From Escherichia coli (GTDB taxonomy: Bacteria > Pseudomonadota > Gammaproteobacteria > Enterobacterales > Enterobacteriaceae): a stretch of DNA of 64,000 nucleotides. The notes below the pieces were generated by a model, which was not told the DNA's origin, searched no databases, and was given only the letters and a program-made list of their open reading frames with translations. The translations under genes and the position numbers were made by a program. The DNA lies in the NCBI RefSeq assembly GCF_030384885.1, contig NZ_CP128613.1; one strand, 5' to 3'. The number at the start of each line of letters is the position of its first letter. Positions within the stretch are counted from its first letter, which is position 1. Shown here piece after piece: positions 1 through 64,000 of the stretch.

Positions 1-301
1 CTTTAATCTGCTGCAATGCCACTGCGTCCTGGCTTTTGGGGGAGAAGTCTTTCAGGCCAAGCTGCTTACGATAGGAATCCCACCAACGGGAAAGAAGCTG
101 GTAGCGCCCGGCTGCTGTTGATTTGAGTTTTGGGTTTAGCGTGACAAGTTTGCGAGGGTGATCGGAGTAATCAGTAAATAGCTCTCCGCCTACAATGACG
201 TCATAACCATGATTTCTGGTTTTCTGCCGTCCGTTATCCGTTCCTTCTGACCATGCCACCATATCGAGGAAAGCTTTACGCTGAGGATTAAGATTTTGCA
301 T
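1..301 (-). CDS. Phage endolysin, lambda R-like lytic transglycosylase; N-terminal ~100 aa only, gene runs off the window start
   Basis: Reverse-strand translation from ATG at ~301 gives MQNLNPQRKAFLDMVAWSEGTDNGRQKTRNHGYDVIVGGELFTDYSDHPRKLVTLNPKLKS..., matching my recollection of lambda R; start overlaps the holin stop. Confidence 0.75.
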   Translation of the reverse strand, partial: MQNLNPQRKAFLDMVAWSEGTDNGRQKTRNHGYDVIVGGELFTDYSDHPRKLVTLNPKLKSTAAGRYQLLSRWWDSYRKQLGLKDFSPKSQDAVALQQIK

Positions 302-605
302 TTTTCACCCCTGTCAGTCGTTCCCAGAAGTACGTCAGTGCAACCGAACCCATCGCACCACTAATCCCCGCTGTCGCGAGAATCATGTAAATACTGAATC
401 CACTTTCGATGCTGATCAGGCCACCAATAACACCGGTGAATCCTGATACCACTATCTGAGCCAGAGCATTTATCCAACTCCACGTTGCTTTACTCTGCTT
501 CACATCTATCAGGTAGCGGACTAGACCGCCCCAACCTGCGATGATCAGCAAAACGAGCCAGAACGCTCCGGCAAGGCTCTCTTTTTCGTGCATATGAATA
601 GCCAA
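288..605 (-). CDS. Phage holin (105 aa, three predicted TM segments), directly upstream of the endolysin
   Basis: Small hydrophobic protein with charged C-terminus; position between Q-like gene and endolysin (Q-S-R order). Confidence 0.6.
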   Translation of the reverse strand: MAIHMHEKESLAGAFWLVLLIIAGWGGLVRYLIDVKQSKATWSWINALAQIVVSGFTGVIGGLISIESGFSIYMILATAGISGAMGSVALTYFWERLTGVKNAKS

Positions 606-914
606 TGTTTCGCCGCCGACAAAAGGCCGGGACGTTAAATGTCAGAAATCAGGCTCACGGGGTAATTTAACGACAAAGCACGGAGTTGATGCTCCCCGCA
701 AGCCTGGAATAAAAAAGCCAGCATGTAGCTGGCAACAGAGGGTTAAGCAATATCAACTCAACAGCTGAAGACACCCTGGCTGGGGTACATTGGAAGGATA
801 CTCACCGCCCAGAAACAGAAAAGCCCAAGGCTTTAAACCTCGAGCTTGAATTTGGATTACTGCCAGTGCGTACAACATTGGCAAAATATCAGATTTATAT
901 GAAATATATGCTTT

Positions 915-1604
915 TTAATCCAGTTTTGCAATATTTTGCTGTGAAAATGTCGCCTTTTGTTTTGAACGTGTTCTCGTTAGAAGCAATAAAGCTTCGCTAT
1001 CAAGCTGTAGAAAAATGTGCTTCATTGCAACCCAGCGTTCAGTGAATGTCTCAGACCAGTTTTTTGATGTCACTCCCACCAGTGACGCCAGTTCCTGGTA
1101 TTCATAAGCCTCACGCCCTGCCAGTTCGCTCTTCACATCCTGTGCCGCCAGCCAGATCAACTTCTTCAGGCGTTCCAGTGTCTTACCTGCAATTTTTCTG
1201 GTACCCAACAGAGTCTTAAACTCGCTCCATGCCCACTGCGTTATGGCAACCTGATGCTCCCAGCGAATATTTTCACTGTAACTCCACAGCAACCATGCTT
1301 TCTGATGCTCATCGAGAGACAGAACAGCGCGGCGCCATGAAGAGGTTGAAAACTCGACCGGACTGATCAGGGCGACAGATGAACCTTTTGCGTACGACTG
1401 TTTACCGGAAATCGGCAGATTATCCAGCATAATAATCTTGCCAGTTACCTCATCCAGAATGCGTCGCTTCTTTCGTTTGTATGTACCAGTATCAAATTGT
1501 GCATGCTCCAGCCAGGCTTCAAGCTGGCCTTTCGTTGCTCCGCTCAAGTCAGCGGTAGCCACCATGAGTTGCTCGCGGACATATTGTAAATATTGGGTAT
1601 TCAT
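915..1604 (-). CDS. Putative late-gene antiterminator (Q-like), 229 aa
   Basis: Position between rusA and the holin/endolysin cassette, with ~310 bp non-coding spacer before the holin; no motif-level confirmation. Confidence 0.4.
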   Translation of the reverse strand: MNTQYLQYVREQLMVATADLSGATKGQLEAWLEHAQFDTGTYKRKKRRILDEVTGKIIMLDNLPISGKQSYAKGSSVALISPVEFSTSSWRRAVLSLDEHQKAWLLWSYSENIRWEHQVAITQWAWSEFKTLLGTRKIAGKTLERLKKLIWLAAQDVKSELAGREAYEYQELASLVGVTSKNWSETFTERWVAMKHIFLQLDSEALLLLTRTRSKQKATFSQQNIAKLD

Positions 1605-1737
1605 GCGGCAGCTCCTTTCAGTGTTTTGGCGTAATTCCTCAGTATTCGGTAATCGGTCAAAACAGAACCGGGGAAACGATATAAGCGCAGATGCCCCCAG
1701 CGGTGGCGAAGAAGTTCTGCCATATAAAACTCAAACA

Positions 1738-2100
1738 TCATTCATTCCCCATTTCGGTGATGGTCAGTTCCAGCCTCCCACCTTTGGTAACAGGCATCTT
1801 CACAACACGGTAATCAACGACCTGAGCATCATCCAGCCAGAAACCTGCTTTAGTGAGTGCGTCAAAAGCGGCTTTTTGCAGATTATCCAGGTCACGGCGA
1901 CGGCGATCCGGCATGTGGCACTCAATGCGGATTTTCACAGGCATAGCCAGGCCGATATCCAGCATTGCGTTTTTAATGATTCGGGCGACGTTATCGCGGT
2001 ATGCCTGCCCCTCTGCGCTGACGTGCGTGCGCCCGCGATTATGGCGGTAATAGCGATTATTGCTCGGAGGCCAGGGTAATGTGATGCTGTAGGTATTCAC
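1738..2100 (-). CDS. rusA: Holliday-junction resolvase RusA
   Basis: 120 aa starting [23 protein letters not shown], matching my recollection of prophage RusA; stop/start overlap with upstream gene. Confidence 0.85.
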
Positions 2101-2387
2101 GCCTTAATAACCCCCTCTTTCAGCCAGATAACCTGTGTTCTCGCCATACCTTCCAGCGCGCATTCTTTTGCATATGCAGCATCGACAAAATGTGTGCGGC
2201 GGTCGATTTCGTCGTGGCAGGCAGAACATGCAATGGTGGCAATCAGGTCTGGCGGTTTGGTACCGGTGCCGCACAATCCAGTCAGCCGGATATGTGCCAG
2301 TACAGACGTTTCAGGGTTGCCATTACATACGCCAGGGATTCTTACCTGGCATTCCCGACTACGCGCTGCTTTTCTCAAATCAGCCAT
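2097..2387 (-). CDS. ybcO: YbcO-like prophage protein (DUF1364, Cys-rich putative nuclease)
   Basis: ORF 2097..2426; likely start at [23 protein letters not shown]...; conserved CxxC/H pattern; lies just upstream of rusA as in DLP12-type prophages. Confidence 0.65.
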
Positions 2388-2549
2388 GATTCCTCCTTGC
2401 TGCCAGTCGCAACCATTTTTTATCAACCAGGCTGGCGGTATATCCGAGCAGTGTTGGTATTTCGGAAGGCTTCAGCTCCGGTTTACGCTTACGACGATTT
2501 GGTACTCTGTAGATGTGTCCGTTCATGACACGAATAAGCGGTGTAGCCA

Positions 2550-2831
2550 TTACGCCTCCTGTTTGTCGCGGAGCTGCTGGAACTCGCAGCTCTGCGGAAT
2601 AGTCAGGTGGCAGCCAATATTCATCGCCCAGGCTTCAACCTTACACAGGAAGACATACATCTCTCCGGTATCAAGATCGGAGGTATGGCGTAACGACTGG
2701 ATAGTGGTGATATCACCGGTTACGACATCAACCAGGTCTTTGGTTTCATAACCGAGATATGTGTGTTTGAGAGCATCTTTTACCCAAGCTGGAGTGGCGA
2801 ACGTTTTACAGGCAACACGCAAAGACCCCAC
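2550..2831 (-). CDS. Hypothetical prophage protein (93 aa), possibly a fragment
   Basis: ORF only; divergent from the integrase gene across a 112-bp spacer. Confidence 0.3.
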   Translation of the reverse strand: MGSLRVACKTFATPAWVKDALKHTYLGYETKDLVDVVTGDITTIQSLRHTSDLDTGEMYVFLCKVEAWAMNIGCHLTIPQSCEFQQLRDKQEA

Positions 2832-2942
2832 TAAACCAAAATCTCCTTACCTCACAACGCGACAAGCCTGCATTGCGGCGCTTCAGTCTCCGCTGCATAC
2901 TATCAAGGTGAGCGCGGGTGATGGCATAACAGAGGAAAGAAA

Positions 2943-4106
2943 ATGTCACTCTTCCGCAGAAGTGAAATATGGTACGCCAGTTTCACATTGCCGAACGGTA
3001 AAAGATTTAAACAGTCTCTTGGAACAAAGGACAAAAGGCAGGCGACAGAGCTCCATGACAAGCTAAAGGCTGAAGCATGGCGGGTCAGCAAACTTGGTGA
3101 AATACCTGATATGACGTTTGAGGAAGCGTGTGTCAGGTGGCTCGAAGAGAAAGCACATAAGAAATCACTGGACGATGACAAAAGCCGGATCGGATTCTGG
3201 CTTCAACATTTCGCAGGGATGCAACTAAGAGACATCACTGAATCAAAAATTTATTCAGCGATGCAGAAAATGACAAACCGGCGTCATGAGGAAAACTGGA
3301 AACTCAGGGCAGAAGCATGCAGAAAAAAAGGGAAACCTGTTCCAGAATACACGCCAAAACCAGCGTCCGTTGCAACGAAGGCTACGCATCTTTCATTTAT
3401 AAAGGCCCTGCTAAGAGCCGCAGAGCGTGAATGGAAAATGCTGGATAAGGCACCAATTATTAAAGTGCCTCAACCGAAGAATAAACGTATCCGCTGGCTG
3501 GAGCCTCATGAAGCACAAAGGCTGATTGATGAATGTCCGGAGCCATTAAAGTCTGTTGTTGAATTTGCACTGGCAACAGGCTTAAGACGCTCGAACATCA
3601 TCAACCTTGAATGGCAACAAATAGACATGCAGCGCCGGGTGGCATGGATAAACCCGGAAGAGAGTAAATCAAACCGCGCAATTGGCGTTGCGCTGAATGA
3701 TACTGCATGTCGCGTATTGAAAAAACAAATCGGGAATCATCACCGTTGGGTATTTGTATACAAGGAAAGCTGTACCAAACCAGACGGAACGAAAGCGCCA
3801 ACGGTCAGGAAGATGCGGTATGACGCAAACACAGCCTGGAAAGCGGCGCTGAGACGAGCAGGTATTGATGATTTCAGATTTCACGACTTGAGACACACCT
3901 GGGCAAGTTGGCTGGTTCAAGCCGGAGTCCCGTTGTCAGTGTTACAGGAAATGGGAGGCTGGGAGTCTATCGAAATGGTTCGTCGATATGCTCACCTCGC
4001 ACCTAATCACCTTACCGAACATGCACGGCAAATAGACTCGATCCTGAACCCATCGGTCCCAAATTTGTCCCAGTCAAAAAATAAGGAAGGTACTAATGAT
4101 GTGTAA
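2943..4106 (+). CDS. int: Tyrosine site-specific integrase (lambdoid/DLP12-type), ends 14 bp from the tRNA-Thr 3' end
   Basis: 387 aa with C-terminal R...HDLRHTWAS...Y catalytic signature ([40 protein letters not shown]); adjacent to tRNA 3' end. Confidence 0.9.
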
Positions 4107-4120
4107 CTTATTGATTTAAA

Positions 4121-4196
4121 TGGTGCCGATAATAGGAGTCGAACCTACGACCTTCGCATTACGAATGCGCTGCTCTACCAACTGAGCTATATCGGC
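4121..4196 (-). tRNA. thrW: tRNA-Thr (anticodon CGU)
   Basis: Reverse complement reads GCCGATATAGCTCAGTTGGTAGAGCAGCGCATTCGTAATGCGAAGGTCGTAGGTTCGACTCCTATTATCGGCACCA, a full cloverleaf with CCA. Confidence 0.9.
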
Positions 4197-4310
4197 CCTG
4201 AAAGGACATGTTCACGAGCGTGAATCACGGTGGACAAGGTTAAAACTAACCGGGCGATGCGTCAATGGCCTTGTGAATCAAATGGCTACTTTTGCATCAC
4301 CCGGTTTTAT

Positions 4311-5564
4311 TTACGCACGAATGGTGTAATCACCAATGCCGATCCACTTGTAAGTGGTCAGTGCTTCCAGCCCCATTGGGCCACGCGCGTGGAGTTTTTG
4401 TGTGCTTACCGCCACTTCCGCACCCAGACCAAACTGGCCGCCGTCGGTAAAACGCGTAGAGGCGTTAACGTAAACAGCGGACGAATCCACTTCGTTAACA
4501 AAACGCTGGGCATTACGCATATCGCGGGTCAGGATCGCATCGGAGTGTTGCGTACCGTGTTCACGAATATGGGCGATGGCATCGTCAAGATCGCTGACGA
4601 TTTTGACGTTCAAGTCTAATGACAGGAACTCATCGTCATACTCTTCGGCTTTAACAGCCACCACCTTCGCGGGGCCTGCCTGCAACTGCGCCAGCGCAGT
4701 TGCGTCAGCGTGTAATGTCACGCAGCTTTCCGCCATTTGCTTGCTTAATGCGGGCAGGAAGCTATCTGCGATGTTTTTATTTACCAGCAACGTTTCTACC
4801 GTATTACACGTGCTCGGGCGCTGAGTTTTCGCGTTGACAATCACTTTCAATGCTTCAGCGATCTCTGCACTTTCATCAACGTAAATATGGCATACGCCTA
4901 TACCACCTGTGATTACCGGAATCGTCGACTGTTCGCGGCACAGTTTATGCAACCCAGCCCCGCCGCGTGGGATCAGCATGTCGATGTATTTATCCATACG
5001 CAGCAGTTCACTGACCAGCGCACGGTCAGGATTATCAATCGCCTGCACGGCACCCGCCGGTAAACCGCAGGATTTCAGGGCGTCCTGAATCACCGCCACC
5101 GTTGCAGCGTTAGTGCGACAGGTTTCTTTGCCGCCGCGCAGGATCACCGCGTTACCGGTTTTCAGGCACAGTGAAGCAACATCAACCGTCACGTTCGGGC
5201 GCGCTTCATAAATTACACCAATCACCCCCAGCGGTACGCGACGGCGTTCCAGACGCAGGCCGCTGTCCAGCACCCCGCCATCAATTACCTGCCCCACTGG
5301 ATCGGCGAGGTTACATACCTGGCGCACATCATCGGCAATGCTTTTCAGCCGTGCGGGCGTCAGTGCCAGGCGGTCAAGCATCGCTTCGCTAAGGCCATTG
5401 GCACGCGCGTCAGCAACATCCTGGGCATTAGCATTGAGGATGCTTTCGCTTTGTGCTTCCAGTTCATCGGCGATTTTTTCCAGCACGCGATTTTTTTCGC
5501 GACTGGAGAGTTGCGCTAAATTATACGAGGCTTGCTTCGCGGCAATGCCCATTTGTTCCAGCAT
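4311..5564 (-). CDS. proA: Gamma-glutamyl phosphate reductase
   Basis: 417 aa, [21 protein letters not shown]...; conserved synteny with proB. Confidence 0.95.
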
Positions 5565-5574
5565 CGGCTGCTCC

Positions 5575-6678
5575 TTAACGGGTAATCATATCATCACGGT
5601 GAACGGCAACCGGGCCGTATTCATATCCCAGTATTGCATCAATTTCTTGCGAGTGATGTCCGGCAATACGGCGTAATGCATCGCTGTTGTAACGACTGAC
5701 GCCGTGGGCGATATCGCGACCTTCAAGGTTGCAAATGCGAATGACTTCACCACGCGAGAAGTTGCCGGTTACGCTTTTAATGCCTTTCGGCAACAGGGAG
5801 CTGCCGCGTTCAAGAATGGCGGCGGTTGCCCCTTCATCTACCGTGATTTCACCCGCAGGCGGCGCACCGAAAATCCAACGTTTGCGGTTTTCAAGCGGAG
5901 TCGCCTGGGCATGGAACAGCGTACCGACGGAAATACCTTCCATCACATCACCAATGACACCCGGCTTACTGCCCGCGGCAATAATGGTGTCGATACCCGC
6001 ACGGCAAGCCACGTCAGCGGCCTGCAATTTAGTGCTCATGCCGCCGGTTCCAAGACCTGAAACGCTATCACCGGCAATCGCGCGCAGTGCGTCATCAATG
6101 CCGTACACATCTTTAATCAGTTCTGCCTGCGGATTGCTACGCGGGTCAGCGGTATACAAACCTTTTTGATCGGTCAGCAACAACAGTTTATCGGCACCTG
6201 CCAGAATCGCCGCCAGTGCCGAAAGGTTATCGTTATCGCCGACTTTAATCTCTGCAGTAGCGACAGCATCGTTCTCATTGATTACCGGAACGATGTTGTT
6301 ATCGAGCAGTGCACGCAAGGTGTCGCGGGCGTTCAGGAAGCGTTCACGGTCCTCCATATCAGCACGAGTTAGCAGCATCTGCCCGACGTGAATACCATAA
6401 ATCGAAAACAGCTGTTCCCACAGTTGAATCAGTCGACTCTGCCCTACCGCCGCCAGAAGTTGTTTCGAGGCGATAGTCGCTGGCAGTTCCGGGTAACCCA
6501 GGTGCTCACGTCCGGCGGCAATCGCACCCGACGTCACAATTACAATCCGATGCCCGGCGGCATGTAGCTGCGCACACTGGCGAACAAGTTCAACGATATG
6601 GGCACGGTTCAGGCGGCGCGATCCGCCTGTTAGCACACTGGTGCCGAGTTTTACCACCAGCGTCTGGCTGTCACTCAT
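5575..6678 (-). CDS. proB: Glutamate 5-kinase
   Basis: ORF 5575..6765; likely start [19 protein letters not shown] (367 aa) with C-terminal PUA region. Confidence 0.95.
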
Positions 6679-6866
6679 GATTCTCTGCCATTCAATTTTA
6701 GGGAAAATGATATCAAACGAACGTTTTAGCAGGACTGTCGCCGGTTGCCAACCATCTGCAAGCAAAGCATGGCGTTTTGTTGCGCGGGATCAGCAAGCGT
6801 AGCGGCAGTTGTTTACGCTTTTATTACAGATTTAATAAATTACCACATTTTAAGAATATCATTAAT

Positions 6867-6890
6867 CTGTAATATATCTTTAACAATCTC
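6867..6890 (+). promoter_or_regulatory. Candidate Pho box (PhoB binding site) upstream of phoE
   Basis: CTGTAATATATCTTTAACAATCTC about 70 bp upstream of the phoE start, resembling tandem CTGTCAT-type pho-box repeats. Confidence 0.4.
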
Positions 6891-6959
6891 AGGTTAAAAA
6901 CTTTCCTGTTTTCAACGGGGCTCTCCCGCTGAATATTCGCGCGTTAATTAAAATCAGGA

Positions 6960-8021
6960 ATGAAAATGAAAAAGAGCACTCTGGCATTAGTGGTGATGGG
7001 CATTGTGGCATCGGCATCCGTACAGGCCGCAGAAATATATAACAAAGACGGTAATAAACTGGATATCTATGGCAAAGTTAAAGCCATGCATTATATGAGC
7101 GATAATGACAGTAAAGATGGCGACCAAAGTTATATTCGTTTTGGTTTTAAAGGCGAAACACAAATTAACGATCAACTGACCGGTTATGGTCGCTGGGAAG
7201 CAGAGTTTGCCGGAAATAAAGCAGAGAGTGATACTGCTCAGCAAAAAACGCGTCTTGCCTTTGCCGGGTTGAAATATAAAGATTTGGGTTCTTTCGACTA
7301 TGGTCGTAACCTGGGGGCGCTGTATGACGTGGAAGCATGGACCGATATGTTCCCGGAATTCGGCGGCGATTCCTCCGCGCAGACCGACAACTTTATGACC
7401 AAACGCGCCAGCGGTCTGGCAACGTATCGGAACACCGACTTCTTCGGCGTTATCGATGGCCTGAACTTAACCCTGCAATATCAAGGAAAAAACGAAAACC
7501 GCGACGTTAAAAAGCAAAACGGTGATGGCTTCGGCACGTCATTGACATATGACTTTGGCGGCAGCGATTTTGCCATTAGTGGGGCCTATACCAACTCCGA
7601 TCGCACCAACGAGCAGAACCTGCAAAGCCGTGGCACGGGCAAGCGTGCAGAAGCATGGGCAACAGGCCTGAAATACGATGCCAATAATATTTACCTGGCA
7701 ACTTTCTATTCTGAAACGCGTAAAATGACGCCAATCTCTGGCGGCTTTGCCAATAAGACGCAGAACTTTGAAGCAGTCGCTCAATACCAATTCGACTTTG
7801 GCCTGCGTCCATCGCTGGGTTATGTCTTATCGAAAGGGAAAGATATTGAGGGCATCGGTGATGAGGATCTGGTCAATTATATTGATATCGGTGCTACATA
7901 TTATTTCAACAAAAATATGTCAGCGTTTGTTGATTATAAAATAAACCAACTGGACAGCGATAACAAATTAAATATTAATAATGATGATATTGTCGCGGTT
8001 GGGATGACCTATCAGTTTTAA
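6960..8021 (+). CDS. phoE: Outer membrane phosphoporin PhoE
   Basis: Signal peptide, porin beta-barrel pattern, C-terminal YQF. Confidence 0.95.
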
Positions 8022-8029
8022 TGGAGATT

Positions 8030-8050
8030 GCCGGATGCGGCGCATCCGGC
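8030..8050. terminator. GC-rich hairpin between convergent phoE and crl
   Basis: GCCGGATGCGGCGCATCCGGC perfect inverted repeat followed by a T-run. Confidence 0.6.
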
Positions 8051-8059
8051 ACTTTTCAC

Positions 8060-8518
<459 letters not shown>

Positions 8519-9763
8519 TTAACACAATCGTTTTTCGATCCAGCTCGTGATTTCCTGAAGACCTTTGTCAAAATTCCGATACACGGGGTTAAACGGAATC
8601 TCTAACAATTTACCATCAGCAGATGATGAGGTGATTAAGCGAGAGTCCTCTTCCGGGCTGAACGGATCGTTCTTCCAATAGCCTGATAACATTGGCGTTG
8701 GGCAGCGACGGCCCAGCAATCCTTGCACTTTTAATGAATAACGATTCAGTTCCACACGCAACGCTTCATCGGAAGCATCATGCATCCCCAAACGACTCGC
8801 CAGAACGTCAAGATACATTTCCGGCACCTGTTGCTGGCACTTAAAATCACTCAACAGGGTATGAACTACCGGACCAAGACAGGCAACCGCTTTCAGACGC
8901 GGCGATTCAAGATATGCCAGACGCACAGCAACGTTAGCGCCAAAACGGAAACCAAAGGCCGCGACACGGGTGTGATCCACCCACGGGACGTTAGGCAGCG
9001 CCTTTAAGACGTGCTGATGCAACAGGCTGGAGTCCTGGGTGAGCTTCCATTTTGAAGAAAAGCCCACCGACGGCATATCAATAGTCAGCATCGCAATGCC
9101 GCGCGGGGCAAAATAACGTTCATACAGACTGTAATAATCCGTCTGCATCGCATCCAGACCACCACACATTAATACCGTCGGGAACGGGCCATCGCCTTTC
9201 GGCATATGCAAAAAGCCGGTGATGGGCGCACCGCCTGGTACGGTAAACTCCATCTGCCGCATCGTGCCCGGCAGACGTTGGGCGGCCTCTTCATAGGCAC
9301 GGTTTGACAAAGCCTGCGCTTGCTCGGCCAGGTCATCCCCTTTCAGATGAGGATAGGCGGCAATGTTGTACAACGTGGCCGCATGCAGCCAGTGACGACC
9401 ACTGAGTTGTGGATCTTCTTCCGCACAAGCTTTTTGTTGCCACACCATCGCCTGGGTGGCCCATTCATAAATCCAGTTGCCGCCGCGGTAGCCAATCACC
9501 GTATCGTATAAATCATCGTCGGTACGTTCAGCATCGCTCATCACAATACGCGCCTGAACGTCGAGGATTTCACGTGGGTCAATGCCGCGCCAGATCCACA
9601 TCAGACGGTTTATCATGCGATACCAGTGGGGGATGGTTTTACCATCAAGGGCCGACTGCACAGGCGGTTGTGCGCCGTGATTAAAGCGGCGGACTAGCGT
9701 CGAGGTTTCAGGATGTTTAAAGCGGGGTTTGAACAGGGTTTCGCTCAGGTTTGCCTGTGTCAT
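8519..9763 (-). CDS. frsA: Esterase FrsA (alpha/beta hydrolase)
   Basis: 414 aa; synteny crl-frsA-gpt. Confidence 0.9.
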
Positions 9764-9854
9764 GGATGCAGCCTCCAGAATACTTACTGGAAACTATTGT
9801 AACCTGCCTGAAGTTAAAAAGAACAACGCCCGGCAGTGCCAGGCGTTGAAAAGA

Positions 9855-10313
9855 TTAGCGACCGGAGATTGGCGGGACGAATACGACGCCCATATCCCAC
9901 GGTTGTTCAATCCAGGTATCTTGTGGGATATCAACAACATAATCATCAACCAGCGGACGACCTGCCGGTTTAGCGAAGATGGTGACAAAGTGCGCTTTTG
10001 GATACATTTCACGAATCGCAACTGCAGTACCGCCGGTATCCACCAGATCATCAATAACGATGAAGCCTTCGCCATCGCCTTCTGCGCGTTTCAGCACTTT
10101 AAGCTCGCGCTGGTTGTCGTGATCGTAGCTGGAAATACAAACGGTATCGACATGACGAATACCCAGTTCACGCGCCAGTAACGCACCCGGTACCAGACCG
10201 CCACGGCTTACGGCAATAATGCCTTTCCATTGTTCAGAAGGCATCAGTCGGCTTGCGAGTTTACGTGCATGGATCTGCAACATGTCCCAGGTGACGATGT
10301 ATTTTTCGCTCAT
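9855..10313 (-). CDS. gpt: Xanthine-guanine phosphoribosyltransferase
   Basis: 152 aa, [51 protein letters not shown]... Confidence 0.95.
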
Positions 10314-10573
10314 GTGAAGTGTCCCAGCCTGTTTATCTACGGCTTAAAAAGTGTTCGAGGGGAAAATAGGTTGCGCGAGATTATAGAGATCTGACGCACT
10401 AAAAACCAGTATTTCACATGAGTCCGCGTCTTTTTACGCACAGCCTCTCCCTGACGCGGGATAAAGTGGTATTCTCAAACATATCTCGCAAGCCTGTCTT
10501 GTGTTGACAACATTTTCTGCTAACCCTGTGACCTGCAATACTGTTTTGCGGGTGATCGACAAGGAGACTTAAC

Positions 10574-12031
10574 GTGTCTGAACTGTCTCAATTATCTCCA
10601 CAGCCGCTGTGGGATATTTTTGCCAAAATCTGTTCTATTCCTCACCCGTCCTATCATGAAGAGCAACTCGCTGAATACATTGTTGGTTGGGCAAAAGAGA
10701 AAGGTTTCCATGTCGAACGCGATCAGGTGGGTAATATCCTGATTCGTAAACCTGCTACCGCAGGTATGGAAAATCGTAAACCAGTCGTCTTGCAGGCCCA
10801 CCTCGATATGGTGCCGCAGAAAAATAACGATACCGTGCACGATTTCACTAAAGATCCTATCCAGCCTTATATTGATGGCGAATGGGTTAAAGCGCGCGGT
10901 ACCACGCTGGGCGCGGATAACGGCATTGGTATGGCCTCTGCACTGGCGGTTCTGGCTGACGAAAACGTGGTTCACGGCCCGCTGGAAGTGCTGCTAACCA
11001 TGACCGAAGAAGCCGGTATGGACGGGGCGTTCGGCTTACAGAGCAACTGGTTACAGGCTGACATTCTGATTAACACCGACTCCGAAGAAGAAGGTGAAAT
11101 CTACATGGGTTGTGCTGGGGGTATCGACTTCACCTCCAACCTGCATTTAGATCGTGAAGCCGTTCCGGCTGGTTTTGAAACCTTCAAATTAACCTTAAAA
11201 GGTCTGAAAGGCGGTCACTCCGGCGGTGAAATCCACGTTGGCCTGGGTAACGCGAACAAACTGCTGGTGCGCTTCCTTGCGGGACATGCAGAAGAACTGG
11301 ACCTGCGTCTTATCGATTTCAACGGCGGCACACTGCGTAACGCCATCCCGCGTGAAGCCTTTGCGACCATTGCTGTCGCAGCTGATAAAGTCGACGCGCT
11401 GAAAACGCTGGTGAATACCTATCAGGACATCCTGAAAAACGAGCTGGCAGAGAAAGAGAAAAATCTGGCCTTGTTGCTGGACTCTGTTGCGAACGATAAA
11501 GCTGCCCTGATTGCGAAATCTCGCGATACCTTTATTCGTCTGTTGAACGCCACCCCTAACGGTGTGATCCGCAACTCCGACGTAGCAAAAGGCGTGGTTG
11601 AAACCTCACTGAACGTCGGTGTCGTGACCATGACCGACAACAACGTAGAAATTCACTGCCTGATCCGTTCTCTGATCGACAGCGGTAAAGACTACGTGGT
11701 GAGCATGCTGGATTCGCTGGGTAAACTGGCAGGCGCGAAAACCGAAGCGAAAGGCGCATATCCTGGCTGGCAGCCGGACGCTAATTCTCCGGTGATGCAT
11801 CTGGTACGTGAAACCTATCAGCGCCTGTTCAACAAGACGCCGAACATCCAGATTATTCACGCGGGCCTGGAATGTGGTCTGTTCAAAAAACCGTATCCGG
11901 AAATGGACATGGTTTCTATCGGGCCAACCATCACCGGTCCACACTCTCCGGATGAGCAAGTTCACATCGAAAGCGTAGGCCATTACTGGACACTGCTGAC
12001 AGAACTGCTGAAAGAAATTCCGGCGAAGTAA
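10574..12031 (+). CDS. pepD: Cytosol non-specific dipeptidase PepD (GTG start)
   Basis: 485 aa M20-family peptidase, MSELSQLSPQPLWDIFAKICSIPHPSYHEEQ... Confidence 0.95.
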   Translation: MSELSQLSPQPLWDIFAKICSIPHPSYHEEQLAEYIVGWAKEKGFHVERDQVGNILIRKPATAGMENRKPVVLQAHLDMVPQKNNDTVHDFTKDPIQPYIDGEWVKARGTTLGADNGIGMASALAVLADENVVHGPLEVLLTMTEEAGMDGAFGLQSNWLQADILINTDSEEEGEIYMGCAGGIDFTSNLHLDREAVPAGFETFKLTLKGLKGGHSGGEIHVGLGNANKLLVRFLAGHAEELDLRLIDFNGGTLRNAIPREAFATIAVAADKVDALKTLVNTYQDILKNELAEKEKNLALLLDSVANDKAALIAKSRDTFIRLLNATPNGVIRNSDVAKGVVETSLNVGVVTMTDNNVEIHCLIRSLIDSGKDYVVSMLDSLGKLAGAKTEAKGAYPGWQPDANSPVMHLVRETYQRLFNKTPNIQIIHAGLECGLFKKPYPEMDMVSIGPTITGPHSPDEQVHIESVGHYWTLLTELLKEIPAK

Positions 12032-12041
12032 TTACAATAAT

Positions 12042-12063
12042 GTCCACGCCTGCGGGCGTGGAC
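12042..12063. terminator. Perfect hairpin immediately after pepD
   Basis: GTCCACGCCTGCGGGCGTGGAC inverted repeat starting 11 bp after the stop. Confidence 0.6.
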
Positions 12064-12329
12064 TACTGTTTGAAGCCAATGGCTATCTATATCGAAATAA
12101 CAAAACATTATGAAACTCATGAAAAGGTCGCATATTTATATAGCTGCGACCATATTTCATGGGGAGAATTTCTGATCACCAAAGAAAGTTTTGCGCTGGA
12201 ATCCGTGAAAGAACTTAAGGGTGAAAAGCAGAATTTTTATATGTTCAGAGCCTGGGGCAAAGTCAGGAAAACATACTTAGCCACGGGAGAATTTCCCCAG
12301 GAAACATGTTACGCCGCTTAAAGTCAGAA

Positions 12330-12869
12330 TCATTTTTTCACGCGTTTTACATTTACCATTTTAGCATTACGCCTGCACCACATGGCAATGGCGGCAGCTA
12401 CTAATGCCAGTTCCAGTAAAAACGACCAGTGTAATAAAAAATTGAGCCACCACGGATGATGTACCGCCGTAATATGAAAGAGTGCAAAGGGTTGGTTAAC
12501 GAAAGGCATCAACCACCAGATATCACCGACCAGCGTATCAAGCAACAAATGCACAATACCATTCAGGCAAAACACCACGCCCAGCCACGCCGGAAGTTTA
12601 TTCTTCGCAATTGCGGCCCAGACTAATGTCGCCGCCAGCAGAGCAAACCATAATAATGGCCAATGAGACGGGTAAAGATGATGATGTCGTTGCCCGTTAT
12701 CCACCAGATAACACCAGAAGAGATCAAAATCGGGTGCAACGGCCCCGACTAAGCCAATAACCATCGCCCACCGCGCATGACGAGAAATCAGCGGTAGGCG
12801 TTTCACTAAAGTACAAGTTATTAAATATCCAGCCGGAAGATGACCGATAAACATGACGAATCCTTTCAT
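12330..12869 (-). CDS. Putative membrane-bound metal-dependent hydrolase-like protein (His-rich, multi-TM; YdjM/DUF457-like), distal gene of the rtcB-prfH unit
   Basis: 179 aa with HHHLYPSHW and HITAVHHPWW motifs in hydrophobic context; begins 48 bp after the prfH stop on the same strand. Confidence 0.45.
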   Translation of the reverse strand: MKGFVMFIGHLPAGYLITCTLVKRLPLISRHARWAMVIGLVGAVAPDFDLFWCYLVDNGQRHHHLYPSHWPLLWFALLAATLVWAAIAKNKLPAWLGVVFCLNGIVHLLLDTLVGDIWWLMPFVNQPFALFHITAVHHPWWLNFLLHWSFLLELALVAAAIAMWCRRNAKMVNVKRVKK

Positions 12870-12916
12870 TTTTGCCCGCCGCTTTCACGAAGAAAACGGC
12901 GGGTGACATTCCTCTA

Positions 12917-13531
12917 TTACACAGCGATAAAAGCCATCCCTGTAAACGTCCGTCGCGGGTTGCCACGTTCAATCTGGTGATGGAACATTCGCCGCTGCGA
13001 TTTCAGCGCCGCGCTATTTTCCTGTCGCTGTTGTTCCAGCTTCCAGGCAATCAGTAATCGCGCCAGCCGTTTGTTAGCATGCTGGCTGCGCTCTGACTGA
13101 ACCTTCACGCTAATCCCGGATGCCAGATGCGTGGCGCGTACCGCCGAGTCGGTTTTATTGACATGTTGACCGCCCGGCCCCGACGAACGCAGCGTCTCAT
13201 AATGGATCGCATCGGATTGCTCCTGCTCATCTGAAGTAAAACGCCCAATGCCCAGAAACCAGTTTTTGCGCCCATGATGAGGGCGATACGGACTCGGACA
13301 AATCCACTGGATAGTGCCACACCAGCTTTCGCTTAGTGCCCATGCGTTGTCGCCATCAAGTGAAACCAGCGCCGAACGCAGTGTGTCAGAGTAGCGACCC
13401 GTTTCTGTTTCCAGCACCGTTACCGCGACGTCTTGTCGGGCAGCTTCTTTAATCAGCCTGTCCAGTGCCTTTTTCACTGCGAGACAACATTCTTCCGGCC
13501 CCTGAGCTGAGGAGAGTTGTAGCAAGATCAT
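12917..13531 (-). CDS. prfH: Peptide chain release factor homologue PrfH (full-length, GGQ motif present)
   Basis: ORF 12917..13615; likely start [16 protein letters not shown] (204 aa) overlapping the rtcB stop (ATGA); contains [16 protein letters not shown]. Confidence 0.9.
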
Positions 13532-14667
13532 CCTTTTTTCCCTCCACTGTTTTTGAGCGTCAGCACCGGACGCAGTCGCGCGACAGGAATAATTAAACCG
13601 GCCTGCACCAGACATTGCACCACACTTTCAGCCGATTTATAGGCTTGTGGCGCTTCTTCAAAGATGAGTTGTTTATCGCGACAAATTACCCGACTGCCAA
13701 GTTCAGTACGTGAGAGTTGCGTCGCCGTGTGTTTCGCTGCCAGACGCCCTTTACACTCGGTGCGCCCCCATTTACGCCCTGCCCCATGCGCCAGCGAGTG
13801 GAGCGTTTTTTCGTTCGCAACAGGCTTAACCAGCCAGGAGTAATCACCGCGTGAACCGGGAATAATCACCAGACCGTTGTCATCCGGCGTAGCCCCTTTA
13901 CGGTGTAACCATCCTTGTTGATCGCCGATTCGACATGCGCTAACAAAGTTATGCGCCACATCCAGAACCGAATTTCCGTTGGCCTTAACTTGTTGCATTA
14001 TGCGCAAAGCGATCAGCTGGCGATTAATACGCGCAAACGCCAGCGCATCGTCATGTTCCGCAATATACCGTAGCGCGTCGTCACTGCCTTGAGGCAAACC
14101 ATGATGCGAAAACGAGGCAATATGCCGCTGTAAAATAGACTGCCCCAGCCCCCTCGAGCCGCTATGAACCAGCAGTTGCAGATGCTGCGCATCCAGACCT
14201 GCCAGTGCAAACAGTTCCGCGTCGATGATTTGATCAACTTTTTGCAGTTCTGCGAAGTGGTTTCCGCCACCGATAGAGCCAAGCGCGCAGCGCCACGGAT
14301 GCTGTGCAAACGCTGACGGCAGGTTTTCCTCCAGCCAGCTTTCTTCAGCAACGTCATCCAGCGCAGATAATCGCTTTTCAAACTTATCGGCGTTGTATTT
14401 ACGCGCGAGAATATCTGTTTGCCATAGCGCCATGCCGCAGCCGATATCATTGCCGACCAGTGCCGGGTAAAAACGGCCTACGGAGAAGAACGCTGCGCCA
14501 ATCGGATAGCCGCGTCCGGGGTGTAAATCTGGCATCCCTACTACGCGTTGCATGTCGGGTAAATTTGCCGAGGTGTGTAATTGTTGGATCGCTGAACTCT
14601 CGATCCACAGGTCATCAGATGCGATGGTAAATACCGCATCGGATAAGGGACGAATATATTTGCCCAT
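13528..14667 (-). CDS. rtcB: RtcB-family RNA ligase paralogue (RtcB2), full length
   Basis: 379 aa with His/Cys metal-ligand pattern (GNDIGCGMA...NHF...HSGSRG...HNF); translationally coupled to prfH. Confidence 0.85.
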
Positions 14668-14984
14668 GTATCATTCCATTTATACTCGTCATACTTCAAG
14701 TTGCATGTACTGCGACTGCGTTCGTTCACCCCAGTCACTTACTTTAGTAAGCTCCTGGGGATTCACTCGCTTGTCGCCTTCCTGCAACTCGAATTATTTA
14801 GAGTATATAAATATAAAAATCAAGAAATGGCAGACGAATCCAGGGCAAGAAAAAAAGAATTAATCCTGGAAAGGTCTGCAAAGAGTCATTGATAAAGGAT
14901 TTTTCATGATTTACCTCCTTGCAGTTTGTGGAATAAGAAAACGCGCACATATTAGGCGGGCGTTATTTTCATTGCAAGCTGGAT

Positions 14985-15437
14985 TTAGTGTTGCGGTTTA
15001 TATCGCATATGAAAATTAGTAAACCACGCTCCCCGGCATTCAACGCGCTGCTGCTTAACTGTCTGAAAACCATAACGTTCAAAAAAGGGTTTTGCGGTTA
15101 TGCTGGCATCTACCGTAAGTTCGGATTCAGACTTAATCAAAGGTTTTAACAAAGCGCTGGCAACCCCGCAGCGGTTGTATTTCGGATCAACAAATAACAT
15201 ATCGATATAATGCTCAATGCAGGTAATAAAGCCGACCAGTTGTGTATTAATAACCGCAACCCGCACTTGTGATTTCGCGAGTTTCTCTTTCCATCGATGT
15301 TCATCAATCTGCGCCCAGGCGGCAATTTGTTGTGGTGAATAATGCTGACTAGCGGTCATCGTAACCGCTCTAATAAAAATAGCGCATAGTTGCTGAAAAT
15401 CGCCAGGCTGATAGTTCCTTATTTGTATATTATTCAT
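14985..15437 (-). CDS. yafP: GNAT-family N-acetyltransferase YafP
   Basis: 150 aa, [17 protein letters not shown]...; 4-nt overlap with the dinB stop. Confidence 0.85.
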
Positions 15438-16489
15438 AATCCCAGCACCAGTTGTCTTTCCATTTGCGGATCAAGCAACGTCACATGCAGCCCCACCAGT
15501 CGCACACCGCGCCCGCCACGGCGTTCATCCCAGGTTTTACGCGCAGTGGCGATCAAGTCAGCTTTATTCAGCCGCGGCCAGACGTGTTCCTGGGTGGTTT
15601 GCTGAAAATCGTCGAACTTTAATTTCACCCCCTGGCGGGCAATCAGTAAATCAGGTTTTACCTTTGCCAGACGACGTTCAAGTTCCGGGTACAACCGCTC
15701 GATGATCGCTTCACATTCAGACCAGTGATGAATATCTTCCGCCATCGTGCGTTCTACACCGACGGATTTTCGCAACCTTTCGCTGTTAACGTCGCGCTCG
15801 TCAATGCCCTGACTACGCTCCCACAAAATGCGGCCAAATTTGCCAAAGCGTTTAAGCAATGTCACCAGATCACACTTTTGTACATCGCCGCAGGTTCGTA
15901 GCCCCATCGCTTCCAGTTTTGCCGCCGAGACTTTGCCGACACCGGGAATTTTTGCCAGCGGTAAGGTTTGCAGAAATGCCGGAACTTCTGCTGGCGTAAT
16001 CACAAACTGACCGTTGGGTTTATTCATGTCTGAGGCGATTTTGGCGAGAAACTTGACCGGCGCAACGCCCGCAGACGCCGTCAGTTGCAGCTCGTTGAAG
16101 ATCGTCTGGCGGATTTCCTGAGCGATAAGGGTCGCAGAGCCGTGGCAATGGACACTATCGGTGACGTCGAGATAGGCTTCATCCAGTGACAGCGGCTCAA
16201 TACGCGATGTGTAGCGAGAGAAGATTTCGCGGATATGATTTGACGCTTCTTTGTAGGCGTCAAAGCGCCCTGGAAGCAAGGTGAGATGCGGACACAGTTT
16301 GAGCGCCATGCCGGTTGGCATTGCGCTACGCACGCCAAATTTACGCGCAGGATAATTGGCGGTGCTGATCACCCCCCGGCGTTCGCGGCTGCCGCCAATA
16401 GCAATAGGGATATCGCGCAGGGCGGGATTGTCGCGCATCTCCACCGCGGCGAAAAAGCAGTCCATATCCACATGAATGATTTTACGCAT
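15434..16489 (-). CDS. dinB: DNA polymerase IV (Y-family translesion polymerase)
   Basis: 351 aa, [33 protein letters not shown]... Confidence 0.95.
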
Positions 16490-16505
16490 TGCTCACCTCT
16501 CAATA

Positions 16506-16521
16506 CTGGTAAAGTATACAG
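16506..16521. promoter_or_regulatory. LexA (SOS) box upstream of dinB
   Basis: CTGGTAAAGTATACAG, i.e. CTG-N10-CAG palindrome, 17 bp upstream of the dinB start codon. Confidence 0.75.
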
Positions 16522-16559
16522 TGATTTCAGAGTTTGAGAAATGCGTAAAGATTCAGCAT

Positions 16560-17138
16560 TTAACGCGTTCGCTGCGAAAGCACCTGCTGCTTATCCAGCT
16601 TTTTCACCAACGGCTGCACCACTTTATCGCCATGCTGACCAAAATATTGATACAACGTATCGGACGCGCTTTTGGTGAGCACCATAATCTCAATGCGCCG
16701 ATTGCCCGCGCTTTGTGGATTTTTGGCATCCAGCAGCATCTGGTCCGCCATTGCGCTCACCCGCGCTTCGCCCTGTAACACCGGCTGCAACTGGCGGTCC
16801 ACCGCGCCGCCGGAAAGTGCGGTGCGTTTGTCCAGCATCTGCGTGAGCGCCGTACCCTGCGCCTGCCCGCTCTTACGCTGGCTATGACGATAATCGAGCA
16901 ATTGCTGCTCCAGTTGCCCGAGATAGTGATCCGCCTGCTGCAACGTGGTGAGCTGATCGTTAAGCTGCACGCTGTAACGCTGCGGGCGAGTGGTAATCAG
17001 CGGCGAGGCCGGATATTCACTCGCCGTCGCCGGGAGCTTTTGCCGCACCGCCTGAGTGGGCGCAACGGTTGACGACGATACCGCAGCGCTATGCGCGCCG
17101 CCGGTGGCGAGTGATGAAGATGTAAGTCCGACCTGCAT
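16560..17138 (-). pseudogene. lafU: Remnant of lateral-flagellar MotB-like gene (lafU); only the C-terminal OmpA-like tail is recognisable
   Basis: 192-aa ORF ending ...AKNPQSAGNRRIEIMVL (OmpA/MotB tail) but N-terminal region low-complexity with no TM anchor; sits between lfgL and dinB where the laf cluster would be. Confidence 0.4.
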
Positions 17139-17154
17139 ACTGTTCCTGAAAGAG

Positions 17155-18108
17155 TTAGAGAACGCTGAACAAATTCAACTCACTCACCTTCGAGTAAGTC
17201 TTGAGGGTAGCTTCCATTGCCACTTCCAGTCCGGTAAAGGTGATCGACGCCGGGCCGTAATCGAGATCCTGCAATGAACCAATCAACTCATCATTAGAGG
17301 TAGAGATATCGGTCTGCGCATCGCTCAGCATCGACATGGTGTTTTGTGTCTCGCCGAGCGACGCAATCGAGGCGTTGAGGTCGTCCGAGGCGGTGTCCAC
17401 CACATTAACGGCGTTTTGAATATCGCTTTGTACCTGCGGATCTGCCGGGTCAACGTTAGGGTTTTGCAACTCCTGCGACAGGGCATTGAGCGTGTTGAGC
17501 ACATCTAAATTGCTGCCAAAGAAATCGCTCGCCGCCACGTTGGTGTCTACTTCGACGCCGTTCGACACCGTAGTCTGGCGATGGTCGCTGTTACCCTGAT
17601 AGCTGTAGCGATCGGTCACGCCATCACCGTCATCGTCCACCGCCACAATCGGCGGTTGATCGTTGATAGTGCCGCCAAAGACGTAATGCCCGTCTTCATC
17701 CTGATAGTTGAGCGCCGCCACCATCGATTCGGTTAGCGACTCAATATCCTGACCGAGGCTTGCCAGCGAATCGGCGGTATTGGTGCCGTTCGCTGCTTCC
17801 AGCAGGTCGTCGCGCACCGCCAGCAGGCTGTTGTTGACGCCATCAAGAATGGATTCCTGCTGGCTTAAGCCCGCCGACGCGGAGTCGATATTGCTCTGAT
17901 ACTGCTCAATCGCCGACTGCTGGCGGTTCAACTGGGTGATACGTGTGGCGGCGATAGGATCATCCGATGGCTGCAAAATTTCCTTGCCGGTTGCCATCTG
18001 CTCGACCACGTGCGCCAGTTCGCCAGAAAGATTATTAAAACTTTGCGTCATCGAGACGTAGGTTTGTTGGGTGGTTACTCGCATTTTCGCGCTCCCGCTT
18101 AGCTGCAC
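17155..18108 (-). CDS. lfgL: Flagellar hook-associated protein 3 (FlgL homologue), Flag-2
   Basis: 317 aa, flagellin-like N/C termini; follows lfgK. Confidence 0.8.
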   Translation of the reverse strand: MQLSGSAKMRVTTQQTYVSMTQSFNNLSGELAHVVEQMATGKEILQPSDDPIAATRITQLNRQQSAIEQYQSNIDSASAGLSQQESILDGVNNSLLAVRDDLLEAANGTNTADSLASLGQDIESLTESMVAALNYQDEDGHYVFGGTINDQPPIVAVDDDGDGVTDRYSYQGNSDHRQTTVSNGVEVDTNVAASDFFGSNLDVLNTLNALSQELQNPNVDPADPQVQSDIQNAVNVVDTASDDLNASIASLGETQNTMSMLSDAQTDISTSNDELIGSLQDLDYGPASITFTGLEVAMEATLKTYSKVSELNLFSVL

Positions 18109-19475
18109 ATTTCCAGCACCGAATCAAAAATCTCGGCCCCGGCGGAAATGACTTTCAGATTGGCTTCATAAATTTGTTGATAGGTGATCAGGTTCACCGC
18201 CTCTTCGTCCATGCTGACGCCGCTGACGCTGCTCTGCTGGTTTTGCGCCTCAGAATAGACATTGGACGCAGCGGTCACTTCGGTCTGGTTTTGCTGAGTG
18301 TAAATGCCAATATTGCTGATGATCGACGAGCACGCTTGCCCGACCGTCACGCTGCCGAGGTTGGCTATCTCCAGCGGCTCAGTGGAGATGTTGATCAGCG
18401 CCTGCAGGTTGTCGCTGTTGCCGCTTTCGTCCGGCGAACTGGAGAACGCCAGTTCATCGGCGGTGATATCCGGGTTAACGGTCAGCGGGCCATCGGCATT
18501 ACTGGCATCGTAAATAAACAGCGGCTCGCCGGGGTTACCGTTGAGATCATAGCCCTGCGCCAGCTGATTGTTGACCGCATCGGCGAACTGCGACGCCATG
18601 CTGTTGATGGTGTCGGTCAGCGGCGTCAGCACGTCGTTTTGATAATCAAAAAGTGCGCCTAATGAACCGCCGGTATCGGTGGTCATGGTCGAGGTCGTTC
18701 CGGCAAAGGTCAGTGTCATCGTTGGCGTGCCATCGGCGTTGGTTTCCAGCGCGATGGTCGAACTTTGCTGCCCGCTCACCAGCGGCTGACCGTTTTGCAG
18801 GGTGACGTTGTAGTTGCCCTGGTCGTCGATATTGACCTGCACATCCATCATTCCGCTGAGTTCTTCCACCATCTGATCACGAGCGTCATACAGCGCGGAG
18901 GCGTTATCACCGTTGGCTTCGGCCTGGGCGATTTGCTGGTTATAGCTGGCGATGCCGCTGGTGAGCGTATTGATTTGCGACACCATCGCCTGCTGCTGGC
19001 TGATGATTTCTGTGCTTTGCGAGTCGATGTAATCGAGCGTGTTATCGATACGCAACGACAGCGCCCCGGCTTCGCTGATCACCTGCTCGCGCAGGGCAGA
19101 ATCATCGGGGCTGGTGGTCGCTTCGTTGAGGGCCGCGAAAAAGTTATCGAACCCGCCGCTCAGGCTACTGTTATCGTCGCTCAATACCGCTTCCAGTTGC
19201 GTGAGATACCCTTGCTGGGTGTTGTAATAGCCGTAATCGCTGGCGGCATACCACACCTGATTCACCTGATACTGGTTGGAGACGCGACGAATGCTGTCCA
19301 CCTGTACACCGTTTCCGGCGCTGTTCGGCGAACCGCCGCTGGCACCGATGGTGCTGATCTCCGCCACCTGGCGGGTGTAGCCCGTGGTCATGGCGTTAGC
19401 GGTGTTTTGCGCCGTGACGTTCAGCTCCACCTGCGCCGTTGATGCGCCGCTGTAGCCGATGTTAATCATGTCCAT
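18099..19475 (-). CDS. lfgK: Flagellar hook-associated protein 1 (FlgK homologue), Flag-2
   Basis: 458 aa, MDMINIGYSGASTAQVELNVTAQNTANAMTTGYTRQ... and conserved C-terminus. Confidence 0.85.
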   Translation of the reverse strand: MDMINIGYSGASTAQVELNVTAQNTANAMTTGYTRQVAEISTIGASGGSPNSAGNGVQVDSIRRVSNQYQVNQVWYAASDYGYYNTQQGYLTQLEAVLSDDNSSLSGGFDNFFAALNEATTSPDDSALREQVISEAGALSLRIDNTLDYIDSQSTEIISQQQAMVSQINTLTSGIASYNQQIAQAEANGDNASALYDARDQMVEELSGMMDVQVNIDDQGNYNVTLQNGQPLVSGQQSSTIALETNADGTPTMTLTFAGTTSTMTTDTGGSLGALFDYQNDVLTPLTDTINSMASQFADAVNNQLAQGYDLNGNPGEPLFIYDASNADGPLTVNPDITADELAFSSSPDESGNSDNLQALINISTEPLEIANLGSVTVGQACSSIISNIGIYTQQNQTEVTAASNVYSEAQNQQSSVSGVSMDEEAVNLITYQQIYEANLKVISAGAEIFDSVLEMCS

Positions 19476-19544
19476 GTTGGATCCTTACCGGTAAATCGTG
19501 CCGGATAAAAGCGGCGTGAAGTTGGGGATTCTTAAGTTCCGTAA

Positions 19545-19885
<341 letters not shown>

Positions 19886-19896
19886 ACGTCGGAGCC

Positions 19897-20196
19897 TCAT
19901 TTATGCTTCGGCGACAACTGCTTCACAATCATCGCCGCGATCCCTATCCCGTGCTGCTGCGCCAGGGTGTTACACAACTCATCGTCATAAAACCCCTGCA
20001 TCATGCGCACCGAATCGCTGTTAAATGGGTTATCTTTCGAATCAAACAACTCGTTGGTTTTACGCATCTCTTTCAGCATGTTGCGTAAAAAAATCGCCTC
20101 AAACTGTTCGGCGGCCTGCTTAATATCATTGGCCTGAACCTTCGGCCCCATTAACGCATCGCTGCCGTCAATCCCGCCGCTGGCGTTGACTTTCAT
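19897..20196 (-). CDS. lfgJ: FlgJ-like rod-binding protein (N-terminal domain only, no muramidase domain), Flag-2
   Basis: 99 aa, ...AAEQFEAIFLRNMLKEMRKT...; position after flgI. Confidence 0.75.
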   Translation of the reverse strand: MKVNASGGIDGSDALMGPKVQANDIKQAAEQFEAIFLRNMLKEMRKTNELFDSKDNPFNSDSVRMMQGFYDDELCNTLAQQHGIGIAAMIVKQLSPKHK

Positions 20197-21311
20197 CAGA
20201 TCACCTCCAGGTCGGCATCCAGCGCGCCCGCTTCATGCAGCGCCTGCAAAATCGACATAATGTCGTCCGGCGTTGCGCCTAAACTGTTCAGCGCATTGAC
20301 CAGCGTTTTCAGGCTGCTCGACTCCGGCAAACTCACCACGCCCGGACGGGCATGATTCACCGCGATATTGCTCTGCGGCGTTACCGCCGTACGCCCGCCC
20401 GCAAAGGCATTCGGCTGGCTGACGTTGCTGGTTTCGTTAATTGAGACGGTCAGGCTGCCGTGCGACACCGCCGCCGCGTGCAGCGCGATGCCATCGCCCA
20501 TCACCACCGTACCGGTACGCGAGTTAAACACCACGCGGGCGCGGATTTTCTCCGCCTGCACCTGCACATCATCCAGTTGCGACATAAACGCCACCCGCGC
20601 GCCGGGGCTGGTGGGCGCACGCACGGTGACGTTGGTGGAACTCTGCGCCGTGGCAATGCCGCCAAACGAAGCGTTGATCGCCGCCGCAATGTTGTTGGCG
20701 TCTTTAAACGACGGGCGTTTCAGGTTAAGCGTGATGGTGTCGCCCATCTGAAAATCGCTGGGGATTTCGCGCTCCACCGTCGCGCCATTGGGGATTAACC
20801 CGGCGGTCGGCGTATTAACCGTTACGCTCGAGCCGCTGGCCCCGGTGGCATTCATCCCGCCCACCACCACACTTCCCTGCGCCAGGGCATACACTTCGCC
20901 ATCTGCGCCGTGCAACTGGGTCAGCAGCAAGGTGCCGCCGCGAATACTTTTGGCATCGCCAATCGACGAGACGGTGACATCAATAGTCTGCCCACGCGAG
21001 TACATCGGCGGCAACGTGGCGCTCACCGCCACCGCGGCGACGTTTTTCACCTTCGGGTCGATTTTATTTGGCAACTGCACGCCAAACTGGCGCAGCATAT
21101 TGGTGATGGTCTGGTTGGTGAATTTGACCTGGTTTTTATCGCCCGTACCGTCGAGGCCGACCACCAGGCTGTAGCCGACCAGTTGGTTTTCACGCACGCC
21201 CTGTACGTTGACCAGCGACTCCAGCGATTGCGCCAGCGCCACGCCAGGTAGCGCCAGGCTTACGGCTACCATCACCGTTTTTATCCAGTTTTGCATTGCA
21301 CTCTCCGGCAT
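20196..21311 (-). CDS. lfgI: Flagellar P-ring protein (FlgI homologue), Flag-2
   Basis: 371 aa with signal peptide; synteny. Confidence 0.9.
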
Positions 21312-21976
21312 TAAATCGGGAACAGAGGATGGTTAAACAGCCGGGTCAGCCAGCCTGCGGCGTTGGCGTCGCTTAACGCGCCACGTCCGGCATAGGAGAT
21401 ACGGGCGTCGGCGATCCGCTGGGAAGAAACCGAGTTGTCATTCTGGATATCGTCGGCGCGCACCAGGCCGCTTAAGCGGATGTACTCATCGCCCTGATTG
21501 AGGGTGAGCCATTTCTCGCCGCGAATTTCCAGGATGCCGTTGGGCTGCACCGCATGGACGGAAACAGTGATCTCCCCGCGCAGACTGTTCTGCTGCTGGG
21601 ACGTGGCGCTGCCGTCAAAGTCGCGGTTGGCGTCGATGGAGCCGGAGAGGTTATTTTTGGTGTGACCAAATACCGTTGGCGCGGTGATATCGACGCTGTT
21701 GCTTTTGCCGAAATTGGTTTTCGCCTGTTTGCTCGACTGGGTCGATTCTTCGAGGATCACCGTCAGGATATCGCCCACGCGATAAGCCCGCCGATCGGCG
21801 GTTAGCGACCAGTTGTAGCCCGTTTCAAACACGCCCCCGGCACGCCCGTCTGCCGGAGGCGGCGCTTCGGTTTTCGGTGGCGCAAAGTATGCGTCGTCTT
21901 TTTTGACCAGAATGGCCTGCGATTCACACCCGCTAAGCAGGGGAAGCAGCGCCACCAGCCAGAGATAATTTTTCAC
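21311..21976 (-). CDS. lfgH: Flagellar L-ring lipoprotein (FlgH homologue), Flag-2
   Basis: 221 aa, lipobox LLSGC; synteny. Confidence 0.9.
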
Positions 21977-22042
21977 GTTCTGCCTGTTTAGTGTTGCAGG
22001 CCACGGGGTGGCCGGTTGTTTGGTGGGTTGGAGCGGGTTTGT

Positions 22043-22158
22043 TCCCCCTCACCCTAACCCTCTCCCCAAAGGGGCGAGGGGACCGATCGAGCGCGTTTTT
22101 ACATCGTGCTCCACTTTTCTCCCTCTCCCTGTGGGAGAGGGCCGGGGTGAGGGCATCA
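22043..22158. repeat. GC-rich composite palindromic element (boxC/RSA-like), copy 1
   Basis: CCCTCACCCTAACCCTCTCCCCAAAGGGGCGAGGGG ... CTCCCTCTCCCTGTGGGAGAGGGCCGGGGTGAGGG; same family as 29281-29393 (inverted) and 48941-48985. Confidence 0.7.
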
Positions 22159-22179
22159 GGCCGCACCGCCCTTAACGCC

Positions 22180-22968
22180 TTACAGCGTCTGACTGATGTA
22201 CTGCAACATATCGTCCGCCGCCGACACCATTTTGGCGTTCATCTCGTAGGCACGTTGCACCGTAATCATCGCCACCATTTCGTTGACGATATCCACGTTC
22301 GAGCCTTCGAGCGCATTGTCCTGCAAGGTGCCAAGCCCATCTTCGCCCGGTACGCCTTCGGTCGGCTGACCGCTGGCGGCGGTTTCCAGATAGAGGTTGT
22401 CACCCTCGGCAGAAAGCCCCGCCGGGTTGGCGAAGTTGACCAGCGTCAGTTGCCCTAACTCGGTCACGTCGCTGTCGCCAGGTAAGATAGCCGTCACCGT
22501 GCCGTCCTCACCAAACGCAACATTCGTCGCCCCCGCCGGAACGTCGATTTCCGGCTGTAACGGCAAGCCCTGCGAGTTGGTCAGCACGCCGTCGGCGTTC
22601 ACCTGCAAGTTGCCGTCGCGGGTATAGGCGATATCGCCGTTGGCCTTTTGCACCTGCAAAAACCCCTGCCCCATAATGGCGACATTCATCGCGTTGTCGG
22701 TGGTTTCGACGTTGCCTTCGGTAAAGGTTTTCTGAGTGCCGACAATGCGCACGCCGCTACCGAATTGCAGCCCGGTCGGCATGATGTTGTTCTGGTCGAG
22801 CATCGCGCCCGGCGCTTCCTGGGTCTGGTAGAACAGATCCTGAAACATCACCCGGTCGCGCTTGAAGCCGGTGGTGTTAACGTTGGCGATGTTGTTGGCA
22901 ATCGCGCTCATTTCAGCATCCTGCGCCGAGAGGCCGGTTTTGCTGATCCATAATGCTGCGTTCATGGT
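22180..22968 (-). CDS. lfgG: Flagellar distal rod protein (FlgG homologue), Flag-2
   Basis: ORF 22180..23088; likely start MNAALWISKTGLSAQDAEMSAIANNIANVNTTGFKRDR. Confidence 0.9.
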   Translation of the reverse strand, partial: TMNAALWISKTGLSAQDAEMSAIANNIANVNTTGFKRDRVMFQDLFYQTQEAPGAMLDQNNIMPTGLQFGSGVRIVGTQKTFTEGNVETTDNAMNVAIMGQGFLQVQKANGDIAYTRDGNLQVNADGVLTNSQGLPLQPEIDVPAGATNVAFGEDGTVTAILPGDSDVTELGQLTLVNFANPAGLSAEGDNLYLETAASGQPTEGVPGEDGLGTLQDNALEGSNVDIVNEMVAMITVQRAYEMNAKMVSAADDMLQYISQTL

Positions 22969-23000
22969 GGTAAATTCCGTGTTATTTTGGGGCCGCGGTT

Positions 23001-23143
<143 letters not shown>

Positions 23144-23881
23144 TTACGAGCCGCGCAATAAGCGGTTGCCCGCGTCGCTGATATCTTCGGCGGTTTTCAT
23201 CATTTTGATCTGCGCTTCAAACTGGCGGTTCATGGCGATGGACGACATCATTTCGCTCACCGCCGAGACGTTGCTGCCCTCGAGAAAACCGCCGCTGACT
23301 TTGATGTTTTCATCACGCTGGGCCGGAACGCCGTCGCTAGTCACCAGCATCCCTTCAGGATTTTTCGCCAGGTTAGCAACCGGGATATCCACCAGCTTCA
23401 GGCGGTCGATATCCATCGTGGCGGTCACGTCACCGTCATCGGGCGTCACCGACAGCGTGCCGTCGCTGCCAAACGAGGCAATGGCGTTCGGCGGCAGAAT
23501 GATCGGGCCGTTATCCCCCAGTACCAGATTGCCGTCGATGGTCAGTTGCCCCTGATCGTCCTGCTGAATGTTGCCGTTGCGGGTATAAACTTCGTTGCCG
23601 TTTTTATCCTGCACCGCAATGTAACCCGCCCCCTGAATCGCCACGTCCAGCGGGCGTTCGGTTTTCTCCGCCACACCCGTGCTGTCGTTCACGCCGCTGG
23701 CCCCTTCCTGCGCCATATAGCGCGTGTCGAAGCCGCCGCCTTTCACCTTGTCGTTGGTCGCCATCGCCATATCGGCGCGAAAACCGTTGGTGTTGACGTT
23801 CGCCAGGTTGTTGGCGCTAATTTGCTGCTCGTACAACGTCTGAGAAGCCCCGCTCAGGGCGGTATAAATCAAGCGATCCAT
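23144..23881 (-). CDS. lfgF: Flagellar proximal rod protein (FlgF homologue), Flag-2
   Basis: 245 aa, MDRLIYTALSGASQTLYEQQISANNLANVNTNGFR. Confidence 0.9.
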   Translation of the reverse strand: MDRLIYTALSGASQTLYEQQISANNLANVNTNGFRADMAMATNDKVKGGGFDTRYMAQEGASGVNDSTGVAEKTERPLDVAIQGAGYIAVQDKNGNEVYTRNGNIQQDDQGQLTIDGNLVLGDNGPIILPPNAIASFGSDGTLSVTPDDGDVTATMDIDRLKLVDIPVANLAKNPEGMLVTSDGVPAQRDENIKVSGGFLEGSNVSAVSEMMSSIAMNRQFEAQIKMMKTAEDISDAGNRLLRGS

Positions 23882-25083
23882 TACATTGCCTGGAACAGCG
23901 CGTCATCGAGCTGTGTGCTGGTGGCGATAACTTTGGTGTTGGCCTGATAGTTACGCTGGGCGGTCATCAGGTTAACCAGTTCGCTGGTGATATCGACGTT
24001 AGAGCTTTCGAGCACACCGGACGACAGCGTGCCGCAGGTGCCGGAGCCGGGAACGCCAATCAGTGGCGTGCCGGATTCCCCGGTTTGTACCCATGCGGTG
24101 CCGCTCACTGCCTCCAGGCCGTTTTCATTCGGGAAAGTCGCCAGCACCACTTGGCCCTGCAACATGCGCTCGCCGTTGCTGTAGGTGGCGTAAACTTTGC
24201 CATCGTCATCAACCTGCACACCGTTTTGCGTGGCGGAAGCGTAACCGTTGGCGGAGTTGGTGGTGACAGAAAATTCAGAACCGTATTGCGTACAGGTGGA
24301 GTAATCGACGGTCAAATCGATGGGCGCGGCGGCGTCGGTCTGAAACTCAATGGTCTGCGGCGTAGTTGGCGAGGTCAGTTTTCCGGTATTCGGGTCGAAG
24401 GTTAAGGTCGTCGCCGGAACACCAGTCTGCTGCTGACCGTCGAAGGTGTACTGCACTTCCCAGGTGTTATCGCTGGTTTTGGTGAAGTACTGGCATACCG
24501 AGTGTTCGTTACCTAATGAGTCATACACCGTGGTGGTGTAGCTGTCGGTGTACGAACTGCTGTTGGTCGGATCGAACGGCACGGTAGTGCGGTCGATAGC
24601 GTCGTCACTGGCATCGAAGTTGGCGGTAAAGGTCAGGCTGCTGCTGGCCTGCGCCGGGATATTGCCGGTTTTGATCTGGATATCCGTCACCGTACCGGTT
24701 TGCAAAGTGCCGCTGTCATCGACCGGATAGCCCTGCAAATAAGCGCCCGAGGCGTTAACGATATAGCCGTCTTTGTCCGTTTCAAACGATCCGGCGCGGG
24801 TATAAGAGATGTTGCCTGCGCTGTCGCACATCACAAAAAAGCCGTCGTCGTTAATCGCCAGATCCAGCGCATTACCGGTGGAGACCAGCGAACCGCCGCG
24901 CGAAATACTTTGCGCGGTGCCCGCCACGCTGACGCCCATTGCCTGGCTTCCGGCATACATGGCTGAAAACTGGGTAGTCATCGACTTATACCCCACCGTT
25001 CCGGCGTTAGCGATGTTGTTACTGATCCCGTCCAGCTGTTCGTTAACGGCATTCAGCCCCGTTGCGGCAATTTCATAACTCAT
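23881..25083 (-). CDS. lfgE: Flagellar hook protein (FlgE homologue), Flag-2
   Basis: 400 aa, MSYEIAATGLNAVNEQLDGISNNIANAGTVGYK... Confidence 0.9.
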   Translation of the reverse strand: MSYEIAATGLNAVNEQLDGISNNIANAGTVGYKSMTTQFSAMYAGSQAMGVSVAGTAQSISRGGSLVSTGNALDLAINDDGFFVMCDSAGNISYTRAGSFETDKDGYIVNASGAYLQGYPVDDSGTLQTGTVTDIQIKTGNIPAQASSSLTFTANFDASDDAIDRTTVPFDPTNSSSYTDSYTTTVYDSLGNEHSVCQYFTKTSDNTWEVQYTFDGQQQTGVPATTLTFDPNTGKLTSPTTPQTIEFQTDAAAPIDLTVDYSTCTQYGSEFSVTTNSANGYASATQNGVQVDDDGKVYATYSNGERMLQGQVVLATFPNENGLEAVSGTAWVQTGESGTPLIGVPGSGTCGTLSSGVLESSNVDITSELVNLMTAQRNYQANTKVIATSTQLDDALFQAM

Positions 25084-25106
25084 TGTTTCTTCCTGTTAAT
25101 TGATTC

Positions 25107-25820
25107 TTACGCCACATCACTGTCGGCATCGGGTACGCCAAACTGGCTAATCATGGTGAACGGCACTTCGCCCACACCTGCAACGTTGAGCACCGGAGAG
25201 CTGCCGTCGAGCGGGATACGTACATCCTCCACTTCGCCGGAGACTTCAATCGGTACCTCTTCTTCCCCGGTGTTGGTCACCACCGAAACGTCGTAATCAC
25301 CCGGCGGGATGCCGTAATCCGCCGGATTAATCGAGAAATCAACCTGGCCTGGTCCAACCGACGAACTCCCTTCCGGGATCAGCGAGACGGTGTAGTCATC
25401 GCCCGCGGCATCGGTAAAGTGGAGTTCGGCGGTGGTACAGGCGTCGTCCAGTGTGGCGCGACCGTTAATGGTCTGGTCACTCACCTGCAAGGCGGTGGTC
25501 TGCACCATAATGTCGTCGCCCACCAGGTTGCCGAGCGCCATCACCTGAATGTTGCTCATCAGCACCGCGTTGGTATTGGCCTGCACGCTCATCTCTTCCA
25601 TCATCGCCACCTGCGCCATCGACGAAAGCTGGTCGATATATTCGGTGGCATCGGTCGGGTCGGTCGGGTCCTGGTTTTGGATCTCGGCGACAAACAGCGT
25701 CAGGAAAGTATCGACGGGCGAGCTATCGCTGCTGCTTGTCGTGTCGCTGGCCGCCACGTTGTTGCTTTCCGCCGTGGCGGTCGGCTGCGGCGATTGCGCA
25801 TTCAGCGCCAGGGTATTCAT
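25107..25820 (-). CDS. lfgD: Flagellar hook capping/assembly protein (FlgD homologue), Flag-2
   Basis: 237 aa; synteny between flgC and flgE. Confidence 0.8.
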   Translation of the reverse strand: MNTLALNAQSPQPTATAESNNVAASDTTSSSDSSPVDTFLTLFVAEIQNQDPTDPTDATEYIDQLSSMAQVAMMEEMSVQANTNAVLMSNIQVMALGNLVGDDIMVQTTALQVSDQTINGRATLDDACTTAELHFTDAAGDDYTVSLIPEGSSSVGPGQVDFSINPADYGIPPGDYDVSVVTNTGEEEVPIEVSGEVEDVRIPLDGSSPVLNVAGVGEVPFTMISQFGVPDADSDVA

Positions 25821-26251
25821 CAGGCTTCTCCCAGTTTCAGCAGGCTTTGCTGCATACTTTTCACGTTGTTGAGCACATCGACATTGGTTTCAAAATCGCG
25901 CGAAGCCGACATCATGTCCGCCATCTGTTCCACCACGTTGACGTCGGGATACCAGACATCGCCGTTGGCATCCGCCAGCGGCGAATGCGGTTCATAGCGT
26001 TTCAGCGCCCCGCCGGTTTGCAGCACGTCCTGCACCTGCACGCTGGCGCCGTCAATGGCATGACGATGCGTTCCCGCCAGCAAACTGTGGTGATACACCG
26101 CGGCAAACACCGGGCTGCGTGCTTTATACGCCTGCGCCTCGCTGCTGGCGGGCGCATTGGCATTCGCCAGGTTACTGGCGACGGTATTCAGACGCAGCGT
26201 TTGCGCCGTCATCGCCGAGCCGGAAATCTGATAGATATCAGTAAATGACAT
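25820..26251 (-). CDS. lfgC: Flagellar rod protein (FlgC homologue), Flag-2
   Basis: 143 aa, MSFTDIYQISGSAMTAQTLRLNTVASNLANAN... Confidence 0.9.
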   Translation of the reverse strand: MSFTDIYQISGSAMTAQTLRLNTVASNLANANAPASSEAQAYKARSPVFAAVYHHSLLAGTHRHAIDGASVQVQDVLQTGGALKRYEPHSPLADANGDVWYPDVNVVEQMADMMSASRDFETNVDVLNNVKSMQQSLLKLGEA

Positions 26252-26253
26252 GC

Positions 26254-26619
26254 TTATTTCCCTTCAATGGCCTCTCTGATACCGCTGATTTGCAGATTCA
26301 GAAAGGTCAGACTGCTTTGATAATCCATACTATTTTGTGAAAACCGCGCCTGTTCGCTGTTCAGTTCCACGGTGTTACCATCTTCCGACGGCTGCATCGG
26401 CACGCGGTACTGCACATCCACCGCCGCGTTATTTGCCCGTTGCATCTCCCTGGCAAAATCAATATCTTTAGCCTTGAAATTTGGCGTATCGACATTCGCC
26501 AGATTCGCAGTCAGTAGCTCGGTCCTCTCAAGACGTAACTTCACTGCCTGCGGATGTACTCCCAATGCTTGCTGAAAACTGATCCCCATTTCTTGCGTCA
26601 CTCCCGCTTCAATCCGCAT
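26254..26619 (-). CDS. lfgB: Flagellar rod protein (FlgB homologue), Flag-2; true start may be the internal Met (about 26589)
   Basis: ...LRLERTELLTANLANVDTPNFKAKDIDF... Confidence 0.85.
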   Translation of the reverse strand: MRIEAGVTQEMGISFQQALGVHPQAVKLRLERTELLTANLANVDTPNFKAKDIDFAREMQRANNAAVDVQYRVPMQPSEDGNTVELNSEQARFSQNSMDYQSSLTFLNLQISGIREAIEGK

Positions 26620-26649
26620 ACGCTAAGCAATCGCTGTGCCAATTTTTAA

Positions 26650-27408
26650 GTGACTGATGAGAAAGGGTTTATGAGTTTTCAATTTTGCAGGCGGAAGTTG
26701 TATTTCCTCCTGGCGCTGGCCTTACCGGGCTACGCCGCCGTCCATCCCGTGCAACATAGCGCGCGGGAACAAGTCAACGCCCAGGTGCTGAATGCCGCGA
26801 GCCAGCAGATTGAATCGCTGGCGCAACAGCGGCAGTGGCATGACTATCGCTACACCTTTAAGGTCTACATTCCCTCGCAGATTGCGACCGCCGCGCCCTG
26901 CGCTACGGCCCCCGGCGTCACGCTGACTTCGCCTGCGGAAATCGCTCTCAACCGGATGAACTTCACCGTCAGTTGCCCGCAAAGCTGGCAGATGAACGTT
27001 GCGGTGCGCCCGGATGTTCTGGTGCCGGTGGTGATGGCGAAGTCACTGGTTGCCCGCGATACGCCGCTCACGGCAAATGATGTGGAGCTGAAGCCCTACA
27101 ACGTCAGCGCCCAGCGGCGGGATGTGCTGATGGATCTCAATGAAGCGATTGGTTTAAGCAGCAAACATGCCCTGCAACCAGGCAGGCCGCTTACCAAAGA
27201 AGAACTGGTTTCGCCAGTGCTGATCGAGCGCGATCAGCCGGTGATGATTGTTTACCAGAGCGCGGGGATCACCGCCTCGATGCCCGGCGTGGCGCTGAAA
27301 AATGGTCGCAAAGGGGAAATGGTGAAAGTACGTAACGCCAGCAGTCAGCGGGTCATTAGCGCAATAGTGGCGGAAAGCGGCGTGGTGACAACGGTAAGCG
27401 CGGAGTAA
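26650..27408 (+). CDS. lfgA: P-ring assembly chaperone (FlgA homologue), Flag-2
   Basis: 252 aa, signal peptide and C-terminal SAF-like domain; divergent from lfgB. Confidence 0.8.
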   Translation: MTDEKGFMSFQFCRRKLYFLLALALPGYAAVHPVQHSAREQVNAQVLNAASQQIESLAQQRQWHDYRYTFKVYIPSQIATAAPCATAPGVTLTSPAEIALNRMNFTVSCPQSWQMNVAVRPDVLVPVVMAKSLVARDTPLTANDVELKPYNVSAQRRDVLMDLNEAIGLSSKHALQPGRPLTKEELVSPVLIERDQPVMIVYQSAGITASMPGVALKNGRKGEMVKVRNASSQRVISAIVAESGVVTTVSAE

Positions 27409-27488
27409 TTTACGCAGGCGATTAAAGTTTTGCCGCCTGTTAACCGCTTTACCGGAGTAACACACCTTCAAACAGAGACGAGGTTGCG

Positions 27489-27764
27489 ATGAAAATCACC
27501 CCGACTATGCCAGGCAATCGCCCGACAGCCACAACGGCAGGCTCCAGCCAGCCGCGCAAAACTACGGCGACCACCACGACGCTCAGCGCCGACGACATTA
27601 CCCAGGCGGGATTGCAGTCTGCCCAGCAAACGCTGAACGACCAGCAAGAGAGCGATATCGACAGCGATAAAGTGGCGCAAATGCAGGCGATGCTGGCGTC
27701 CGGCAGCCTGCAAGTGGACACCGAACAGTTAGCCAGCGACATGCTGAGTTTTTTCCAGAACTAA
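27489..27764 (+). CDS. lfgM: Anti-sigma-28 factor (FlgM homologue), Flag-2
   Basis: 91 aa with C-terminal ...DSDKVAQMQAMLASGSLQVDTEQLASDMLSF. Confidence 0.8.
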   Translation: MKITPTMPGNRPTATTAGSSQPRKTTATTTTLSADDITQAGLQSAQQTLNDQQESDIDSDKVAQMQAMLASGSLQVDTEQLASDMLSFFQN

Positions 27765-27776
27765 GAGGCCGATGAA

Positions 27777-28205
27777 GTGAGTATCCGGTTACAACAGGTG
27801 AAGGCGTTGTTGCAGGGAATTCGTGACGACGACGCACTGTACGATTCCCTGCGCGAACTTCTCCAGCGTCAGCGGATCTGCATGATTCGCCGCGCCAGTG
27901 AAGAGTTGATGGCGGTAAACGACGAGATAACGCAGCACTATGAGCAGTTGCATGGGCATAGCCATCAGCGGCACAGCCTGCTGCAACTGCTGGGTGTCAG
28001 CGTAAATCGTGACGGTCTGGCGCAGGTGTTTGCCTGGCTTCCGGCGGTACAAAAAGCGGCAGCACAACAGTTGTGGCAACGCCTGGAGCAAAAAACGGAA
28101 CGCTGCAAAGCCTATAACGATAAAAACGGCGAGCTGTTGATTCGTCAGTATGAATTTATTCAGTCTTTTTTAGGCAGCGAAGCGGATTTTCTGTATCAGG
28201 AATAA
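27777..28205 (+). CDS. lfgN: FlgN-like export chaperone (GTG start), Flag-2
   Basis: 142 aa helical protein immediately after lfgM. Confidence 0.65.
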   Translation: MSIRLQQVKALLQGIRDDDALYDSLRELLQRQRICMIRRASEELMAVNDEITQHYEQLHGHSHQRHSLLQLLGVSVNRDGLAQVFAWLPAVQKAAAQQLWQRLEQKTERCKAYNDKNGELLIRQYEFIQSFLGSEADFLYQE

Positions 28206-28331
28206 CGCGAATACCTTCCCCATAGCGGAAACGGATTTTCCGCCTGATTTCCAATCCTTTGTTTTTGATGAAAAAAAATCCCGGCACGCTTATTGCACAT
28301 CCTGCACAGCATTAAAGACTGGAAGCCACCT

Positions 28332-29261
28332 ATGAGTTTTATTGAATGTTACGAACCGGAATATGTGCGCAATTTTATGGCGCAATATCCCGATTCGCCT
28401 TTATACGTCCGCAAGGTGTGGAAGAATGAGATTCGCCAGAGCCTGGCATTGACCGATATTGCCAGTTGCAAAGCAGTGCTCAACGATGCCAGGGCCTTTG
28501 AATTACAGCTTACCTATCGCCCTGTGGAAGAAAATGCCGCAGCACTCTCCGCGCGCGATGCGATAGTAAACCAGATAATTTTGAGCACCCTCACGCTCCC
28601 GGATTTAACCCCAGAGCTTTCACTGTATGCCGTCGGTATCCTGCTCTCCCGCGCCAATAAAATGCCGGGCAGAGACGGCGACACTCTTGCCCGGCTGACA
28701 ACGCTGCCGCAGGCGCTGGCCGATCACGCACAAAAAGGCACGCTACAGGCACAGTTCGCCCAGCTACCGCCCGTGCCACAGCTGGCGCGCCAACTGGTGA
28801 CACTGCTCGGCAGTTGTGCGTTTGACTGGTCGATTCTGCCAGAAAGCCCGCGCAAAGCCTCGCTACCGTTGCAGGTGACTTTGCTGACGCTGCACGACGC
28901 CAACAGCGAAGCCCTGTTACAGCATCAGCTTCAGACGCAGTGGCAAACCACCTGGCAACAGCATTTTGCCACCGCGCCGTGGATGATGCGTAACTGGCTG
29001 ATTTACCGCGTTTACCACGATGTGATTGGGCAGACTGACGGGGCGGATTATTGCCCGCTGGTGTGCGATTTTTACCTCATCCGCACGTTAATCAGTTTAT
29101 GGACGCTGGATGATTCACCGCTGCGGCAGGAGGATATTTTCGCCCTCTTCGCGGTGTTTGAACGCTGGCGAGTGAGTGAAAATGCGCTGTTAGTTCGCCA
29201 GCAAATTCAGTCGTTATGTGCCGCCGAGCCGCTGCTTTCAGCGTTTTCGCTGCTTACATGA
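28332..29261 (+). CDS. Hypothetical protein (about 310 aa) of unknown function embedded in Flag-2
   Basis: ORF 28293..29261; likely start MSFIECYEPEYVRNF; no recognisable motif by eye. Confidence 0.5.
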   Translation: MSFIECYEPEYVRNFMAQYPDSPLYVRKVWKNEIRQSLALTDIASCKAVLNDARAFELQLTYRPVEENAAALSARDAIVNQIILSTLTLPDLTPELSLYAVGILLSRANKMPGRDGDTLARLTTLPQALADHAQKGTLQAQFAQLPPVPQLARQLVTLLGSCAFDWSILPESPRKASLPLQVTLLTLHDANSEALLQHQLQTQWQTTWQQHFATAPWMMRNWLIYRVYHDVIGQTDGADYCPLVCDFYLIRTLISLWTLDDSPLRQEDIFALFAVFERWRVSENALLVRQQIQSLCAAEPLLSAFSLLT

Positions 29262-29280
29262 ATCGCTCTGTGCGCGCTGA

Positions 29281-29393
29281 TGCCCCTCACCCCGGCCCTC
29301 TCCCACAGGGAGAGGGAGAAAACCTGCGCCCAATTCAGCACCACGCTCGATCGGTCCCCTCGCCCCTTCGGGGAGAGGGTTAGGGTGAGGGGC
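29281..29393. repeat. GC-rich composite palindromic element (boxC/RSA-like), copy 2, inverted relative to copy 1
   Basis: CCCTCACCCCGGCCCTCTCCCACAGGGAGAGGGAG ... CCCCTCGCCCCTTCGGGGAGAGGGTTAGGGTGAGGGG. Confidence 0.7.
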
Positions 29394-29451
29394 AAAGCGC
29401 GCATAGCGCCTCCTAACCCATCACATTCACCCACTAACTCACCCAAACACC

Positions 29452-31923
29452 ATGCCAACACCAAGCATCATCAAAACACTCGCCACCCACCGCGAAAAAC
29501 CGTTCGTCAGCGTCGTCACGCCAACCTGGAACCGCGGCGCATTCCTCCCGTACCTGCTCTATATGTACCGCTATCAGAACTACCCGGCAGACCGCCGCGA
29601 ACTGATCATCCTCGACGACTCACCGCAAAGCCATCAACACATCATCGACCGCCTGACCAATGGCACACCGGAAGCCTTTAACATCCGCTACATCCATCAC
29701 CCGGAAAAACTGCCGCTGGGCAAAAAACGCAATATGCTCAACGAACTGGCGAGCGGCGAATATATCCTCTGCATGGATGACGACGACTACTACCCGGCAG
29801 ATAAAATCTCCTGGACCATCGCCATGATGCAAAAACACCGGGCGCTGATCTCTGGTTCCGACCAGATCCCCATCTGGTACAGCCATATCAACCGCATCTT
29901 TCAAAGCCGCAGCTTTGGCCCGCATAACATCCTCAACGGCACCTTTTGTTATCACCGTAACTACCTGAAAAAGCACCGTTACGATGACGATTGCAATTTA
30001 GGCGAAGAGAAAAGTTTCACCGACAATTTCAGCGTTAACCCGCTACAACTGCCCAGCGAACGCACCATTTTGTGTATCTCGCATAGCCACAACACCTTTG
30101 ATAAAGATTTTATTCTTGGGGCCAGCACGCCTGTAAATGCCGAACTGAGCGATATCGTCAGCGATCCGCTGCTACGCAATGCTTATCTGAGTCTGCATAA
30201 CGCCACGCATCACCAGGGGATCAACCATCAGGCGATCGATCAGATAGTTGTTGTGAATCTGGATAAACGCCCGGATCGTTTACGGCAGATCCGTGAAGAG
30301 CTGGCATTGCTGCATATTCCGCCTGAAAAAATTACCCGCCTTGCCGCCTGTGAAGATGAAAACGGTCAACGGGGCCGCCGCCTGTCGCACTTGCAGGCGC
30401 TACGCCTGGCGCAACAGCACAGCTGGCAAAATTACCTGCTGCTGGAAGATGACGCGGTTATTCTCAAGCAGGAGAAACATATTCAGGTACTGAACACGCT
30501 GCTGGCGAGCCTGGCGAAAATCCCCTGGCAGGTGATGATCCTTGGTGGCGAAATTTCGCAAGGAACAATGCTAAAAAGCCTGCCGGGGCTGGTGCACGCG
30601 CGGGACTGCCGCAAAGTGTGCGCTTATCTGGTGAACAGTCGTTACTACCCACAACTGGCGCAGCAGATGGGCAACGATGAGCACTCGCTGGAAGACGGCT
30701 GGCAGCCACTGCTACGCGCCGACAAATGGCTGGCCTGTTACCCGAGTATTTGTTACCAGCGACCGGGCTTTAGCGATATCGAGAAAAAAGCGACCGATAA
30801 CATCATTCACTATTTCAATAAGTTACCCATAGCCACAAAGCCATCCGCATTACCCATCGCCGACACCATCGGCTTTTTAATGGAAACCTCATTCCACTAC
30901 GCGCTCTATCGCCCAATCATCACCGCCCTACAGGCGCAGGGGCAAAGTTGCACACTGGTAATCAACGATCGCGTGTTTAAACCGTTTCTGGATGAAATGC
31001 TGGCGACGCTAAAAAGCATCGACGATCCGCAGCTTAAAGGTATGCGCTTGTCTGAAATGCAGGCACACGGTCAGCGGGTGAAATGCCTGGTCAGCCCCTA
31101 CCACACACCCGCGCTCAATGGCCTTTCACCCGTGAACATCCGCGCCATGTACGGCTTAGCCAAAGAAACGTGGAACCACGCCGACTGGAACCGTTTTTAT
31201 CAACGCATTTTGTGTTACAGCCACTACAGCCAGCAGGCGCTGGCGCACCTCAGCAGCGCGAAAGTGGTCGGCAACCCACGCTTCGACGCCTGGCATAACG
31301 GCACGTTTGACCGCGCCCTGCCGGAAAATATCCAACCCGATTCCCGTAAACCTACGGTGCTCTACGCCCCCACGTTTGGCGCATTAAGCTCCCTGCCCCA
31401 CTGGGCAGAAAAATTGGGGCGCTTGAGCGGTGATGTGAACCTGATTTGCAAACTGCACCACGGTACCTGCTCGCGCCCGGAAGAAGCCGCATCGCTAACC
31501 CAGGCACGCAGGCATTTAAAACAGTGCACCAACTCAGCCCAGCACACACTGGCGCAGCTGGCAAAGGCCGATTACGTGCTCACCGATAACAGCGGCTTTA
31601 TTTTCGATGCTATCCACGTTGATAAGCGAGTGATCCTGCTCGACTTTCCGGGTATGACGGAACTGCTCGACGGTGAGAAAAGTTACTCCACGGCGGAGAG
31701 CGCTGACCAGCGGATTCGCGAAATATTGCCGGTGGCTCATGATATGGCTGAGCTGCGTTACTTATTGTCAGAGGCGTTTGACTGGGGGGCGGTACAGGCG
31801 CGGCTTACGGAGATTCGCCATCACTATTGTGACGCGTTTATGGATGGCAAGGCGGGAGAACGGGCGGCGATGGTGGTTGTGGAGGCGCTGGCGGGCAAGG
31901 AACCGTCAGGAATATGTCGATAA
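29452..31923 (+). CDS. Large three-module glycosyltransferase: GT2-like N-terminus, GT25-like centre, CDP-glycerol glycerophosphotransferase-like C-terminus
   Basis: 823 aa; N-terminal SVVTPTWNRGAFL...ILDDSP (GT2-type), central QIVVVNLDKRPDRLRQI...LLLEDDAVI (GT25-type), C-terminal third with TagB/TagF-like flavour; domain calls by eye. Confidence 0.55.
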   Translation: MPTPSIIKTLATHREKPFVSVVTPTWNRGAFLPYLLYMYRYQNYPADRRELIILDDSPQSHQHIIDRLTNGTPEAFNIRYIHHPEKLPLGKKRNMLNELASGEYILCMDDDDYYPADKISWTIAMMQKHRALISGSDQIPIWYSHINRIFQSRSFGPHNILNGTFCYHRNYLKKHRYDDDCNLGEEKSFTDNFSVNPLQLPSERTILCISHSHNTFDKDFILGASTPVNAELSDIVSDPLLRNAYLSLHNATHHQGINHQAIDQIVVVNLDKRPDRLRQIREELALLHIPPEKITRLAACEDENGQRGRRLSHLQALRLAQQHSWQNYLLLEDDAVILKQEKHIQVLNTLLASLAKIPWQVMILGGEISQGTMLKSLPGLVHARDCRKVCAYLVNSRYYPQLAQQMGNDEHSLEDGWQPLLRADKWLACYPSICYQRPGFSDIEKKATDNIIHYFNKLPIATKPSALPIADTIGFLMETSFHYALYRPIITALQAQGQSCTLVINDRVFKPFLDEMLATLKSIDDPQLKGMRLSEMQAHGQRVKCLVSPYHTPALNGLSPVNIRAMYGLAKETWNHADWNRFYQRILCYSHYSQQALAHLSSAKVVGNPRFDAWHNGTFDRALPENIQPDSRKPTVLYAPTFGALSSLPHWAEKLGRLSGDVNLICKLHHGTCSRPEEAASLTQARRHLKQCTNSAQHTLAQLAKADYVLTDNSGFIFDAIHVDKRVILLDFPGMTELLDGEKSYSTAESADQRIREILPVAHDMAELRYLLSEAFDWGAVQARLTEIRHHYCDAFMDGKAGERAAMVVVEALAGKEPSGICR

Positions 31924-32067
31924 AATTCGATTTTTTAAACATGTCGTTGGAATACGTTTATGCCATCGACATGTTTTGGCGATATGTCGAAAAAACGCGA
32001 TTTTTTAAACATATTTAACATAGCCAAACGGCAGACGGCATCATCTTCTCTCACTGCGGGAATCAAA

Positions 32068-32469
32068 TCAGTAGGTGGCTGATTTACTCCGAATCACCTC
32101 AATTATCCCCGTCGTCGACACCGACGGCGTGCGCGGGAAATAGACCACCTCACAAATATACGCAAAGCTATCAAACTTCCCTGCCCAGTCATCGCCCATC
32201 ACCAAAGCATCCGCACTGTACCCCCGCAGATATTCCGCTTTCTGCGCCAGCGACTCCTCCAGAAATACGCCATCCACGCACGCCAGCCCGGCGATAATCG
32301 CCATGCGGTCATCCTGAGGGTAAACCGGTGCCCTGCCCTTTTTGGCGATATTTAAAGCATCAGAGGATACGCCGACCAGCAGCCGTTCGCCCAGCGTGCG
32401 GGCGCGTTGTAAAAGGCGCAGATGACCGACATGAAACACATCGAAGGTGCCGAAGGTGATGACCGTTTT
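32068..32469 (-). CDS. Cytidylyltransferase (glycerol-3-phosphate cytidylyltransferase TagD-like, HxGH nucleotidyltransferase)
   Basis: ORF 32068..32505; likely start MKTVITFGTFDVFHVGHLRLLQRAR...; start overlaps the lfiJ stop. Confidence 0.7.
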   Translation of the reverse strand, partial: KTVITFGTFDVFHVGHLRLLQRARTLGERLLVGVSSDALNIAKKGRAPVYPQDDRMAIIAGLACVDGVFLEESLAQKAEYLRGYSADALVMGDDWAGKFDSFAYICEVVYFPRTPSVSTTGIIEVIRSKSATY

Positions 32470-32474
32470 CATGG

Positions 32475-32909
32475 CTACTCCGCTAATTTTTGCCGCAGCC
32501 AGCACTGAACGGCGATGTCATCCACCGCTTTTTGCGCTTTCGCCGTGGCACTTTCTTGCTGCTCGCGGCGTTTGTCATCCAGCGTCAGGGTCACCACTTT
32601 TTCTTCGCATGCCGCCGCCGTCAGGTTTTTCTGCATTCGCGTAGCCTTGATGTTTGCCAGCGTTTTTTCCTGCTCCTGCCAGGCGATCACTTTGCGCAAG
32701 GTGCCTTTGTAGCCGCTGACGTTTTTCAGCGATTCCACCGACGCCGCCGCGCCCGCAGATGTTTTCTCCACCAGGTAGCCTAACGCTTTGATATTGTTGT
32801 CATAGCCCGCGCAAATCTGTTTTTGCTTTGCCAGCTCGACGGTTTTGTCTTTGACCGATTTATCCCGCAGGCGCTGCAATTGCGCGAGGGTGTCGATGAT
32901 TTGTCGCAT
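32475..32909 (-). CDS. lfiJ: Flagellar export chaperone (FliJ homologue), Flag-2
   Basis: 144 aa coiled-coil protein immediately after the FliI homologue. Confidence 0.7.
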   Translation of the reverse strand: MRQIIDTLAQLQRLRDKSVKDKTVELAKQKQICAGYDNNIKALGYLVEKTSAGAAASVESLKNVSGYKGTLRKVIAWQEQEKTLANIKATRMQKNLTAAACEEKVVTLTLDDKRREQQESATAKAQKAVDDIAVQCWLRQKLAE

Positions 32910-32911
32910 AG

Positions 32912-34249
32912 TTACTGTTCTGCCTTTTTGGCACCAGGAAAGAGGATTTGCAGGCGGCTTTGTACCAGTTCGAGGGAGGCGGGTTCGCGCATCTCCTGGC
33001 GTAAAAATCGCTCGATGGCCGGGAACATTTTCACCGCTTTGTCGACGCTGGCATCCGCGCCTGCCACGTAGCCACCGAGTGGGATCAGCGGTTTGATCTC
33101 CATATAGGCGGCGTAGTTTTGCTTTAACGCGCGAGCGGATTGCTGATGTTCCGGGCGGGTGACCTGGTTCATGCAGCGGCTGATCGACTGGCCGATATCG
33201 ATGGCCGGATAGTGCCCCGCTTCCGCCAGTTTGCGGGTTAATACGATATGCCCGTCCAGCACCGCGCGGGCGCAGTCGACGATGGGATCTTGCTGATCGT
33301 CGCCTTCCGCCAGCACGGTGTAGATGGCAGTCATCGATCCCGCGCTTTCGCTGTTGCCTGCGCTTTCGACCAGTTTGGGGATCATGCCGAATGCCGACGG
33401 CGGATAGCCTTTGGTGGCGGGTGGTTCGCCAAGCGAGAGCGCAATTTCACGTTGCGCCATCGCATAGCGGGTCAGGGAATCCACCAGCAGTAAAACATGA
33501 TGCCCGCGGTCGCGAAACCAGGCGGCGATGGAGTGGCACAGTTCGGTGGCTTTCAGGCGCATCAGCGGCGATTCATCGGCGGGCGCGACGACGACGATAG
33601 ACTTCGCCAGCCCGTCCGCGCCCAAGGAATGGTCGATAAACTCTTTCACTTCACGCCCGCGTTCGCCAATCAGCCCAACCACCACGATGTCGGCTTTAGT
33701 CTGGCGGGTGATCATCCCCAGCAGCACGCTTTTCCCGACGCCGCTGCCCGCCATTAGCCCGACGCGCTGGCCTTTGCCGATGGTCAGCAGGCCGTTGATC
33801 GCTTTCACGCCCACATCTAAGGGTTCGTCCACCGAACGGCGGGTTAAGGGATTGACCGAGGGCGGTAGCGGCGGCAGAAGGTCGTTGCCGTTCAGGCGGC
33901 CTTTACCATCCAGCGGTTCGCCGAGGCCATTCACCACGCGGCCTAACCAGCTTTCGCCAATCAGGATGTCGTGGGCTTTTTCTTCCGGGAAGACACGCGC
34001 CCCCGCCATCAGGCCAACTGGCTGTTTGAATGGCATTAAATAGGTGATGTCGCGATTAAAGCCCACGGCCTGCGCGTCAATCAGCGTATGATTGGCGCTT
34101 TCTATGCGGCACAGTTGTCCGGTCATTAATGGGCAGCCGACGCTCTCCAGCAGAATGCCGTTCAGGCGCACCAGCCGTCCGGCGACGCGAGCCAGCGGGA
34201 TCGACTCCAGCGAGCGCAGGGCGTTATCGAAAGCAGAAAAATCACTCAC
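32912..34249 (-). CDS. lfiI: Flagellum-specific ATPase (FliI homologue), Flag-2
   Basis: 445 aa with Walker A GSGVGKS and Walker B VLLLVDSLTR. Confidence 0.95.
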   Translation of the reverse strand: MSDFSAFDNALRSLESIPLARVAGRLVRLNGILLESVGCPLMTGQLCRIESANHTLIDAQAVGFNRDITYLMPFKQPVGLMAGARVFPEEKAHDILIGESWLGRVVNGLGEPLDGKGRLNGNDLLPPLPPSVNPLTRRSVDEPLDVGVKAINGLLTIGKGQRVGLMAGSGVGKSVLLGMITRQTKADIVVVGLIGERGREVKEFIDHSLGADGLAKSIVVVAPADESPLMRLKATELCHSIAAWFRDRGHHVLLLVDSLTRYAMAQREIALSLGEPPATKGYPPSAFGMIPKLVESAGNSESAGSMTAIYTVLAEGDDQQDPIVDCARAVLDGHIVLTRKLAEAGHYPAIDIGQSISRCMNQVTRPEHQQSARALKQNYAAYMEIKPLIPLGGYVAGADASVDKAVKMFPAIERFLRQEMREPASLELVQSRLQILFPGAKKAEQ

Positions 34250-34952
34250 CCTGCGACTCCGGCGTTAGCGTCTCTTGCAGTGCGGTCATGCATTGTTCAA
34301 GGCGATGCTCGCAGCCGATATCCAGTTCTGATTTATCGGTAATCACCCGGCATTCCCCCGGCGGCAAATCCGGCGAAGGCGTCAGCCCCCATTCGTTGAC
34401 CTTTACCGGCACCGCATCGCGCAGGCGGTTAAACTCTTCCGTGCTCAGCATCACTTGCAGGGTTTCCGGCATCGCCGGGAAGGCCGCCAGCGCCTCTTCC
34501 ACCAGCGCCAGTAACTGCGTCGGTTGCAGCGCCAGTTCGCAGCGAATCACCTGGCGGGTGACTTTCTCCACCAGTTGCAGCAAATCTTCCCGCTGTTTAC
34601 GTTCGATATGGGCGAGGAAGTCGTTCACTTTACCGCTGATGGCCTCCAGCGGCTGCGCCGCTTCAATAAACTGCTTGCGCCCTTCCTGCTGCCCGGCGAG
34701 GCTGCCTTCGGTGTAGCCCTGACGTTGCCCCTCGGCAAAACCTTGCTGATGACCTTCGCTAAAGCCCTGCTCCTGCCCCTCGGTCATGCCCTGAGCAAAC
34801 CCTTTTTGCAGCCCTTCCTGAAAACCGTCCATCAACTGGCGCTGGTAATCGGCGGCGCTAATGCTGGCAGTGAGCGGTTCTCCGGTCACCGCACGCTGGC
34901 GCGGCGGGAAACGGTGCAGGCGATAGCGCCCGCGCAGTGTTTCAATGGTCAT
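34242..34952 (-). CDS. lfiH: Flagellar export ATPase regulator (FliH homologue), Flag-2
   Basis: 236 aa; between fliG and fliI homologues; overlaps fliI start. Confidence 0.75.
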   Translation of the reverse strand: MTIETLRGRYRLHRFPPRQRAVTGEPLTASISAADYQRQLMDGFQEGLQKGFAQGMTEGQEQGFSEGHQQGFAEGQRQGYTEGSLAGQQEGRKQFIEAAQPLEAISGKVNDFLAHIERKQREDLLQLVEKVTRQVIRCELALQPTQLLALVEEALAAFPAMPETLQVMLSTEEFNRLRDAVPVKVNEWGLTPSPDLPPGECRVITDKSELDIGCEHRLEQCMTALQETLTPESQGE

Positions 34953-34955
34953 GGG

Positions 34956-35999
34956 TTACTCCGCCGTCTGTTCCGCAAAGAGCTGTTGCTGAATTTCGCC
35001 CGCCTCTTCCAGTTCACGGGCGATACCCATGATTTCGCGGCGGATTTGTTCGATACGGCTAACCGGCACCGGACCCAGGCGCGCGGTGATCGCTTCCAGT
35101 TGCTGCACCTGACGTTTTGGCATCACCGCATAAATGGAGCGACGTAACAGGGCTTCGGTGCCTTTCAGCGCCACCGCCCAGTCTTCCATTGGCACTTCGT
35201 CGAGCAGGCGACGGCGTACCTCTTCGTTCTGGCGGCTGAGAATAAAGAAGTCGTACATCTCATCCTGCAACTGCTCCAGCACGTCTTCGTCGCGCTCGCG
35301 CATCTGGTCGAGGATCACCTGCTGGTTTCCCTGGAAGCGGTTGACAATATCCGCCGCCTGTTTGATGCCCTTCACCTTCGAGCCGTGCTCTGAAAGCACC
35401 GACAGGCCGCGTTCGATCAGACGATCCAGTTCATCCACCACGTCGCGGTTGACGTCGTTGAGTTTCGCTACCCGGTAGAGAATTTCGTTTTGCACCGATT
35501 CGTTGAGATAAGAGAGCACCGCCGCCGAGATTTCCGGCGTCAGAAACGCGAGGAATACCGCCTGCAATTGCAGATGTTCTTCGGAGATCAGCATCGCCAG
35601 CTGGCGCGGTTCCACCCATTGCAGGCGCGCCATCCGCGAGCGAATCTCATCGCCGTAGATGCCATTGATCACGCTGCTGGCGATCTCGGTGCCCAGCGCC
35701 TTGTTAAGAATGCCCTGCAACATGGATCGCGATGCGCCGTTGATCCCGCTCTGTTCGCGGAACTCATCAAAGAAGTTATTGATCACTTTGCGTGCCATGC
35801 TGGTTTTGACGCCGGAAAGCCGCGCCATGTTTTCGCTCAGGCGCACCACTTCTTCGCGGCTGAGTTTTTGCATCACCGTTGCCGCCGCTTCTTCGCCCAG
35901 ACACAGCAGCAGAATCGCCGCCTGTTCGAGATAGCTGTTGCTCTTATTTATTGTCAATTCGCTCATTGCTGGTAATCCATTGTCTGAGAACTTCGGCAA
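34956..35999 (-). CDS. lfiG: Flagellar motor switch protein (FliG homologue), Flag-2
   Basis: 347 aa; C-terminal torque helix region; synteny. Confidence 0.85.
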   Translation of the reverse strand: MPKFSDNGLPAMSELTINKSNSYLEQAAILLLCLGEEAAATVMQKLSREEVVRLSENMARLSGVKTSMARKVINNFFDEFREQSGINGASRSMLQGILNKALGTEIASSVINGIYGDEIRSRMARLQWVEPRQLAMLISEEHLQLQAVFLAFLTPEISAAVLSYLNESVQNEILYRVAKLNDVNRDVVDELDRLIERGLSVLSEHGSKVKGIKQAADIVNRFQGNQQVILDQMRERDEDVLEQLQDEMYDFFILSRQNEEVRRRLLDEVPMEDWAVALKGTEALLRRSIYAVMPKRQVQQLEAITARLGPVPVSRIEQIRREIMGIARELEEAGEIQQQLFAEQTAE

Positions 36000-37590
36000 C
36001 GCGATCGGTGTCGCTCATGGCCAGTTTTTGCAGGAACTCGAGTTTCACTTCGAGGCCAGAACTCTGGGACGGCAGGCTGTCATCGCCAGGCAGCGACGGC
36101 AGGTCGACATTTTTACGCTCCTCTTCCGGCACGGCGATCCACGGTTCGCTGATGGCTTCCGGTTCTGGTGTGATAACCGGCGCACGTACCGCCGTCAGCC
36201 GTTTCATCAGCGGGCGCACCACAAAGAACAGCAGCAACAGCGCCAGCAGGCCGCAGCCAATCAGCCGCCCCCACGCCAGTACACTGTCATCTTTCCACAG
36301 TGGAATAACCGGTTCGACAGGCACCGCCTGCGGCACAAAGTTGAGCAGTGATAAGGTGAGATTGTCACCACGCTGGGCGTCGATTCCGGCGGCATTATTC
36401 AGCAACGCGGTCAGTTGCGTGGTTTGCTCCGGCTTCCAGTTTTTCAGCGCCGGGGCGTTTTGATTGAGCACCACCGCCACGTTGAGGCGTTTCACCGCAA
36501 AGCCGGGATGCTGAATATGCTGGACGCTGCGGTCGTAAGAGTAGTCGCGCTTACTTTCGCTGTGTTTGGAAAGCGCTTCCGGCGAGCGGTTTTCTTCCGC
36601 ACCGTTGGTCATCTGATTCGCTGCAATCGGCGGACGGTTACTGAGCGAACCGGGCACGCCCATCGCCACCTGATTAGTGTCGCTGTCCAGCACGCTCTCT
36701 TCGCGGTTGATTTTCGGCGCGTCACCGTAGTGTTCCTGAGTTTCGTCGATGGTGCTGAGGTCGAGATCCGGCATCACACTGACGCGGTAATTCCCCATGC
36801 CAACCAGCGAATCCAGCACGTTCGCCACGCTGGCACGGGTTTTGTCCTGAATATCTTTGAGGATCTGATCGCGTTTACGGGTCGCGGCAGAAACCGCCTC
36901 GCCCGCGCCAATGCCGTCGGTCAGCAGATTTCCCGCCTGATCGACGACGCTGACTTTGCTGGCCTGTAGCCCCGGAATACTGCCGGACACCAGATGCACA
37001 ATGGCGTTCACCTGGTCCATATTCAGCTTCGCGCCGTAATGCAAGCGCACCACCACCGAGGCACTGTTTTGCGGCTCATCGCTGACCACAAACGAGCTTT
37101 CTTCGTTGAGCGCCAGATGCACCCGCGCGCTTTCCACCGCGTCCAGCGACATGATGCTCTGCGCCAGCTCCCCTTCGAGGCTGCGTTTATAGCGCACGTT
37201 CTGCACGAACTGACTGCTGCCGAGCATTTCGTCTTTGTCCATCAGCTCGTAGCCGCTGGGCAATATCGCCTGCACGCCTTTCGCGGCAAGGGTCATGCGC
37301 GTTTTCGACAGTTCGTCTTCCGGCACCAGTATCTGCCCGCTTTGCGGGTCGATGCGGTAGGTGAGCTTTTCGCCGTCCAGCACGGTGACAATCTGCGACA
37401 CGGGCAGATTTTCCTGGCGTCCGTAGAGCGAGACGTAGCCGCGATTCCCCGTCCATAGCACGCTGACGATAATCGCCGTCGCCGCAACGGCAAGCCCCAC
37501 ACCCGCCATCAACGCCCAGCGTTTGTTATCTGCGAGCCGCAGTCGAAACGCCGGAAAGGCCTGGGTTAACTTCTTTATTTGTGCATTCAT
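35944..37590 (-). CDS. lfiF: Flagellar MS-ring protein (FliF homologue), Flag-2
   Basis: 548 aa with N- and C-terminal TM segments. Confidence 0.9.
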   Translation of the reverse strand: MNAQIKKLTQAFPAFRLRLADNKRWALMAGVGLAVAATAIIVSVLWTGNRGYVSLYGRQENLPVSQIVTVLDGEKLTYRIDPQSGQILVPEDELSKTRMTLAAKGVQAILPSGYELMDKDEMLGSSQFVQNVRYKRSLEGELAQSIMSLDAVESARVHLALNEESSFVVSDEPQNSASVVVRLHYGAKLNMDQVNAIVHLVSGSIPGLQASKVSVVDQAGNLLTDGIGAGEAVSAATRKRDQILKDIQDKTRASVANVLDSLVGMGNYRVSVMPDLDLSTIDETQEHYGDAPKINREESVLDSDTNQVAMGVPGSLSNRPPIAANQMTNGAEENRSPEALSKHSESKRDYSYDRSVQHIQHPGFAVKRLNVAVVLNQNAPALKNWKPEQTTQLTALLNNAAGIDAQRGDNLTLSLLNFVPQAVPVEPVIPLWKDDSVLAWGRLIGCGLLALLLLFFVVRPLMKRLTAVRAPVITPEPEAISEPWIAVPEEERKNVDLPSLPGDDSLPSQSSGLEVKLEFLQKLAMSDTDRVAEVLRQWITSNERIDNK

Positions 37591-37594
37591 AGGG

Positions 37595-37936
37595 TTAGAT
37601 CGACATACTCATCAGATCGTTAAATCCGGTGGCGATTTTGTTGCGCACCTGCACCAGCGCGGAGAAAGAGAGCGACGCCTGCTGGCTGGCGATCATCGCC
37701 CCGGCGAGGTCATCACTTTTGCCCGTGTCGACAGCCGTTTGCTGCTGCTCCGCCACCTGCTGGAACTGGTCAACGTGACCGAGCGCGCCGAACATAATAC
37801 GGTTAAACGACACGTCCGGGTCGGTGGAACTGAAGGTCATGGCGGGTAGCACTGGCGCCTGGGCGTTGGCCTGCATCCGCTGCACGTCCTGCATAATTTG
37901 CGCCTGCATGGTGCTGTTGATTGTGGTAATGCTCAT
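37595..37936 (-). CDS. lfiE: Flagellar hook-basal body protein (FliE homologue), Flag-2
   Basis: ORF 37595..38158; likely start MSITTINSTMQAQIMQDVQRMQ (about 113 aa). Confidence 0.8.
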   Translation of the reverse strand: MSITTINSTMQAQIMQDVQRMQANAQAPVLPAMTFSSTDPDVSFNRIMFGALGHVDQFQQVAEQQQTAVDTGKSDDLAGAMIASQQASLSFSALVQVRNKIATGFNDLMSMSI

Positions 37937-37950
37937 TTTTAACTTCCGGG

Positions 37951-38937
37951 TCAGGAGAAAACTTCGATACCGTGCTTGCGCATGGAGGCCAGTCGATAGC
38001 GCAGGGCACGTGGGGTAATGCCTAACAGGTCGGCGATTTTGCTGCGGTTGCCCTGATATTTGCGCATCAGGTCGGCGATATATTGATACTGCGCGCTTCG
38101 TCCGTGCTGGCCTAAATCGCCGGTTTCGGCAATGTGGACGGCGGGCTGAACAGGCCATTGCAGTTCACTGTGGTCAGCAATATCGGTGTCCGGCAGGCCT
38201 AATGCATCCGGGTAAATTACGCCGTCGCGATTTAAAATCATTCCCCGCTGAATGGCGTTTTCCAGTTGGCGCACGTTACCGGGCCAGCGGTAATTAAGCA
38301 GCGCACGGCGGGTGGATTCGGACAGGGTGATATTTTTCACCAGCACCGTGGAGTATTTTTTAATAAATGACTCTGCCAGCGGAATAATATCGTTCAGGCG
38401 TTCACGCAGTGGCGGCATGGTAATAGGGATAACCGCCAGACGATAATAGAGATCTTCACGAAAACGTCCGGCGGCAACTTCCTGCTCCAGGTTTTTATTG
38501 GTGCAGGCAATCAGGCGAAAATTGAGTTTGATTTGTCGGTTACTGCCTAATCGCTCAACCTGTTGTTCCTGCAATACGCGTAATATTTTGGCCTGTAGCG
38601 CCAGCGGCATTTCACCAATTTCATCGAGTAATAAGGTGCCGTTATTTGCCAGTTCCATTTTTCCTGGCACGCTGGCAATTGCGCCGGTAAATGCACCTTT
38701 GTCGTAGCCAAATAACGTCGATTCCAGCATATTTTCCGGGATCGCCGCGCAGTTCACGCCGATATAGGGCGCATTATCATTTTCACCAAAGGCTACGGTG
38801 TGAATATACTTCGCCACGCACTCTTTCCCCGCGCCGGTTTCGCCCTGAATCAGGACCGGCACGTTAAAGGCGGCGACACGCTTTGCCAGAGTAAAAGCGT
38901 TAATGCTGGAGGCGGCAGATGCAATAAGTTCAGACAT
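37951..38937 (-). CDS. lafK: Sigma-54-dependent transcriptional activator, AAA+ and HTH only, no receiver domain (LafK-like)
   Basis: 328 aa: Walker A GETGAGKE, GAFTGA sigma-54 contact motif, C-terminal Fis-type HTH; ORF begins directly at the AAA+ domain. Confidence 0.85.
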   Translation of the reverse strand: MSELIASAASSINAFTLAKRVAAFNVPVLIQGETGAGKECVAKYIHTVAFGENDNAPYIGVNCAAIPENMLESTLFGYDKGAFTGAIASVPGKMELANNGTLLLDEIGEMPLALQAKILRVLQEQQVERLGSNRQIKLNFRLIACTNKNLEQEVAAGRFREDLYYRLAVIPITMPPLRERLNDIIPLAESFIKKYSTVLVKNITLSESTRRALLNYRWPGNVRQLENAIQRGMILNRDGVIYPDALGLPDTDIADHSELQWPVQPAVHIAETGDLGQHGRSAQYQYIADLMRKYQGNRSKIADLLGITPRALRYRLASMRKHGIEVFS

Positions 38938-39060
38938 AGGGTGAACAATATAAGTAGCGACAATAATCAGGATGTTCTGAAGCGTATCACCGGCGGGATT
39001 AACAAGTTTGAATTAAACGATAATAAAAATATTATTTGTTTACAAACAACGAGTTATCCA

Positions 39061-39143
39061 TGTAGGCCGGATAAGGCGTTTACGCCGCATCCGACAATCT
39101 TGCACCGGTGCCTGATGCGATGCTGCGCGTCTTATCAGGCCTA
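39061..39143. repeat. REP/BIME palindromic units in the lafK / lfiM divergent region
   Basis: TGTAGGCCGGATAAGGCGTTTACGCCGCATCCG ... GCCTGATGCGATGCTGCGCGTCTTATCAGGCCTAC. Confidence 0.85.
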
Positions 39144-39323
39144 CTGTTCGTGCAATGTTTTATGACGATGCCTGATATCTCACCCTTTAATAATTTAATT
39201 ATTTTTTCACCCTATTAATAATTTGCCCCTTTCACGCCCCGTCTATTTAATACCTCACCTTGTGTCACTGCCGGAATTGCATGCACAAAAACGCCCATAC
39301 CATTACAGCAGAGAAAGTAAGCC

Positions 39324-40175
39324 ATGCTGAAGTACAGTAAAACGCCAGGCATCTTTAAATTAGAAGGTAATCGGCTCGGACGCCCCTACCATCGCCTGCC
39401 GACCCTGTTTACGGGGAATTTTGACGTGATTGATTCGCATCTTGGCAGCTACTTTCTCAAAAAGCATCGCAGCAATATCACTTTAAAAAAGATTGGTTGC
39501 GAAATGGATATTATTAATAAAAACGCCGAGTTGATGGTTTCCCAGGTCGGGCATCTGGCGTTTGATATTGATCGTTCCTTATTGTTAATGCTGCTGGGTA
39601 ATTTTTATGGTCTGGAATCGTCTCTTGAAGAGGCGAAAGCGCATAACGGCCTACCGACCAAAACCGAAACACGATTAAAGAACCGACTCGCGCTGGATAT
39701 CTGCACGCTGATATTTAATCTGCAAACCTCCGGTATTGCACTGAAATTAAAACTGGACAGCAGCACAGTGATTACCCACTGGGCGTATCAATTAACCTTT
39801 ACCCTCGCGGGCGATGAAGAGAGCCGTTTTCGTATTTTGCTCGACGATGCCCACACCGATTTTATTTTAAATCTGATCCGCCACAGTGAGCACAGTAAAC
39901 CGCAGCAGGTGGCGAAATCCGTCAACAAGCCGGCACTGATTAAAGAGATCATCCGCTCCCTGCCGTTGACCCTGAACGTCAAAATCGCCGAGCTGTCGAT
40001 GAATGTTGCCGATCTGGCGCAGGTAAAAGCCGGAGATATTTTACCCATCTCGCTGGGAGAAACGTTCCCGGTGGCGATTGGGCAATCTGAATTATTTAGC
40101 GCCCTGATAGTGGAAGACAAAGACAAACTGTTTTTGTCGGAGCTGGCGGGCAAAAATGAGAATAGCCATGAGTAA
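39324..40175 (+). CDS. lfiM: Flagellar motor switch protein (FliM-like), Flag-2
   Basis: 283 aa with C-terminal SpoA-like segment (LAQVKAGDILPISL); followed by the FliN homologue. Confidence 0.7.
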   Translation: MLKYSKTPGIFKLEGNRLGRPYHRLPTLFTGNFDVIDSHLGSYFLKKHRSNITLKKIGCEMDIINKNAELMVSQVGHLAFDIDRSLLLMLLGNFYGLESSLEEAKAHNGLPTKTETRLKNRLALDICTLIFNLQTSGIALKLKLDSSTVITHWAYQLTFTLAGDEESRFRILLDDAHTDFILNLIRHSEHSKPQQVAKSVNKPALIKEIIRSLPLTLNVKIAELSMNVADLAQVKAGDILPISLGETFPVAIGQSELFSALIVEDKDKLFLSELAGKNENSHE

Positions 40176-40539
40176 GCAAGAAGATATTTTAGCCGGGGAT
40201 TTTGGCCTCACCGATGACGTTGCGCCTGTCACGAAATCCGCCGACGCCGAAACGCTGGTCACCCGCCTGGAGGACCGTTTTTCCGACTCGATGACGCTGC
40301 TGAAACGCATTCCGGTGACCTTAACGCTGGAAGTCTCCTCGGTGGAAATCATGTTAGCCGACCTGCTGAACATCGACGATGACACGGTGATTGAACTGGA
40401 TAAACTCGCCGGGGAGCCGCTGGATATCAAAGTGAACAATATCCTGCTGGGCAAAGCGGAAGTGGTAGTGGTCAACGAGAAGTACGGCCTGCGCGTGCTG
40501 GAGTTTAACACCCGCGATATCAACGACCTGGCGCCATGA
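40156..40539 (+). CDS. lfiN: Flagellar motor switch protein (FliN homologue), Flag-2
   Basis: 127 aa SpoA domain (VTLTLEVSSVEIMLADLLNIDDDTVIELDKLAGEPLDI). Confidence 0.85.
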   Translation: MRIAMSKQEDILAGDFGLTDDVAPVTKSADAETLVTRLEDRFSDSMTLLKRIPVTLTLEVSSVEIMLADLLNIDDDTVIELDKLAGEPLDIKVNNILLGKAEVVVVNEKYGLRVLEFNTRDINDLAP

Positions 40540-41288
40540 AACGCCGCACTCAACTGACGCTGGGCCTGGCGCTGCTGGCGCTCGCGCCGCTGGCATTAGC
40601 CCAGGGCGGCGATATTGCGCTGCTTAATGTGGTCACTCACGGCAACACTCAGGAGTACAGCGTCAAAATTCAGGTACTGATTCTGATGACCCTCGTCGGT
40701 TTGTTGCCGACGATGGTGCTGATGATGACCTGCTTTACGCGCTTTATTATCGTGCTTTCACTACTGCGCCAGGCGCTGGGGCTGCAACAAACGCCGCCAA
40801 ACCGCATTCTGATTGGCATTGCGCTCTCCCTCACCCTGCTGGTGATGCGCCCTGTCTGGCTGAATATTTACGACCACGCGGTGGTGCCGTTCGAAAACGA
40901 TCAGATTACCCTGACCGATGCGTTAAGCACCGCCGCGACGCCGCTGAAACGCTTTATGCTGGCGCAGACCGACAAAAAAGCGATGGCGCAAATCATGACC
41001 ATCGGCGGCGCAAAGGGCAATGCCGCCGACCAGGATCTCTCCATCGTGGTGCCCGCCTATGTGCTGAGCGAACTGAAAACCGCTTTCCAGATTGGCTTTA
41101 TGATTTACATCCCGTTTCTGGTTATCGACCTGATTGTCGCCAGCGTATTGATGGCGATGGGGATGATGATGCTGTCGCCGCTGATCGTTTCGCTGCCCTT
41201 TAAGCTGATGCTGTTTGTGCTGATCGACGGCTGGTCGTTGACCATCGGCACGCTCACCACCAGCATTCGCGGACTGGGGCTGGGCTGA
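40536..41288 (+). CDS. lfiP: Flagellar export apparatus protein (FliP homologue), Flag-2
   Basis: 250 aa polytopic membrane protein; overlapping start/stop with neighbours. Confidence 0.9.
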   Translation: MKRRTQLTLGLALLALAPLALAQGGDIALLNVVTHGNTQEYSVKIQVLILMTLVGLLPTMVLMMTCFTRFIIVLSLLRQALGLQQTPPNRILIGIALSLTLLVMRPVWLNIYDHAVVPFENDQITLTDALSTAATPLKRFMLAQTDKKAMAQIMTIGGAKGNAADQDLSIVVPAYVLSELKTAFQIGFMIYIPFLVIDLIVASVLMAMGMMMLSPLIVSLPFKLMLFVLIDGWSLTIGTLTTSIRGLGLG

Positions 41289-41290
41289 TT

Positions 41291-41563
41291 ATGCTGACCG
41301 TTGACGTAGCCGCCGACATTGTCGCCAGCGGCATAAAAGTGGTGATTTTACTGGTTTCGGTACTGGTGGTGCCAAGCCTGCTCGTTGGCCTGCTGGTGAG
41401 CGTGTTCCAGGCGGTGACGCAGATTAACGAACAGACCCTGAGCTTTTTGCCGAGGCTGATTGTCACGCTGGTGGTGCTGGGGATATGCGGCAAATGGATG
41501 ATTACCCAGTTGCATGACCTGTGCATTCACCTGTTTAGCCAGGCCGCGTTGCTGGTGCATTAA
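41291..41563 (+). CDS. lfiQ: Flagellar export apparatus protein (FliQ homologue), Flag-2
   Basis: 90 aa, two TM segments. Confidence 0.85.
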   Translation: MLTVDVAADIVASGIKVVILLVSVLVVPSLLVGLLVSVFQAVTQINEQTLSFLPRLIVTLVVLGICGKWMITQLHDLCIHLFSQAALLVH

Positions 41564-41564
41564 G

Positions 41565-42347
41565 ATGCGCACAAGCGACGTTACGCAACTGACGGATCTG
41601 GCGCTGGGGCTGTGGTTTCCCTTCGTGCGCATTATGGCGTTTCTGCGCTATGTGCCGGTGCTGGATAACAGCGCCCTGACTATGCGCGTGCGGATTATTT
41701 TGTCGCTGGCGCTGGCAATCATCATCACGCCGTTGATCCCCCATCCCATTCCGCATGATTTGCTCTCGCTCAACAGTTTGATCCTGACGGTGGAGCAAAT
41801 CTTATGGGGCATGTTATTCGGGCTGATGTTTCAGTTTCTGTTTCTGGCGCTGCAACTCGCCGGGCAAATTCTCTCGTTCAATATGGGGATGAGCATGGCG
41901 GTGATGAACGACCCGAGCAGCGGCGCATCGACCACCGTGCTGGCGGAGCTTATCAACGTCTACGCGATCCTGCTGTTTTTTGCCATGGACGGGCATCTGT
42001 TGCTGGTGAGCGTGTTGTACAAGGGCTTCACCTACTGGCCGATTGGCAACGCGCTGCATCCGCAAACCCTGCGCACCATTGCGCTGGCCTTTAGCTGGGT
42101 GCTGGCGTCCGCATCGCTGCTTGCGCTGCCGACCACTTTTATCATGCTGATTGTGCAGGGCTGCTTTGGCCTGCTCAACCGCATTGCGCCGCCGCTGAAT
42201 CTCTTTTCACTTGGCTTTCCCATCAACATGCTGGCAGGGCTGGTCTGCTTTGCCACCCTGCTCTACAACCTGCCGGATCACTATCTGCATATGGCGAATT
42301 TTGTGTTGCAGCAGCTCGACGCGCTGAAAGGTCACTATGGCGGATAG
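41565..42347 (+). CDS. lfiR: Flagellar export apparatus protein (FliR homologue), Flag-2
   Basis: ORF 41514..42347; likely start MRTSDVTQLTDLALGLWFPF at about 41565. Confidence 0.85.
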   Translation: MRTSDVTQLTDLALGLWFPFVRIMAFLRYVPVLDNSALTMRVRIILSLALAIIITPLIPHPIPHDLLSLNSLILTVEQILWGMLFGLMFQFLFLALQLAGQILSFNMGMSMAVMNDPSSGASTTVLAELINVYAILLFFAMDGHLLLVSVLYKGFTYWPIGNALHPQTLRTIALAFSWVLASASLLALPTTFIMLIVQGCFGLLNRIAPPLNLFSLGFPINMLAGLVCFATLLYNLPDHYLHMANFVLQQLDALKGHYGG

Positions 42348-43476
42348 CAGCAGCGAAGAAAAAACAGAGAAACCCTCGGCGCAAAAGCTGCGTAAAGCGC
42401 GTGAAGAGGGACAACTGCCGCGCTCAAAGGATATAGGGCTGGCGGCGAGCCTGTTTGCGGCGTTTGTGGTGATCTCCAGCAGCTTCCCGTGGTATGCCGA
42501 TTTTGTACGCGAGAGTTTTATCAGCGTGCATCAGTACGCGCAGGAGATTAATAACCCGGAGGTGATCGGCCAGTTTCTGCGCCATCACCTGTTAATTCTC
42601 GGCAAGTTTATTCTCACCTTGCTACCGATGCCCGCCGCCGCGCTGCTCTCTTCGCTGGTGCCCGGTGGCTGGCTGTTCTTGCCAAAAAAAATCCTCCCGG
42701 ATTTCAGCAAAATCAGTCCGTTAAAAGGGATTGGGCGGCTGTTCTCCAGTGAACATCTTGCGGAAACAGGCAAGATGACGGCGAAGTCGGTGGTGGTGCT
42801 GGTGATGCTGTGGATTAGCCTGCGCAATAACTTTGCCGCCTTCCTCGGCCTGCAAGCGCTGCCGTTCAAACTGGCGATGAATGAGGGTTTGTCGCTCTAC
42901 GCCAGCGTGATGCGCAACTTTGTCATCCTGTTTATTTTCTTCGCGCTTATCGACGTGCCGCTGGCGAAAGCCCTGTTCACCAAAGGGCTGAAGATGACTA
43001 AGCAGGAGCTGAAAGAAGAGTACAAAAATCAGGAAGGCAAGCCGGAAGTGAAGGCGCGCGTGCGGCGGCTGCAACGGCAACTGGCGATGGGGCAAATTCG
43101 CAAAGTGGTGCCGAAAGCCAACGTGGTGATCACCAACCCGACCCACTACGCCGTGGCGTTGCAGTATGACCAGTCACGCGCCGCCGCGCCGTTTGTGGTG
43201 GCAAAAGGTACCGATGAAATCGCCCTCTATATTCGTCAGGTCGCCACTGAAAATCAGGTGGAAGTGGTCGAGTTCCCGCGACTGGCGCGCTCGGTTTACT
43301 ACACCACCCAGGTGAATCAGCAAATTCCGTTTCAGCTTTACCGGGCCATCGCCCACGTTCTGACCTACGTCCTGCAAATGAAACACTGGCGCGACGGCGC
43401 ACAGCCGCGCCCGGCTCTGAACAGACATATTTCCATTCCCAAAGAGGTGCTTAAACTGGATGGCGAAAACAACTAA
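42337..43476 (+). CDS. lfhB: Flagellar export apparatus switch protein (FlhB homologue), Flag-2
   Basis: 379 aa with NPTH autocleavage motif (VVITNPTHYAVAL). Confidence 0.9.
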   Translation: MADSSSEEKTEKPSAQKLRKAREEGQLPRSKDIGLAASLFAAFVVISSSFPWYADFVRESFISVHQYAQEINNPEVIGQFLRHHLLILGKFILTLLPMPAAALLSSLVPGGWLFLPKKILPDFSKISPLKGIGRLFSSEHLAETGKMTAKSVVVLVMLWISLRNNFAAFLGLQALPFKLAMNEGLSLYASVMRNFVILFIFFALIDVPLAKALFTKGLKMTKQELKEEYKNQEGKPEVKARVRRLQRQLAMGQIRKVVPKANVVITNPTHYAVALQYDQSRAAAPFVVAKGTDEIALYIRQVATENQVEVVEFPRLARSVYYTTQVNQQIPFQLYRAIAHVLTYVLQMKHWRDGAQPRPALNRHISIPKEVLKLDGENN

Positions 43477-45553
43477 ATCGTTCCTCGCGCTACTGCGCGG
43501 CGGCAATCTCGGCGTGCCGCTGGTGATCTTGTGTATTCTGGCGATGGTTATTTTGCCGCTGCCGCCTGCGCTGCTGGATATTCTGTTCACCTTCAACATT
43601 GTGCTGGCGGTGATGGTGCTGCTGGTGGCGGTGTCGGCGAAACGTCCGCTGGAATTCAGCCTGTTCCCGACTATTTTGCTGATCACCACCTTAATGCGCC
43701 TGACGCTTAACGTTGCTTCTACGCGCGTGGTGCTGCTGCACGGGCATCTCGGCGCGGGCGCAGCGGGTAAGGTGATTGAGTCGTTTGGTCAGGTGGTGAT
43801 TGGCGGCAACTTTGTCGTCGGTTTCGTGGTGTTTATCATCCTGATGATCATCAACTTTATTGTCGTCACCAAAGGGGCCGAGCGTATTTCCGAGGTTTCT
43901 GCCCGCTTTACCCTAGACGCGATGCCCGGCAAGCAAATGGCGATTGACGCCGATCTTAACGCCGGGTTGATCAACCAGGCGCAGGCGCAGACCCGCCGCA
44001 AAGATGTTGCCAGCGAGGCCGATTTCTACGGCGCGATGGACGGGGCATCGAAGTTTGTGCGCGGGGATGCCATCGCCGGGATGATGATTCTGGCGATCAA
44101 CCTGATTGGCGGCGTTTGTATCGGGATCTTCAAATACAACCTGAGCGCCGATGCCGCCTTCCAGCAGTATGTGCTGATGACCATCGGTGACGGGCTGGTA
44201 GCGCAGATCCCGTCCCTGCTGCTCTCTACCGCGGCAGCGATTATCGTCACCCGCGTCAGCGACAACGGCGATATCGCCCATGACGTGCGCCATCAGTTGC
44301 TGGCAAGCCCGTCGGTGCTCTACACCGCCACCGGGATTATGTTCGTGCTGGCGGTGGTGCCGGGAATGCCGCACTTCCCGTTCCTGATGTTCAGCGCCTT
44401 GCTTGGCTTTACCGGCTGGCGAATGAGCAAACGCCCGCAGGCGGCGGAGGCGGAAGAGAAAAGCCTCGAAACGCTGACCCGCACAATCACTGAAACCAGC
44501 GAGCAACAGGTCAGTTGGGAAACCATTCCGCTGATCGAGCCCATCAGTTTAAGCCTCGGTTACAAGCTGGTGGCGCTGGTGGACAAAGCGCAGGGCAACC
44601 CGCTCACCCAGCGTATTCGCGGCGTGCGGCAGGTGATTTCCGACGGCAACGGCGTGCTGCTGCCGGAGATCCGTATTCGCGAAAACTTCCGCCTCAAGCC
44701 CAGCCAGTACGCCATTTTCATCAACGGCATTAAGGCTGATGAAGCTGATATTCCGGCGGATAAACTGATGGCGTTGCCCTCCAGCGAAACCTACGGCGAG
44801 ATAGACGGCGTGCTGGGGAACGACCCGGCGTACGGGATGCCGGTCACCTGGATTCAGCCCGCGCAGAAGGCGAAGGCGCTGAATATGGGGTATCAGGTGA
44901 TCGACAGCGCCAGCGTGATTGCTACCCATGTTAATAAGATTGTGCGCAGCTATATTCCTGATTTGTTTAACTATGACGACATCACGCAGTTGCATAACCG
45001 TTTGTCGTCAATGGCACCGCGCCTGGCAGAGGATTTGAGTGCGGCGCTGAATTACAGCCAGTTGCTGAAAGTGTACCGGGCACTACTGACCGAAGGCGTT
45101 TCCCTGCGCGATATCGTCACCATCGCCACCGTGCTGGTCGCCAGTAGCACCGTCACCAAAGATCATATTCTGCTGGCGGCCGATGTGCGCCTGGCACTGC
45201 GGCGCAGCATTACCCATCCGTTCGTTCGCAAGCAGGAGCTGACGGTGTATACGCTGAATAATGAGCTGGAAAACCTGCTGTCCAACGTGGTGAATCAGGC
45301 GCAACAGGCTGGCAAAGTGATGCTCGATAGCGTGCCGGTGGACCCGAATATGCTCAACCAGTTCCAGAACACGATGCCGCAGGTGAAAGAGCAGATGAAA
45401 GCGGCAGGGAAAGACCCGGTGCTGCTGGTGCCGCCGCAGTTGCGCCCTTTGCTGGCGCGTTATGCGAGGTTGTTTGCGCCGGGGTTGCATGTGCTGTCGT
45501 ATAACGAAGTGCCGGACGAGCTGGAGTTGAAGATTATGGGGGCGTTGAGTTGA
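43460..45553 (+). CDS. lfhA: Flagellar export apparatus gate protein (FlhA homologue), Flag-2, full length
   Basis: 697 aa; N-terminal TM domain, conserved FHIPx-like region and cytoplasmic C-domain. Confidence 0.9.
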   Translation: MAKTTKSFLALLRGGNLGVPLVILCILAMVILPLPPALLDILFTFNIVLAVMVLLVAVSAKRPLEFSLFPTILLITTLMRLTLNVASTRVVLLHGHLGAGAAGKVIESFGQVVIGGNFVVGFVVFIILMIINFIVVTKGAERISEVSARFTLDAMPGKQMAIDADLNAGLINQAQAQTRRKDVASEADFYGAMDGASKFVRGDAIAGMMILAINLIGGVCIGIFKYNLSADAAFQQYVLMTIGDGLVAQIPSLLLSTAAAIIVTRVSDNGDIAHDVRHQLLASPSVLYTATGIMFVLAVVPGMPHFPFLMFSALLGFTGWRMSKRPQAAEAEEKSLETLTRTITETSEQQVSWETIPLIEPISLSLGYKLVALVDKAQGNPLTQRIRGVRQVISDGNGVLLPEIRIRENFRLKPSQYAIFINGIKADEADIPADKLMALPSSETYGEIDGVLGNDPAYGMPVTWIQPAQKAKALNMGYQVIDSASVIATHVNKIVRSYIPDLFNYDDITQLHNRLSSMAPRLAEDLSAALNYSQLLKVYRALLTEGVSLRDIVTIATVLVASSTVTKDHILLAADVRLALRRSITHPFVRKQELTVYTLNNELENLLSNVVNQAQQAGKVMLDSVPVDPNMLNQFQNTMPQVKEQMKAAGKDPVLLVPPQLRPLLARYARLFAPGLHVLSYNEVPDELELKIMGALS

Positions 45554-45636
45554 TTGAGGATTCTTTTCCATACTTTGCAGCACCTGACACCATTAATTGA
45601 CGTCACACTGCAAAGAGACTACGATGACACCATACA

Positions 45637-45936
45637 ATGACGTCATGGATTGATAGTATGATTAAGGTCAGCGCGCTAGGCTCTCGTCATAGAAAAACAT
45701 TCGACGATGTAATGACGGAGCCGCCAAAATCTGGAATTAAATGGGATGATGTTGTTGCTCTCATTAAAGCGGTGGGTGGCTCAATAAAAAATAACAACGG
45801 CTCCAGACGAAAATTTCAGATTGGAACGACCAAATTCAGCACACATGAGCCGCATCCAAAGAATGTGATGGATAAAGGCGCAGTAGCAGGTCTTAAGGAG
45901 TGGTTTGTTAACTGTGTAGGGGTAGATTATGAATAA
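45637..45936 (+). CDS. HicA-like (YcfA fold) putative mRNA-interferase toxin
   Basis: 99 aa; ...KWDDVVALIKAVGGSIKNNNGSRRKFQIGTTKFSTHEPHPKNVMDKGAVAGLKEW resembles the HicA helix-strand-HxP pattern; 8-bp overlap with the downstream partner. Confidence 0.5.
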   Translation: MTSWIDSMIKVSALGSRHRKTFDDVMTEPPKSGIKWDDVVALIKAVGGSIKNNNGSRRKFQIGTTKFSTHEPHPKNVMDKGAVAGLKEWFVNCVGVDYE

Positions 45937-46285
45937 AGCATCGAACATTATCACAATTAAAGGTCAACCAGCCGCAGTGACATTTGAAGCCGATATCAAC
46001 GCATTTCGCGGCAAGTTCCTCAATGTAAACGGTTATTGTGACTTTGTAGCCACAAGTATTGAGGCATTATATCGTGAAGGCGAAAGCGCTCTGGATGAGT
46101 GGATGGCGGATTGTGAAGAGGACGGTATTGCCCCTTTTCGTGAAGAAGAAGAGCAAAAACGCCTGACGCTTCGTGTGCCGCATCACATCGATTCGCGGCT
46201 GACCATCGTCGCCAGACAACATTCCATTTCAAAAAACCAGCTCATTATTGATGTCTTAGAACGTGAGTTTTCAGCCCAGATGTAA
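45929..46285 (+). CDS. HicB-like putative antitoxin with C-terminal ribbon-helix-helix DNA-binding tail
   Basis: 118 aa; acidic linker then RLTLRVPHHIDSRLTIVARQHSISKNQLIIDVLEREF (RHH-like). Confidence 0.5.
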   Translation: MNKASNIITIKGQPAAVTFEADINAFRGKFLNVNGYCDFVATSIEALYREGESALDEWMADCEEDGIAPFREEEEQKRLTLRVPHHIDSRLTIVARQHSISKNQLIIDVLEREFSAQM

Positions 46286-46318
46286 ACAGGTCGGATGCCG
46301 CGTGGCATCCGACCTGTT
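46285..46318. terminator. Perfect hairpin between the HicB-like gene and yafL (bidirectional)
   Basis: AACAGGTCGGATGCCGCGTGGCATCCGACCTGTT. Confidence 0.6.
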
Positions 46319-46341
46319 GCCAGTTCGTCAATATTACCCAT

Positions 46342-47100
46342 TTACAAAATCGTCTCTTCCGTCAAAATCCGCCGCGCGCCTAAAAAATGATCATGCCAGA
46401 AAGGTTCAGCTAACCGACTTACCCGAATGGTTTCCCCGGTGCGCGGCGACTCGATAAACTGACCGTCTCCCAGATACACGCCCATATGGTCGGCAATCTC
46501 GCGGCTGTGAATATGGAAAAACAGCAAATCTCCCCGGCGCAGGTCGTTATTTGCCACAATGGTTGCCCGACGGTAGTGATACATCTCATTGGCCGTGCGC
46601 GGGAGTTTCGCCTCGAGGATCTTGTTGTAGGCATAAAAAACCAACCCGCTACAGTCGAAGCCTTGATCGGGTCGCGTGCCGCCCCAGACGTATGGCTTGC
46701 CAAGCTGCTGCTCCAGACGGTGAATCGCCACTTCGGTGATATTATGCAGGTGGTTACTGCTGAGGAAATGATTGTTTTCCGCCAGCGCCTGCCAGCGTCT
46801 GTCACTCGCCTTGAGCGGCGCAGGAAACCATTCTGGATGCTGTTTTATCTGTTCGCGGTTGTGTTGCCGCAGTGCCCTTCTGCTTTCGGCATTGCCTTCC
46901 ACAATATAGCTGGCCTGCTTTTTCAGATGAATTTGGTACTGTTTTAATAAACGCGCACGGTTTTGCATCCGCTGGCGGGCGGCGTAGCTGAAAGAGATAT
47001 GTGATGTGGTGGCGCTGGCGAGTAAAGGGAGCAAAACGCATAACGAAAACACGCCTGGATGCAGAAATCTGCCGAGCAAGAACGAAGACATGAAGGACAT
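46342..47100 (-). CDS. yafL: NlpC/P60-family peptidoglycan endopeptidase lipoprotein YafL
   Basis: 252 aa with signal peptide; C/H/H catalytic pattern (DCSGLV...H). Confidence 0.8.
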   Translation of the reverse strand: MSFMSSFLLGRFLHPGVFSLCVLLPLLASATTSHISFSYAARQRMQNRARLLKQYQIHLKKQASYIVEGNAESRRALRQHNREQIKQHPEWFPAPLKASDRRWQALAENNHFLSSNHLHNITEVAIHRLEQQLGKPYVWGGTRPDQGFDCSGLVFYAYNKILEAKLPRTANEMYHYRRATIVANNDLRRGDLLFFHIHSREIADHMGVYLGDGQFIESPRTGETIRVSRLAEPFWHDHFLGARRILTEETIL

Positions 47101-47391
47101 AAACCGGCTGAATGAAGGTGAGAATTTTAAAAGACCGGAGGAGTAAACGGGATTATTAATTGCTTATTTGCATATTACTATTGAGGTTTCATAATCTTAG
47201 GAAATAAATGATACATGCGCTTTTCGGACTAATGAAAACTGCCCTTGTGCTAAATTTGTAAACCCTGCGCCGACAGGCTTGCGTAAAACTCTTTTGGTGA
47301 TAATGTGAGCCTTCCAAATCCAGACTATTCCGATTTGGGATCCATTTTGCCGTCCTGGCGTGTGTAACCGTTTTATCAAGGAATAAGCAGT

Positions 47392-48132
47392 ATGCGTAAA
47401 ATCGCATTAATTCTTGCGATGTTGTTGATCCCGTGCGTTTCGTTTGCCGGTTTGCTGGGCAGCAGTAGCTCGACCACGCCAGTGAGCAAAGAGTATAAGC
47501 AGCAGTTGATGGGATCCCCTGTCTACATCCAGATCTTCAAGGAAGAACGTACGCTCGATCTCTACGTCAAAATGGGCGAGCAATATCAACTGCTCGACAG
47601 CTATAAAATCTGTAAATATTCCGGCGGCTTGGGGCCAAAACAGCGTCAGGGCGATTTCAAAAGCCCGGAAGGGTTTTATAGCGTCCAGCGTAATCAGTTA
47701 AAACCAGACAGCCGTTACTACAAGGCGATTAATATCGGTTTCCCCAATGCCTATGACCGTGCGCATGGTTATGAAGGGAAATACCTGATGATCCACGGCG
47801 ATTGTGTTTCCATCGGCTGCTACGCGATGACCAATCAGGGTATTGATGAGATCTTCCAGTTCGTTACTGGTGCGCTGGTGTTTGGTCAGCCGAGCGTGCA
47901 AGTGAGTATTTACCCGTTCCGCATGACCGACGCCAATATGAAGCGCCATAAATATTCCAACTTTAAGGACTTCTGGGAGCAACTGAAGCCGGGCTACGAC
48001 TACTTTGAGCAAACCCGTAAGCCACCGACCGTTTCTGTGGTCAATGGCCGTTACGTGGTCAGCAAGCCGTTAAGCCACGAAGTTGTGCAACCACAGCTGG
48101 CATCAAACTACACGCTCCCCGAGGCAAAATAA
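47392..48132 (+). CDS. yafK: L,D-transpeptidase-fold periplasmic protein YafK
   Basis: 246 aa with signal peptide; YkuD-like motif ...[14 protein letters not shown]. Confidence 0.85.
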
Positions 48133-48870
48133 GCGCCATTCGCCTGGCATAATCTTTTGCCAGGTTTCATTGCCCGTCAGCGGCTGTGTTGCAATCACCG
48201 TGACCACATCATTCGGTGTGGTCTGCGAGCTGAAGTCGATTTCCACATCCTGATCCAGCAACGTTGCCACGCCAAACGGCGCGCGGCGGGTGATCCAGTG
48301 TAAATTAGTCGAGCAATACGCCATTACATAGCGCCCGTCCGAAAGCAGCATGTTGAAAACGCCCTTCTGCCGCAGTTCATCCGCCAGTGAGGCGATATAT
48401 TTAAATACCGCCGCCATGTTGCCCGGTGTGCGCGGGTAACGCTGCGTTAATTTATGTAGGAGCCAGCAGAAGGCTTTTTCGCTGTCGGTTTCGCCTACCG
48501 GGCGGAAGTTGCCGGTTTCCAGTGATTTGTAGCCCGTCAGTTGTCCGTTATGGGCATAAGTCCAGTTACGCCCCCATAACTCGCGGGTAAATGGGTGAGT
48601 ATTTTCCAGCGCCACCTCGCCCCGATTAGCCTGGCGAATATGAGCCACCACCGAACAGGATTTTATCGGGTAGTCCTGGACAAGTTTGGCGATGGGGGAA
48701 TTAAAGCTGGGTTGTGGATCTTTAAATGTGCGACAGCCTTTACCTTCGTAAAAGGTAATGCCCCAGCCATCTTTATGTGGCCCGGTTCCACCACCACGCT
48801 GTACAAGTCCGGTGAAACTAAAGCAGATATCGGTAGGGACGTTGGCGCTCATCCCGAGCAATTCGCACAT
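48103..48870 (-). CDS. yafJ: Class II glutamine amidotransferase-like protein YafJ
   Basis: ORF 48103..48885; start [12 protein letters not shown] with Cys2 nucleophile. Confidence 0.85.
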
Positions 48871-48940
48871 CGGTAACCTCCACAACAGCGGGAGCGCATG
48901 GCCCCCGGCGAAGATTGATTAAAAAGTAATAAGGTGCAGG

Positions 48941-48985
48941 CTGTTACCCTCACCCCGGCCCTCTCCCTGATAGGGAGAGGGAGAA
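48941..48985. repeat. GC-rich palindromic element (boxC/RSA-like), copy 3 (single unit)
   Basis: CCTCACCCCGGCCCTCTCCCTGATAGGGAGAGGGAGAAAAGCCC. Confidence 0.65.
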
Positions 48986-48991
48986 AAGCCC

Positions 48992-49570
48992 TTACTTAGC
49001 CATCTCTTTTTCAATTAACTGGATCAGGATATGGATCACTTTAATGTGAATCTCCTGAATGCGGTCGGCATAACCAAAGTGCGGAACGCGAATTTCGATA
49101 TCCGCCGTGCCAGCCATTTTGCCGCCGTCTTTACCGGTCAGGGTGATCACTTTCATCCCCTTCTCACGCGCCGCTGCGATCGCTTTGATCACGTTTGCAG
49201 AGTTACCAGAGGTGGAGATCCCCAGCAGTACATCGCCTTCGCGACCTACCGCTTCAACGTAACGGGAGAAAATATCATTGAAACCGAAATCGTTACCGAC
49301 GCAGGAAATATGACTAACGTCAGAAATGGCAATCGCCGGATAGCCCGGACGGTTTTCACGGTAGCGCCCCGTCAACTCTTCGGCAAAGTGCATGGCGTCG
49401 CAATGGGAACCGCCATTACCGCAGGAAAGCACCTTACCACCGGCTTTAAAGCTATCTGCTAACAGGACCGCCGCGCGCTGAATGGCGTGAATATTGGCGT
49501 CATCTTTTAAAAAGTTAGCCAGCGTTTCCGCCGCTTCGTTCAGTTCGTTACGAATAAGATCCTGGTACAT
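48992..49570 (-). CDS. gmhA: Phosphoheptose isomerase (sedoheptulose-7-phosphate isomerase)
   Basis: ORF 48992..49732; likely start [17 protein letters not shown] (192 aa), SIS domain. Confidence 0.9.
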
Positions 49571-49809
49571 GAGGATATCCTTCAGCATAAATGTAATAGA
49601 CAAAATGCAGTGTACCGGATACCGCCAAAAGCGAGAAGTACGGGCAGGTGCGATGACCAGGACTTTTTGACCTGAAGTGCGGATAAAAACAGCAACAATG
49701 TGAGCTTTGTTGTAATTATATTGTAAACACATTGCTAAATATTTTTACATCCACTACAACCATATCATCACAAGTGGTCAGACCTCCTACAAGTAAGGGG
49801 CTTTTCGTT

Positions 49810-52254
49810 ATGATGATTTTGAGTATTCTCGCTACGGTTGTCCTGCTCGGCGCGTTGTTCTATCACCGCGTGAGCTTATTTATCAGCAGTCTGATTTTGC
49901 TCGCCTGGACAGCCGCCCTCGGCGTCGCTGGTCTGTGGTCGGCGTGGGTACTGGTGCCTCTGGCCATTATCCTCGTGCCATTTAACTTTGCGCCTATGCG
50001 TAAGTCGATGATTTCCGCGCCGGTATTTCGTGGATTCCGTAAGGTGATGCCACCGATGTCACGCACTGAAAAAGAAGCGATTGATGCAGGCACTACCTGG
50101 TGGGAAGGCGACTTGTTCCAGGGTAAGCCGGACTGGAAAAAGCTGCATAACTATCCGCAGCCGCGCCTGACCGCAGAAGAGCAAGCGTTTCTCGACGGCC
50201 CGGTAGAAGAAGCCTGCCGGATGGCGAATGATTTCCAGATTACTCATGAGCTGGCTGATTTGCCGCCGGAGCTGTGGGCGTACCTTAAAGAGCATCGCTT
50301 CTTCGCGATGATCATCAAAAAAGAGTACGGCGGGCTGGAGTTCTCGGCTTATGCCCAATCTCGTGTGCTGCAAAAACTCTCCGGCGTGAGCGGGATCCTG
50401 GCGATTACCGTCGGCGTGCCGAACTCATTAGGCCCGGGCGAGCTGCTGCAACATTACGGCACTGACGAGCAGAAAAATCACTATCTGCCGCGTCTGGCGC
50501 GTGGTCAGGAGCTCCCTTGCTTTGCACTGACCAGCCCGGAAGCGGGTTCCGATGCGGGCGCGATTCCGGATACCGGGATTGTCTGCATGGGCGAGTGGCA
50601 GGGCCAGCAGGTGCTGGGGATGCGACTGACCTGGAACAAACGCTACATTACGCTCGCGCCAATTGCTACCGTGCTTGGGCTGGCGTTTAAACTCTCCGAC
50701 CCGGAAAAACTGCTGGGTGGTGCAGAAGATTTAGGCATTACTTGTGCGCTGATCCCGACCACCACGCCAGGCGTGGAAATTGGTCGTCGCCACTTTCCGC
50801 TGAACGTACCGTTCCAGAACGGACCGACGCGCGGCAAAGATGTCTTCGTACCGATCGACTACATTATCGGCGGACCAAAAATGGCCGGGCAAGGCTGGCG
50901 GATGCTGGTGGAGTGTCTCTCCGTGGGCCGCGGCATCACCCTACCTTCCAACTCAACCGGCGGCGTGAAATCGGTAGCGCTGGCAACGGGCGCGTATGCG
51001 CACATTCGCCGTCAGTTCAAAATCTCTATCGGTAAGATGGAAGGGATTGAAGAGCCGCTGGCGCGTATTGCCGGGAACGCTTATGTAATGGATGCTGCGG
51101 CATCGCTGATTACCTACGGCATTATGCTCGGTGAAAAACCTGCCGTGCTGTCGGCTATCGTTAAGTATCACTGTACCCACCGCGGGCAGCAGTCGATTAT
51201 TGATGCGATGGATATCACCGGGGGCAAAGGCATTATGCTCGGGCAAAGCAACTTCCTGGCCCGTGCTTACCAGGGCGCACCGATTGCCATCACCGTTGAA
51301 GGGGCCAACATTCTGACCCGCAGCATGATGATCTTCGGTCAGGGAGCGATTCGTTGCCATCCGTACGTGCTGGAAGAGATGGAAGCGGCGAAGAACAATG
51401 ACGTTAACGCGTTCGATAAACTGCTATTCAAACATATCGGCCACGTCGGCAGTAACAAAGTTCGCAGCTTCTGGCTGGGCCTGACGCGCGGTTTAACCAG
51501 CAGCACACCAACCGGCGATGCCACTAAACGTTATTATCAGCACCTGAACCGCCTGAGTGCCAACCTCGCCCTGCTTTCTGATGTTTCGATGGCGGTGCTG
51601 GGCGGCAGCCTGAAACGTCGCGAACGCATCTCGGCACGTCTGGGGGATATTTTAAGTCAGCTTTACCTCGCCTCTGCCGTTCTGAAGCGTTATGACGACG
51701 AAGGCCGTAATGAAGCCGACCTGCCGCTGGTGCATTGGGGCGTACAGGATGCGCTGTATCAGGCTGAACAGGCAATGGACGATTTACTGCAAAACTTCCC
51801 GAACCGCGTGGTTGCCGGGCTGCTGAATGTGGTGATCTTCCCGACCGGACGCCATTATCTGGCACCGTCTGACAAACTGGATCATAAAGTGGCGAAGATT
51901 TTACAAGTGCCTAACGCCACCCGTTCACGTATTGGTCGCGGTCAGTACCTGACGCCGAGCGAGCATAACCCGGTTGGTTTACTGGAAGAGGCGCTGGTGG
52001 ATGTGATTGCCGCCGATCCGATTCATCAGCGGATCTGTAAAGAGCTGGGTAAAAACCTGCCATTTACCCGTCTGGATGAACTGGCGCACAACGCGCTGGC
52101 AAAGGGGCTGATTGATAAAGATGAAGCCGCTATTCTGGTGAAAGCTGAAGAGAGTCGTCTGCGCAGTATTAACGTTGATGACTTTGAGCCGGAAGAGCTG
52201 GCGACGAAGCCGGTAAAGTTGCCGGAGAAAGTGCGGAAAGTTGAAGCCGCATAA
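49810..52254 (+). CDS. fadE: Acyl-CoA dehydrogenase FadE
   Basis: ORF 49732..52254; likely start [17 protein letters not shown] (814 aa). Confidence 0.9.
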
Positions 52255-52261
52255 TTGAATA

Positions 52262-52281
52262 ACGGAGCCGAAAGGCTCCGT
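52262..52281. terminator. Hairpin between convergent fadE and ivy
   Basis: ACGGAGCCGAAAGGCTCCGT followed by TTTCATT. Confidence 0.6.
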
Positions 52282-52296
52282 TTCATTATCCGCTAA

Positions 52297-52770
52297 TTAT
52301 TTAAAATTAAAGCCATCCGGATGATTTTCCAGGCTGCCGGTCAACGCCGCGAATAGCACCGTTTTACCATCAATCGAAAGCGCATCATTCACATTCAACC
52401 AGGTGAGTTTCTCTTGCGACGTTTTCTCATCAATGGTCGAGAACAGCCCCGTCATCTGATTAGATTTCTCGGACCACATCACAGCGATACGTTGCGAGCC
52501 ACAGTCATGCGGTTTGCACGCGCTCATCACCTGATACGTCTCATCTCCCAACGTTACGGTTTGTGCAGGGGTATAAGTCCCGCCTTTCATCACCCAGGCA
52601 GGCAGCTTATGCCCTTGCACCATCTGATTAAACGCAGCTTTGGTGGTTTCGCCCTTTGCAAGGCTGCTAATGGTTAAATCATCCTGCGCCATTGCACTGG
52701 TGGCGATGACCAGAGCGGCGACTGTTGTTATTGCCTTAAACATCATTCCTCCCGAGCTTATCCTGCCCAT
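52297..52770 (-). CDS. ivy: Inhibitor of vertebrate lysozyme (Ivy)
   Basis: 157 aa, signal peptide, CKPHDCG loop motif. Confidence 0.9.
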   Translation of the reverse strand: MGRISSGGMMFKAITTVAALVIATSAMAQDDLTISSLAKGETTKAAFNQMVQGHKLPAWVMKGGTYTPAQTVTLGDETYQVMSACKPHDCGSQRIAVMWSEKSNQMTGLFSTIDEKTSQEKLTWLNVNDALSIDGKTVLFAALTGSLENHPDGFNFK

Positions 52771-52914
52771 GTTATTAACCTCCTAAAGCCTGGCGATAAC
52801 ACGATAATTTGCAAATCAGATATTTCCAATATCAGCATTTGTTATCAATTTATTCTGCGCTAAGGCAACTGCCTGATAAGGTGTTAAAGTTATAAAACCC
52901 TTCACATAAAGGAG

Positions 52915-53694
52915 TTGTACACCGTGCCTGGCTTGAAGATTACGCTTTTGCAGCAACCACTGGTGTGGATGGATGGTCCTGCCAACCTGCGCCATTTTGA
53001 TCGTCAACTAGAAGGTATTACCGGGCGCGATGTGATCGTTCTACCGGAGATGTTTACCAGCGGCTTTGCCATGGAAGCGGCAGCTTCGTCGCTAGCACAA
53101 GATGACGTAGTGAACTGGATGACAGCTAAAGCGCAGCAGTGCAATGCGCTGATTGCAGGCAGTGTTGCATTACAAACGGAGTCTGGTTCGGTTAACCGCT
53201 TTTTGCTGGTTGAGCCGGGCGGCACGGTACATTTTTATGATAAGCGTCATCTGTTCCGAATGGCAGATGAGCATCTGCATTATAAAGCGGGCAATGCGCG
53301 AGTGATTGTGGAATGGCGCGGCTGGCGTATTTTGCCGCTGGTGTGCTACGACCTGCGTTTTCCGGTGTGGTCGCGCAATCTCAACGATTATGACCTCGCC
53401 ATCTACGTTGCCAACTGGCCTGCACCGCGCTCTCTGCACTGGCAGGCATTGCTGACGGCCCGCGCGATTGAGAATCAGGCGTATGTGGCGGGATGCAATC
53501 GCGTCGGCAGCGATGGCAACGGCTGCCATTATCGCGGTGACAGCCGGGTGATTAATCCACAGGGCGAGATTATTACTACTGCCGACGCGCATCAGGCAAC
53601 GCGCATTGATGCCGAGTTGTCGATGGCGGTGTTAAGGGAATATAGAGAAAAGTTTCCAGCATGGCGGGATGCGGATGAGTTTAGGTTGTGGTGA
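52915..53694 (+). CDS. yafV: Nitrilase-superfamily omega-amidase YafV
   Basis: 259-aa ORF; carbon-nitrogen hydrolase pattern (E...K...C triad context). Confidence 0.85.
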   Translation: MYTVPGLKITLLQQPLVWMDGPANLRHFDRQLEGITGRDVIVLPEMFTSGFAMEAAASSLAQDDVVNWMTAKAQQCNALIAGSVALQTESGSVNRFLLVEPGGTVHFYDKRHLFRMADEHLHYKAGNARVIVEWRGWRILPLVCYDLRFPVWSRNLNDYDLAIYVANWPAPRSLHWQALLTARAIENQAYVAGCNRVGSDGNGCHYRGDSRVINPQGEIITTADAHQATRIDAELSMAVLREYREKFPAWRDADEFRLW

Positions 53695-53699
53695 GTGGG

Positions 53700-54950
53700 G
53701 GTTGTGTTTAGGGCCGGGGAGAGTCGGGGTAAGACTACGAAAGCCCGCTCCCAGCAAGGACTGACGCCAGATAGTTTCTGTCCATGGCTGCTTTTCGCAT
53801 CTTACGTCTTAACCCTGCCTTGAATACCTTATCATTCGTTAAAATATTAATAGCGATGTGCCGTATCCCTGAAAATAATTCTGCGGCGTTTCCTCTTCGT
53901 ATTTTGCAGTCGTCTTCATTCATTACCACGTCCAGACGCCAGTGCAGCTTATTCTCCACGTGCCAGTGATTTCGGATCGCTGTGGCGAACTTTTCTGCGG
54001 TTAAATCAGCAGAACTGATATAATATCTGACCGTCATTTCTGGCTCTTTCTTTTGTTCTGCTATTATTGACCGAAAGGAGAATGCCACGCATAATTTCTT
54101 CAGTCCTTTCCATTCAAACGTGAAATCAATAAGTTCATCACGGACATCGCAAACAATATGAAGACGGATTTCTTCTCTGCCGTGACTCTTTTCACTCATT
54201 GCGTAACTGTCATGCTCTGGATTATTTAATTCTTTCAGCGGAAATTTTTCCTCGAAGGCTTTATTTAGCCGCCCCTGGTTTCCTTTTACAGCGAATAAAT
54301 AATCACCTCCCTGTTTTTGTATCTTCTCTGCAATATCTTTCTGGCAACCCATCGCATCAGTTGTGATGATTTTTCCTTTAATATCCAGAATGTTAAGAAG
54401 TTCTGGGATAGCTGTAATCTCATTGGATTTCTCATCCGTCCTGATCTGTCCGATGACCAGACTGTGCATTGTTGAGAATGCACTAATGACATGAATCGCT
54501 CCCCTGCGGCGACTCTTGTCATAAGAATGCCGGAGTGTTTTTCCATCAATTGCGATGACGTCTTTATCATCTGAAGTATGGCAATCTCGCATCCAGTTAA
54601 TAAAGCACTCGTGAAATTTTGAAGGACTGATACAGGATACAACTCTGGCGATGGTATCGTGAACAGGAATACCATTTTCAAAATCACCATATTGTTTTAA
54701 AAAATCGCGATGTGCTTCCCCAAACTCCTCTATATGTTCCCAGCCTTCTGCACCAGAAATAACGGCACAAATAGTCAACAGTAGAATATCCGACAATTTA
54801 TGTTTCACTTTTGCAGGATTGTCTGTAATCGGGAATAACAGAAATATGTTCCATCAATTTTTTAAGTTCCATTCTTTTCTCCTTAATTATGTAAGGAGTA
54901 TTTGATCATGTATAAGCAATAAAAAAACAGCTTCAGGCAATGAGGAATAT
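53700..54950 (-). mobile_element. ISAs1-family insertion sequence (H-repeat element), approximate boundaries
   Basis: Transposase ORF plus flanking sequence; terminal inverted repeats not mapped. Confidence 0.5.
53735..54808 (-). CDS. ISAs1-family (H-repeat-associated) transposase; N-terminus appears frameshifted
   Basis: 357-aa ORF from a GTG; an upstream ATG-initiated segment ([21 protein letters not shown]) lies in a different frame across an A-run near 54809-54812. Confidence 0.8.
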
Positions 54951-54994
54951 CTCAATTTTTAAACATAAAATGCGAATTGTTTAGTACAAAAAAG

Positions 54995-57000
54995 CAGCGT
55001 TAAGTGAGTAGGCCACCGGAACCTCCCCGACAGCCTCTCGCAGAACCGTACGTGAAACTCTCGCTTCATACGGCTCCCGTCAGGCAAACGCGCTTCCTGG
55101 TCCTGCTTTCCAGTGGGCAAACAACTCCGGCTTCTCTTTTGACAGCCTTTCCATTAGCTGACACGCCTTCGTCTTTCTATACCGCAGGGTTTTATATTTC
55201 TTTCTCGCCCACGCAATCAGCGTCAGATTAATATATCTGCATACTTTCTTCATCGCTGATTTGTGGTATCTCGCGTAATAATTCAGCCACCCCGATATTA
55301 TCGGATTCAGCCACTTCGCAATATCTTCGAGACTCATCTCCACCCTGCGTCTGATCCACAGTTTCCTGAGTTTTCCAATCATGCCTTTCTGCGCACGGTT
55401 ACTCGCCGCCGGGCTGAAACTCGTAAAGAGGTTTCCCCGCCGGTGGTTACGTGCTCTTCGCGCTCTGAACGTATACCCCAGAAAATCAAACTGCACTGTT
55501 TCATGGTTCGCCTGTCGTTCGCTGTCTTTGCAGTAAACTATTTTCGTTTTCTCCGGATGTAATTCCAGTCCACATTCCTGAAAACGTTTTGCCAGCTTAT
55601 TCAGTAATTCCTCTGCCTGTTGTTTACTGCCACAATGAATTAATCCATCATCTGCATAACGGCACCAGGGAATTTCCGGATAATGTAACGTCAGCCATTT
55701 ATCAAACACATAGTGCAGAAATAAATTCGCCAGTACCGGGCTGATGACTCCACCCTGTGGCGTACCTTTATTTCTTTCCTTCAGTGTTCCATCCGGCATC
55801 TGCACCGGCGCTGTCAGCCACCGGCGAATAGACAGTCTTACCCATTTATCCGCACAATGTTTATCCACTGCCCTGAGTAATAAATCGTGGGGGATATTAT
55901 CGAATAACCCTTTAATATCAAACTCAAGACACCAGTCGTATTGCCAGCAACGTTTTCTGGTGACTGCTATTGCATCCAGCGCTGATTTTCCATGCCGGTA
56001 TCCGTATGAATCATTCAGGAAATAACGCTCCACTAATGGTTCAAACGTTACCAGCACCGTCATCTGCGCTATTCGATCGCTTACTGTCGGTATTCCTAAA
56101 AGTCTTTTGCTGCCATCCTTCTTCGGAATTTCCACCGCACGCACTGGCGGCGGCATCCAGCTTCCCGACGATAACCTGTTCCAGATTTTGTACAGATTTC
56201 CTTTCAGATCCCGCTCAAAATCTTTCAGCGTCTGGTTATCCACTCCGGCAGCTCCGGCATTCGCCTTTATCCGCCGGTACGCTTCCACCACATGCAATTT
56301 ACTGACCTGAAACGGTTTTGTCTGTTCACACACAGCCTCCTCCTGCCTACAGTTGGGCTGTGATGCAGACTGCCCGACGCTGTCCCTTCGCTCCACGTTC
56401 ATTACAAACGCTTCCTCACTACTACGAACAGCTCTGCCCCGGTTTCGCACATCGATACTCTCATACTCATAATTTCGGTTATTTGTATTTCTCTCTTGAC
56501 ATTGCGACGACCGGTTCCCGTAGTTCCTGCAAAGAGCCCGATACAGCGTCATGCCTGCTATACACCGGACATCATTCACGCAGCATTCGGAATTCACCCG
56601 TAAATTAATCCCGGCGGTATCACGAAACCTCCGGTTTTGATGTCACTTAGGACTAACGACGTTTCAACACAGGTTCGGGTTTACTCATCTCACTGTATCT
56701 CACATAGGATCAGATCTCGTCTGATCGTTCCCCCTGCGCTCACTACCATGGCTCTTTACCACAGCAGCCGGGGTTGTTTGGGACCGACTTCCGACAGCAG
56801 ATCCCGGTGGGCCTGCCACCATCTCTTCACAAGCTTATGCTTATTACATGCAAAACGTCCCGTTTTGCATCTTTGTGCCTACGGCACACCGTGATCTTTC
56901 CCTAGCATATCGCCCTGACGCGCCGCTGGTTTTACGCTCATGGTATCTCCTTAAATTATTTTGGGCTGTATTCTGGCACCATAGACTCTGATTTATCACC
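54995..57000 (-). mobile_element. Bacterial group II intron (approximate boundaries) with intron-encoded reverse transcriptase/maturase
   Basis: RT ORF plus a domain V hairpin on the minus strand (GAGCCGTATGAAGCGAGAGTTTCACGTACGGTTC, about 55042-55075) immediately 3' of the ORF stop; 5' boundary estimated about 0.6 kb upstream of the ORF start. Confidence 0.7.
55080..56597 (-). CDS. Group II intron reverse transcriptase/maturase (true start probably internal, about 56402)
   Basis: RT fingers/palm motifs incl. YADD (CRYADDGLIHC), then maturase X-domain and C-terminal Zn-finger-like region. Confidence 0.85.
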   Translation of the reverse strand: MNSECCVNDVRCIAGMTLYRALCRNYGNRSSQCQERNTNNRNYEYESIDVRNRGRAVRSSEEAFVMNVERRDSVGQSASQPNCRQEEAVCEQTKPFQVSKLHVVEAYRRIKANAGAAGVDNQTLKDFERDLKGNLYKIWNRLSSGSWMPPPVRAVEIPKKDGSKRLLGIPTVSDRIAQMTVLVTFEPLVERYFLNDSYGYRHGKSALDAIAVTRKRCWQYDWCLEFDIKGLFDNIPHDLLLRAVDKHCADKWVRLSIRRWLTAPVQMPDGTLKERNKGTPQGGVISPVLANLFLHYVFDKWLTLHYPEIPWCRYADDGLIHCGSKQQAEELLNKLAKRFQECGLELHPEKTKIVYCKDSERQANHETVQFDFLGYTFRARRARNHRRGNLFTSFSPAASNRAQKGMIGKLRKLWIRRRVEMSLEDIAKWLNPIISGWLNYYARYHKSAMKKVCRYINLTLIAWARKKYKTLRYRKTKACQLMERLSKEKPELFAHWKAGPGSAFA

Positions 57001-57138
57001 AATACTCAAAACACCATTAATCAGAAAAATCAGCATCTACATATAATTAATTAGAATAATTCAATAAATTATTTTTCTGCCATTATTGACTTGGCTTTTT
57101 ATTGAATGAAATAAAAGAAAAAATCATCACCTAAAAAT

Positions 57139-57777
57139 TTAGTAGACGTTTCTTGTTACTATATGCGCATCATCAACCAAACGCCCGGAACTATCTGTTT
57201 CCTCATGATCAGATACACACATTTCTGGTGCATATCCTGAAAAATCAGAAGTCGCATTCGGATAATTTGTGACATCTAATCTTAATTTAAAACTATATAT
57301 CTCCCAAAATAATTCAGGAGATCTTTCAGGCAAAAAATCATAAATATCAATAAGTATCTTCATCCCCCTTACACGGAACTCCCTCCTGTGTCCATATAAC
57401 GGATGATCTTTACATCCACCAATGATTTGGGACAGAAAAAATCTTGCTCGTGTTTCTGTTACTCCCCAATTAGCAACAGGTTGAAAAATTTCAGAACCAT
57501 CTTTCACACTAAAAAATTTACATTGGTAAAAGCCTGAAAACGTACCATATTCTCCAATATATTTTTCTGATTCATTATAATCCATGCAAACAAAAACATA
57601 TTCAATATCTCCATTTTTTGCCATAACATCATGGATAATAAATGGATTGTTTTGTGATACAGAGAAAATACTATGTACGTTCTGCACTTCAACATTTAAA
57701 GCCCATATATCACTGGGAAAGAAAATCAAACATATCAAATACAACCAAAATTTCATTATTGCGTACCACTCGGACAA
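57139..57777 (-). CDS. Putative immunity protein cognate to the upstream Rhs C-terminal toxin (secreted/periplasmic, about 205-212 aa)
   Basis: Starts at or overlapping the Rhs-fragment stop; hydrophobic N-terminus; AT-rich. Confidence 0.45.
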
Positions 57778-58748
57778 CTCATATCATCAGGTATAGTAAT
57801 TATTACATCTTGAATGCCCATATCCTTCTCTAGCCCTGGTATTTCAAGAATCAACTTTCCGGGATTTTTATCCATTAACTTTTGCTGAGGGTTTATATTA
57901 TTTCTACGCAAAGCCGAATCATCAACGATGTCCCTGACACAACTAAACAGCTGAGTACCATCAGCTTTTAATTTTCCGCTAATAGAATTTATTTTATTTC
58001 TGGCAGATGGTTTATCCCTAAATCCCCATTGAGAAGGGATAATTGCTGTCGAGTCAGTTGTTACTCCGTATTTATCCAAATTTGAAGGACTAGTGTTATA
58101 TCCACCACCTTTCCCAACTAGTCTCGAATTTCCTTGTAATACTCGTGCGCTGCCTATACATTCTTTTAACCCCAAAGGATCTATATACCCCACAGGATCC
58201 AGCGGATACGCATACAGGTTCCAGCCCCCCTTCAGCCCTATCGGATCCTGGGTAATATACCTCCCCTGCAACGGGTCATAGTACCGGTGATGGTTGTAAT
58301 ACAGTCCCGACTCCTCATCATACTGCTGCCCCGGCAGACGGAGTGACTGTTGCAGGTGCAGCGTGCTTTCCTCTCCCAGCAGGTTTCCCCACTCGTCATA
58401 CTCCCCCTGCCACGCCGTTTCCCCTTCCGGGCTGATGAGCGCCTGCGGCAGCCCACGGTGGTCACAGTGGTAAAGATGAAGTTTCCTCTCCGGGATGTAT
58501 TCCGCCTCCATCTGCGCCGCCATCTGTTCCGCCGTCAGCCCGCACTGCGCAAGCCACTGCTGGCTTTCCTCACTCACCGCGCCCGTGCGCAGCTCCCGCT
58601 CCAGCCTTCCCAGCATCACCGCCAGCTCCGCCGGTAGCGTCACCCCCGTGTCCTCCTGCAACATCTCCGCCAGGCTATCCTGCATCGCCGTCTGGCCGGA
58701 AAGCCTGCAACAGCAGCAGGCTACGACACAATGGAATGAAGCACTCAA
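57756..58748 (-). CDS. Orphan Rhs C-terminal fragment: end of Rhs core (DPxGL boundary) plus about 140-aa variable toxin domain
   Basis: 330 aa; ...[45 protein letters not shown] then an unrelated AT-rich C-terminal domain; no full-length rhs upstream. Confidence 0.7.
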
Positions 58749-59105
58749 AACCCGCGCACAGAGTAGCCCACAGTTGCGTGGCTGGTTGCAGACCCGCCAG
58801 GACTTACATGCTTTTGCAGATCTCGTGATGCAGCGCGAGAAAGAGGGATTAACCCTTTCCTATATCAAAAATGTCATCTGGCAGGCGGAGCGGGGGCTGG
58901 GGCAGGAAACGCCTGTGGAATCTCTGCTGACGCAGTACCAGGATGCCCGTGCGCAGAAGCAGAATACAGATGCGCTGGAAAAACAGATTAACGAGCGGAT
59001 GGACGGCGTGTTAAGTCGCTGGCTGCTGCTGAAGAATAATACGATACCGACGATAAAAAAAGACATTGAATTTCAATAACATTCATGAATACAAAGGAGC
59101 TTTAA

Positions 59106-59585
59106 ATGGCGAATTTAATTTATTTAACACTAAATGGTGATAATCAAGGGCTCATTTCAAGTGGTTGTTCATCACAACCATCCATTGGAAATAAAGCTCA
59201 AACAGCACACATTGATCAAATTATGATTTATGAATTCATGCATGGATTAAATCGAGATCAAAACGTCAACCATCATCATTTGACAATAAAAAAACCTATA
59301 GATAAAGCATCACCCTTATTAGGCAAAGCAATTTGCGACAATGAATTATTGACATGTGATTTTTCCTTTTATCGTACAAATAAATTTGGAATTAATGAAC
59401 TGTACTATAAAATCAAATTAACTGGAGCAAAGATAAGCGACATTCATGTCTCTATATCACATATTGTTGTTGATAACAGCGTTCAACCCGAAGAGTCAGT
59501 TTCTTTCAGTTATGAGTCAATTATATGGGAGCATTGTTCCGCTGGCACTAGTGCATACAGTTTATGGGAAGATCGTCTTTTTTAA
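59106..59585 (+). CDS. hcp: Hcp-family protein (type VI secretion tube/carrier), orphan copy
   Basis: 159 aa; MANLIYLTLNGDNQGLISSG... and KPIDKASPLLGKAICDNELLTCDFSFYR...ELYYKIKLTGAKISDI match Hcp beta-sandwich conserved stretches by eye. Confidence 0.65.
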   Translation: MANLIYLTLNGDNQGLISSGCSSQPSIGNKAQTAHIDQIMIYEFMHGLNRDQNVNHHHLTIKKPIDKASPLLGKAICDNELLTCDFSFYRTNKFGINELYYKIKLTGAKISDIHVSISHIVVDNSVQPEESVSFSYESIIWEHCSAGTSAYSLWEDRLF

Positions 59586-59605
59586 AAATATCTGGGATTA
59601 TTATA

Positions 59606-60502
59606 ATGGCTAACAATATTTTACACTCTTCAACATCAGACAGTGAAAACAAAAATACAAGCACTGACAGTACGTTATTTAATGAAAAATTCCCATTTCA
59701 ACTAAGGCAAGATTTCGCATCAAGAATAACAGAAGATGAAAGTGATTTTTTTAAATGGAAAAAAATAAGAGAGTTGGCATTTGTGAGCAATCATAAAGAA
59801 TGGAATAAATATGACTTATTAATTTTAAAATCTGTTAATGAAATCAACATTCATTTGTCCAGCACTCCATACTTTCAGCCGTTGGATTGGTATATAATAA
59901 AAGCCATGCTCTGGACTGAAAACGATGCGGCAAATACTTCTCAGTGGAATGGTTATCCATTACAAATTGGTCGTTTTCGGAAAGATAAAGCGATGCCTGC
60001 TTTAATTTCTGGAGAAAAATCCACAGCCCTTGTTACCCCCCCACAATGGAGAAACAAAGCATTCAATGGGTTAAAAGATCCAGAAAGAAATTACTGGGCA
60101 AAAGAACAAATAACTGGCTCTCCAGAAGAGAATATCAAAGCAGCAATTACTTACTTAATGATGAAACTTTCTAATACAAAGGAAGAGTCAACTATCGTTC
60201 AATATGACTCAACTCTATATAGCACCATTGTCCAAAAAGGCGATTTGGCTGACAACATCAGAAAAGAGAGAAAAACGACCATACCTAACTTAACGAAAAA
60301 CAACCCTGGAAAAAATCTCGATAAAATACACCCGGGAGATATTTTATATTATCAAAAAGCATCCATGAAAGTAATAATTACTGGATGGAAACCTATCACA
60401 ATAAAAAATGTAGCGATGAATTATAATGGTGGTGGAGATCCCAAGTATGCAATAAAACTTCAGTTCGTTTATACATTGCTCACAAAAAACAGAGTGTTAT
60501 AA
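59606..60502 (+). CDS. Putative Hcp-associated effector (about 298 aa, no Cys, C-terminal LysM-like segment)
   Basis: ORF 59564..60502; likely start MANNILHSS; C-terminal YSTIVQKGDLADNIRKERKTTIPNLTKNNPGKNLDKIHPGDILYY resembles LysM spacing; followed by two small secreted proteins. Confidence 0.4.
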   Translation: MANNILHSSTSDSENKNTSTDSTLFNEKFPFQLRQDFASRITEDESDFFKWKKIRELAFVSNHKEWNKYDLLILKSVNEINIHLSSTPYFQPLDWYIIKAMLWTENDAANTSQWNGYPLQIGRFRKDKAMPALISGEKSTALVTPPQWRNKAFNGLKDPERNYWAKEQITGSPEENIKAAITYLMMKLSNTKEESTIVQYDSTLYSTIVQKGDLADNIRKERKTTIPNLTKNNPGKNLDKIHPGDILYYQKASMKVIITGWKPITIKNVAMNYNGGGDPKYAIKLQFVYTLLTKNRVL

Positions 60503-60504
60503 GA

Positions 60505-60954
60505 ATGGGAAAAATAACAATTATTCTACTGCTTACATTCTCATGTACAAAAGGTCTGGCATTTGACATTTCCATGTCTAAAGAATGTAGTGGCGTTGAT
60601 GAACTTGAATTTGTTGATTGTGTTAAAAACTCATTTATTATGAGCACTATTACACTTAAAAAAGCAGAAGTAAATATAAAAGAGAAAATTAAAAAATGGA
60701 ATAACGATGAGGACGAAGCAATAAGAAAAGAAGCAGTTATTTCTTTAAAAAGACTAGAATCTTCTAATCGGGAATTTATACGTTACAGATTTGCTCAATG
60801 CTCTTTTGCTCTAACCTGGGGGGCCAGAGTAGGACGTCTGGCATTCTCTCGACTATATCCATGCTATACTGAGTTAAACAAAATTAGAGCCATGCAACTA
60901 AACAATGCTTTCATTTCAGATTTTCAAAACCCAGATGAGATATCCAGCAAATGA
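60505..60954 (+). CDS. Small secreted Cys-containing helical protein; putative immunity protein 1
   Basis: 149 aa, N-terminal signal/anchor, four Cys; 3 bp after effector stop. Confidence 0.4.
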   Translation: MGKITIILLLTFSCTKGLAFDISMSKECSGVDELEFVDCVKNSFIMSTITLKKAEVNIKEKIKKWNNDEDEAIRKEAVISLKRLESSNREFIRYRFAQCSFALTWGARVGRLAFSRLYPCYTELNKIRAMQLNNAFISDFQNPDEISSK

Positions 60955-61307
60955 TTATTATAAAATTAAGATTAACATTACTATTTATACTGGCCACAAT
61001 TACATATTCAGTACAATCAGACGAATTCGATGATCAAACCACTTACACGAAATACCGTTATTTTTCCACAGCCATACCAGAAGATATACGTAGATTTATG
61101 TTCTACGTAGATTATTGCTTTGTAGATTTAGCATTCGATATCGAAACTGACTCAATGACAGCTAAAAATGATATTATTAATGAATGTACTCCATTAAAAG
61201 AAAGAAACAAAACATTAAAAGAAAAATATAAAAAAGATGAAGAGATAATAGCAATTCTTTCCATTGCAGATGATACCATTTTAATTTATGAAGAATTAAA
61301 AAAATAA
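60951..61307 (+). CDS. Small secreted protein; putative immunity protein 2
   Basis: 118 aa with signal peptide; 4-bp overlap with previous gene; very AT-rich. Confidence 0.35.
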   Translation: MIIIKLRLTLLFILATITYSVQSDEFDDQTTYTKYRYFSTAIPEDIRRFMFYVDYCFVDLAFDIETDSMTAKNDIINECTPLKERNKTLKEKYKKDEEIIAILSIADDTILIYEELKK

Positions 61308-61433
61308 CTCACATGCAATTCACTGGCAATATATATTATAATTTTATAAAAAAAATAATATTTACATTATAGAAATACTCAGCTCCTGTTTGCTGCCCGC
61401 CCTAAACTACAGGCGGCAGCATAACAATAACGA

Positions 61434-62234
61434 TTACTGGAATCGACTCACCAAGTCTTTCACCATCGATACATATGTTTTTTGTTTCAAATTAAACAGT
61501 TGCACTTCCGTAACATGGTCCTTTGATAGTTCTTTATTGCTCGTTTTTGTTATTCCAGCCGGCGGAAAAATTACTCTCGATTCATAATTCACCGGCGACC
61601 AGGTAGCCCACTCACCTGTTGCCACATCCACCAGCGTGAAACGTACCAGGTAGCGCAGGGAGATAGTGTCAGTGAGTTTTTCATTTTTATAGTCGGACCA
61701 TACTGTTGATTTCAGCGCAGAGTCATATTTTCCTGTCTGCAACGTATCATGGTAAACAATAATCGCTTTCTGATGCCCTTTCGCAGCCACAAAACGCAAT
61801 GCCTGCATCCAGTTCATATTTTCAGCACTGGCAACATCCTCGTTCTCATTTTTATCTTTATTTTTGTTACAAGTCAGAGGCTTTTGCCTGTCCGGGATAC
61901 CAGAGAATGTGGAAACAGTATAATATTTTCTCATCTCCTCCTGCATAATGGTTTCCGGTGCGCGACTGCCAGACTGGACAAGTATTACGGGAGAATTGAG
62001 AGGCACACGAAACTCATCTCCTTCAAGCGCAGCCTGAATATCCTCCTCGGATACAGCCAGAGTGGTTTCATTACCGAATAAATCTTTGTCTGTCAGTTGC
62101 GGGGGAATGTTTTTATTAATATTACTTTGTGTAACTTGAGCTTTTTTCTTTTTTTCATCAATAGAAGATTGAGAGGCACATCCTGCAAGCAGCGAGAATA
62201 ATACACATATGCAACAAACTTTTTTTGAATTCAT
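61434..62234 (-). CDS. yafT: Lipoprotein YafT
   Basis: 266 aa with lipobox LLAGC; conserved position next to aspV. Confidence 0.7.
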
Positions 62235-62559
62235 AATCGGACACTCCCTCGCCTGTCATAATGATTAGAATATTTAGCACTGATAACGGACTCTAATTAT
62301 ATACCCCACTTAAATAATAACAAACAAAATCAACATGAAATATACATTCATTTAGTCAATATAAAATTATTCTCTAAAAATATATTTAAGTTGAATGGTT
62401 CGATATCATTATTGAATTTTAATAAATGAGACAACAAGCGAGAGTTACGCACTTACGCCAGAGTAAAATCATTGAACAGAGAAATAGCGGGATTTAAATG
62501 CAAAAAACCGCAAAATTAAAAATCTTGCGGTTCTCTGAACTCATTTTCATGAGTAAATT

Positions 62560-62636
62560 TGGCGGAACGGACGGGACTCGAACCCGCGACCCCCTGCGTG
62601 ACAGGCAGGTATTCTAACCGACTGAACTACCGCTCC
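62560..62636 (-). tRNA. aspV: tRNA-Asp (anticodon GUC)
   Basis: Reverse complement reads GGAGCGGTAGTTCAGTCGGTTAGAATACCTGCCTGTCACGCAGGGGGTCGCGGGTTCGAGTCCCGTCCGTTCCGCCA. Confidence 0.9.
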
Positions 62637-62768
62637 GCGTTGTGTTCCGTTGGGAACGAGGCGAATATTACGGATTGCCTCACCCTTCGTCAACGGTTTT
62701 TCTCATCTTTTGAATCGTTTGCTGCAAAAATCGCCCAAGTCGCTATTTTTAGCGCCTTTTACAGGTAT

Positions 62769-63500
62769 TTATGCCCGCCAGAGGCAGCTTCCGCCCTTTT
62801 TCTGCACCAGATCGAGACGGGCTTCATGTGCCGCAAGCTCTTCATCTGTCGCAAAAACAACGCGTAACTTACTTGCCTGACGCACAATGCGCTGAATTGT
62901 TGTTTCACCTTGTTGCTGTTGTGTCTCTCCTTCCATCGCAAAAGCCATCGACGTTTGACCACCAGTCATCGCCAGATAAACTTCCGCAAGGATCTGGGCA
63001 TCGAGTAATGCCCCGTGCAGCGTTCGTTTACTGTTATCTATTTCATAACGAGCACATAACGCATCAAGGCTGTTGCGCTTGCCAGGAAACATTTTCCTCG
63101 CCACCGCAAGGCTATCTGTGACCTTACAGAAGGTATTGGTCTTCGGAATATCGCGCTTGAGCAACGAAAACTCATAGTCCATAAAGCCGATATCGAACGC
63201 TGCGTTATGGATCACGAGCTCCGCGCCGCGAATATAGTTCATGAACTCATCGGCTACTTCGGCAAATGTGGGCTTATCGAGCAAAAACTCATCGGCAATA
63301 CCATGTACGCCAAAGGCTTCTGGATCCACCAGCCGATCGGGTTTGAGATAAACGTGAAAGTTATTGCCCGTCAGGCGACGGTTCACCACTTCAACGGCAC
63401 CAATCTCAATGATCTTGTGGCCTTCATAGTGCGCACCAATCTGGTTCATACCGGTGGTTTCGGTATCGAGAACGATCTGGCGTGTAATTGCAGTGCTCAT
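62769..63500 (-). CDS. dnaQ: DNA polymerase III epsilon subunit (3'-5' proofreading exonuclease)
   Basis: ORF 62769..63509; start [20 protein letters not shown]; DEDDh motifs. Confidence 0.95.
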
Positions 63501-63564
63501 AGCGGTCATTTATGTCAGACTTGTCATTTTACAGTTCGATTCAATTACAGGAAGTCTACCAGAG

Positions 63565-64000
63565 ATGCTTAAACAGGTAGAAATTTTCACCGATGGTTCG
63601 TGTCTGGGTAATCCTGGACCCGGGGGTTACGGCGCTATTTTACGCTATCGCGGACGCGAGAAAACCTTTAGCGCTGGCTACACCCGCACCACCAACAACC
63701 GTATGGAGTTGATGGCCGCTATTGTCGCGCTGGAGGCGTTAAAAGAACATTGCGAAGTCATTTTGAGTACCGACAGCCAGTATGTCCGCCAGGGGATCAC
63801 CCAGTGGATCCATAACTGGAAAAAACGTGGCTGGAAAACAGCAGACAAAAAACCAGTAAAAAATGTCGATCTCTGGCAACGTCTTGATGCTGCATTGGGG
63901 CAGCATCAAATCAAATGGGAATGGGTTAAAGGCCATGCCGGACACCCGGAAAACGAACGCTGTGATGAACTGGCTCGTGCTGCGGCGATGAATCCCACAC
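63565..64000 (+). CDS. rnhA: Ribonuclease HI, N-terminal about 145 aa; runs off the window end
   Basis: [35 protein letters not shown]...; divergent from dnaQ. Confidence 0.9.

Follow-up and report, generated by a model that had tools for sequence, protein, structure and literature searches.

The first 4,196 nucleotides of the window (the whole stretch of Escherichia coli DNA that was analysed, 64,000 nucleotides of contig NZ_CP128613.1) place a phage integrase gene next to nin, Q and lysis genes, which raises the question of what kind of element this is and which of its functions survive. As the initial annotation had proposed, and essentially rightly to judge from the sequence, positions 1-4196 belong to a defective lambdoid prophage and form its attL end, next to thrW. 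Very probably this segment is the attL-proximal third of a remnant of about 13.3 kb. The features run as follows from the tRNA gene toward the window start; L003, L014 and L015 are contigs of other assemblies whose overlaps with the window or with one another are 100% identical.

4121-4196, minus strand: thrW, tRNA-Thr(CGU) (ARAGORN; Rfam RF00005; synteny with proA/proB/phoE)
4105-4166, no strand: attL core, 62 bp, composed of 16 bp on the phage side and the 3' 46 nt of thrW; second copy in L014 and L015
2943-4106, plus strand: tyrosine integrase (int), 387 aa, intact (PF00589, E 5.3e-48)
2810-3066, plus strand: 3' remnant of xis, 86 codons, overlapping the int start; 97% identical to SfII Xis residues 59-144
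2807-2809, no strand: deletion junction with a 3-bp TAC microhomology (three-way alignment)
2550-2809, minus strand: 3' remnant of ybcN (phage 82 orf151, NinB-like), the last ~85 of 151 codons (alignments to MB15 and PSS-08-2)
2380-2550, minus strand: ninE, 56 aa (PF05322, E 5.6e-5, slightly under the gathering score; NinE in relatives, orf56 in phage 82)
2097-2387, minus strand: ybcO (DUF1364, putative nuclease), 96 aa (PF07102, E 2.5e-41; limits from RefSeq relatives)
1738-2100, minus strand: rusA, Holliday-junction resolvase, 120 aa, full length (PF05866, E 6.9e-23; colinear with phage 82 rus)
1601-1741, minus strand: ylcG (orf45 of phage 82), 46 aa (YlcG in relatives; PF26818 on the identical L003 gene)
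915-1604, minus strand: late antiterminator Q, Q82 family, 229 aa, full length (PF06323, E 1.4e-94)
903-931, minus strand: pR'-like late promoter, TTGCAA, 17-nt spacer, TATATT, overlapping the Q stop codon (consensus match only)
717-733, minus strand: tR'-like intrinsic terminator, GCCAGC-TACAT-GCTGGC then T6, between Q and holin (consensus scan)
288-593, minus strand: holin, LydA-type, 101 aa (105 aa from TTG at 605) (PF16083 Phage_holin_3_3, E 8.2e-22)
1-301, minus strand: endolysin (lambda R-type lytic transglycosylase), 5' 100 codons, running past the window start (translation)

The integration site is thrW, since proA, proB and phoE come after the tRNA-Thr(CGU) gene; the tRNA is the sole match in an Rfam scan of 1-4196. 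The int stop codon lies 14 nt from the 3' end of the tRNA gene, in agreement with the earlier statement that the two abut. The integrase protein is 100% identical to Int of Shigella phage SfII, 97.9% to that of SfV and 90% to those of P22-like phages, and the locus has the form of a thrW integration module with a SfII/SfV/P22-type tyrosine recombinase directly beside the att site. On the strand opposite int the order is the ybcN remnant, ninE, ybcO, rusA, ylcG, Q, the pR'-like and tR'-like elements, holin and the start of the endolysin gene. The YbcO-like, RusA, Q-like, holin and endolysin genes that had been named were all recovered with Pfam or PDB matches, but the neighbour within about 100 bp of int is not ybcO, whose start is about 556 bp off; the nearest gene is the ybcN remnant, followed by ninE. 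The small gene ylcG (1601-1741) was missing from the earlier gene list.

Both ybcN and xis are cut mid-gene at the junction. The triplet TAC is common to the ybcN side (…GTTTTAC followed by CCTTGC) and the xis side (…CCGCCTAC followed by AGGCAAC), and in all complete genomes the match to the left flank ends at 2807/2809 while that to the right flank begins at 2807. In strain MB15 both flanks sit in one intact thrW prophage, where 11,203 bp containing 22 annotated genes separate them; the resulting deletion size of 11.2 kb is relative to this one reference, lambdoid phages being mosaic. The ybcN remnant is called as a 93-aa fusion ORF with a GTG start at 2831 within xis-antisense sequence, and the junction is real, not an assembly artefact, because this fusion ORF recurs in 11 independent contigs. 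Eight of these 11 public contigs were compared with the window, which they match at 99.98-100% identity. The junction is absent from all 5,426 complete E. coli genomes searched, and an exact-pattern scan of GTDB species-representative genomes returned 0 matches. The ybcN remnant has no Pfam match, and a domain search with the xis remnant ORF found no domain. The colinearity of both flanks with the MB15 prophage and the base-precise junction uphold the proposal that a lambdoid prophage at thrW lost its early region by a large internal deletion.

The ancestor would have been a temperate phage of about 40 kb and of the SfII/SfV type. Its integrase, of the P22/SfII class, would have directed it to thrW; its nin/Q module would have been of the phage-82 type and its R/Rz/Rz1 lysis set of the lambda type, and its head and tail HK97-like and Mu-like, respectively. 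One illegitimate recombination event at the TAC microhomology then very probably joined mid-ybcN to mid-xis, removing about 11.2 kb. The lost genes would include the rest of the nin region, the replication genes (O/P-like, ren), the repressor/cro region with the early promoters, kil, gam, bet, exo, small accessory genes and the DNA-binding N terminus of Xis. The initial annotation had counted xis among the missing early genes; the early region is indeed missing, but xis is truncated, its 3' 86 codons remaining at 2810-3066. HTH_17, which lies at residues 6-36 of the intact MB15 Xis, is deleted with the N-terminal ~30 residues that carry it, and no functional HTH excisionase is present upstream of int.

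The part of the remnant to the left of the window was read from other assemblies, which are identical over the overlap (up to 12.8 kb), and the source genome may differ there. Leftward extension, which the initial annotation had proposed as a check, shows that the sequence continues in these contigs with Rz/Rz1, bor, terminase, tail remnants and attR, and then with yagU and ecp. A single 77-kb contig, L014, spans int, attR and yagU/ecp, whereas L003 and L015 belong to a different assembly. A search between int and attR in the identical assemblies found no early region, the finding that had been named as one that would refute a deletion. The direct repeat of the tRNA 3' end that had been expected is absent from the window; attR would lie outside it to the left, where the identical assemblies L014 and L015 have a perfect 62-bp copy about 9.1 kb from the window start, giving an att repeat period of 13,255 bp. 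In MB15 the second att copy is 56 bp with one mismatch. Two further deletion junctions join portal to tape measure and the DNA-circularization protein to pinE. No IS elements were seen in the remnant, which has decayed by three clean microhomology deletions. Immunity and replication functions are absent and phage genes are truncated at rearrangement junctions, as in a defective prophage. The attR-proximal cargo in the identical assemblies is a DUF6602 gene; gtrA-gtrB-gtr(type) genes are found neither in the window nor beside the att site in those assemblies, where DUF6602 stands.

Other origins for the juxtaposition of int and late genes have to be weighed against a deletion. The window starts within the prophage and the left part is not directly visible, as a circular permutation or an assembly artefact with the early region beyond the window start would require, but the probability of either is close to nil: different samples gave 11 contigs, each assembled independently, that carry the junction, and the single 77-kb contig passes from int through attR into chromosomal genes without an early region. 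A phage satellite (PICI-like), compact by design, would account for the 13.3-kb size, the intact integrase at a tRNA site and the terminase genes. It is extremely unlikely, as the called genes of the complete element include no repressor, AlpA/Xis function or primase/replication module, its boundaries are all truncated genes (ybcN, xis, portal, tape measure and the DNA-circularization gene fused to pinE) and a full phage genome is colinear with the entire element at ~97%. Recombination between two prophages, either tandem thrW lysogens or an old int-only remnant and a newcomer, is improbable, even though the best matches of the flanks differ (left, 99.7% to the PSS-08-2 prophage, which has a P22-like capsid and lies at another locus, and 97.4% to MB15; right, 99.9% to strains E41 and MB06171) and lambdoid phages are typically mosaic. 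Against it, one thrW prophage in MB15 (and in ET358) is colinear with the two flanks as well as with the downstream structural genes, at 96.7-99.7% identity, the join is 3 bp of microhomology between opposite-strand genes with no shared homologous segment, and in the identical assemblies one attL/attR pair only bounds the element. Circular permutation, assembly artefact and satellite/PICI origin were rejected, as was serotype-converting (gtr) cargo.

In the late control and lysis part of the remnant, the ORFs from ninE through Rz1 are all full length. Q is identical to phage 82 Q at 213 of 229 residues (93%) over the full length, and PF06323 is the Q82 family (PMC9388147). A sequence search for solved structures of Q found none. 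The pR'-like promoter lies ~165-190 nt upstream of the tR'-like terminator, a layout like that of lambda 6S. The terminator sequence is unchanged in three full-length relatives, and the pR'-like region matches the full-length PSS-08-2 prophage exactly and phage PhiR47_2 nearly so; conservation here is judged against such full-length relatives. A second hairpin with a T-rich tail occurs at 847-821. The RefSeq annotation of relatives holds the same 306-nt holin gene. The full endolysin, 158 aa in L003, matches PDB 1AM7 (lambda lysozyme) with E 8.9e-102, and Rz and Rz1 are seen only in that identical contig. The order of nin genes, Q, promoter and terminator gap, holin, endolysin and Rz/Rz1 is that of a lambdoid late control and lysis region.

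Judged by gene content, the element is without immunity, replication or excision-directionality function, yet Int is intact and the att cores are perfect in the identical assemblies. It would be locked in the chromosome and not inducible. Q, rusA, ybcO and ninE are intact ORFs but probably silent, because the early transcription that normally reaches them has been lost. The sole putative nin-region promoter annotated in phage 82 is upstream of orf33, within the deleted interval. Since the deletion took everything known to drive Q transcription, any Q would have to arise by chance transcription or be supplied by another phage. The suggestion that a Q-dependent promoter could still drive the lysis cassette holds in part: the pR'/tR' region and the lysis ORFs are intact and the region matches that of a full-length prophage, but all that is known to drive Q is deleted. 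The late unit (pR', tR', holin, R, Rz/Rz1) would be intact in cis and would produce a short terminated transcript alone as long as no Q82-type Q is available. Such a Q could come from rare read-in of the resident gene, or act in trans from a phage with that type of Q, whether co-resident or infecting.

It is unlikely that the nin-Q-lysis block is instead an autonomous, self-activating unit, with Q expressed from a fortuitous promoter at or near the junction or by thrW/proBA read-through. The full-length ORFs from ninE to Rz1 and the intact pR'/tR' region agree with such a unit, several assemblies keep the remnant without point inactivation, and thrW and proBA are co-oriented with Q, no terminator-like hairpin being found directly after thrW. 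Q could still be driven by a weak promoter that consensus scans miss, or by transcripts that read through from the co-oriented thrW/proBA. However, minus-strand promoter-like sites upstream of Q number 3 versus 4.4 expected in shuffled sequence, ~1.3 kb of antisense-int RNA would be untranslated and open to Rho, sequence identity across assemblies reflects a recent clone and not long-term selection, and constitutive Q would be lethal given the intact holin and endolysin. A live Q-dependent module could contribute to host stress-induced autolysis or to release of eDNA in biofilms. A role in autolysis and biofilm eDNA has been proposed for the lysis genes of the K-12 prophage DLP12.

In practice the remnant is best regarded as a passive store of phage modules with which incoming lambdoid phages can recombine. 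It is very unlikely that the remnant is a retained decoy late operon, in which a phage that infects or is induced, and that has a Q82-type antiterminator, switches on the extra lysis cassette in trans. Such a decoy could bring lysis forward and cut the phage burst, a cheap effect resembling abortive infection; alternatively, the cassette could be a ready-made module passed to an incoming phage by recombination. On the same very unlikely reading, the DUF6602 gene beside attR in the identical assemblies could be retained defence cargo.

The remnant resembles several known elements. DLP12 (qsr'), a cryptic lambdoid prophage at argU in E. coli K-12, contains an integrase, a nin block, Q, holin, endolysin, Rz/Rz1, bor and terminase fragments. 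Its immunity and replication functions are absent, IS insertions and nmpC lie between Q and holin, and its rusA, which has no promoter, is silent. Both elements are defective, lie at a tRNA gene and keep an integrase and the ybcN, ninE, ybcO, rusA, ylcG, Q block, whereas DLP12 has argU, another integrase and another Q in place of thrW, the SfII-type Int and the Q82-type Q. By sequence, the locus is a case of ordinary prophage decay, comparable to DLP12. thrW is the attachment site of the serotype-converting Shigella phages SfII, SfI, SfIV and SfV. The int-xis order and Int (100% to 97.9% identical, SfII to SfV) are shared with these phages, but SfII has gtrA/B/II beside att where the identical assemblies have DUF6602, and the remnant is non-viable with a phage-82-like nin/Q module. 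The nin-Q region of phage 82 (GenBank X92588) has 95.8% DNA identity to the window over 1.9 kb and the same order of orf151 (ybcN), orf56 (ninE), orf96 (ybcO), rus, orf45 (ylcG) and Q; in the remnant orf151 is truncated, and the deletion has taken orf33 together with the putative promoter and regulator site annotated upstream in phage 82. The intact MB15 prophage (NZ_CP073984, 40.7 kb) has the same site and the same int/xis, and its nin, Q, lysis, bor, HNH, terminase and portal genes are colinear with those of the remnant (96.7-99.7% identity), but it keeps the 11.2-kb early region and the head and tail genes, and its cargo near attR is DUF262.

The locus has little importance outside annotation. 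It provides a base-precise case of a temperate phage apparently locked in the chromosome, one microhomology deletion having taken the repressor, replication, recombination and the Xis DNA-binding domain. The intact Q82-type late operon could be trans-activated by related phages or recombine with them. The three junctions are unique, being absent from the 5,426 complete E. coli genomes, and are usable as clonal markers.

On the minus strand, ARAGORN places a tRNA-Thr(CGU) gene at 4121-4196; proA, proB and phoE come after it, which identifies the site as the E. coli thrW locus. A tyrosine integrase of 387 aa is encoded at 2943-4106 on the plus strand (PF00589, E 5e-48), and 14 nt separate its stop codon from the 3' end of the tRNA. 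The genes beside it lie on the minus strand and are listed outward from int.

Minus-strand features outward from int, with the basis of each assignment
2550-2831, minus strand, ybcN remnant, a 93-aa ORF without a Pfam match
2380-2550, minus strand, ninE (Pfam profile search)
2097-2387, minus strand, ybcO (PF07102)
1738-2100, minus strand, rusA (PF05866)
1601-1741, minus strand, ylcG (comparison with relatives)
915-1604, minus strand, Q (PF06323, E 1.4e-94)
309 bp, minus strand, Q-holin intergenic region (sequence read and consensus scan)
288-593, minus strand, LydA-type holin (PF16083)
1-301, minus strand, first 100 codons of the endolysin gene (translation and match of the complete protein)

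The complete endolysin is lambda-R-like and matches PDB 1AM7 (E 9e-102). The gene calls, the tRNA and the Pfam matches bear out the initial annotation in placing int beside nin, late and lysis genes at thrW. The genes that it named are present, while the ybcN remnant, ninE, ylcG and a surviving piece of xis had been missed.

The boundary between the two gene sets is a deletion junction. When window 1-4300 was compared by megablast with 5,426 complete E. coli genomes, none covered more than 65% of it in one place, and matches to the left flank all ended at 2807 or 2809. With 2600-4300 as the query, 1,014 genomes match from 2807 on, in a region annotated "HTH protein, integrase, tRNA-Thr". In strain MB15 (NZ_CP073984), which carries an intact thrW prophage, both flanks occur within that single prophage; the left flank ends in ybcN and the right flank starts in a xis-like HTH gene, with 11,203 bp between them. 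A three-way alignment gives …GTTTTAC|CCTTGC on the ybcN side and …CCGCCTAC|AGGCAAC on the xis side, and the window reads …GTTTTAC AGGCAAC… at the join, with a 3-bp TAC microhomology at 2807-2809. The last ~85 of 151 codons of ybcN remain, as do 86 codons of xis (97% identity with residues 59-144 of SfII Xis). According to the MB15 annotation, the lost interval comprises 22 whole genes, including ren and hypothetical genes of the nin region; genes for replication proteins P and O-like, with ydaT; an HTH gene (cro/cII-like) and a repressor gene (XRE/cI-like); the kil, gam, bet and exo genes; and DUF1317, DUF1382, a TraR-like gene and DUF4222. An exact-sequence look-up found the 93-aa fusion ORF in 11 public contigs, and the eight that were fetched match the window at 99.98-100% identity across 1.4-12.8 kb.

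The content of the element to the left was read from these window-identical contigs and contigs reached from them, not from the source genome itself. The remainder of R comes first, then Rz (PF03245) with embedded Rz1 (PF06085), bor, an HNH endonuclease gene, terS and terL. Next, a truncated portal gene runs into the 3' end of the gene for the tape measure (contig L004, 9406-9407), which marks a second deletion; relative to MB15, 8.2 kb are missing there. On contig L014, a 176-aa gene at 9409-9939, for which a Pfam search gave no match, takes the place of the OB-fold gene of MB15. At a third junction (L014, 10253-10254), the first ~85 codons of a DNA-circularization protein gene are fused in frame, with a 2-bp overlap, to the C-terminal coding portion of pinE, an invertase gene, yielding an ORF of 197 aa. 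Neither of these two junctions was found in the complete RefSeq E. coli genomes searched. A 447-aa DUF6602 protein (L014, 11114-12457) adjoins attR, at the position occupied by gtr genes in SfII and a DUF262 gene in MB15; this position may be a variable slot for cargo or defence genes. In these assemblies attR repeats window 4105-4166 perfectly over 62 bp, and beyond it come yagU, ykgJ and ecp, which are chromosomal. One assembly has the whole stretch on one 77-kb contig, L014, and a second assembly (L003 and L015) concurs at 100% identity. The att repeats recur with a period of 13,255 bp, compared with 40,709 bp in MB15. An early region displaced by circular permutation would lie upstream of the window; the identical relatives can be followed as far as attR with no early region at any point of the element, so the deletion first proposed stands for them.

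At the protein level the integrase is 100% identical to that of Shigella phage SfII, 99.5-99.7% to those of SfI/SfIV, 97.9% to that of SfV and 90% to those of P22-like phages. The nin-Q block has the same gene order as the phage 82 nin-Q fragment X92588 and 95.8% DNA identity to it. Q belongs to PF06323, which is the Q82 family (PMC9388147), and shares 93% identity with Q82. Relatives carry HK97-like head and Mu-like tail genes, and this combination marks the element, on sequence, as a typical mosaic SfII/SfV-type lambdoid phage. SfII has a gtr serotype-conversion cassette next to attP whereas the remnant has no gtr genes, and a serotype-converting phage was rejected on that ground; a satellite was rejected because neither a repressor nor a replication module is present. 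The architecture closely parallels that of DLP12 (qsr'), a cryptic prophage of K-12. The two have different attachment sites, integrases and Q types, and they also decayed differently, by clean microhomology deletions in the remnant and by IS activity in DLP12. The remnant is a new allele, specific to its lineage, of a type of object that is already thoroughly known.

The Int ORF is intact and both att cores are perfect, the att pair being seen in the window-identical assemblies. Xis is generally required for excisive recombination. Its HTH_17 domain, which spans residues 6-36 in the intact protein of MB15, is missing from the remnant, and excision is not expected because this DNA-binding domain has been lost.

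In the late control region, a consensus scan detected a promoter-like site at 931-903 on the minus strand (TTGCAA, 17-nt spacer, TATATT) and a terminator with a canonical hairpin and T-tract at 733-717 (minus); a second hairpin lies at 847-821 (minus). This geometry is similar to that of the lambda pR'-6S-tR' unit. Over its entire 350 bp the region is the same as in the full-length prophage of strain PSS-08-2 and near-identical in the isolated phage PhiR47_2, and on this basis every lysis ORF and the elements in cis look functional. Q normally relies on early rightward transcription, the region for which is absent from the remnant. The only annotated putative nin-region promoter of phage 82, upstream of orf33, is also deleted, and promoter-like sites upstream of Q are not enriched (3 found, 4.4 expected). 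Both thrW and proBA have the same orientation as Q, and no terminator-like hairpin was found after thrW; read-in from thrW/proBA into Q is conceivable and would have to traverse 1.3 kb of antisense int. We consider it most likely that, unless a Q82-type Q were supplied in trans, the lysis cassette, Q and the nin genes would be silent.

Against complete E. coli genomes, the chromosomal flank (4197-24000) has only ~95% identity in most cases and 98% in the best three, and proA/proB have ~96-97% identity to MB15. The host is perhaps a member of a divergent E. coli lineage. A Flag-2 (lateral flagella) cluster at ~16500-48000 starts just past dinB (15434-16489). Here 19.8 kb of the window corresponds to 28.5 kb in E. 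coli MFDS1022581; the ~8.7 kb apparently missing is the lafU-motA-fliA-fliK-fliS-fliD-lafA part, and flgL/flgK-like ORFs follow directly. Four matches to naRNA4/REP-type repeats (Rfam RF02564; 19612-19807, 23055-23131, 39065-39141) are ordinary E. coli BIME/REP elements. A group II intron at 55003-56820 on the minus strand (Rfam RF00029 and RF01999), ~6 kb from a tRNA-Asp gene (62560-62636), encodes a reverse-transcriptase/maturase of 505 aa (55080-56597); its neighbours are an ISAs1/H-repeat-type DDE transposase gene and an RHS-repeat ORF (53735-54808 and 57756-58748).

Follow-up and report, generated by a model that had tools for sequence, protein, structure and literature searches.

The rtcB2–prfH ribosome repair pair of Escherichia coli and its probably independent YdjM-family neighbour

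The window, that is, the whole stretch of 64,000 nucleotides analysed here, is part of the E. coli chromosome and carries crl–frsA–gpt–pepD, the rtcB2–prfH region and then yafP–dinB–lafU, in this order. The 2.9-kb region under study matched the genome of strain 2013C-4282 at 100% (one RefSeq genome), and the RefSeq annotation already covers all genes at the locus. Five genes, dinB, yafP, rtcB2, prfH and a third gene that follows prfH, all lie on the same strand. The third gene and a short gene encoding 80 aa together make up a variable segment of 893 bp (12032..12924, no strand assigned), which is missing from most E. coli genomes with a full-length rtcB2–prfH pair. The edge of this segment was set by the matches of insert-less genomes, which start at query base 926, corresponding to window position 12925, and by alignment to strain SC455. 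In the insert-less strains the distance from pepD to prfH is 56 bp.

The surroundings of the locus showed several further features. On the minus strand at 14985–16489, dinB and yafP overlap directly. K-12 and strain SC455 have the yafN–yafO toxin–antitoxin pair between these two genes; in the window it is missing. Between yafP and rtcB2 there is a repeat of some 124 bp (14685–14808) that is dispersed over the genome. It occurs at a median of five places per E. coli genome and gave a full-length match to Rfam RF02818 (V_AS5) at 46.7 bits, under the gathering score; we take it to resemble an ERIC/IRU element. Just downstream of yafP, on the minus strand at 14860–14907, there is a 15-codon mini-ORF, MKNPLSMTLCRPFQD, preceded by a near-perfect AAGGAGG Shine–Dalgarno sequence. 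On the other side of dinB, the minus strand of 16560–19475 holds lafU, as named in the matching RefSeq record, followed by long ORFs, which suggests that a lateral flagellar (Flag-2) cluster adjoins dinB. lafU is also retained in K-12.

The rtcB2 gene (13528..14667, minus strand) encodes an RtcB-family RNA ligase of 379 aa that is paired with PrfH. Against NF007153 (cut-off 407) its product reached 639 bits, and against TIGR03073, 'release_rtcB' (cut-off 272), 617 bits; these scores place it in the PrfH-associated RtcB subfamily. In RefSeq it is called 'RNA ligase RtcB family protein'. The prfH gene (12917..13531, minus strand), named prfH in RefSeq as well, encodes a peptide chain release factor H of 204 aa, which scored 326 bits against TIGR03072 (cut-off 167) and has an intact GGQ motif at residues 120–122. 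The stop codon of rtcB2 overlaps the start codon of prfH in an ATGA (13528..13531, minus strand), which reads TCAT on the plus strand. Both RtcB2 His294 and PrfH Gln122 are present, the positions mutated in the inactive controls of an earlier study (PMC9304027), and the DNA of the pair is 94–98% identical to that of other E. coli. In a genome derived from K-12 MG1655, rtcB2 and prfH are both annotated as partial pseudogenes, in agreement with the deletion described previously (PMC9304027). The pair in the window is full length, keeps its key residues and is translationally coupled. The original prediction had described a full-length RtcB paralogue, a full-length PrfH with an intact GGQ motif, an ATGA coupling overlap and a form intact here and truncated to pseudogenes in K-12, and all of this was borne out.

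The rtcB2–prfH pair is a known two-gene ribosome rescue-and-repair operon, already characterised biochemically and structurally between 2022 and 2026. A two-gene operon of rtcB and prfH was predicted in 2006 (PMC1586002). In 2022 the pair was demonstrated to give protection from colicin E3: on ribosomes whose decoding centre has been cut, PrfH frees the peptide, and RtcB2 reseals the 16S rRNA (PMC9304027, PMC9223846). Later work on the pair appeared in 2026 (PMC13166195, PMC12829566). In this mechanism, established in the literature, RtcB2 re-ligates the 16S rRNA break once the subunits have come apart. Judging from its DNA identity to the E. coli orthologues, the pair in the window would carry out the same peptide release and re-ligation. 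The in vivo toxin assays were performed with a plasmid carrying just the two genes in the host MG1655 (PMC9304027), and the genome derived from K-12 MG1655 lacks the third gene. Keyword searches of PMC1586002, PMC9223846, PMC9304027 and PMC12829566 turned up no third gene, no neighbouring or downstream gene and no membrane or hydrolase gene at the locus.

The third gene (12330..12854, minus strand) encodes a putative metal-dependent hydrolase of the YdjM family (PF04307), a polytopic inner-membrane protein, as assigned by Pfam. The open reading frame of 179 aa begins at an ATG at 12869, which reads ACG in two other Escherichia lineages. The sequence MFIGH, whose first residue is residue 6 of this frame, forms the start in all 27 aligned homologues. 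Because an AAGGA Shine–Dalgarno sequence stands just before the start at 12854, and because of the common MFIGH start and the lost upstream ATG, we assign the gene to 12854..12330 with a product of 174 aa; RefSeq agrees on this start (WP_000469797.1). The gap between prfH and the third gene is therefore 62 nt. The membrane protein of the original prediction thus stood, while its length (179 aa) and its distance from prfH (48 bp) did not. Likewise, the hairpin that had been proposed between the third gene and pepD was found, a terminator-like structure of pepD (12042..12063, plus strand; 9-bp stem with a T-rich tail) called by the terminator scan, and the 80-aa gene on the plus strand of this interval had been missed.

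A second, GC-rich hairpin, which the original prediction had also missed, lies between prfH and the third gene (12875..12903, minus strand). In both the minimum free energy and the centroid folds it forms a stem of 12 bp with a loop of 5 nt, and it has no U-tract. Four Escherichia lineages keep it, and a single compensatory change, from C–G to U–A, occurs in a diverged E. coli allele (locus L005). The corresponding position in other genera holds different GC-rich hairpins. The terminator scan made no call at 12875–12903. As the intergenic hairpin lacks a U-tract, co-transcription of prfH and the third gene by read-through is possible in Escherichia. A scan of 11900–15100 for sigma-70 promoters gave zero sites anywhere, against a mean of 3.7 in shuffled sequence, and because nothing was returned across the whole 3.2 kb, the scan is silent on promoters. 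A TTTACA–N19–TGTAAT pair, picked out by eye in the 3′ end of prfH, was considered as a promoter and rejected, as strains that lack the third gene have it too.

The third protein matched Pfam PF04307 with E = 1.1e-8 over residues 8–159, and the same assignment, precomputed, is attached to nearly all of its homologues. Neither the third gene nor the 80-aa gene matched anything in NCBIfam, PADLOC or PHROGs, and no solved relative of the third protein was found by a profile search of PDB sequences, which gave chance matches, or by fold. The AlphaFold model predicts five long helices (pLDDT 94, pTM 0.87). Across 106 homologues, H5, D42, D44, H58, H59, H64, H102, D106 and E148 are invariant, as are several Pro, Trp and Gly residues. 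In the same 106 sequences, Lys and Arg are enriched in loop 1 (the turn between TM1 and TM2), in loop 3 (the short loop 83–87) and at the C-terminus. By the positive-inside rule, this distribution would place the His/Asp/Glu cluster on the periplasmic side: the N-terminus, together with the His-rich loop and the 110–142 loop and hence the putative metal site, is predicted to face the periplasm, and the C-terminus the cytoplasm. Compared with three Escherichia lineages, the third gene gave dN/dS values of 0.03–0.11, consistent with purifying selection, and from these values it is a working gene.

The 80-aa gene (12079..12321, plus strand) is a conserved hypothetical gene within the 893-bp indel, convergent with the third gene, and is supported by RefSeq, by its homologues and by the codon positions of its substitutions. 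RefSeq annotates it as a hypothetical protein of 93 aa. All 13 clusters of homologues start at Met14 of that version, so the RefSeq call is 13 codons too long, and its annotated start consequently overlaps the pepD terminator hairpin. Compared with L005, 21 of the 33 nucleotide differences fall at codon position 3. The family consensus is MAIYIEI..K..E...V.Y.YS...GEFLI.K...FY..RA..KVRK...G.FPD.TCYAA; the GC content of the gene is 39%. Among the genomes seen, the gene stands at the dinB–pepD locus only in Escherichia; elsewhere no homologue was found beside pepD or a YdjM-like gene, their contexts being on contigs too short to read.

We surveyed 5,426 complete E. coli genomes, counting a pair as full length when at least 80% of the rtcB2–prfH stretch was matched. 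A full-length pair was present in 2,674 genomes, the 893-bp segment in 329 and the whole 2.9 kb in 327. About 12% of the full-length pairs in E. coli (about 327 of 2,674) are accompanied by the third gene and about 88% are not, and in none of the E. coli genomes was the third gene found away from prfH. We further sampled seven other PrfH lineages, Klebsiella (michiganensis group), K. aerogenes, Citrobacter arsenatis, Salmonella, Cronobacter, Pragia and Pseudomonas, and in none of them did rtcB–prfH have a YdjM-family neighbour. The reverse scan, with one genome per species, covered 80 loci of the third-gene family and sought rtcB and prfH within 6 kb. Neither was present in 76 of the 80 species; the four with both were two other Escherichia species, one E. 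coli and Superficieibacter electus. The co-occurrence that the original prediction had offered as a check was therefore not found as a general association, either from the side of the pair (about 327 of 2,674 in E. coli, none of the seven PrfH lineages) or from that of the family (4 of 80 species).

The order rtcB–prfH–third gene–pepD nonetheless recurs in Escherichia species, in Superficieibacter electus and in at least one further enterobacterial lineage. The closest homologues of the third protein outside Escherichia, with 69–71% identity, come from enterobacterial assemblies with the same gene order. In these three-gene loci of other genera, RtcB2 is 75–77% and PrfH 77–82% identical to the proteins of the window. 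The third protein has thus diverged roughly in step with the pair, and the linkage is therefore old and not a recent accident. One K. aerogenes genome (GCA_018445925.1, locus L083) has dinB–yafP–third gene–pepD without rtcB–prfH, while other K. aerogenes (L088–L090) have rtcB–prfH without the third gene in the dinB–pepD interval. Hence all four states of the locus exist: both, the pair only, the gene only and a truncated pair. The original prediction itself held that the third gene having its own promoter and standing next to pepD independently of rtcB–prfH in most genomes would speak against it; the L083 arrangement comes near to this, in a single genome. Insertion and repeated loss from an ancestral three-gene locus are equally likely.

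The broadest conserved neighbour of the third-gene family is creD. In 12 of 78 loci of the family (15%), creD lies immediately upstream on the same strand (L017, L018, L040, L051, L062, L063, L065, L066, L072, L077, L078 and L080; at about 4.6–6.5 kb in most). Beta-, gamma- and zeta-proteobacteria are represented among these loci; the gaps range from −7 to +77 bp, and in six loci the two genes overlap or abut. The upstream gene was identified as creD by PF06123 (E = 8e-135), and creB and creC are found further upstream in several of the loci. To our knowledge, this conserved pair of creD and a YdjM-like gene has not been described. A neighbourhood with znuC and znuB, seen at nine loci, was also considered as a functional link and judged to be lineage synteny, because these genes are two to three genes away and the inspected members are Halopseudomonas and Pseudomonas loci. 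In the NCBI annotation CreD is a cell-envelope integrity protein, and in S. maltophilia its loss compromises envelope integrity (PMC4689548). Taking the family name and the creD neighbourhood together, the third protein is most likely a metal-dependent hydrolase that would act on a substrate in the envelope or on its periplasmic face, and not on ribosomes. The YdjM-like subfamily thereby gains a functional pointer, made up of the creD and envelope neighbourhood and the predicted periplasmic active site.

A more specific reading, which we regard as speculative and very improbable, is that the third protein acts at the envelope to confer tolerance of imported nuclease toxins, such as colicins or CDI toxins. 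According to reference 23 of PMC4689548, CreD is Cet, mutation of which leads to colicin E2 tolerance. The reading arises because both recurrent neighbours of the family are then tied to surviving nuclease colicins, CreD/Cet to colicin E2 and RtcB2–PrfH to colicin E3. If it were true, the locus would, in the minority of enterobacteria that have all three genes, combine blocking or degradation of the toxin at the inner membrane with ribosome repair.

We consider it likely that the locus consists of a known two-gene repair operon beside an independently evolving YdjM-family accessory gene. The dinB–pepD interval of Enterobacteriaceae would be a variable spot at which the pair and the third gene are gained and lost independently, and this variability would account for the position of the third gene beside prfH; in Escherichia, the gene may be read through from prfH as a passenger. 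A true operon of three genes, with the membrane hydrolase aiding RtcB2–PrfH in surviving ribotoxin attack, would fit the common strand, the 62-nt gap, the lack of a canonical terminator and of any promoter-like site (on which the scan is uninformative), the persistence of the arrangement in several enterobacterial lineages and the purifying selection on the third gene. However, about 88% of the full-length pairs in E. coli and all seven other PrfH lineages lack the third gene, the pair is missing within 6 kb in 76 of the 80 species in which the family occurs, and in one K. aerogenes genome the gene stands alone beside pepD. In addition, the protection in vivo was assayed with two genes only (PMC9304027), a stable and conserved hairpin separates prfH from the third gene, and the putative active site is predicted to face the periplasm. 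Such an operon is thus unlikely in our judgement, and the three-gene unit of the original prediction is not supported. Despite the possible co-transcription and the old linkage, the co-occurrence data do not support a functional three-gene module, and the third gene is better regarded as an optional neighbour than as a third part of the RtcB2–PrfH system.

The position of the genes also raises the question of whether the third gene belongs to an SOS-regulated dinB–yafP unit, with rtcB2–prfH inserted between yafP and the third gene. All five genes share one strand, K. aerogenes L083 has the third gene directly after dinB–yafP, a LexA-box-like site is present for dinB at 16506–16521, and ydjM is among the listed SOS genes (PMC6590174). 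However, a search for CTGT–N8–ACAG with at most one mismatch found no LexA box near the third gene or, apart from a chance site inside it, near rtcB2; the other match was the site at 16506–16521, at the dinB promoter. A hairpin followed by a T-run is also visible by eye after yafP, at a spot where the terminator scan made no call, an unrelated spacer of 182 bp precedes the third gene in K. aerogenes, and the family is not beside dinB in 76 other species. Membership of an SOS unit is accordingly very improbable. The absence of the third gene from 94% of E. coli genomes might, finally, suggest a decaying or non-functional remnant, which we find hardly credible: the four Escherichia lineages compared all have the gene intact, dN/dS is 0.03–0.11, every family-invariant residue is kept, and it has a good Shine–Dalgarno sequence. 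The reading of a two-gene repair operon with an accessory neighbour therefore remains the one we prefer. Its discovery value is small, as the pair has already been predicted, characterised and annotated; its use lies in sparing a false lead, as the third gene is not to be counted in the RtcB2–PrfH system.

In comparison with known systems, the third protein resembles the YdjM/DUF457 family (PF04307), annotated as 'membrane-bound metal-dependent hydrolase', in being a polytopic helical protein with conserved His and Asp residues. We know of no member of this family with a demonstrated substrate. With a match of just 1e-8 to the Pfam model and none in NCBIfam, the third protein represents a divergent subfamily, and, in contrast to the SOS-regulated ydjM of K-12, its gene has no upstream LexA box. 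The creBC–creD envelope-integrity cluster is linked to the family in that homologues stand immediately after creD, often overlapping it, in 12 loci of diverse proteobacteria, whereas the window has no cre genes near the third gene. The closest known system for the pair is the RtcB2–PrfH operon of E. coli ATCC 25922, which has the same two genes in the same order, with the same overlap, at the same yafP–pepD locus, both full length and with the GGQ motif and His294 (PMC9304027, PMC9223846, PMC13166195; PMC1586002). The pair itself shows no substantial difference from that operon; in addition to the pair, the strain of the window has the 893-bp segment downstream of prfH.

Follow-up and report, generated by a model that had tools for sequence, protein, structure and literature searches.

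Introduction

The dinB operon of Escherichia coli has been described in a four-gene and a two-gene form. For the four-gene form, Christensen-Dalsgaard et al. (2010, PMC2814082) showed two sources of yafNO transcription: its own YafN-autoregulated promoter and read-through from the dinB promoter, which is under SOS control. The two-gene form, with an ATGA overlap, was found in 40% of sequenced strains and in 50% of the ECOR strains (Gutierrez et al. 2011, PMC3105422). The same authors argued that the four-gene operon is ancestral, since E. fergusonii carries all four genes, and that recombination between two ATGA sequences led to at least three independent losses of yafNO. In strain CFT073, which has the two-gene allele, mitomycin C induces the synthesis of YafP, as seen with a YafP-YFP fusion, and Pol IV offsets the YafP-dependent cytotoxicity of nitroaromatic compounds (PMC3105422). 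The opposite view of the history of the operon has also been put forward: dinB-yafP is an undisturbed bicistron in strains like UTI89, and the toxin-antitoxin (TA) pair was inserted between its cistrons (Fraikin et al. 2020, PMC7167474).

Here, the dinB-yafP locus in a 64 kb stretch of E. coli DNA (the window) is compared with these systems. Very probably, the locus is a known form of the SOS-regulated dinB operon, namely its common two-gene allele. The observation and the insertion reading have each been published before, and the discovery value is little, the operon and its frequency having been printed in 2011 (PMC3105422) and the insertion reading in the 2020 review (PMC7167474). A small question remains, namely which form came first and how a TA cassette holds the same address across genera; this makes a tidy case study of TA mobility, not a major question.

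Genes and junction of the locus

15434..16489, minus strand, dinB, DNA polymerase IV, 351 aa (NCBIfam, Pfam, K-12 comparison)
14985..15437, minus strand, yafP, GNAT N-acetyltransferase, 150 aa (NCBIfam, Pfam, K-12 comparison)
15434..15440, minus strand, junction ATTATGA (read directly from the sequence)

DinB of the window matched NF002677, the NCBIfam equivalog of DNA polymerase IV, with 547.4 bits (cut-off 256) over residues 1–345, contains the Pfam domains IMS, IMS_HHH, and IMS_C, and is 99.7% identical to K-12 DinB. Its full-length equivalog match, together with the catalytic acidic residues D8, D103, and E104 visible in the translation, identifies it as a predicted Pol IV of the Y family. 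YafP matched NF007338, the equivalog of YafP-type GNAT proteins, with 317.1 bits (cut-off 146) over residues 1–150 of 150, and contains the domains Acetyltransf_10, Acetyltransf_7, and Acetyltransf_1. It is 92% identical to K-12 YafP and, by this full-length match above the cut-off, is a predicted YafP-type GNAT.

On the minus strand, where the junction reads GGATTATGAATAAT, the ATGA at 15434–15437 is common to the stop codon TGA of dinB and the start codon ATG of yafP, which bears out the 4-nt overlap reported in the initial annotation. That annotation had also spoken of dinB as fused to yafP. The two genes are indeed directly adjacent; they are nevertheless two ORFs in different frames (dinB, GGA TTA TGA; yafP, ATG AAT AAC), and no single reading frame joins them. 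The K-12 gene order given there, dinB-yafN-yafO-yafP, is correct. The yafNO genes might have been located elsewhere in the operon, which would have told against its reading. A tblastn search with K-12 YafN and YafO as queries found neither gene in the 64 kb window (best E-values 1.2 and 4.6); a YafN-YafO type II system, recognized by a Phd/YefM-like antitoxin upstream of a YafO toxin (PF13957), is thus absent from it. The other reservation was a sequencing or assembly artefact, with the cassette collapsed or lost from the assembly. This explanation can be given practically no weight: 2,569 complete E. coli genomes carry the same contiguous junction, it recurs in four further Escherichia or related species, and in the window dinB and yafP are both intact ORFs in the expected frames.

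Regulatory signals and expected expression

16504..16523, minus strand, LexA (SOS) box CACTGTATACTTTACCAGTA (sequence match and conservation)
16506–16521, minus strand, core of the LexA box CTGTATACTTTACCAG, CTG-N10-CAG (sequence match)
16513..16540, minus strand, sigma-70-like dinB promoter, TTCTCA, 16 nt, TATACT (consensus scan, 9 of 12 matches)
16490..16500, minus strand, dinB Shine-Dalgarno region, AGAGGTGAGCA before ATG (read from the sequence)
14934..14964, minus strand, tentative candidate for an operon terminator, a weak hairpin and U-run downstream of yafP (fold)

The LexA box noted upstream of dinB in the initial annotation was thus located at 16504–16523. An alignment of seven taxa from four genera (Escherichia, Citrobacter, Kluyvera, and Pseudocitrobacter) shows no variation in the columns CTGTATACTT and CAGT, and the single base that differs between the window and K-12 lies outside the core. 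The dinB promoter is a consensus match only, whose position agrees with a conserved block of the same alignment; its −10-like hexamer, TATACT, falls inside the LexA box. These features indicate a predicted LexA-controlled promoter upstream of dinB. Within the Shine-Dalgarno region, GAGGTG is conserved in Escherichia and Citrobacter. The hairpin 3' of yafP (−13.2 kcal/mol, z = −1.17) was not significant and the terminator scan made no call there, so that a terminator at this site lacks statistical support.

Taken together, the ATGA overlap, the LexA box, and the lack of yafNO between the genes assign the locus, as judged from its sequence, to the two-gene dinB-yafP allele of the CFT073 type. 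A single LexA-repressed promoter would give a bicistronic dinB-yafP mRNA. As yafP lacks its own strong ribosome-binding site, its translation would most likely begin by termination-reinitiation at the ATGA overlap, in which case YafP synthesis would be tied in time and place to that of Pol IV. We infer such a translational coupling of yafP to dinB at ATGA from the arrangement of the junction; the authors of PMC3105422 described yafP translation as possibly needing frameshifting, which counts against reinitiation. Annotators can treat the missing yafNO at this locus as ordinary variation rather than a mistake, and the strain is suited to studying YafP and Pol IV without the TA pair.

The yafNO segment and its boundaries

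The left junction of K-12-type four-gene alleles reads GGGATTATGA/TGTATAC and continues into the yafN promoter region, and the right junction of K-12 reads TATATTATGA/ATAAC. Aligned with each other, four-gene alleles have the structure GGGATTATGA/TGTATAC...yafN...yafO...TTTTTGAATTTATATTATGA/ATAAC, and compact alleles simply GGGATTATGA/ATAAC. The extra segment of the four-gene alleles is 759 bp long, and the direct repeat at its two ends is the 7-bp sequence ATTATGA, not ATGA alone. In K-12, E. whittamii, and the divergent genome SCPM-O-B-8794, a copy lies at either end of the 759-bp segment, and the junction of the window has a single copy; no comparable flanking repeat was seen in the four-gene allele of Pseudocitrobacter.

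The 7-bp repeat is suggestive of a target duplication. However, ATTATG recurs in the AT-rich yafN promoter, so the repeat need not have arisen in this way. This promoter also contains a 21-nt direct repeat, the left copy of which takes in the end of dinB. No pair of terminal inverted repeats was found at the two ends of the yafNO segment, and it encodes no transposase or integrase, its sole genes in K-12 being yafN and yafO. Of the hallmarks of an insertion of the transposable-element type, these two are absent from the segment.

Whether or not they are a target duplication, the ATTATGA repeats allow precise deletion of the segment that they bound, and the change is thus reversible. This bears on the published view (Gutierrez et al. 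2011), according to which the four-gene operon is ancestral in Escherichia and the window allele would be a secondary loss of yafNO by recombination between two ATGA sequences, here ATTATGA. The repeats provide exactly the ends that such a loss would use, and we give this reading about an even chance. It nevertheless needs two coincidences: that the dinB terminus is identical to the yafP start region over 7 nt, and that the compact junction matches the Citrobacter junction exactly, by three codons and without a gap.

Frequency and allelic variation in E. coli

With a 200-bp probe across a compact junction, the compact form was found contiguous in 2,569 of 5,426 complete E. coli genomes (47%). 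The yafNO segment of K-12 was matched in 2,847 of the 5,426 (52%), with at least 80% of the segment covered in 2,831 genomes and less than 80% of the query in the other 16. Jointly, the two counts account for nearly every genome with the locus. The cassette is also found in decay: IS1 lies inside yafO in one genome, and E. coli GF43 and Escherichia sp. E1V33 have kept yafN and deleted yafO at a TTAT microhomology. Partial variants of the latter kind, along with the 16 incomplete matches, favor secondary loss.

The neighbor-joining trees of dinB and yafP point the same way. Compact and four-gene alleles are interleaved in both, and no variable site tracks the state. Some alleles of opposite state have nearly identical flanks, as in the comparison of compact KE26 and MP1 with four-gene NU14 and SCU387; between KE26 and NU14, the final 400 nt of dinB contain one difference and the 453 sites of yafP two. 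Such pairs indicate that changes of state have been recent and recurrent. Deletion between the repeats is their simplest cause, and recombination with crossovers in the conserved bases beside the junction is a possible alternative.

Synonymous divergence differs along the operon. In the more divergent Escherichia lineage pairs, synonymous differences are 2–6.6 times fewer in the coding part of yafN and yafO than in dinB and yafP combined (Fisher p down to 1e-9), and between K-12 and E. whittamii dS is 0.058 for yafNO and 0.233 for pepD; the three closest E. coli pairs showed no significant synonymous excess in the flanks over yafNO. These values speak for an exchange of the cassette's coding part across Escherichia species. 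If the low dS does reflect transfer, a four-gene operon in a sister species becomes weaker as proof of ancestry, and the outgroup argument for secondary loss, which relies on one species, is weakened with it. Yet the 51-nt spacer between dinB and yafN, with 5–6 differences, has diverged like the flanks, so the pattern is not simply the recent arrival of a whole cassette. Low synonymous divergence of yafNO was accordingly rejected as decisive proof of recent arrival.

The haplotype of the window stands apart. Its dinB-yafP sequence has about 94% DNA identity to most E. coli alleles, and its dinB has a dS of 0.25–0.36 to every sampled haplotype except that of the close relative MFDS1022581 (0.09), which makes it as deep as that of E. 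whittamii. Among the 5,426 E. coli genomes, 18 are at least 95% identical to this haplotype, and all 18 are compact. This uniformity and the depth of the haplotype indicate that its compact state is old. These observations favor a second reading, in which the junction of the window has never held the cassette, preserves an unbroken ancestral compact form, and the four-gene alleles are later insertions in other lineages. The low yafNO divergence, which suggests that the cassette has moved between lineages, also agrees with it, with the reservation that the diverged spacer keeps this from being simple evidence of recent arrival. A further difficulty is that precise deletion at ATTATGA would leave an identical sequence, so that the two histories look alike at the junction itself. 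A junction that never held the cassette is possible, its chance falling somewhat short of even; put simply as a never-occupied against a re-emptied site, the odds for the window allele are roughly even.

The locus in other species and genera

The initial annotation had proposed comparing the dinB-yafP junction across Enterobacteriaceae. The comparison revealed the compact form in Citrobacter amalonaticus, Kluyvera, and Pseudocitrobacter faecalis, as expected for an ancestral state; some Pseudocitrobacter have the four-gene form. The compact junctions read dinB TAA, CCGCG, ATG yafP in C. amalonaticus, dinB TAA, CC, ATG yafP in Kluyvera sichuanensis, and TAA, TT or TC, ATG in P. faecalis and another Pseudocitrobacter. 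Within Escherichia, E. marmotae and Escherichia sp. MOD1-EC7003 are compact with the ATGA overlap. The compact dinB-yafP of C. amalonaticus, K. sichuanensis, P. faecalis, E. marmotae, and MOD1-EC7003 is in every case in pepD-gpt-frsA synteny. The YafP-protein scan of genome contigs returned five loci and, its exact peptide patterns being strict, missed E. fergusonii, E. albertii, E. ruysiae, and reference E. coli. E. fergusonii and E. albertii are thus outside the taxa sampled here, and the four-gene state of the former is taken from PMC3105422.

The compact Escherichia junction aligns with the Citrobacter junction without a gap. One TAA-to-TGA change in the Citrobacter junction creates an in-frame ATG, and a start there accounts precisely for the three additional N-terminal codons seen in Escherichia YafP. 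No other single argument speaks as well for the ATGA compact form having preceded the four-gene form in Escherichia. It was also considered whether the TGA stop of dinB in compact Escherichia is a scar left by the cassette; this was rejected, as the one base in question is all that separates E. marmotae from the Citrobacter terminus. E. marmotae, the most basal Escherichia lineage sampled, is compact, which tells against secondary loss. Compactness in other genera and basal Escherichia, and the gap-free alignment with Citrobacter, are by the same token what a never-occupied junction in the window would predict.

Four-gene operons were also found in E. whittamii and in SCPM-O-B-8794, a divergent genome labelled E. 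coli. With E. fergusonii (PMC3105422), they favor the published view of an ancestral four-gene operon. Beyond Escherichia, four-gene operons occur in metagenomic contigs assigned to Pseudocitrobacter. YafP of these contigs shares 98.6% identity with a cluster that bears the names of several Pseudocitrobacter species; their YafO cluster carries those of P. sp. 73, P. corydidari, and P. vendiensis. This operon shares the left junction TGA/TGTATAC with E. coli, while its YafN and YafO are 83.5% and 84.8% identical to those of K-12 and synonymous sites are saturated. The identical junction and the saturated divergence indicate that the dinB-linked cassette is much older than E. coli. That the cassette at this junction predates the genus speaks against a window junction that never held it.

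Pseudocitrobacter is itself polymorphic, with both compact and four-gene alleles. Between the two, about 70 identical bases are followed by five differences crowded into the final 16 nt of dinB, a pattern suggesting that the cassette arrived along with the donor's dinB terminus. In a Superficieibacter-like contig (PepD 95% identical), dinB is followed after 98 nt by yafN-yafO and then by pepD, and yafP is lacking. A 79%-identical YafO in a dinB context was discarded, the contig being a four-gene locus of E. coli in which G-to-A changes are pervasive, and thus a conversion artefact. Stand-alone relatives of yafNO (YafO about 67–69%, YafN 60–62% identity) are present in Klebsiella, Pectobacteriaceae, and others, where they sit between unrelated genes or in islands beside TraD or shufflon genes. 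Such settings are typical of mobile TA cassettes.

Order of events

The initial annotation held the compact arrangement to be ancestral and the TA pair to be an insertion, and it took the absence of the pair in this strain as the ancestral state. The first part is upheld by the outgroup junctions, the gap-free alignment, and the stand-alone cassettes, all of which point to yafNO as an insertion relative to an older compact locus. The second part does not follow: the cassette is old at the site, the alleles are interleaved, and the repeats permit precise loss. Overall, we consider it likely that the compact form is the older one and was turned into the four-gene form when the cassette inserted into an ATGA-type junction. 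Against this order are the very old four-gene allele of Pseudocitrobacter, the Superficieibacter-like dinB-yafNO, and the four genes of E. fergusonii (PMC3105422).

The yafN-yafO pair, present in K-12 and about 52% of E. coli, is an accessory type II TA cassette that brings an autoregulated promoter of its own. With the compact form first, its entry into an ATGA-type dinB-yafP junction would have formed the four-gene operon, and precise deletion between the ATTATGA repeats would regenerate the compact junction. Homologous recombination could carry either state between lineages. We infer both this order of events and the deletion mechanism from the comparisons above.

A more detailed scheme, rather doubtful as a whole, runs opposite to the published direction in Escherichia. 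A Citrobacter-like junction (TAA, 5 nt, ATG) would first have become ATGA by one TAA-to-TGA change. A pre-existing dinB-linked yafNO module would then have entered by recombination facilitated by homology and carried the last dinB codons along, and the same would have happened in Pseudocitrobacter, whose four-gene allele has the five changes at the end of dinB. The module would thus cycle between Enterobacteriaceae, gained by recombination and lost by deletion at the 7-bp repeats, and the window would represent a pristine empty site.

Comparison with known systems

The closest counterpart of the locus is the two-gene operon of CFT073 and UTI89 (PMC3105422, PMC7167474), in which yafP likewise follows dinB with the ATGA overlap, a LexA box lies upstream of dinB, and yafNO is lacking. 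It differs in that the window allele is a rare and deep sequence haplotype. With the four-gene operon of K-12, it shares the dinB promoter, the LexA box, dinB, yafP, and the chromosomal position between the Flag-2 remnant and rtcB/prfH-pepD. K-12, however, has 759 bp more, comprising the yafN promoter, yafN, yafO, and the second ATTATGA, and its yafP starts 9 nt after the yafO stop codon, whereas yafP of the window overlaps dinB.

In C. amalonaticus, K. sichuanensis, and P. faecalis, dinB is likewise followed by yafP beside pepD-gpt-frsA, and the LexA box is conserved. Their junctions differ from that of the window in having a TAA stop codon and a spacer of 2–5 nt instead of the ATGA overlap, and their YafP lacks the three N-terminal codons of Escherichia. 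Identity to YafP of the window is 55–57% for Kluyvera and C. amalonaticus and 54% for Pseudocitrobacter, the latter value being taken from a four-gene contig. A similar pattern is known from relA-mazEF-mazG, as described in a review (PMC7167474), from which the likeness is taken. Although the genes and the locus differ from dinB-yafP, there too a strain-variable accessory type II TA cassette lies between two cistrons of an operon that is intact without it.

Variation of the yafNO Cassette between dinB and yafP

Pseudocitrobacter is a second genus in which the yafNO toxin-antitoxin cassette is polymorphic for presence and absence between dinB and yafP, as seen from its four-gene loci (L016–L018) versus its compact, two-gene loci (L039–L046). 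Within the final 16 nt of dinB, the four-gene allele carries a cluster of five differences, a pattern that would fit arrival of the cassette together with a foreign dinB terminus. A Superficieibacter-like contig adds a third type of linkage between dinB and yafNO:

L034, 2,492 nt: dinB, a 98-nt spacer, yafN-yafO, then convergent pepD; yafP is absent.

The yafN-yafO genes of this contig are about 75% identical to those of K-12.

Partial cassettes also occur. Two strains carry a three-gene variant, dinB-yafN-yafP:

L004, 3676–4453: Escherichia sp. E1V33.
L032, 2252–3029: E. coli GF43.

In both strains, yafO has been lost beyond codon 8, at a TTAT microhomology, and yafN remains as an orphan antitoxin gene after the deletion. 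Coverage of the query was below 80% in 16 E. coli genomes having a cassette match.

Synonymous Divergence of the Cassette

Four-gene operons (L001, L005, L006, and L027–L030) were compared with respect to synonymous divergence. In the more divergent pairs of Escherichia lineages, synonymous differences in yafN and especially yafO were fewer by a factor of 2–6.6 than in the neighbouring genes dinB, yafP, and pepD. Despite this low divergence of the cassette genes, the 51-nt spacer between dinB and yafN has diverged as much as the flanks. Gene conversion confined to the coding part could account for the low values in yafN and yafO; alternatively, they could stem from constraint on synonymous sites.

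The E. coli four-gene dinB locus L033 (Logan contig SRR27475577_1125) carries pervasive G-to-A substitutions, for example, GGGATTATGA to AAAATTATAA. These look like a base-conversion or damage artefact of the source reads, and this contig inflates apparent YafO diversity in the protein database.

The Window Locus and Its Surroundings

E. coli 2013C-4282 (L002, 6735–7789) has the sole genome that matches the window almost completely in the dinB region. Its dinB is annotated as frameshifted and the matched stretch is one base shorter than that of the window, in which dinB is intact. The identity ends exactly at the following ORF:

16560–17138, minus strand: in-frame lafW-like'-'lafU fusion, 192 aa, junction near 16760.

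The N-terminal ~126 residues of this ORF derive from the gene located after flgL where Flag-2 loci are intact (84% identity across 151 aa), and the C-terminal 66 residues derive from LafU (97% identity). An in-frame ORF of two origins therefore indicates that a Flag-2 deletion is present in the window. For positions 10500–20500, coverage of at least 80% was reached by a single complete E. coli genome, at only 94.8% identity.

In the interval that separates flgK from the flagellar gene after it, at about 19490–19900, short repeated units of palindromic appearance are clustered and are visible as recurring ORF fragments (e.g., ...LIRPT...RIRR...); this cluster is probably a REP/BIME-type array.

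Comparison with K-12

The Flag-2 scar of K-12 is lfhA'-'lafU, whereas that of the window is lafW-like'-'lafU, i.e., a distinct deletion. A second difference concerns the following gene pair:

12917–14667, minus strand: rtcB-family RNA ligase gene and prfH (release factor H).

Both genes are truncated pseudogenes in K-12, whereas both are intact in the window.

Follow-up and report, generated by a model that had tools for sequence, protein, structure and literature searches.

Complete Flag-2 loci, of the type found in strain 042, in E. coli Ecol_244 (NZ_CP019020.1) and in GCA_049984605.1, occupy the dinB-yafL site and hold 39 core genes, of which 11 form cluster 3 (lafWZABCDEFSTU). In the primary flagella of Salmonella and E. 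coli, fliK (polyhook) and fliA/motAB mutants are known, and flagellin-less basal bodies in Buchnera as well as the secretion of non-flagellar proteins by flagellar type III secretion systems are also known. A further known state of the Flag-2 site is the K-12-type scar, the lfhA'-'lafU pseudogene pair, in which approximately 37 kb has been removed and 769-772 nt of lafU directly adjoin the final 1.7 kb of lfhA. Partial Flag-2 loci and the en bloc loss of clusters have already been described (De Maayer 2020, PMC6993521), with 22% of Flag-2 loci short of one or more of the 39 core genes, and with published examples in which cluster 1 (Yersinia enterocolitica) or clusters 2 and 3 (Citrobacter) have been lost (PMC6993521). 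Partial loci also occur in E. albertii (PMC11420993), and a bovine E. coli panel contained no intermediate Flag-2 forms at all (PMC5422975). Here, we describe a Flag-2 locus in the window (the whole 64,000-nucleotide stretch of E. coli DNA analysed) that retains clusters 1 and 2 but has lost cluster 3, and which is a new deletion allele of this already known decaying locus.

Gene content of the retained locus

The locus forms one contiguous block at the Flag-2 site, between dinB/lafU and lfhA/yafL, with yafL and hicAB following lfhA, and is collinear with that of Ecol_244. Gene order and orientation in clusters 1 and 2 and in variable region 1 agree with those of Ecol_244 and GCA_049984605.1, to which the window has nucleotide identities of 93-95% and approximately 99.99%, respectively; it lacks three hypothetical genes found in the Ecol_244 variable region. 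Altogether, 31 Flag-2 genes, namely clusters 1 and 2 and the flagellin-modification genes, are full length at positions 17155-45553 (Table 1), and each of the 31 ORFs, from lfgL through lfhA (43460-45553), has a single terminal stop. Their lengths equal those in the complete Flag-2 locus of Ecol_244 or lie within a few residues of them, except for the glycosyltransferase, which differs by 11. All 14 genes of cluster 1 are full length, with Pfam families including FHIPEP, Bac_export_1-3, FliP, Sigma54_activat, and YscJ_FliF, and so are 14 of the 14 genes of cluster 2 (lfgNMABCDEFGHIJKL). Gene names are consistent with the Pfam families of identical proteins in sister contigs. An earlier note on this DNA had listed flg, fli, and flh genes and LafK as intact, and every one of them is present and full length. 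Its further claim of a complete export apparatus, rod, rings, and hook holds for the genes named, but "complete hook" is an overstatement, given that LafE (FliK), the hook-length/substrate-switch protein, is deleted, as the note's own list of missing genes implies.

Two sigma-54 sites are well placed, with 11/11 and 10/11 matching bases (Table 1), and only these were used, as the scan at ≥9/11 gave 13 matches compared with approximately 17 expected in shuffled sequence. The strict E. coli sigma-28 consensus (TAAAG-N14-16-GCCGATAA) yielded nothing convincing. The looser sigma-28 motif was derived from the upstream regions of lafA, lfgK, and lfgM themselves, which makes its expectation of zero matches circular. 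No sigma-54 or sigma-28 site was found for lafK-lfiE or lfiM-lfhA.

Table 1 Features of the Flag-2 locus and its flank, in window coordinates
Feature	Position	Strand	Description
dinB	15434..16489	-	Conserved chromosomal flank, lafU side
192-aa chimeric ORF	16560..17138	-	LafW residues 1-127 in frame with LafU (MotB homologue) residues 243-307
Deletion junction	16757..16764		Mapped against undeleted reference L033/L031
lfgL	17155-18084	-	Hook-filament junction protein, full length
lfgK	18099-19475	-	Hook-filament junction protein, full length; FlgK 100% identical to the protein of intact-locus genomes
Sigma-28-like motif	19508..19535	-	TTAAGAAT-N12-GCCGCTTT, upstream of lfgK; post hoc motif, weak evidence
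REP/BIME-like unit	19569..19884		118 bp, 2.7 tandem copies, between lfgJ and lfgK
lfgBCDEFGHIJ operon	19897..26589	-	Rod, hook cap, hook, L and P rings, rod-binding protein; all full length
Sigma-54 promoter	26626..26641	-	Perfect consensus TGGCAC-N5-TTGCT, about 50 bp upstream of lfgB; 11/11 bases, correct strand and position
lfgA, lfgM, lfgN	26671..28205	+	P-ring chaperone, anti-sigma-28, FlgK/L chaperone; full length
Sigma-28-like motif	27423..27450	+	TAAAGTTT-N12-ACCGCTTT, upstream of lfgM; post hoc motif
Sigma-54-like promoter	28282..28297	+	CGGCAC-N5-TTGCA, 10/11; upstream of fliB-like gene
Variable region 1	28332..32472		Presumed flagellin-modification genes; flagellin itself gone
FliB-like lysine-N-methylase	28332-29261	+	Variable region 1
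Glycosyltransferase	29452-31923	+	823 aa; variable region 1
Cytidylyltransferase	32068-32472	-	Variable region 1
lfiEFGHIJ	32475..37936	-	MS ring, rotor switch FliG, export ATPase complex; all full length
Derived SNP	34987..34987	-	LfiG (FliG) L327Q; common to at least 5 samples
lafK	37951..38937	-	Sigma-54-dependent activator, full length
lfiMNPQR-lfhBA	39324..45553	+	C ring and type III export gate, full length; lfhA encodes 697 aa

Loss of cluster 3 and the deletion junction

Alignment to Ecol_244 by blastn matched window positions 14813-16764 to dinB and the last 205 nt of lafU, and positions 16757-19644 to the first 382 nt of lafW together with lfgL and lfgK. The deleted set comprises lafZ, lafA, lafB/fliD, lafC/fliS, lafD, lafE/fliK, lafF/fliL, lafS (sigma-28), and lafT/motA in full, and lafW and lafU for the most part; the portion of lafU that was lost includes the transmembrane/plug region and the bulk of the peptidoglycan-binding region. 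A tblastn search with the 11 cluster-3 proteins found no further homologue in the 64-kb window. The absence of the cluster between flgL and dinB, claimed in the earlier note, was borne out by both searches. The alignment to a complete Flag-2 locus that it had proposed as a check placed the junction between lafW and lafU, and comparison with undeleted sisters resolved it to the base.

The undeleted reference has GGTGA in both lafW and lafU, and the window lacks 9,111 bp between these two copies. The junction keeps the lafW copy, GCGGGTGA, and the lafU copy in intact sisters (e.g., L033) reads GCAGGTGA; the two match perfectly over GGTGA and at 7/8 bases over GCrGGTGA. Neither IS nor integrase/recombinase genes were found near the junction. 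A short direct repeat, of which one copy is left, and no mobile element are what a microhomology-mediated (illegitimate) deletion leaves behind, and recombination between the two GGTGA copies removed cluster 3 and produced the LafW-LafU chimera.

In place of cluster 3 there is a 579-bp lafW'-'lafU fusion gene, made of lafW nt 1-382 joined in frame to the last ~200 nt of lafU. It had been described from the sequence as a 192-aa ORF with a MotB/OmpA-like tail, 17 bp past lfgL; the ORF is real, but it begins 16 nt past lfgL and has the more specific identity of a LafW-LafU chimera. Its tail aligns to the NCBIfam LafU model at positions 240-297 of 297 only, with 112.7 bits against a cutoff of 383, and a Pfam search of the chimera returned no significant domain. 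The exact protein is HBA5946412.1, which forms a one-member cluster.

Like the K-12-type scar, this allele has a deletion end inside lafU near dinB and short similarity at the breakpoints. The two differ, as the earlier note had held: here 9.1 kb was removed, only 205 nt of lafU are left, lfhA and clusters 1 and 2 are whole, and 29 kb of Flag-2 genes separate lfhA from the lafU remnant. The present allele could not have given rise to the K-12-type scar, which keeps lafU sequence already lost here. Like the published partial loci and E. coli AL.H8, it has lost one cluster en bloc with the others left in place, but its breakpoints differ from those of the partial loci and no transposase is involved. 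AL.H8 also keeps its basal-body genes without the late genes, but has a whole lafU and a truncated flgK.

Distribution and age of the deletion

The exact fusion protein was found in GCA_017755465.1 and in the Logan assemblies SRR34489103 and SRR12517544, in all cases 100% identical to the window. It occurs on about 6 contigs from these 3 datasets, whereas FlhA, LafK, FlgE, and further proteins that the window retains are found in exact form on 110-260 contigs. None of the 5,426 complete E. coli genomes searched contained the junction, and the exact junction pattern GAAGCGCGGGTGAGYGCAATGGCGGA had no match in a set of one genome per GTDB species. A set of approximately 109 complete genomes that appeared to have cluster 1 without cluster 3 was dropped, as a REP-free core query found the cluster-3 core in 1,276 genomes and cluster 1 in 1,270, the apparent gap being lafW/lafZ/REP variation. 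The rarity of cluster-3-less forms among complete genomes fits short-lived intermediates. One of the three carrier datasets has a much later run number, so the clone has persisted and spread at least slightly.

Close relatives were retrieved through exact-protein look-ups of LafW, FliF, and FlgL. MotA and LafA were too conserved to lead to a near-isogenic reference (LafA alone gave ~50,000 index blocks), and the loci that they returned were those of ordinary E. coli, 95-98% identical. The closest intact sister, GCA_049984605.1, keeps all 11 cluster-3 ORFs intact and differs by 2 SNPs in about 31 kb of the retained locus; the two aligned segments, of 11,328 bp and 21,647 bp, show 0 and 2 mismatches, respectively. 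The sisters L009, L033, and L034 have 1 SNP each in 10-12.7 kb, every such SNP being private to the sister, and the window is without private substitution at positions 16757-29475, across cluster 2. Among contigs with an identical FlgL, full cluster 3 was present in 23/23 of the longest contigs read (4/4 groups), and with an identical FlgK it was present at all 8 places shown (23 contigs read). The derived SNP in lfiG (Table 1) probably predates the deletion, since more samples carry it than carry the deletion.

Measured against Ecol_244, the retained genes have a long-term dN/dS of 0.058 at dS 0.25, and the clean ORFs therefore reflect selection before the deletion. Given the lack of private SNPs in cluster 2 and the near-identical intact sisters, ORF intactness is uninformative on selection after the deletion, and so is the earlier note's test by inactivating mutations in the retained genes, as there has been too little time for them to accumulate. 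Within the same close group, nonsense codons occur in flgK (L034), lafA (L032), lafD (L033), and fliH (L038), in a tally enriched for variants because sister loci were displayed where neighbouring proteins differ. Furthermore, strain 2013C-4282 carries the complete K-12-type lfhA'-'lafU scar, with flanks 0 and 5 mismatches from those of the window.

A Flag-2 locus probably early in decay

With considerable confidence, we read the window as a Flag-2 locus shortly after a single illegitimate-recombination deletion, whose other 31 genes are intact for want of decay time and not through upkeep. The data strongly favour ordinary gene loss seen early, with the deletion confined to a small clone in a lineage that otherwise keeps the whole locus. 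The earlier note had left the choice between recent decay and another purpose; recent decay is strongly favoured, and the description of the locus as retained as a system is unsupported, in view of sisters 0-2 SNPs away over 11-31 kb with intact cluster 3, the allele in three datasets, and no private cluster-2 substitution. Since near-identical sisters with the whole locus were found, a filament-less complete basal body is no longer paradoxical.

According to standard flagellar biology, motility from the remnant system would be impossible. Should LafK and sigma-54 still drive the lfgB operon, the export gate, MS/C ring, rod, P/L rings, and hook could assemble. Lack of FliK would leave hook length unregulated and prevent the switch to late substrates; lack of LafS would keep the sigma-28-class genes (lfgKL and lfgMN) silent, barring cross-recognition by the primary FliA; and without stators there would be no rotation. 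The predicted phenotype would thus combine the defects of fliK and fliA/motAB mutants, with no hook-length control, late sigma, flagellin, or stator. Those mutants were made in the laboratory, one gene at a time, in the primary system, whereas all the defects here come from one natural deletion in a secondary system that was not detectably expressed in the E. coli strain EC958 (PMC4637896). Judging from the gene content, some residual activity of the remnant is conceivable, with lafK, the lfgB sigma-54 promoter, and all hook-basal-body genes untouched. Most likely, the remnant would be a neutral or mildly costly relic heading to complete loss, the end state seen in 2013C-4282.

Alternative explanations

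The deletion might have been adaptive, with the loss of flagellin, sigma-28, and stators selected (through cost, or shedding of an antigen or phage receptor) and Flag-2 inactivation under selection in the lineage. We consider this improbable. At least 6 independent inactivations in a very close group (the present deletion, the K-12-type scar, and the nonsense codons in flgK, lafA, lafD, and fliH) are in its favour, as is the loss of the locus in approximately three quarters of E. coli genomes (our own counts and PMC6993521). On the other hand, nonsense codons in ~4/25 and 2/24 sister contigs are roughly what neutral, unpurged tip mutations would give by our own estimate (few private SNPs per locus, ~4-5% of random substitutions nonsense), and the displayed loci are biased towards variants. 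Furthermore, the long-term dN/dS indicates that the locus was maintained until recently, and its cost would be small if unexpressed; Flag-2 was not detectably expressed in EC958, the one E. coli strain tested (PMC4637896).

It is very unlikely that the remnant hook-basal body and export gate are maintained by selection for a different role, for example in protein export or as a surface structure. Such a role would accommodate the intact state of all 31 retained genes, of lafK, and of the perfect lfgB sigma-54 promoter, a deletion that takes out almost exactly the late-gene cluster, and the presence of the allele in three datasets. Nevertheless, intactness is uninformative with full-locus sisters so close, an export apparatus without FliK would be locked in rod/hook mode, and there are no candidate cargo genes, only flagellin-modification genes. 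Cluster-3-less loci are rare and scattered among the 5,426 genomes and fixed in no lineage, and close relatives are losing Flag-2 by several other routes, including complete deletion. A Buchnera-like case would involve long persistence under purifying selection after flagellin loss, and the present deletion is too young for these data to resolve. We likewise give very little credence to a LafK/sigma-54-driven gate, rod, rings, and unregulated hook that are still assembled and serve the clone as an export or surface organelle; if true, this would be an early stage of flagellum repurposing rather than loss.

A move of the lafZ-lafT block to another place in the genome, which would leave the system complete, is scarcely credible: the junction looks like that of a plain deletion between short direct repeats, of which one remains, with the two truncated genes fused in frame; neither IS nor recombinase genes lie at it, and tblastn detected no cluster-3 homologues within the 64-kb window. 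The chance that the junction is an assembly artefact, from a collapsed or chimeric contig, is next to nil, given that three separately assembled datasets agree at 100% identity on this junction and fusion ORF and that the breakpoints lie in unique coding sequence, not repeats, with only 5-8 bp common to both. The one point in favour of an artefact is that the source looks like a draft assembly, with a 77-kb contig.

Implications for Flag-2 in Escherichia

Early loss by a single deletion adds one more erosion route for Flag-2, a system already lost or damaged in most Escherichia. One very close group of strains now provides a natural allelic series, consisting of intact Flag-2, the cluster-3 deletion, the K-12-type scar, and four nonsense mutants. 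This series could be used to study the role of Flag-2 in E. coli, hook-basal bodies without late genes, and the origin of the lfhA'-'lafU scar.

Deletion of cluster 3 from the Flag-2 locus

The window was compared by blastn with the annotated complete Flag-2 (second, lateral flagellar) locus of Ecol_244 (NZ_CP019020.1), which revealed a single split point: 14813-16764 corresponds to dinB and the last 205 nt of lafU, and 16757-19644 to the first 382 nt of lafW (the gene after lfgL) followed by lfgL and lfgK. The junction was exact against two undeleted, near-identical relatives (L031 and L033), whose breakpoints read ...GCGC GGGTGA CCTTT in lafW and ...ATGC AGGTGA GCGCAATGG in lafU. The window reads ...GCGCGGGTGAGCGCAATGG, with a single copy of the GGTGA repeat (7/8 over GCrGGTGA) remaining at 16757-16764. 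The genes removed are lafZ, lafA, lafB (fliD), lafC (fliS), lafD, lafE (fliK), lafF (fliL), lafS (sigma-28), and lafT (motA), and tblastn of all 11 cluster-3 proteins found no further match within the 64-kb window. The earlier note had reported the cluster between flgL and dinB as missing and proposed alignment to a complete Flag-2 locus; its observation is confirmed by these searches and sharpened to an exact junction, a loss of 9,111 bp, and a chimeric ORF.

Because lafW and lafU, both truncated, share one reading frame, the 16560-17138 ORF encodes LafW 1-127 fused to LafU 243-307. This is the 192-aa ORF to which a MotB/OmpA-like tail had been ascribed; the LafU/MotB-type tail stands, and the exact junction refines the whole to a LafW-LafU chimera. 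The tail covered only positions 240-297 of the 297-position NCBIfam LafU model (112.7 bits, cutoff 383), and no domain reached significance in a Pfam search of the fusion protein. Judged from its sequence, the fusion could not be a stator subunit, since the transmembrane/plug region of MotB is missing, as is most of the OmpA-like domain.

The fusion protein is on record exactly as HBA5946412.1, a cluster of one member; its gene lies on a 77-kb contig of GCA_017755465.1 and in the Logan assemblies SRR34489103 and SRR12517544, three sources that we counted as datasets and not as established separate isolates. An assembly artefact was ruled out, since all three carry the junction and match the window at 100% identity over 1.9-6.1 kb. 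The allele is rare: not one of the 5,426 complete RefSeq E. coli genomes covers a 241-bp junction-spanning query as a single piece, and the junction pattern had no match in one genome per GTDB species. The fusion was found on approximately 6 contigs, against 110-260 for the exact FlhA, LafK, FlgE, FlgI, FliP, and other proteins of the window.

Retained genes and predicted behaviour of the remnant

According to the ORF listing and comparison, the Flag-2 locus is collinear with that of Ecol_244 and lies between dinB and hicAB/yafL. All 31 retained genes, translated from reference-length starts, have one terminal stop each, and their lengths equal those in Ecol_244 or are a few residues apart, with the glycosyltransferase off by 11. 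Pfam families on record for identical proteins of sister contigs are consistent with the gene names, and the earlier note's inventory of apparently intact genes thus holds. The three genes of variable region 1, presumed to modify flagellin, are intact though the flagellin gene is gone, which would leave the flagellin methylase and glycosyltransferase with no substrate after the cluster-3 deletion. Three hypothetical genes of the Ecol_244 variable region (L003 29193-31581) are present neither in the window nor in its sisters. REP/BIME-like elements occur in Flag-2 intergenic regions, including a 118-bp unit in 2.7 tandem copies in the lfgJ-lfgK gap (19569-19884); their copy number differs among strains, and they inflate BLAST hit counts.

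Features of the window and nonsense codons in relatives' Flag-2 loci
Feature	Sequence	Coordinates	Content
Tyrosine integrase	window	2943-4106	thrW-site island
tRNA-Thr	window	4121-4196	thrW-site island
dinB	window	15434-16489	
Cluster 2	window	17155-28205	lfgL, K, J, I, H, G, F, E, D, C, B, A, M, N
REP/BIME-like elements	window	19569-19884, 22996-23142, 39061-39164	
Sigma-54 consensus	window	26626-26641	perfect TGGCAC-N5-TTGCT, ~50 bp upstream of lfgB
Sigma-54-like site	window	28282-28297	10/11, upstream of fliB-like methylase gene
Variable region 1	window	28332-32472	FliB-like lysine-N-methylase, 823-aa glycosyltransferase, cytidylyltransferase
Cluster 1	window	32475-45553	lfiJIHGFE, lafK, lfiMNPQR, lfhBA
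hicA/hicB	window	45637-46285	toxin-antitoxin pair
Hcp/TssD gene	window	59106-59585	low-GC block
flgK nonsense	L034	7664-9040	codon 382
lafA nonsense	L032	12365-13279	codon 213
lafD nonsense	L033	15305-15616	codon 57
fliH nonsense	L038	12639-13349	codon 76

As sigma-54 hits at 9/11 were no commoner than in shuffled sequence, only well-placed sites were counted, namely the two in the table and another 10/11 site upstream of lafB in intact sisters. Furthermore, a common motif, TWAAGWWT-N11-12-RYCGYTTT, with TAAAGTTT before lfgM, stands upstream of lfgK, lfgM, and, in sisters, lafA; it was derived from these same three sequences, and its resemblance to sigma-28 promoters is suggestive only. By general flagellar biology, hook-basal-body genes could still be driven by LafK and sigma-54. 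With FliK/LafE missing, hook length would be uncontrolled and the change of export to late substrates would fail. Late-class genes would be silent for want of LafS, unless the primary FliA reads them instead, and with LafT/LafU gone there would be no torque. Flagellin is missing as well.

Age of the deletion

The earlier note left two readings, recent decay or retention for another purpose, and the age of the deletion decides between them. Relatives were found by look-ups of FlgK, FlgL, LafW, or FliF identical to those of the window. A full cluster 3 followed lfgL in all 8 places shown for identical FlgK (23 contigs read) and in all 4 groups for identical FlgL (23 contigs read). The best sister, GCA_049984605.1, has 11 of 11 cluster-3 ORFs intact, with 0 mismatches to the window over 16757-28084 and 2 over 25944-47590. 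Three further loci (L009, L033, and L034) differ by one SNP each in 10-12.7 kb, and since at each site the window carries the allele of all other loci, no substitution in cluster 2 is private to it.

The sole derived change found was the nonsynonymous L327Q in lfiG (window 34987, codon 327, near the C-terminus of the FliG homologue), where all other loci examined carry Leu. The change is present on 11 contigs drawn from at least 5 samples, among them a 4.74-Mb contig with no fusion ORF on record and cluster 3 apparently intact; being more widespread than the deletion, it probably predates it.

Taken together, the near-identical sisters with intact cluster 3, the lack of private cluster-2 SNPs, and the few fusion contigs strongly support recent decay. 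That the remnant is kept for another purpose has no support and is very unlikely: with approximately zero substitutions since the deletion, intact frames are expected of any deletion so young, and those in the remaining 29 kb are uninformative on post-deletion selection. The long-term dN/dS of the retained genes against Ecol_244 (0.058 at dS 0.25) is low and similar to that of dinB, and reflects pre-deletion selection.

Flag-2 decay in close relatives

E. coli 2013C-4282 (NZ_CP027579.1; L042) matches 12,657 bp of the left flank of the window with 0 mismatches, save for one 1-base gap, and 14.8 kb of the right flank with 5 true mismatches. A complete K-12-type lfhA'-'lafU scar is nonetheless present at L042 13085-15554 (equivalent to window 16560-16764 plus 43841-45553). 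Since 2013C-4282 keeps lafU sequence lost from the window, the two deletions are, on sequence comparison, independent. The scar consists of the lineage's own alleles (99.9% to sisters L031/L037, approximately 94% to Ecol_244), its junction lies at the same site as in K-12, and breakpoint similarity is only ATC, or 8/11 bases (TGnTGAnnATC). Scars also occur on further allelic backgrounds (e.g., AVS0970, 99.9% to the Ecol_244 allele). The K-12-type scar is either a deletion recurring at a hotspot or one spread and homogenised by recombination.

Including four nonsense codons and these two deletions, at least 6 independent inactivations were found in one tight group, in a display that shows one representative per identical-neighbour set and is enriched for nonsense variants. 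Among sister contigs, nonsense carriers numbered about 4 of 25 and 2 of 24, by our own estimate roughly the level of unpurged neutral tip mutations. We read Flag-2 as not strongly protected in this close group, which is no proof of selection for loss. A different rearrangement was seen in L020 (GCA_024331465.1, 1-8028), where Flag-2 is broken at the flagellin gene: recBD-like genes adjoin a truncated lafA of which the 3' part is left, and lafB to lafU come after it.

Lineage and flanking regions

The source lineage, labelled E. coli by NCBI, differs from most E. coli by approximately 3.5% in the proBA-gpt flank, and the exact FlhA of the window has the accession EGB71047.1, which we take to be that of a cryptic clade I strain. 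The hicA/hicB pair between lfhA and yafL is shared with 2013C-4282, whereas Ecol_244 has the REP-associated transposase rayT at this place. In the window dinB directly overlaps yafP (14985-16489) and the yafN-yafO toxin-antitoxin pair is absent, unlike in K-12 and loci L015/L021, where the pair separates yafP and dinB. An island at the thrW site (1-4196), next to proA and absent from 2013C-4282, holds a tyrosine integrase and small unannotated ORFs, which abut tRNA-Thr. An insertion relative to Ecol_244 between pepD and prfH (12034-12925), also found in several other strains, encodes a YdjM-like metal-dependent hydrolase and a 93-aa ORF. At the right end (53735-62636), an ISAs1 transposase and a group II intron reverse transcriptase come first, along with an orphan 330-aa RHS C-terminal fragment; next is a block of low GC (32-37%) that contains unannotated ORFs as well as an Hcp/TssD gene, and tRNA-Asp and dnaQ follow. 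The window is 100% identical to 2013C-4282 from 50000 to 58677, where the match ends; past this point that strain has a full RHS-VgrG-Hcp type VI secretion cluster, which the window lacks.

Flag-2 erosion across E. coli

Among 5,426 complete genomes, cluster 1 was present at ≥80% in 1,270 and a REP-free cluster-3 core at ≥80% in 1,276, with a partial core in at most approximately 50. A larger difference between the two genome counts was rejected as an artefact of lafW/lafZ/REP variation. In an independent case, strain AL.H8, late genes (lafT to part of flgK) were lost and basal-body genes kept. K-12-type scars join 769-772 nt of lafU to the last 1.7 kb of lfhA, against the 205 nt of lafU in the window, which bears out the difference from the K-12 scar that the earlier note had pointed out.

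Of Flag-2 loci, 22% are missing one or more of 39 core genes, whole clusters are lost en bloc, and the lfhA-lafU scar occurs in 13% of Enterobacterales (De Maayer et al. 2020, PMC6993521). Large deletions occur in Flag-2 of E. albertii (PMC11420993). In a bovine E. coli panel the locus was either present or completely absent, nothing else (PMC5422975), and in the ST131 strain EC958 it conferred no motility and LafA was undetectable (PMC4637896). Across the complete E. coli genomes, loci without cluster 3 do occur, though rarely and in scattered strains, the pattern that short-lived intermediates would give. The window adds a new deletion allele to a locus already known for its frequent erosion.

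Follow-up and report, generated by a model that had tools for sequence, protein, structure and literature searches.

The gene analysed here is lafK of the Escherichia Flag-2 (lateral) flagellar system, and its product is probably best explained as a receiver-less activator of the FlrC/FleR type, which is controlled through its own transcription and has a predicted regulon consisting of lfgB, lafV and lafB. The assignment to the orthologous group is based on the position in a lateral locus upstream of a fliE-fliJ type operon and on 95–99% identity to the LafK clusters of E. coli.

In the window, i.e., the whole stretch of 64,000 nucleotides that was analysed, the lafK ORF is intact and encodes a sigma-54 enhancer-binding protein composed of an AAA+ domain, a lid (AAA_lid_14, residues 178–246 in Pfam) and a Fis-type helix-turn-helix (HTH) (Table 1); its orthologue carries the RefSeq label 'sigma-54 interaction domain-containing protein'. 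We located Walker A (GETGAGKE) at residues 32–39 (nt 38821–38844) with 31 residues preceding it, GAFTGA at residues 81–86 (nt 38680–38697), Walker B (LLLDE) at residues 102–106, FREDLYYRL at residues 159–167, and WPGNVRQLEN at residues 218–227, all of which are invariant across the orthologue alignment. With PF00158 and all catalytic and sigma-54-contact motifs present, LafK qualifies by its sequence as a bEBP and is predicted to activate the sigma-54 holoenzyme with ATP hydrolysis. The C-terminal HTH_8, in which LGITPRALRYRL is kept among the orthologues, is presumed to be the enhancer-binding domain.

No N-terminal domain was detected by Pfam, and the receiver model PF00072 gave no match. 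Alignments to Pfam and NCBIfam models begin at residues 2–8 of LafK compared with about 120–200 in receiver-containing regulators, and those to FlbD, NtrC, FlgR and others start at their residue 120–140 or so. The AAA+ domain thus begins close to the N-terminus, where residue 4 of LafK corresponds to residue 8 of PspF and residue 3 aligns with the start of the ordered part of the FlrC AAA+ construct. Having neither a receiver nor upstream coding potential, LafK does not belong to the response regulators of the NtrC/FlrC type, but fits the domain-minimal type Ic class of bEBPs (AAA+ and HTH without a signal-recognition domain). The original prediction of a LafK-like, receiver-less ORF therefore holds, as Pfam detected only AAA+, lid and HTH and the same short form is found between lfiM and lfiE across genera. 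Its statement that the ORF starts at the AAA+ domain was also correct, but Walker A lies further inside the protein than the 12 residues given there.

Table 1. Positions of the lafK gene, its domains and the associated features in the window
Feature	Position	Strand	Basis
lafK CDS, 328 aa, ATG start, AAA+ / lid / HTH	37951..38937	-	ORF list, Pfam
AAA+ sigma-54 interaction domain, residues 6–172	38422..38922	-	Pfam Sigma54_activat PF00158, E=1.9e-64
Fis-type helix-turn-helix HTH_8 (PF02954), residues 284–317, E=7.8e-09	37987..38088	-	Pfam
lfiE-lfiF-lfiG-lfiH-lfiI-lfiJ	32478..37936	-	Synteny conserved in Citrobacter, Hafnia, Budvicia
Divergent operon lfiM-lfiN-lfiP-lfiQ-lfiR-lfhB-lfhA, C-ring and export gate	39324..45553	+	ORFs, annotation
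Divergent lafK/lfiM control region, 386 bp, AT-rich, non-coding	38938..39323	.	Translation, motif scans
REP/BIME, paired REP palindromes	39065..39141	+	Rfam RF02564 naRNA4, 73.5 bits vs gathering 59.5
Sigma-70-like promoter candidate for lafK, TGGATA-18-AATAAT, weak consensus match 9/12	39031..39060	-	Consensus comparison
Predicted sigma-54 promoter of lfgBCDEFGHIJKL (rod/hook), TGGCACAGCGATTGCT, 11/11, 36 nt before lfgB ATG	26626..26641	-	Consensus TGGCAC-N5-TTGCW
Candidate LafK enhancer, CAGGAGGAAA-TACAA-CTTCCGCCTG, 46 nt upstream of the lfgB promoter motif (TGGCAC)	26688..26712	.	
Predicted sigma-54 promoter of lafV and glycosyltransferase gene, CGGCACGCTTATTGCA, 10/11, 34 nt before ATG	28282..28297	+	
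Candidate LafK enhancer, dyad GCGGAAA-CGGAT-TTTCCGC, 14/14, about 38 nt upstream of the lafV motif (CGGCAC)	28225..28243	.	
lafU'-'lafW fusion ORF over 9.7-kb deletion, junction 16757–16761	16560..17138	-	Junction absent from 5426 complete E. coli genomes

The Flag-2 locus and its truncation

The gene order lfiM <- spacer -> lafK-lfiE-lfiF-lfiG is common to E. coli, Citrobacter, Hafnia, and Budvicia. The stop codon of lafK lies 14 nt from the ATG of lfiE with a ribosome-binding site (GGAAG) in the gap, and lafK is probably co-transcribed with lfiEFGHIJ.

Flag-2 cluster 3 has been deleted from this genome region, comprising lafT, lafS (sigma-28), lafF, lafE, lafD, lafC, lafB, lafA (flagellin), and lafZ as well as parts of lafU and lafW; the lower tier lost in the window consists of LafS, LafA, the LafTU stators, the cap, the chaperones, and LafZ. 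Since cluster 3 is missing from the window, the Flag-2 hierarchy is truncated, and LafK can here at most drive the formation of a hook-basal body, but not of a working flagellum, unless cluster 3 is located elsewhere in the genome. The deletion junction was found in none of 5426 complete E. coli genomes, and this uniqueness suggests a recent event. The 31 Flag-2 genes that remain, lafK among them, all have their full length and are uninterrupted by stop codons.

Based on the loss of the whole cluster by a single 9.7-kb deletion seen in none of the complete E. coli genomes searched, and on the frequent gene loss and en bloc loss described for flag-2 loci (De Maayer et al., PMC6993521), we lean towards the view that lafK is stranded without useful output in a locus under decay, surviving only because the deletion is recent, though the remaining 31 genes are intact and cluster 3 could lie outside the window. 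This view concerns the present role of the gene and is compatible with the molecular nature of LafK as a receiver-less Flag-2 activator. A partial locus with 31 intact genes for basal body, hook and regulator also offers a natural case for the residual function of a flagellar locus.

Predicted targets and control of lafK

The scan for sigma-54 promoters that was originally proposed as a check gave strong sites before lfgB and lafV, but none before lafK or lfiM. The lfgB site is the one perfect match to the consensus in the 64-kb window (0.04 expected) and is conserved in E. coli (loci L001 and L002), Leminorella, Enterobacter, and Serratia. The second site precedes lafV, which encodes a lysine-N-methylase. 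Motifs scoring at least 9/11 occur 13 times in the window compared with 10.4 +/- 2.7 by chance, i.e., without any excess, and only the top-scoring, correctly placed sites carry meaning there.

Both promoters are preceded by a dyad (GCGGAAA-N5-TTTCCGC), and the two places in the window where it matches best are those before lafV (14/14) and lfgB (12/14). The dyad is found either 36 or 47–51 nt upstream of the -24 element, two spacings about one helical turn apart. A search for the combined pattern of dyad and promoter over 100,044 species resulted in 23 matches, 15 of which were located 33–74 nt upstream of homologues of lfgB, lafV or lafB, including those of Vibrio rotiferianus and Photobacterium galatheae. 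The other eight (in Bacteroides, Acidobacteria, Micrarchaeota and others) had no flagellar context and were counted as chance. At promoters that had not been chosen by the pattern, the dyad scored 13 of 14 (Leminorella lfgB), 12 (Leminorella lafV), 12 (Enterobacter lfgB), and 10 (Serratia lfgB), in each case 48–51 nt upstream and with background frequencies of such scores of 0.002–0.044. The sites of Escherichia, Citrobacter, and Pseudocitrobacter are 90–96% identical at the DNA level and thus add little independent support. Since the lfgB dyad lies inside the coding region of lfgA, its conservation could also partly reflect coding constraint.

The co-occurrence with the promoters suggests that LafK may bind the dyad, though another protein could do so as well. 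In V. parahaemolyticus, the flgB2, lafA, and lafB promoters have predicted RpoN sites, and RpoN binding was tested by EMSA (PMC9817140). No description of a LafK binding site was found in the literature searched, the coverage of which was incomplete. We consider the arguments evenly balanced as to whether the dyad represents a previously undescribed LafK enhancer, ranging from Vibrionaceae to Enterobacteriaceae and defining a three-promoter regulon, and as such supports an origin of LafK from the FlrC/FleR type by receiver loss. If this is true, control shifted with the loss of the receiver from phosphorylation of the activator to transcription of its gene. The predicted enhancer-promoter modules also provide a testable map of LafK targets in the poorly studied enterobacterial Flag-2 system.

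The region upstream of lafK is divergent, as predicted, and its length of 386 bp differs only trivially from the 380 bp originally given. The REP element and the AT-richness noted there were confirmed by an Rfam match above the gathering threshold and by a GC content of 41.7% (36.9% without the REP), while the window has 51.8% and the Flag-2 region 56%. A query containing the REP matched 5424 of 5426 E. coli genomes with a median of 12 places per genome. In the spacer, the element sits between two AT-rich blocks that can be aligned with Citrobacter, but is itself Escherichia-specific, as it is arranged differently in E. coli CE0007a and absent from Citrobacter. The -10-like AATAAT of the sigma-70-like promoter candidate falls in a Citrobacter-conserved block. 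Sigma-54 motifs of at least 8/11 were detected neither in the lafK-lfiM spacer of the window nor in that of Citrobacter or Budvicia, while a single 8/11 match occurs in the Hafnia spacer (488 nt upstream of lafK). We thus rejected the existence of a sigma-54 promoter serving either lafK or lfiM, the best candidate (7/11, 344 nt from the ATG) being unconserved outside Escherichia. Autoregulation by LafK via the dyad was rejected as well; the best spacer match (11/14) lies inside the REP, and since other REP copies (19669 and 23011) reach the same score, it is a property of the REP and not a LafK site. Candidate LafK dyads are absent from the spacer here and in three other genera.

A long AT-rich spacer with neither a sigma-54 promoter nor a LafK dyad is consistent with the original suggestion that LafK is controlled via its own expression. 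For A. hydrophila, a dependence of lafK on sigma-70 was reported (PMC4481668). In V. parahaemolyticus, lafK expression drops in an rpoN mutant (PMC9817140), so that sigma-54 independence of lafK is not general.

In the mechanism that we propose, lafK would be transcribed as the first gene of a lafK-lfiEFGHIJ operon from a non-sigma-54, probably sigma-70-type promoter in the AT-rich spacer, and such a promoter in a long control region would place the decision to build the apparatus at lafK transcription. LafK has no cis regulatory domain and is therefore expected to oligomerise unaided; its domain content suggests that both ATPase activity and oligomerisation may be constitutive. The HTH would bind the dyad 36–51 nt upstream of the -24 element, and the protein would open the sigma-54 promoters using ATP hydrolysis and its GAFTGA loop. 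Its predicted targets are the rod/hook operon starting with lfgB and, for flagellin modification, lafV and the glycosyltransferase gene. Complete loci would add the lafB operon, probably from lafB through lafU and thus including the sigma-28 gene lafS. Based on the promoters and dyads at lfgB and lafV, LafK is predicted to be required for lateral class II gene expression. The operons for export gate, C-ring, MS-ring, and ATPase have neither of the two elements, so that their expression is predicted not to require LafK, which agrees with the Aeromonas model. The original placement of LafK at the head of the hierarchy can thus be kept, as a prediction, for lfgB and lafV, and for lafB where the locus is complete, while the lfiM and lafK-lfiE operons are predicted to lie outside LafK control.

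LafK might instead be controlled post-translationally in trans by a partner protein or a small ligand acting on its AAA+ domain, as are PspF, HrpS, and FleQ, but we regard this as unlikely. PspF is held by PspA, HrpS by HrpV, and FleQ by FleN and c-di-GMP, and the AAA+ domains of FlrC and FleQ, to which that of LafK is related, are reported to bind c-di-GMP. Regulation in trans applies to the very proteins listed beside LafK as receiver-less (PspF and HrpR/S), but the lists of annotated Flag-2 genes contain no PspA-, HrpV- or FleN/FlhG-like protein, and control of LafK at the level of transcription is in line with the length, conservation and AT-richness of the control region and with its lack of autoregulatory sites.

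Orthologues and the region upstream of lafK

An in-frame stop codon is located 25 codons 5' of the lafK ATG with no alternative start in between, so that the check for upstream in-frame coding potential came out negative. Translation of all frames of the 386-bp spacer revealed multiple stops in all three, and the equivalent spacers of 594–641 bp in Citrobacter, Hafnia, and Budvicia have only stop-ridden frames instead of a receiver-coding one. LafK orthologues of 324–348 aa with the identical three domains were identified in at least 10 enterobacterial genera (Citrobacter, Leminorella, Atlantibacter, Hafnia, Budvicia, Pragia, Pantoea, and others), always in the lfiM-lfiE interval and with N-terminal leaders of only 0–30 aa in the alignment. 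The window protein is 99% identical to E. coli cluster P0001 (1606 member sequences; four substitutions compared with its representative) and 95% identical to the orthologue of E. coli CE0007a. A receiver-less homologue of 368 aa was also found upstream of fliE in a MotY-type lateral locus. This receiver-less short form is conserved throughout the orthologous group and extends to lateral loci of bacteria outside the Enterobacterales.

That a receiver regulator was truncated or pseudogenised to give the short ORF, or that a sequencing or assembly error hides an N-terminal receiver, is hardly conceivable, since the spacer frames are all stopped (37–42% GC), the spacers of Citrobacter, Hafnia, and Budvicia are non-coding as well, and hundreds of independent genomes give a LafK of 324–348 aa, against which stand a few proteins of 462–521 aa joining a receiver or ACT/PAS N-terminus to a LafK-identical C-terminus (P0047, P0065, P0119, and P0078). 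These were rejected as longer LafK relatives, being metagenome assembly chimeras; their N-termini resemble other sigma-54 activators (by eye, two NtrC-like and one TyrR-like), and the LafK sequence sets in at motifs common to all sigma-54 activators. A receiver interrupted by a sequencing error, named originally as the finding that would overturn the prediction, is thus excluded by the upstream stops and the short orthologues.

Comparison with known systems

The LafK protein encoded by the Flag-2 locus of E. coli 042 was reportedly described by Ren et al. in 2005. It occupies the same position (lfhAB-lfiRQPNM / lafK-lfiEFGHIJ), and with 95–99% identity of the window protein to the E. coli clusters, the lafK studied here is an allelic variant in a locus that differs from that of strain 042 by the lack of cluster 3. 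The 042 protein was used as CAH19120.1 by De Maayer et al. 2020 (PMC6993521) and is a predicted Flag-2 regulator. In the literature, LafK figures as a master regulator or class-II regulator of lateral flagella that depends on sigma-54 (PMC4481668) and was grouped with PspF and HrpR/S as an activator without a signal-recognition domain (PMC3162934, Francke et al. 2011). The receiver-less architecture of LafK is thus already known, and our finding that it has no sensory domain confirms a correct annotation, but changes little for the field.

LafK of V. parahaemolyticus and A. hydrophila, a sigma-54 activator of lateral class II genes, is likewise listed as lacking a signal-recognition domain. 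Judging from the receiver-less lateral homologue P0153, an identity of about 45–48% to the vibrio and Aeromonas proteins is expected, and the combination of dyad and sigma-54 promoter before lafB is common to Vibrio rotiferianus and Photobacterium. While the vibrio gene follows motY and depends on rpoN for its expression, lafK in the window is transcribed divergently from lfiM, with no sigma-54 promoter in front of it.

PspF shares the same three-part architecture and a nearly equal length (PspF model 329 aa), but LafK scored far below the PspF equivalog cut-offs (TIGR02974, 237.8 vs 443.55; PRK11608, 207.4 vs 529). The regulon of PspF is unrelated and its context is psp, while the window context is flagellar and the locus has no PspA-like anti-activator. 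HrpR/HrpS of the Pseudomonas syringae T3SS are likewise receiver-less, belong with LafK to type Ic and also drive a type III export machine. In their case, two paralogues assemble into a heterohexamer under the control of HrpV/HrpG, while LafK is encoded by a single gene.

Among the solved structures, the AAA+ domain of V. cholerae FlrC was the closest (256.6 bits), followed by FleQ (218), FlrA (213.5), and PspF (185). FlrC and FleR (Pseudomonas) share with LafK the C-terminal HTH_8 and the gene position upstream of fliE-fliJ. The position immediately before fliE-J is also taken by distant receiver-less homologues, one of which follows FleQ and a histidine kinase. The N-terminal receiver of FlrC/FleR is phosphorylated by FlrB or FleS, while LafK has no such receiver and the locus of the window does not encode a kinase. 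With an FlrC-like AAA+ domain and the FlrC/FleR slot upstream of fliE, LafK thus looks like an activator of the FlrC/FleR type that has lost its receiver.

Architecture and conservation of LafK

The stretch represents the Escherichia Flag-2 (lateral-type, second flagellar) locus between dinB and yafL and is carried by 1273 of 5426 complete E. coli genomes. In RefSeq, the ORF is annotated as encoding a sigma-54 interaction domain protein and is flanked by fliE and a divergent FliM-like gene; lafK occupies this position in the published lfhAB-lfiRQPNM-lafK-lfiEFGHIJ cluster (PMC6993521). The ORF product is 99% identical to an E. coli cluster of 1606 sequences. Since the lfiE ATG lies 14 nt from the lafK stop codon, lafK probably heads the lafK-lfiEFGHIJ operon.

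Pfam analysis of the deduced protein revealed Sigma54_activat (residues 6-172, E=1.9e-64), AAA_lid_14 (178-246), and HTH_8 (284-317), while no domain was detected N-terminal of the ATPase. Alignments with NCBIfam models of FlbD, NtrC, FlgR, AtoC, and other receiver-containing activators started at LafK residues 2-20 and at about model residue 120-200, so that LafK corresponds to these regulators minus their N-terminal module. The original prediction of a receiver-less ORF starting at the AAA+ domain was thus borne out (LafK residue 4 aligns with PspF residue 8), except that 31 and not 12 residues precede Walker A.

The first in-frame stop is located 25 codons 5' of the lafK ATG with no alternative start between, and stops are abundant in all three frames of the 386-bp lafK-lfiM spacer (38938-39323). 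Homologues of 59-84% identity from Citrobacter, Leminorella, Enterobacter, Scandinavium, Pseudescherichia, Atlantibacter, Siccibacter, Budvicia, Pantoea, Hafnia, Pragia, Regiella, and Erwinia were 324-348 aa long and shared this three-domain Pfam architecture; in their alignment, leaders of 0-30 residues precede the AAA+ domain and none includes a receiver. In Citrobacter, Hafnia, and Budvicia, lafK occupies the same genomic position, with non-coding spacers of 594-641 bp (29-35% GC). Four longer database proteins with an apparent receiver, ACT, or PAS domain (P0047, P0065, P0119, and P0078; 462-521 aa) were rejected as metagenome assembly chimeras, in which N-terminal parts of other activators (by eye, two NtrC-like and one TyrR-like) are fused to the C-terminal part of LafK at motifs that all sigma-54 activators have in common; such chimeras could mislead domain-architecture surveys. 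Short conserved homologues, non-coding spacers, and the chimeric nature of the long versions together exclude an in-frame receiver interrupted by a sequencing error.

As predicted, the spacer harbors a REP element and is AT-rich, its GC content of 41.7% (36.9% without REP) being lower than that of the window (51.8%) and of the Flag-2 region (56%). A query containing the REP hit almost all E. coli genomes, with a median of 12 matching sites in each. Alignment with Citrobacter revealed two conserved AT-rich blocks on either side of this Escherichia-specific insertion, the arrangement of which differs between E. coli lineages, e.g., in strain CE0007a. A weak sigma-70-like match in the lafK-proximal block offers a lead to a candidate lafK promoter.

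In a separate observation, Flag-2 DNA of Pseudocitrobacter vendiensis (L027) aligned to window 25109-31539, and, as with three further loci (L011-L013), identity was 90-96% over several kb. This is far above intergenus expectation, suggesting that Flag-2 was recently transferred horizontally.

Coordinates of features in the window (unless another locus is named) and motif positions in LafK
Feature	Position	Strand	Remarks
lafK ORF	37951-38937	minus	328 aa, ATG start
Walker A, GETGAGKE	LafK residues 32-39
GAFTGA	LafK residues 81-86
Walker B, LLLDE	LafK residues 102-106
FREDLYYRL	LafK residues 159-167
WPGNVRQLEN	LafK residues 218-227
Predicted lfgB sigma-54 promoter	26641-26626	minus	only perfect match in window, 0.04 expected
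Predicted lafV sigma-54 promoter	28282-28297	plus	10/11 match, 34 nt before lafV
Dyad before lfgB	26688-26712
Dyad before lafV	28225-28243
Dyad, comparison locus L002	13881-13900
Dyad, comparison loci L015, L024, L025, L033-L035
Dyad match inside lfgG	22533-22557		11/14
Sigma-70-like match, weak	39060-39031		TGGATA-18-AATAAT
REP-derived element, full-length	39065-39141		Rfam RF02564 naRNA4, 73.5 bits
REP/BIME copies, Flag-2 intergenic gaps	19609-19807, 22999-23134, 29269-29409, 39057-39165
Deletion junction	16757-16761
lafU'-'lafW fusion ORF	16560-17138		192 aa

Predicted sigma-54 promoters and a candidate enhancer

Scanning the locus with TGGCAC-N5-TTGCW placed a perfect motif 36 nt before the lfgB ATG and a second site before lafV, both conserved in other E. 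coli, and complete loci revealed a third predicted site 32 nt before lafB/fliD. In V. parahaemolyticus, RpoN sites were reported for flgB2 and lafB (PMC9817140). No motif of at least 8/11 was found on either strand of the lafK-lfiM spacer, nor in those of Citrobacter and Budvicia, while the Hafnia spacer showed a sole 8/11 match 488 nt upstream of lafK.

A 9-mer common to the three predicted promoters turned out to be part of a dyad, GCGGAAA-N5-TTTCCGC, which occurs five times in the window (0.58 expected) and whose two best matches there, 14/14 and 12/14, coincide with the sites that precede the predicted lafV and lfgB promoters, respectively. It is present upstream of the lfgB, lafV, and lafB promoters in Enterobacterales and two Vibrionaceae. 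A dyad-plus-promoter scan of one genome each from 100,044 species yielded 23 matches, 15 of which precede lfgB, lafV, or lafB homologues by 33-74 nt. Among these 15 are matches from Enterobacteriaceae bacterium B14, Vibrio rotiferianus, and Photobacterium galatheae, in which the base before GGAAA was also palindromic, though the pattern left it free. Because such a scan selects for the pattern, lfgB regions of Leminorella, the Enterobacter cloacae complex, and Serratia were also fetched by protein identity. Each revealed a strong predicted sigma-54 promoter, and these three and that of Leminorella lafV carried the dyad (10-13/14) 48-51 nt upstream, at background frequencies of 0.002-0.044. Dyad-promoter spacing was either 36 nt or 47-51 nt, two classes that differ by about one helical turn. 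Since the dyad-bearing loci encode no activator with a DNA-binding domain other than LafK, we propose the dyad as a candidate LafK enhancer.

Two further likenesses were noted. The REP core (GCGTAAACGCCTTATCCGG) matches the dyad at 11/14 positions, probably by coincidence. A fourth palindromic match, CCGGAAATCGACGTTCCGG, lies inside lfgG, also in CE0007a, with a weak sigma-54-like motif (8/11), CGGCACGGTGACGGCT, about 36 nt downstream; it could mark a promoter within lfgG, ahead of the 206-bp gap that separates this gene from lfgH, or be a coincidence within coding sequence.

Predicted hierarchy and state of the locus

The cluster 1 operons (lfiM-lfhA and lafK-lfiJ) of Escherichia, Citrobacter, and Hafnia showed neither a sigma-54 promoter nor the dyad. 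In the predicted hierarchy, lafK and the MS-ring, C-ring, and export genes would be transcribed without sigma-54; LafK with sigma-54 would then turn on the rod/hook operon, flagellin-modification genes, and the lafB operon, which probably extends from lafB through lafU and hence would include the sigma-28 gene lafS; sigma-28 genes would form the third tier. This fits the Aeromonas picture (PMC4481668) and the V. parahaemolyticus RpoN sites. Judged from its sequence, LafK might be constitutively active once made. It may instead be restrained by a trans-acting inhibitor, the mode of control of PspF and HrpS.

Compared to a complete E. coli locus, 9.7 kb between lafU and lafW are missing, comprising the cluster 3 genes lafT, lafS, lafF, lafE, lafD, lafC, lafB, lafA (flagellin), and lafZ, the 5' part of lafU (its 3' end is kept), an HTH/RelE pair, and the 3' part of lafW. 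No complete E. coli genome (n = 5426) contained the junction, and the 31 Flag-2 genes that remain are all full length and uninterrupted by stops. The claim that LafK heads the lateral-flagellar hierarchy therefore stands for its predicted lfgB and lafV targets, while the lower tier is absent from the window, unless these genes reside elsewhere in the genome.

At the other end of the locus, the roughly 790 bp that separate lfhA from yafL (45554-46342) have no counterpart in CE0007a, which carries ISEc31 and rayT there, while RMDEC465 carries hicAB; this end is a variable insertion spot.

Relationship to known activators

Among solved structures, the AAA+ domain of V. cholerae FlrC was closest (256.6 bits), followed by NtrC1 (229), FleQ (218), FlrA (213.5), and PspF (185). 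A search of 1.84 billion representatives revealed further receiver-less relatives (44-48% identity), encoded directly upstream of fliE-fliF-fliG-fliH-fliI-fliJ; one gene follows FleQ and a histidine kinase, which is the FleR/FlrC slot, and another comes after an OmpA/MotY-like gene, the arrangement of Vibrio-type lateral loci. Similarity and synteny, rather than a phylogeny, thus lead us to place LafK in the FlrC/FleR lineage with loss of the receiver.

Polar-type flagellar loci L003, L004, and L005 harbor a receiver-less activator in the FleR/FlrC position directly upstream of fliE. In L004 (4772-8400, a Pseudomonadales MAG), it follows FleQ and a HisKA/HATPase kinase, the kinase and activator genes being separated by only 5 nt, and this kinase would have no obvious receiver partner.

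Altogether, the original observation was essentially right apart from its one numerical error, and its interpretation was reasonable but had been published before, and it goes too far for this genome. A candidate enhancer and a unique deletion emerged along the way, both of modest interest. LafK here is an ordinary member of a known family, and its lack of a receiver repeats, for one allele of a gene described earlier, what the literature already says. Like PspF and HrpR/S, with which Francke et al. (2011) classed it as 'lacking the signal recognition domain' (PMC3162934), it has no such domain; in V. parahaemolyticus, LafK is described as the regulator that acts with sigma-54 on lateral flagellar class II genes, and in A. 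hydrophila as a sigma-70-transcribed regulator that is not strictly a master (PMC4481668).
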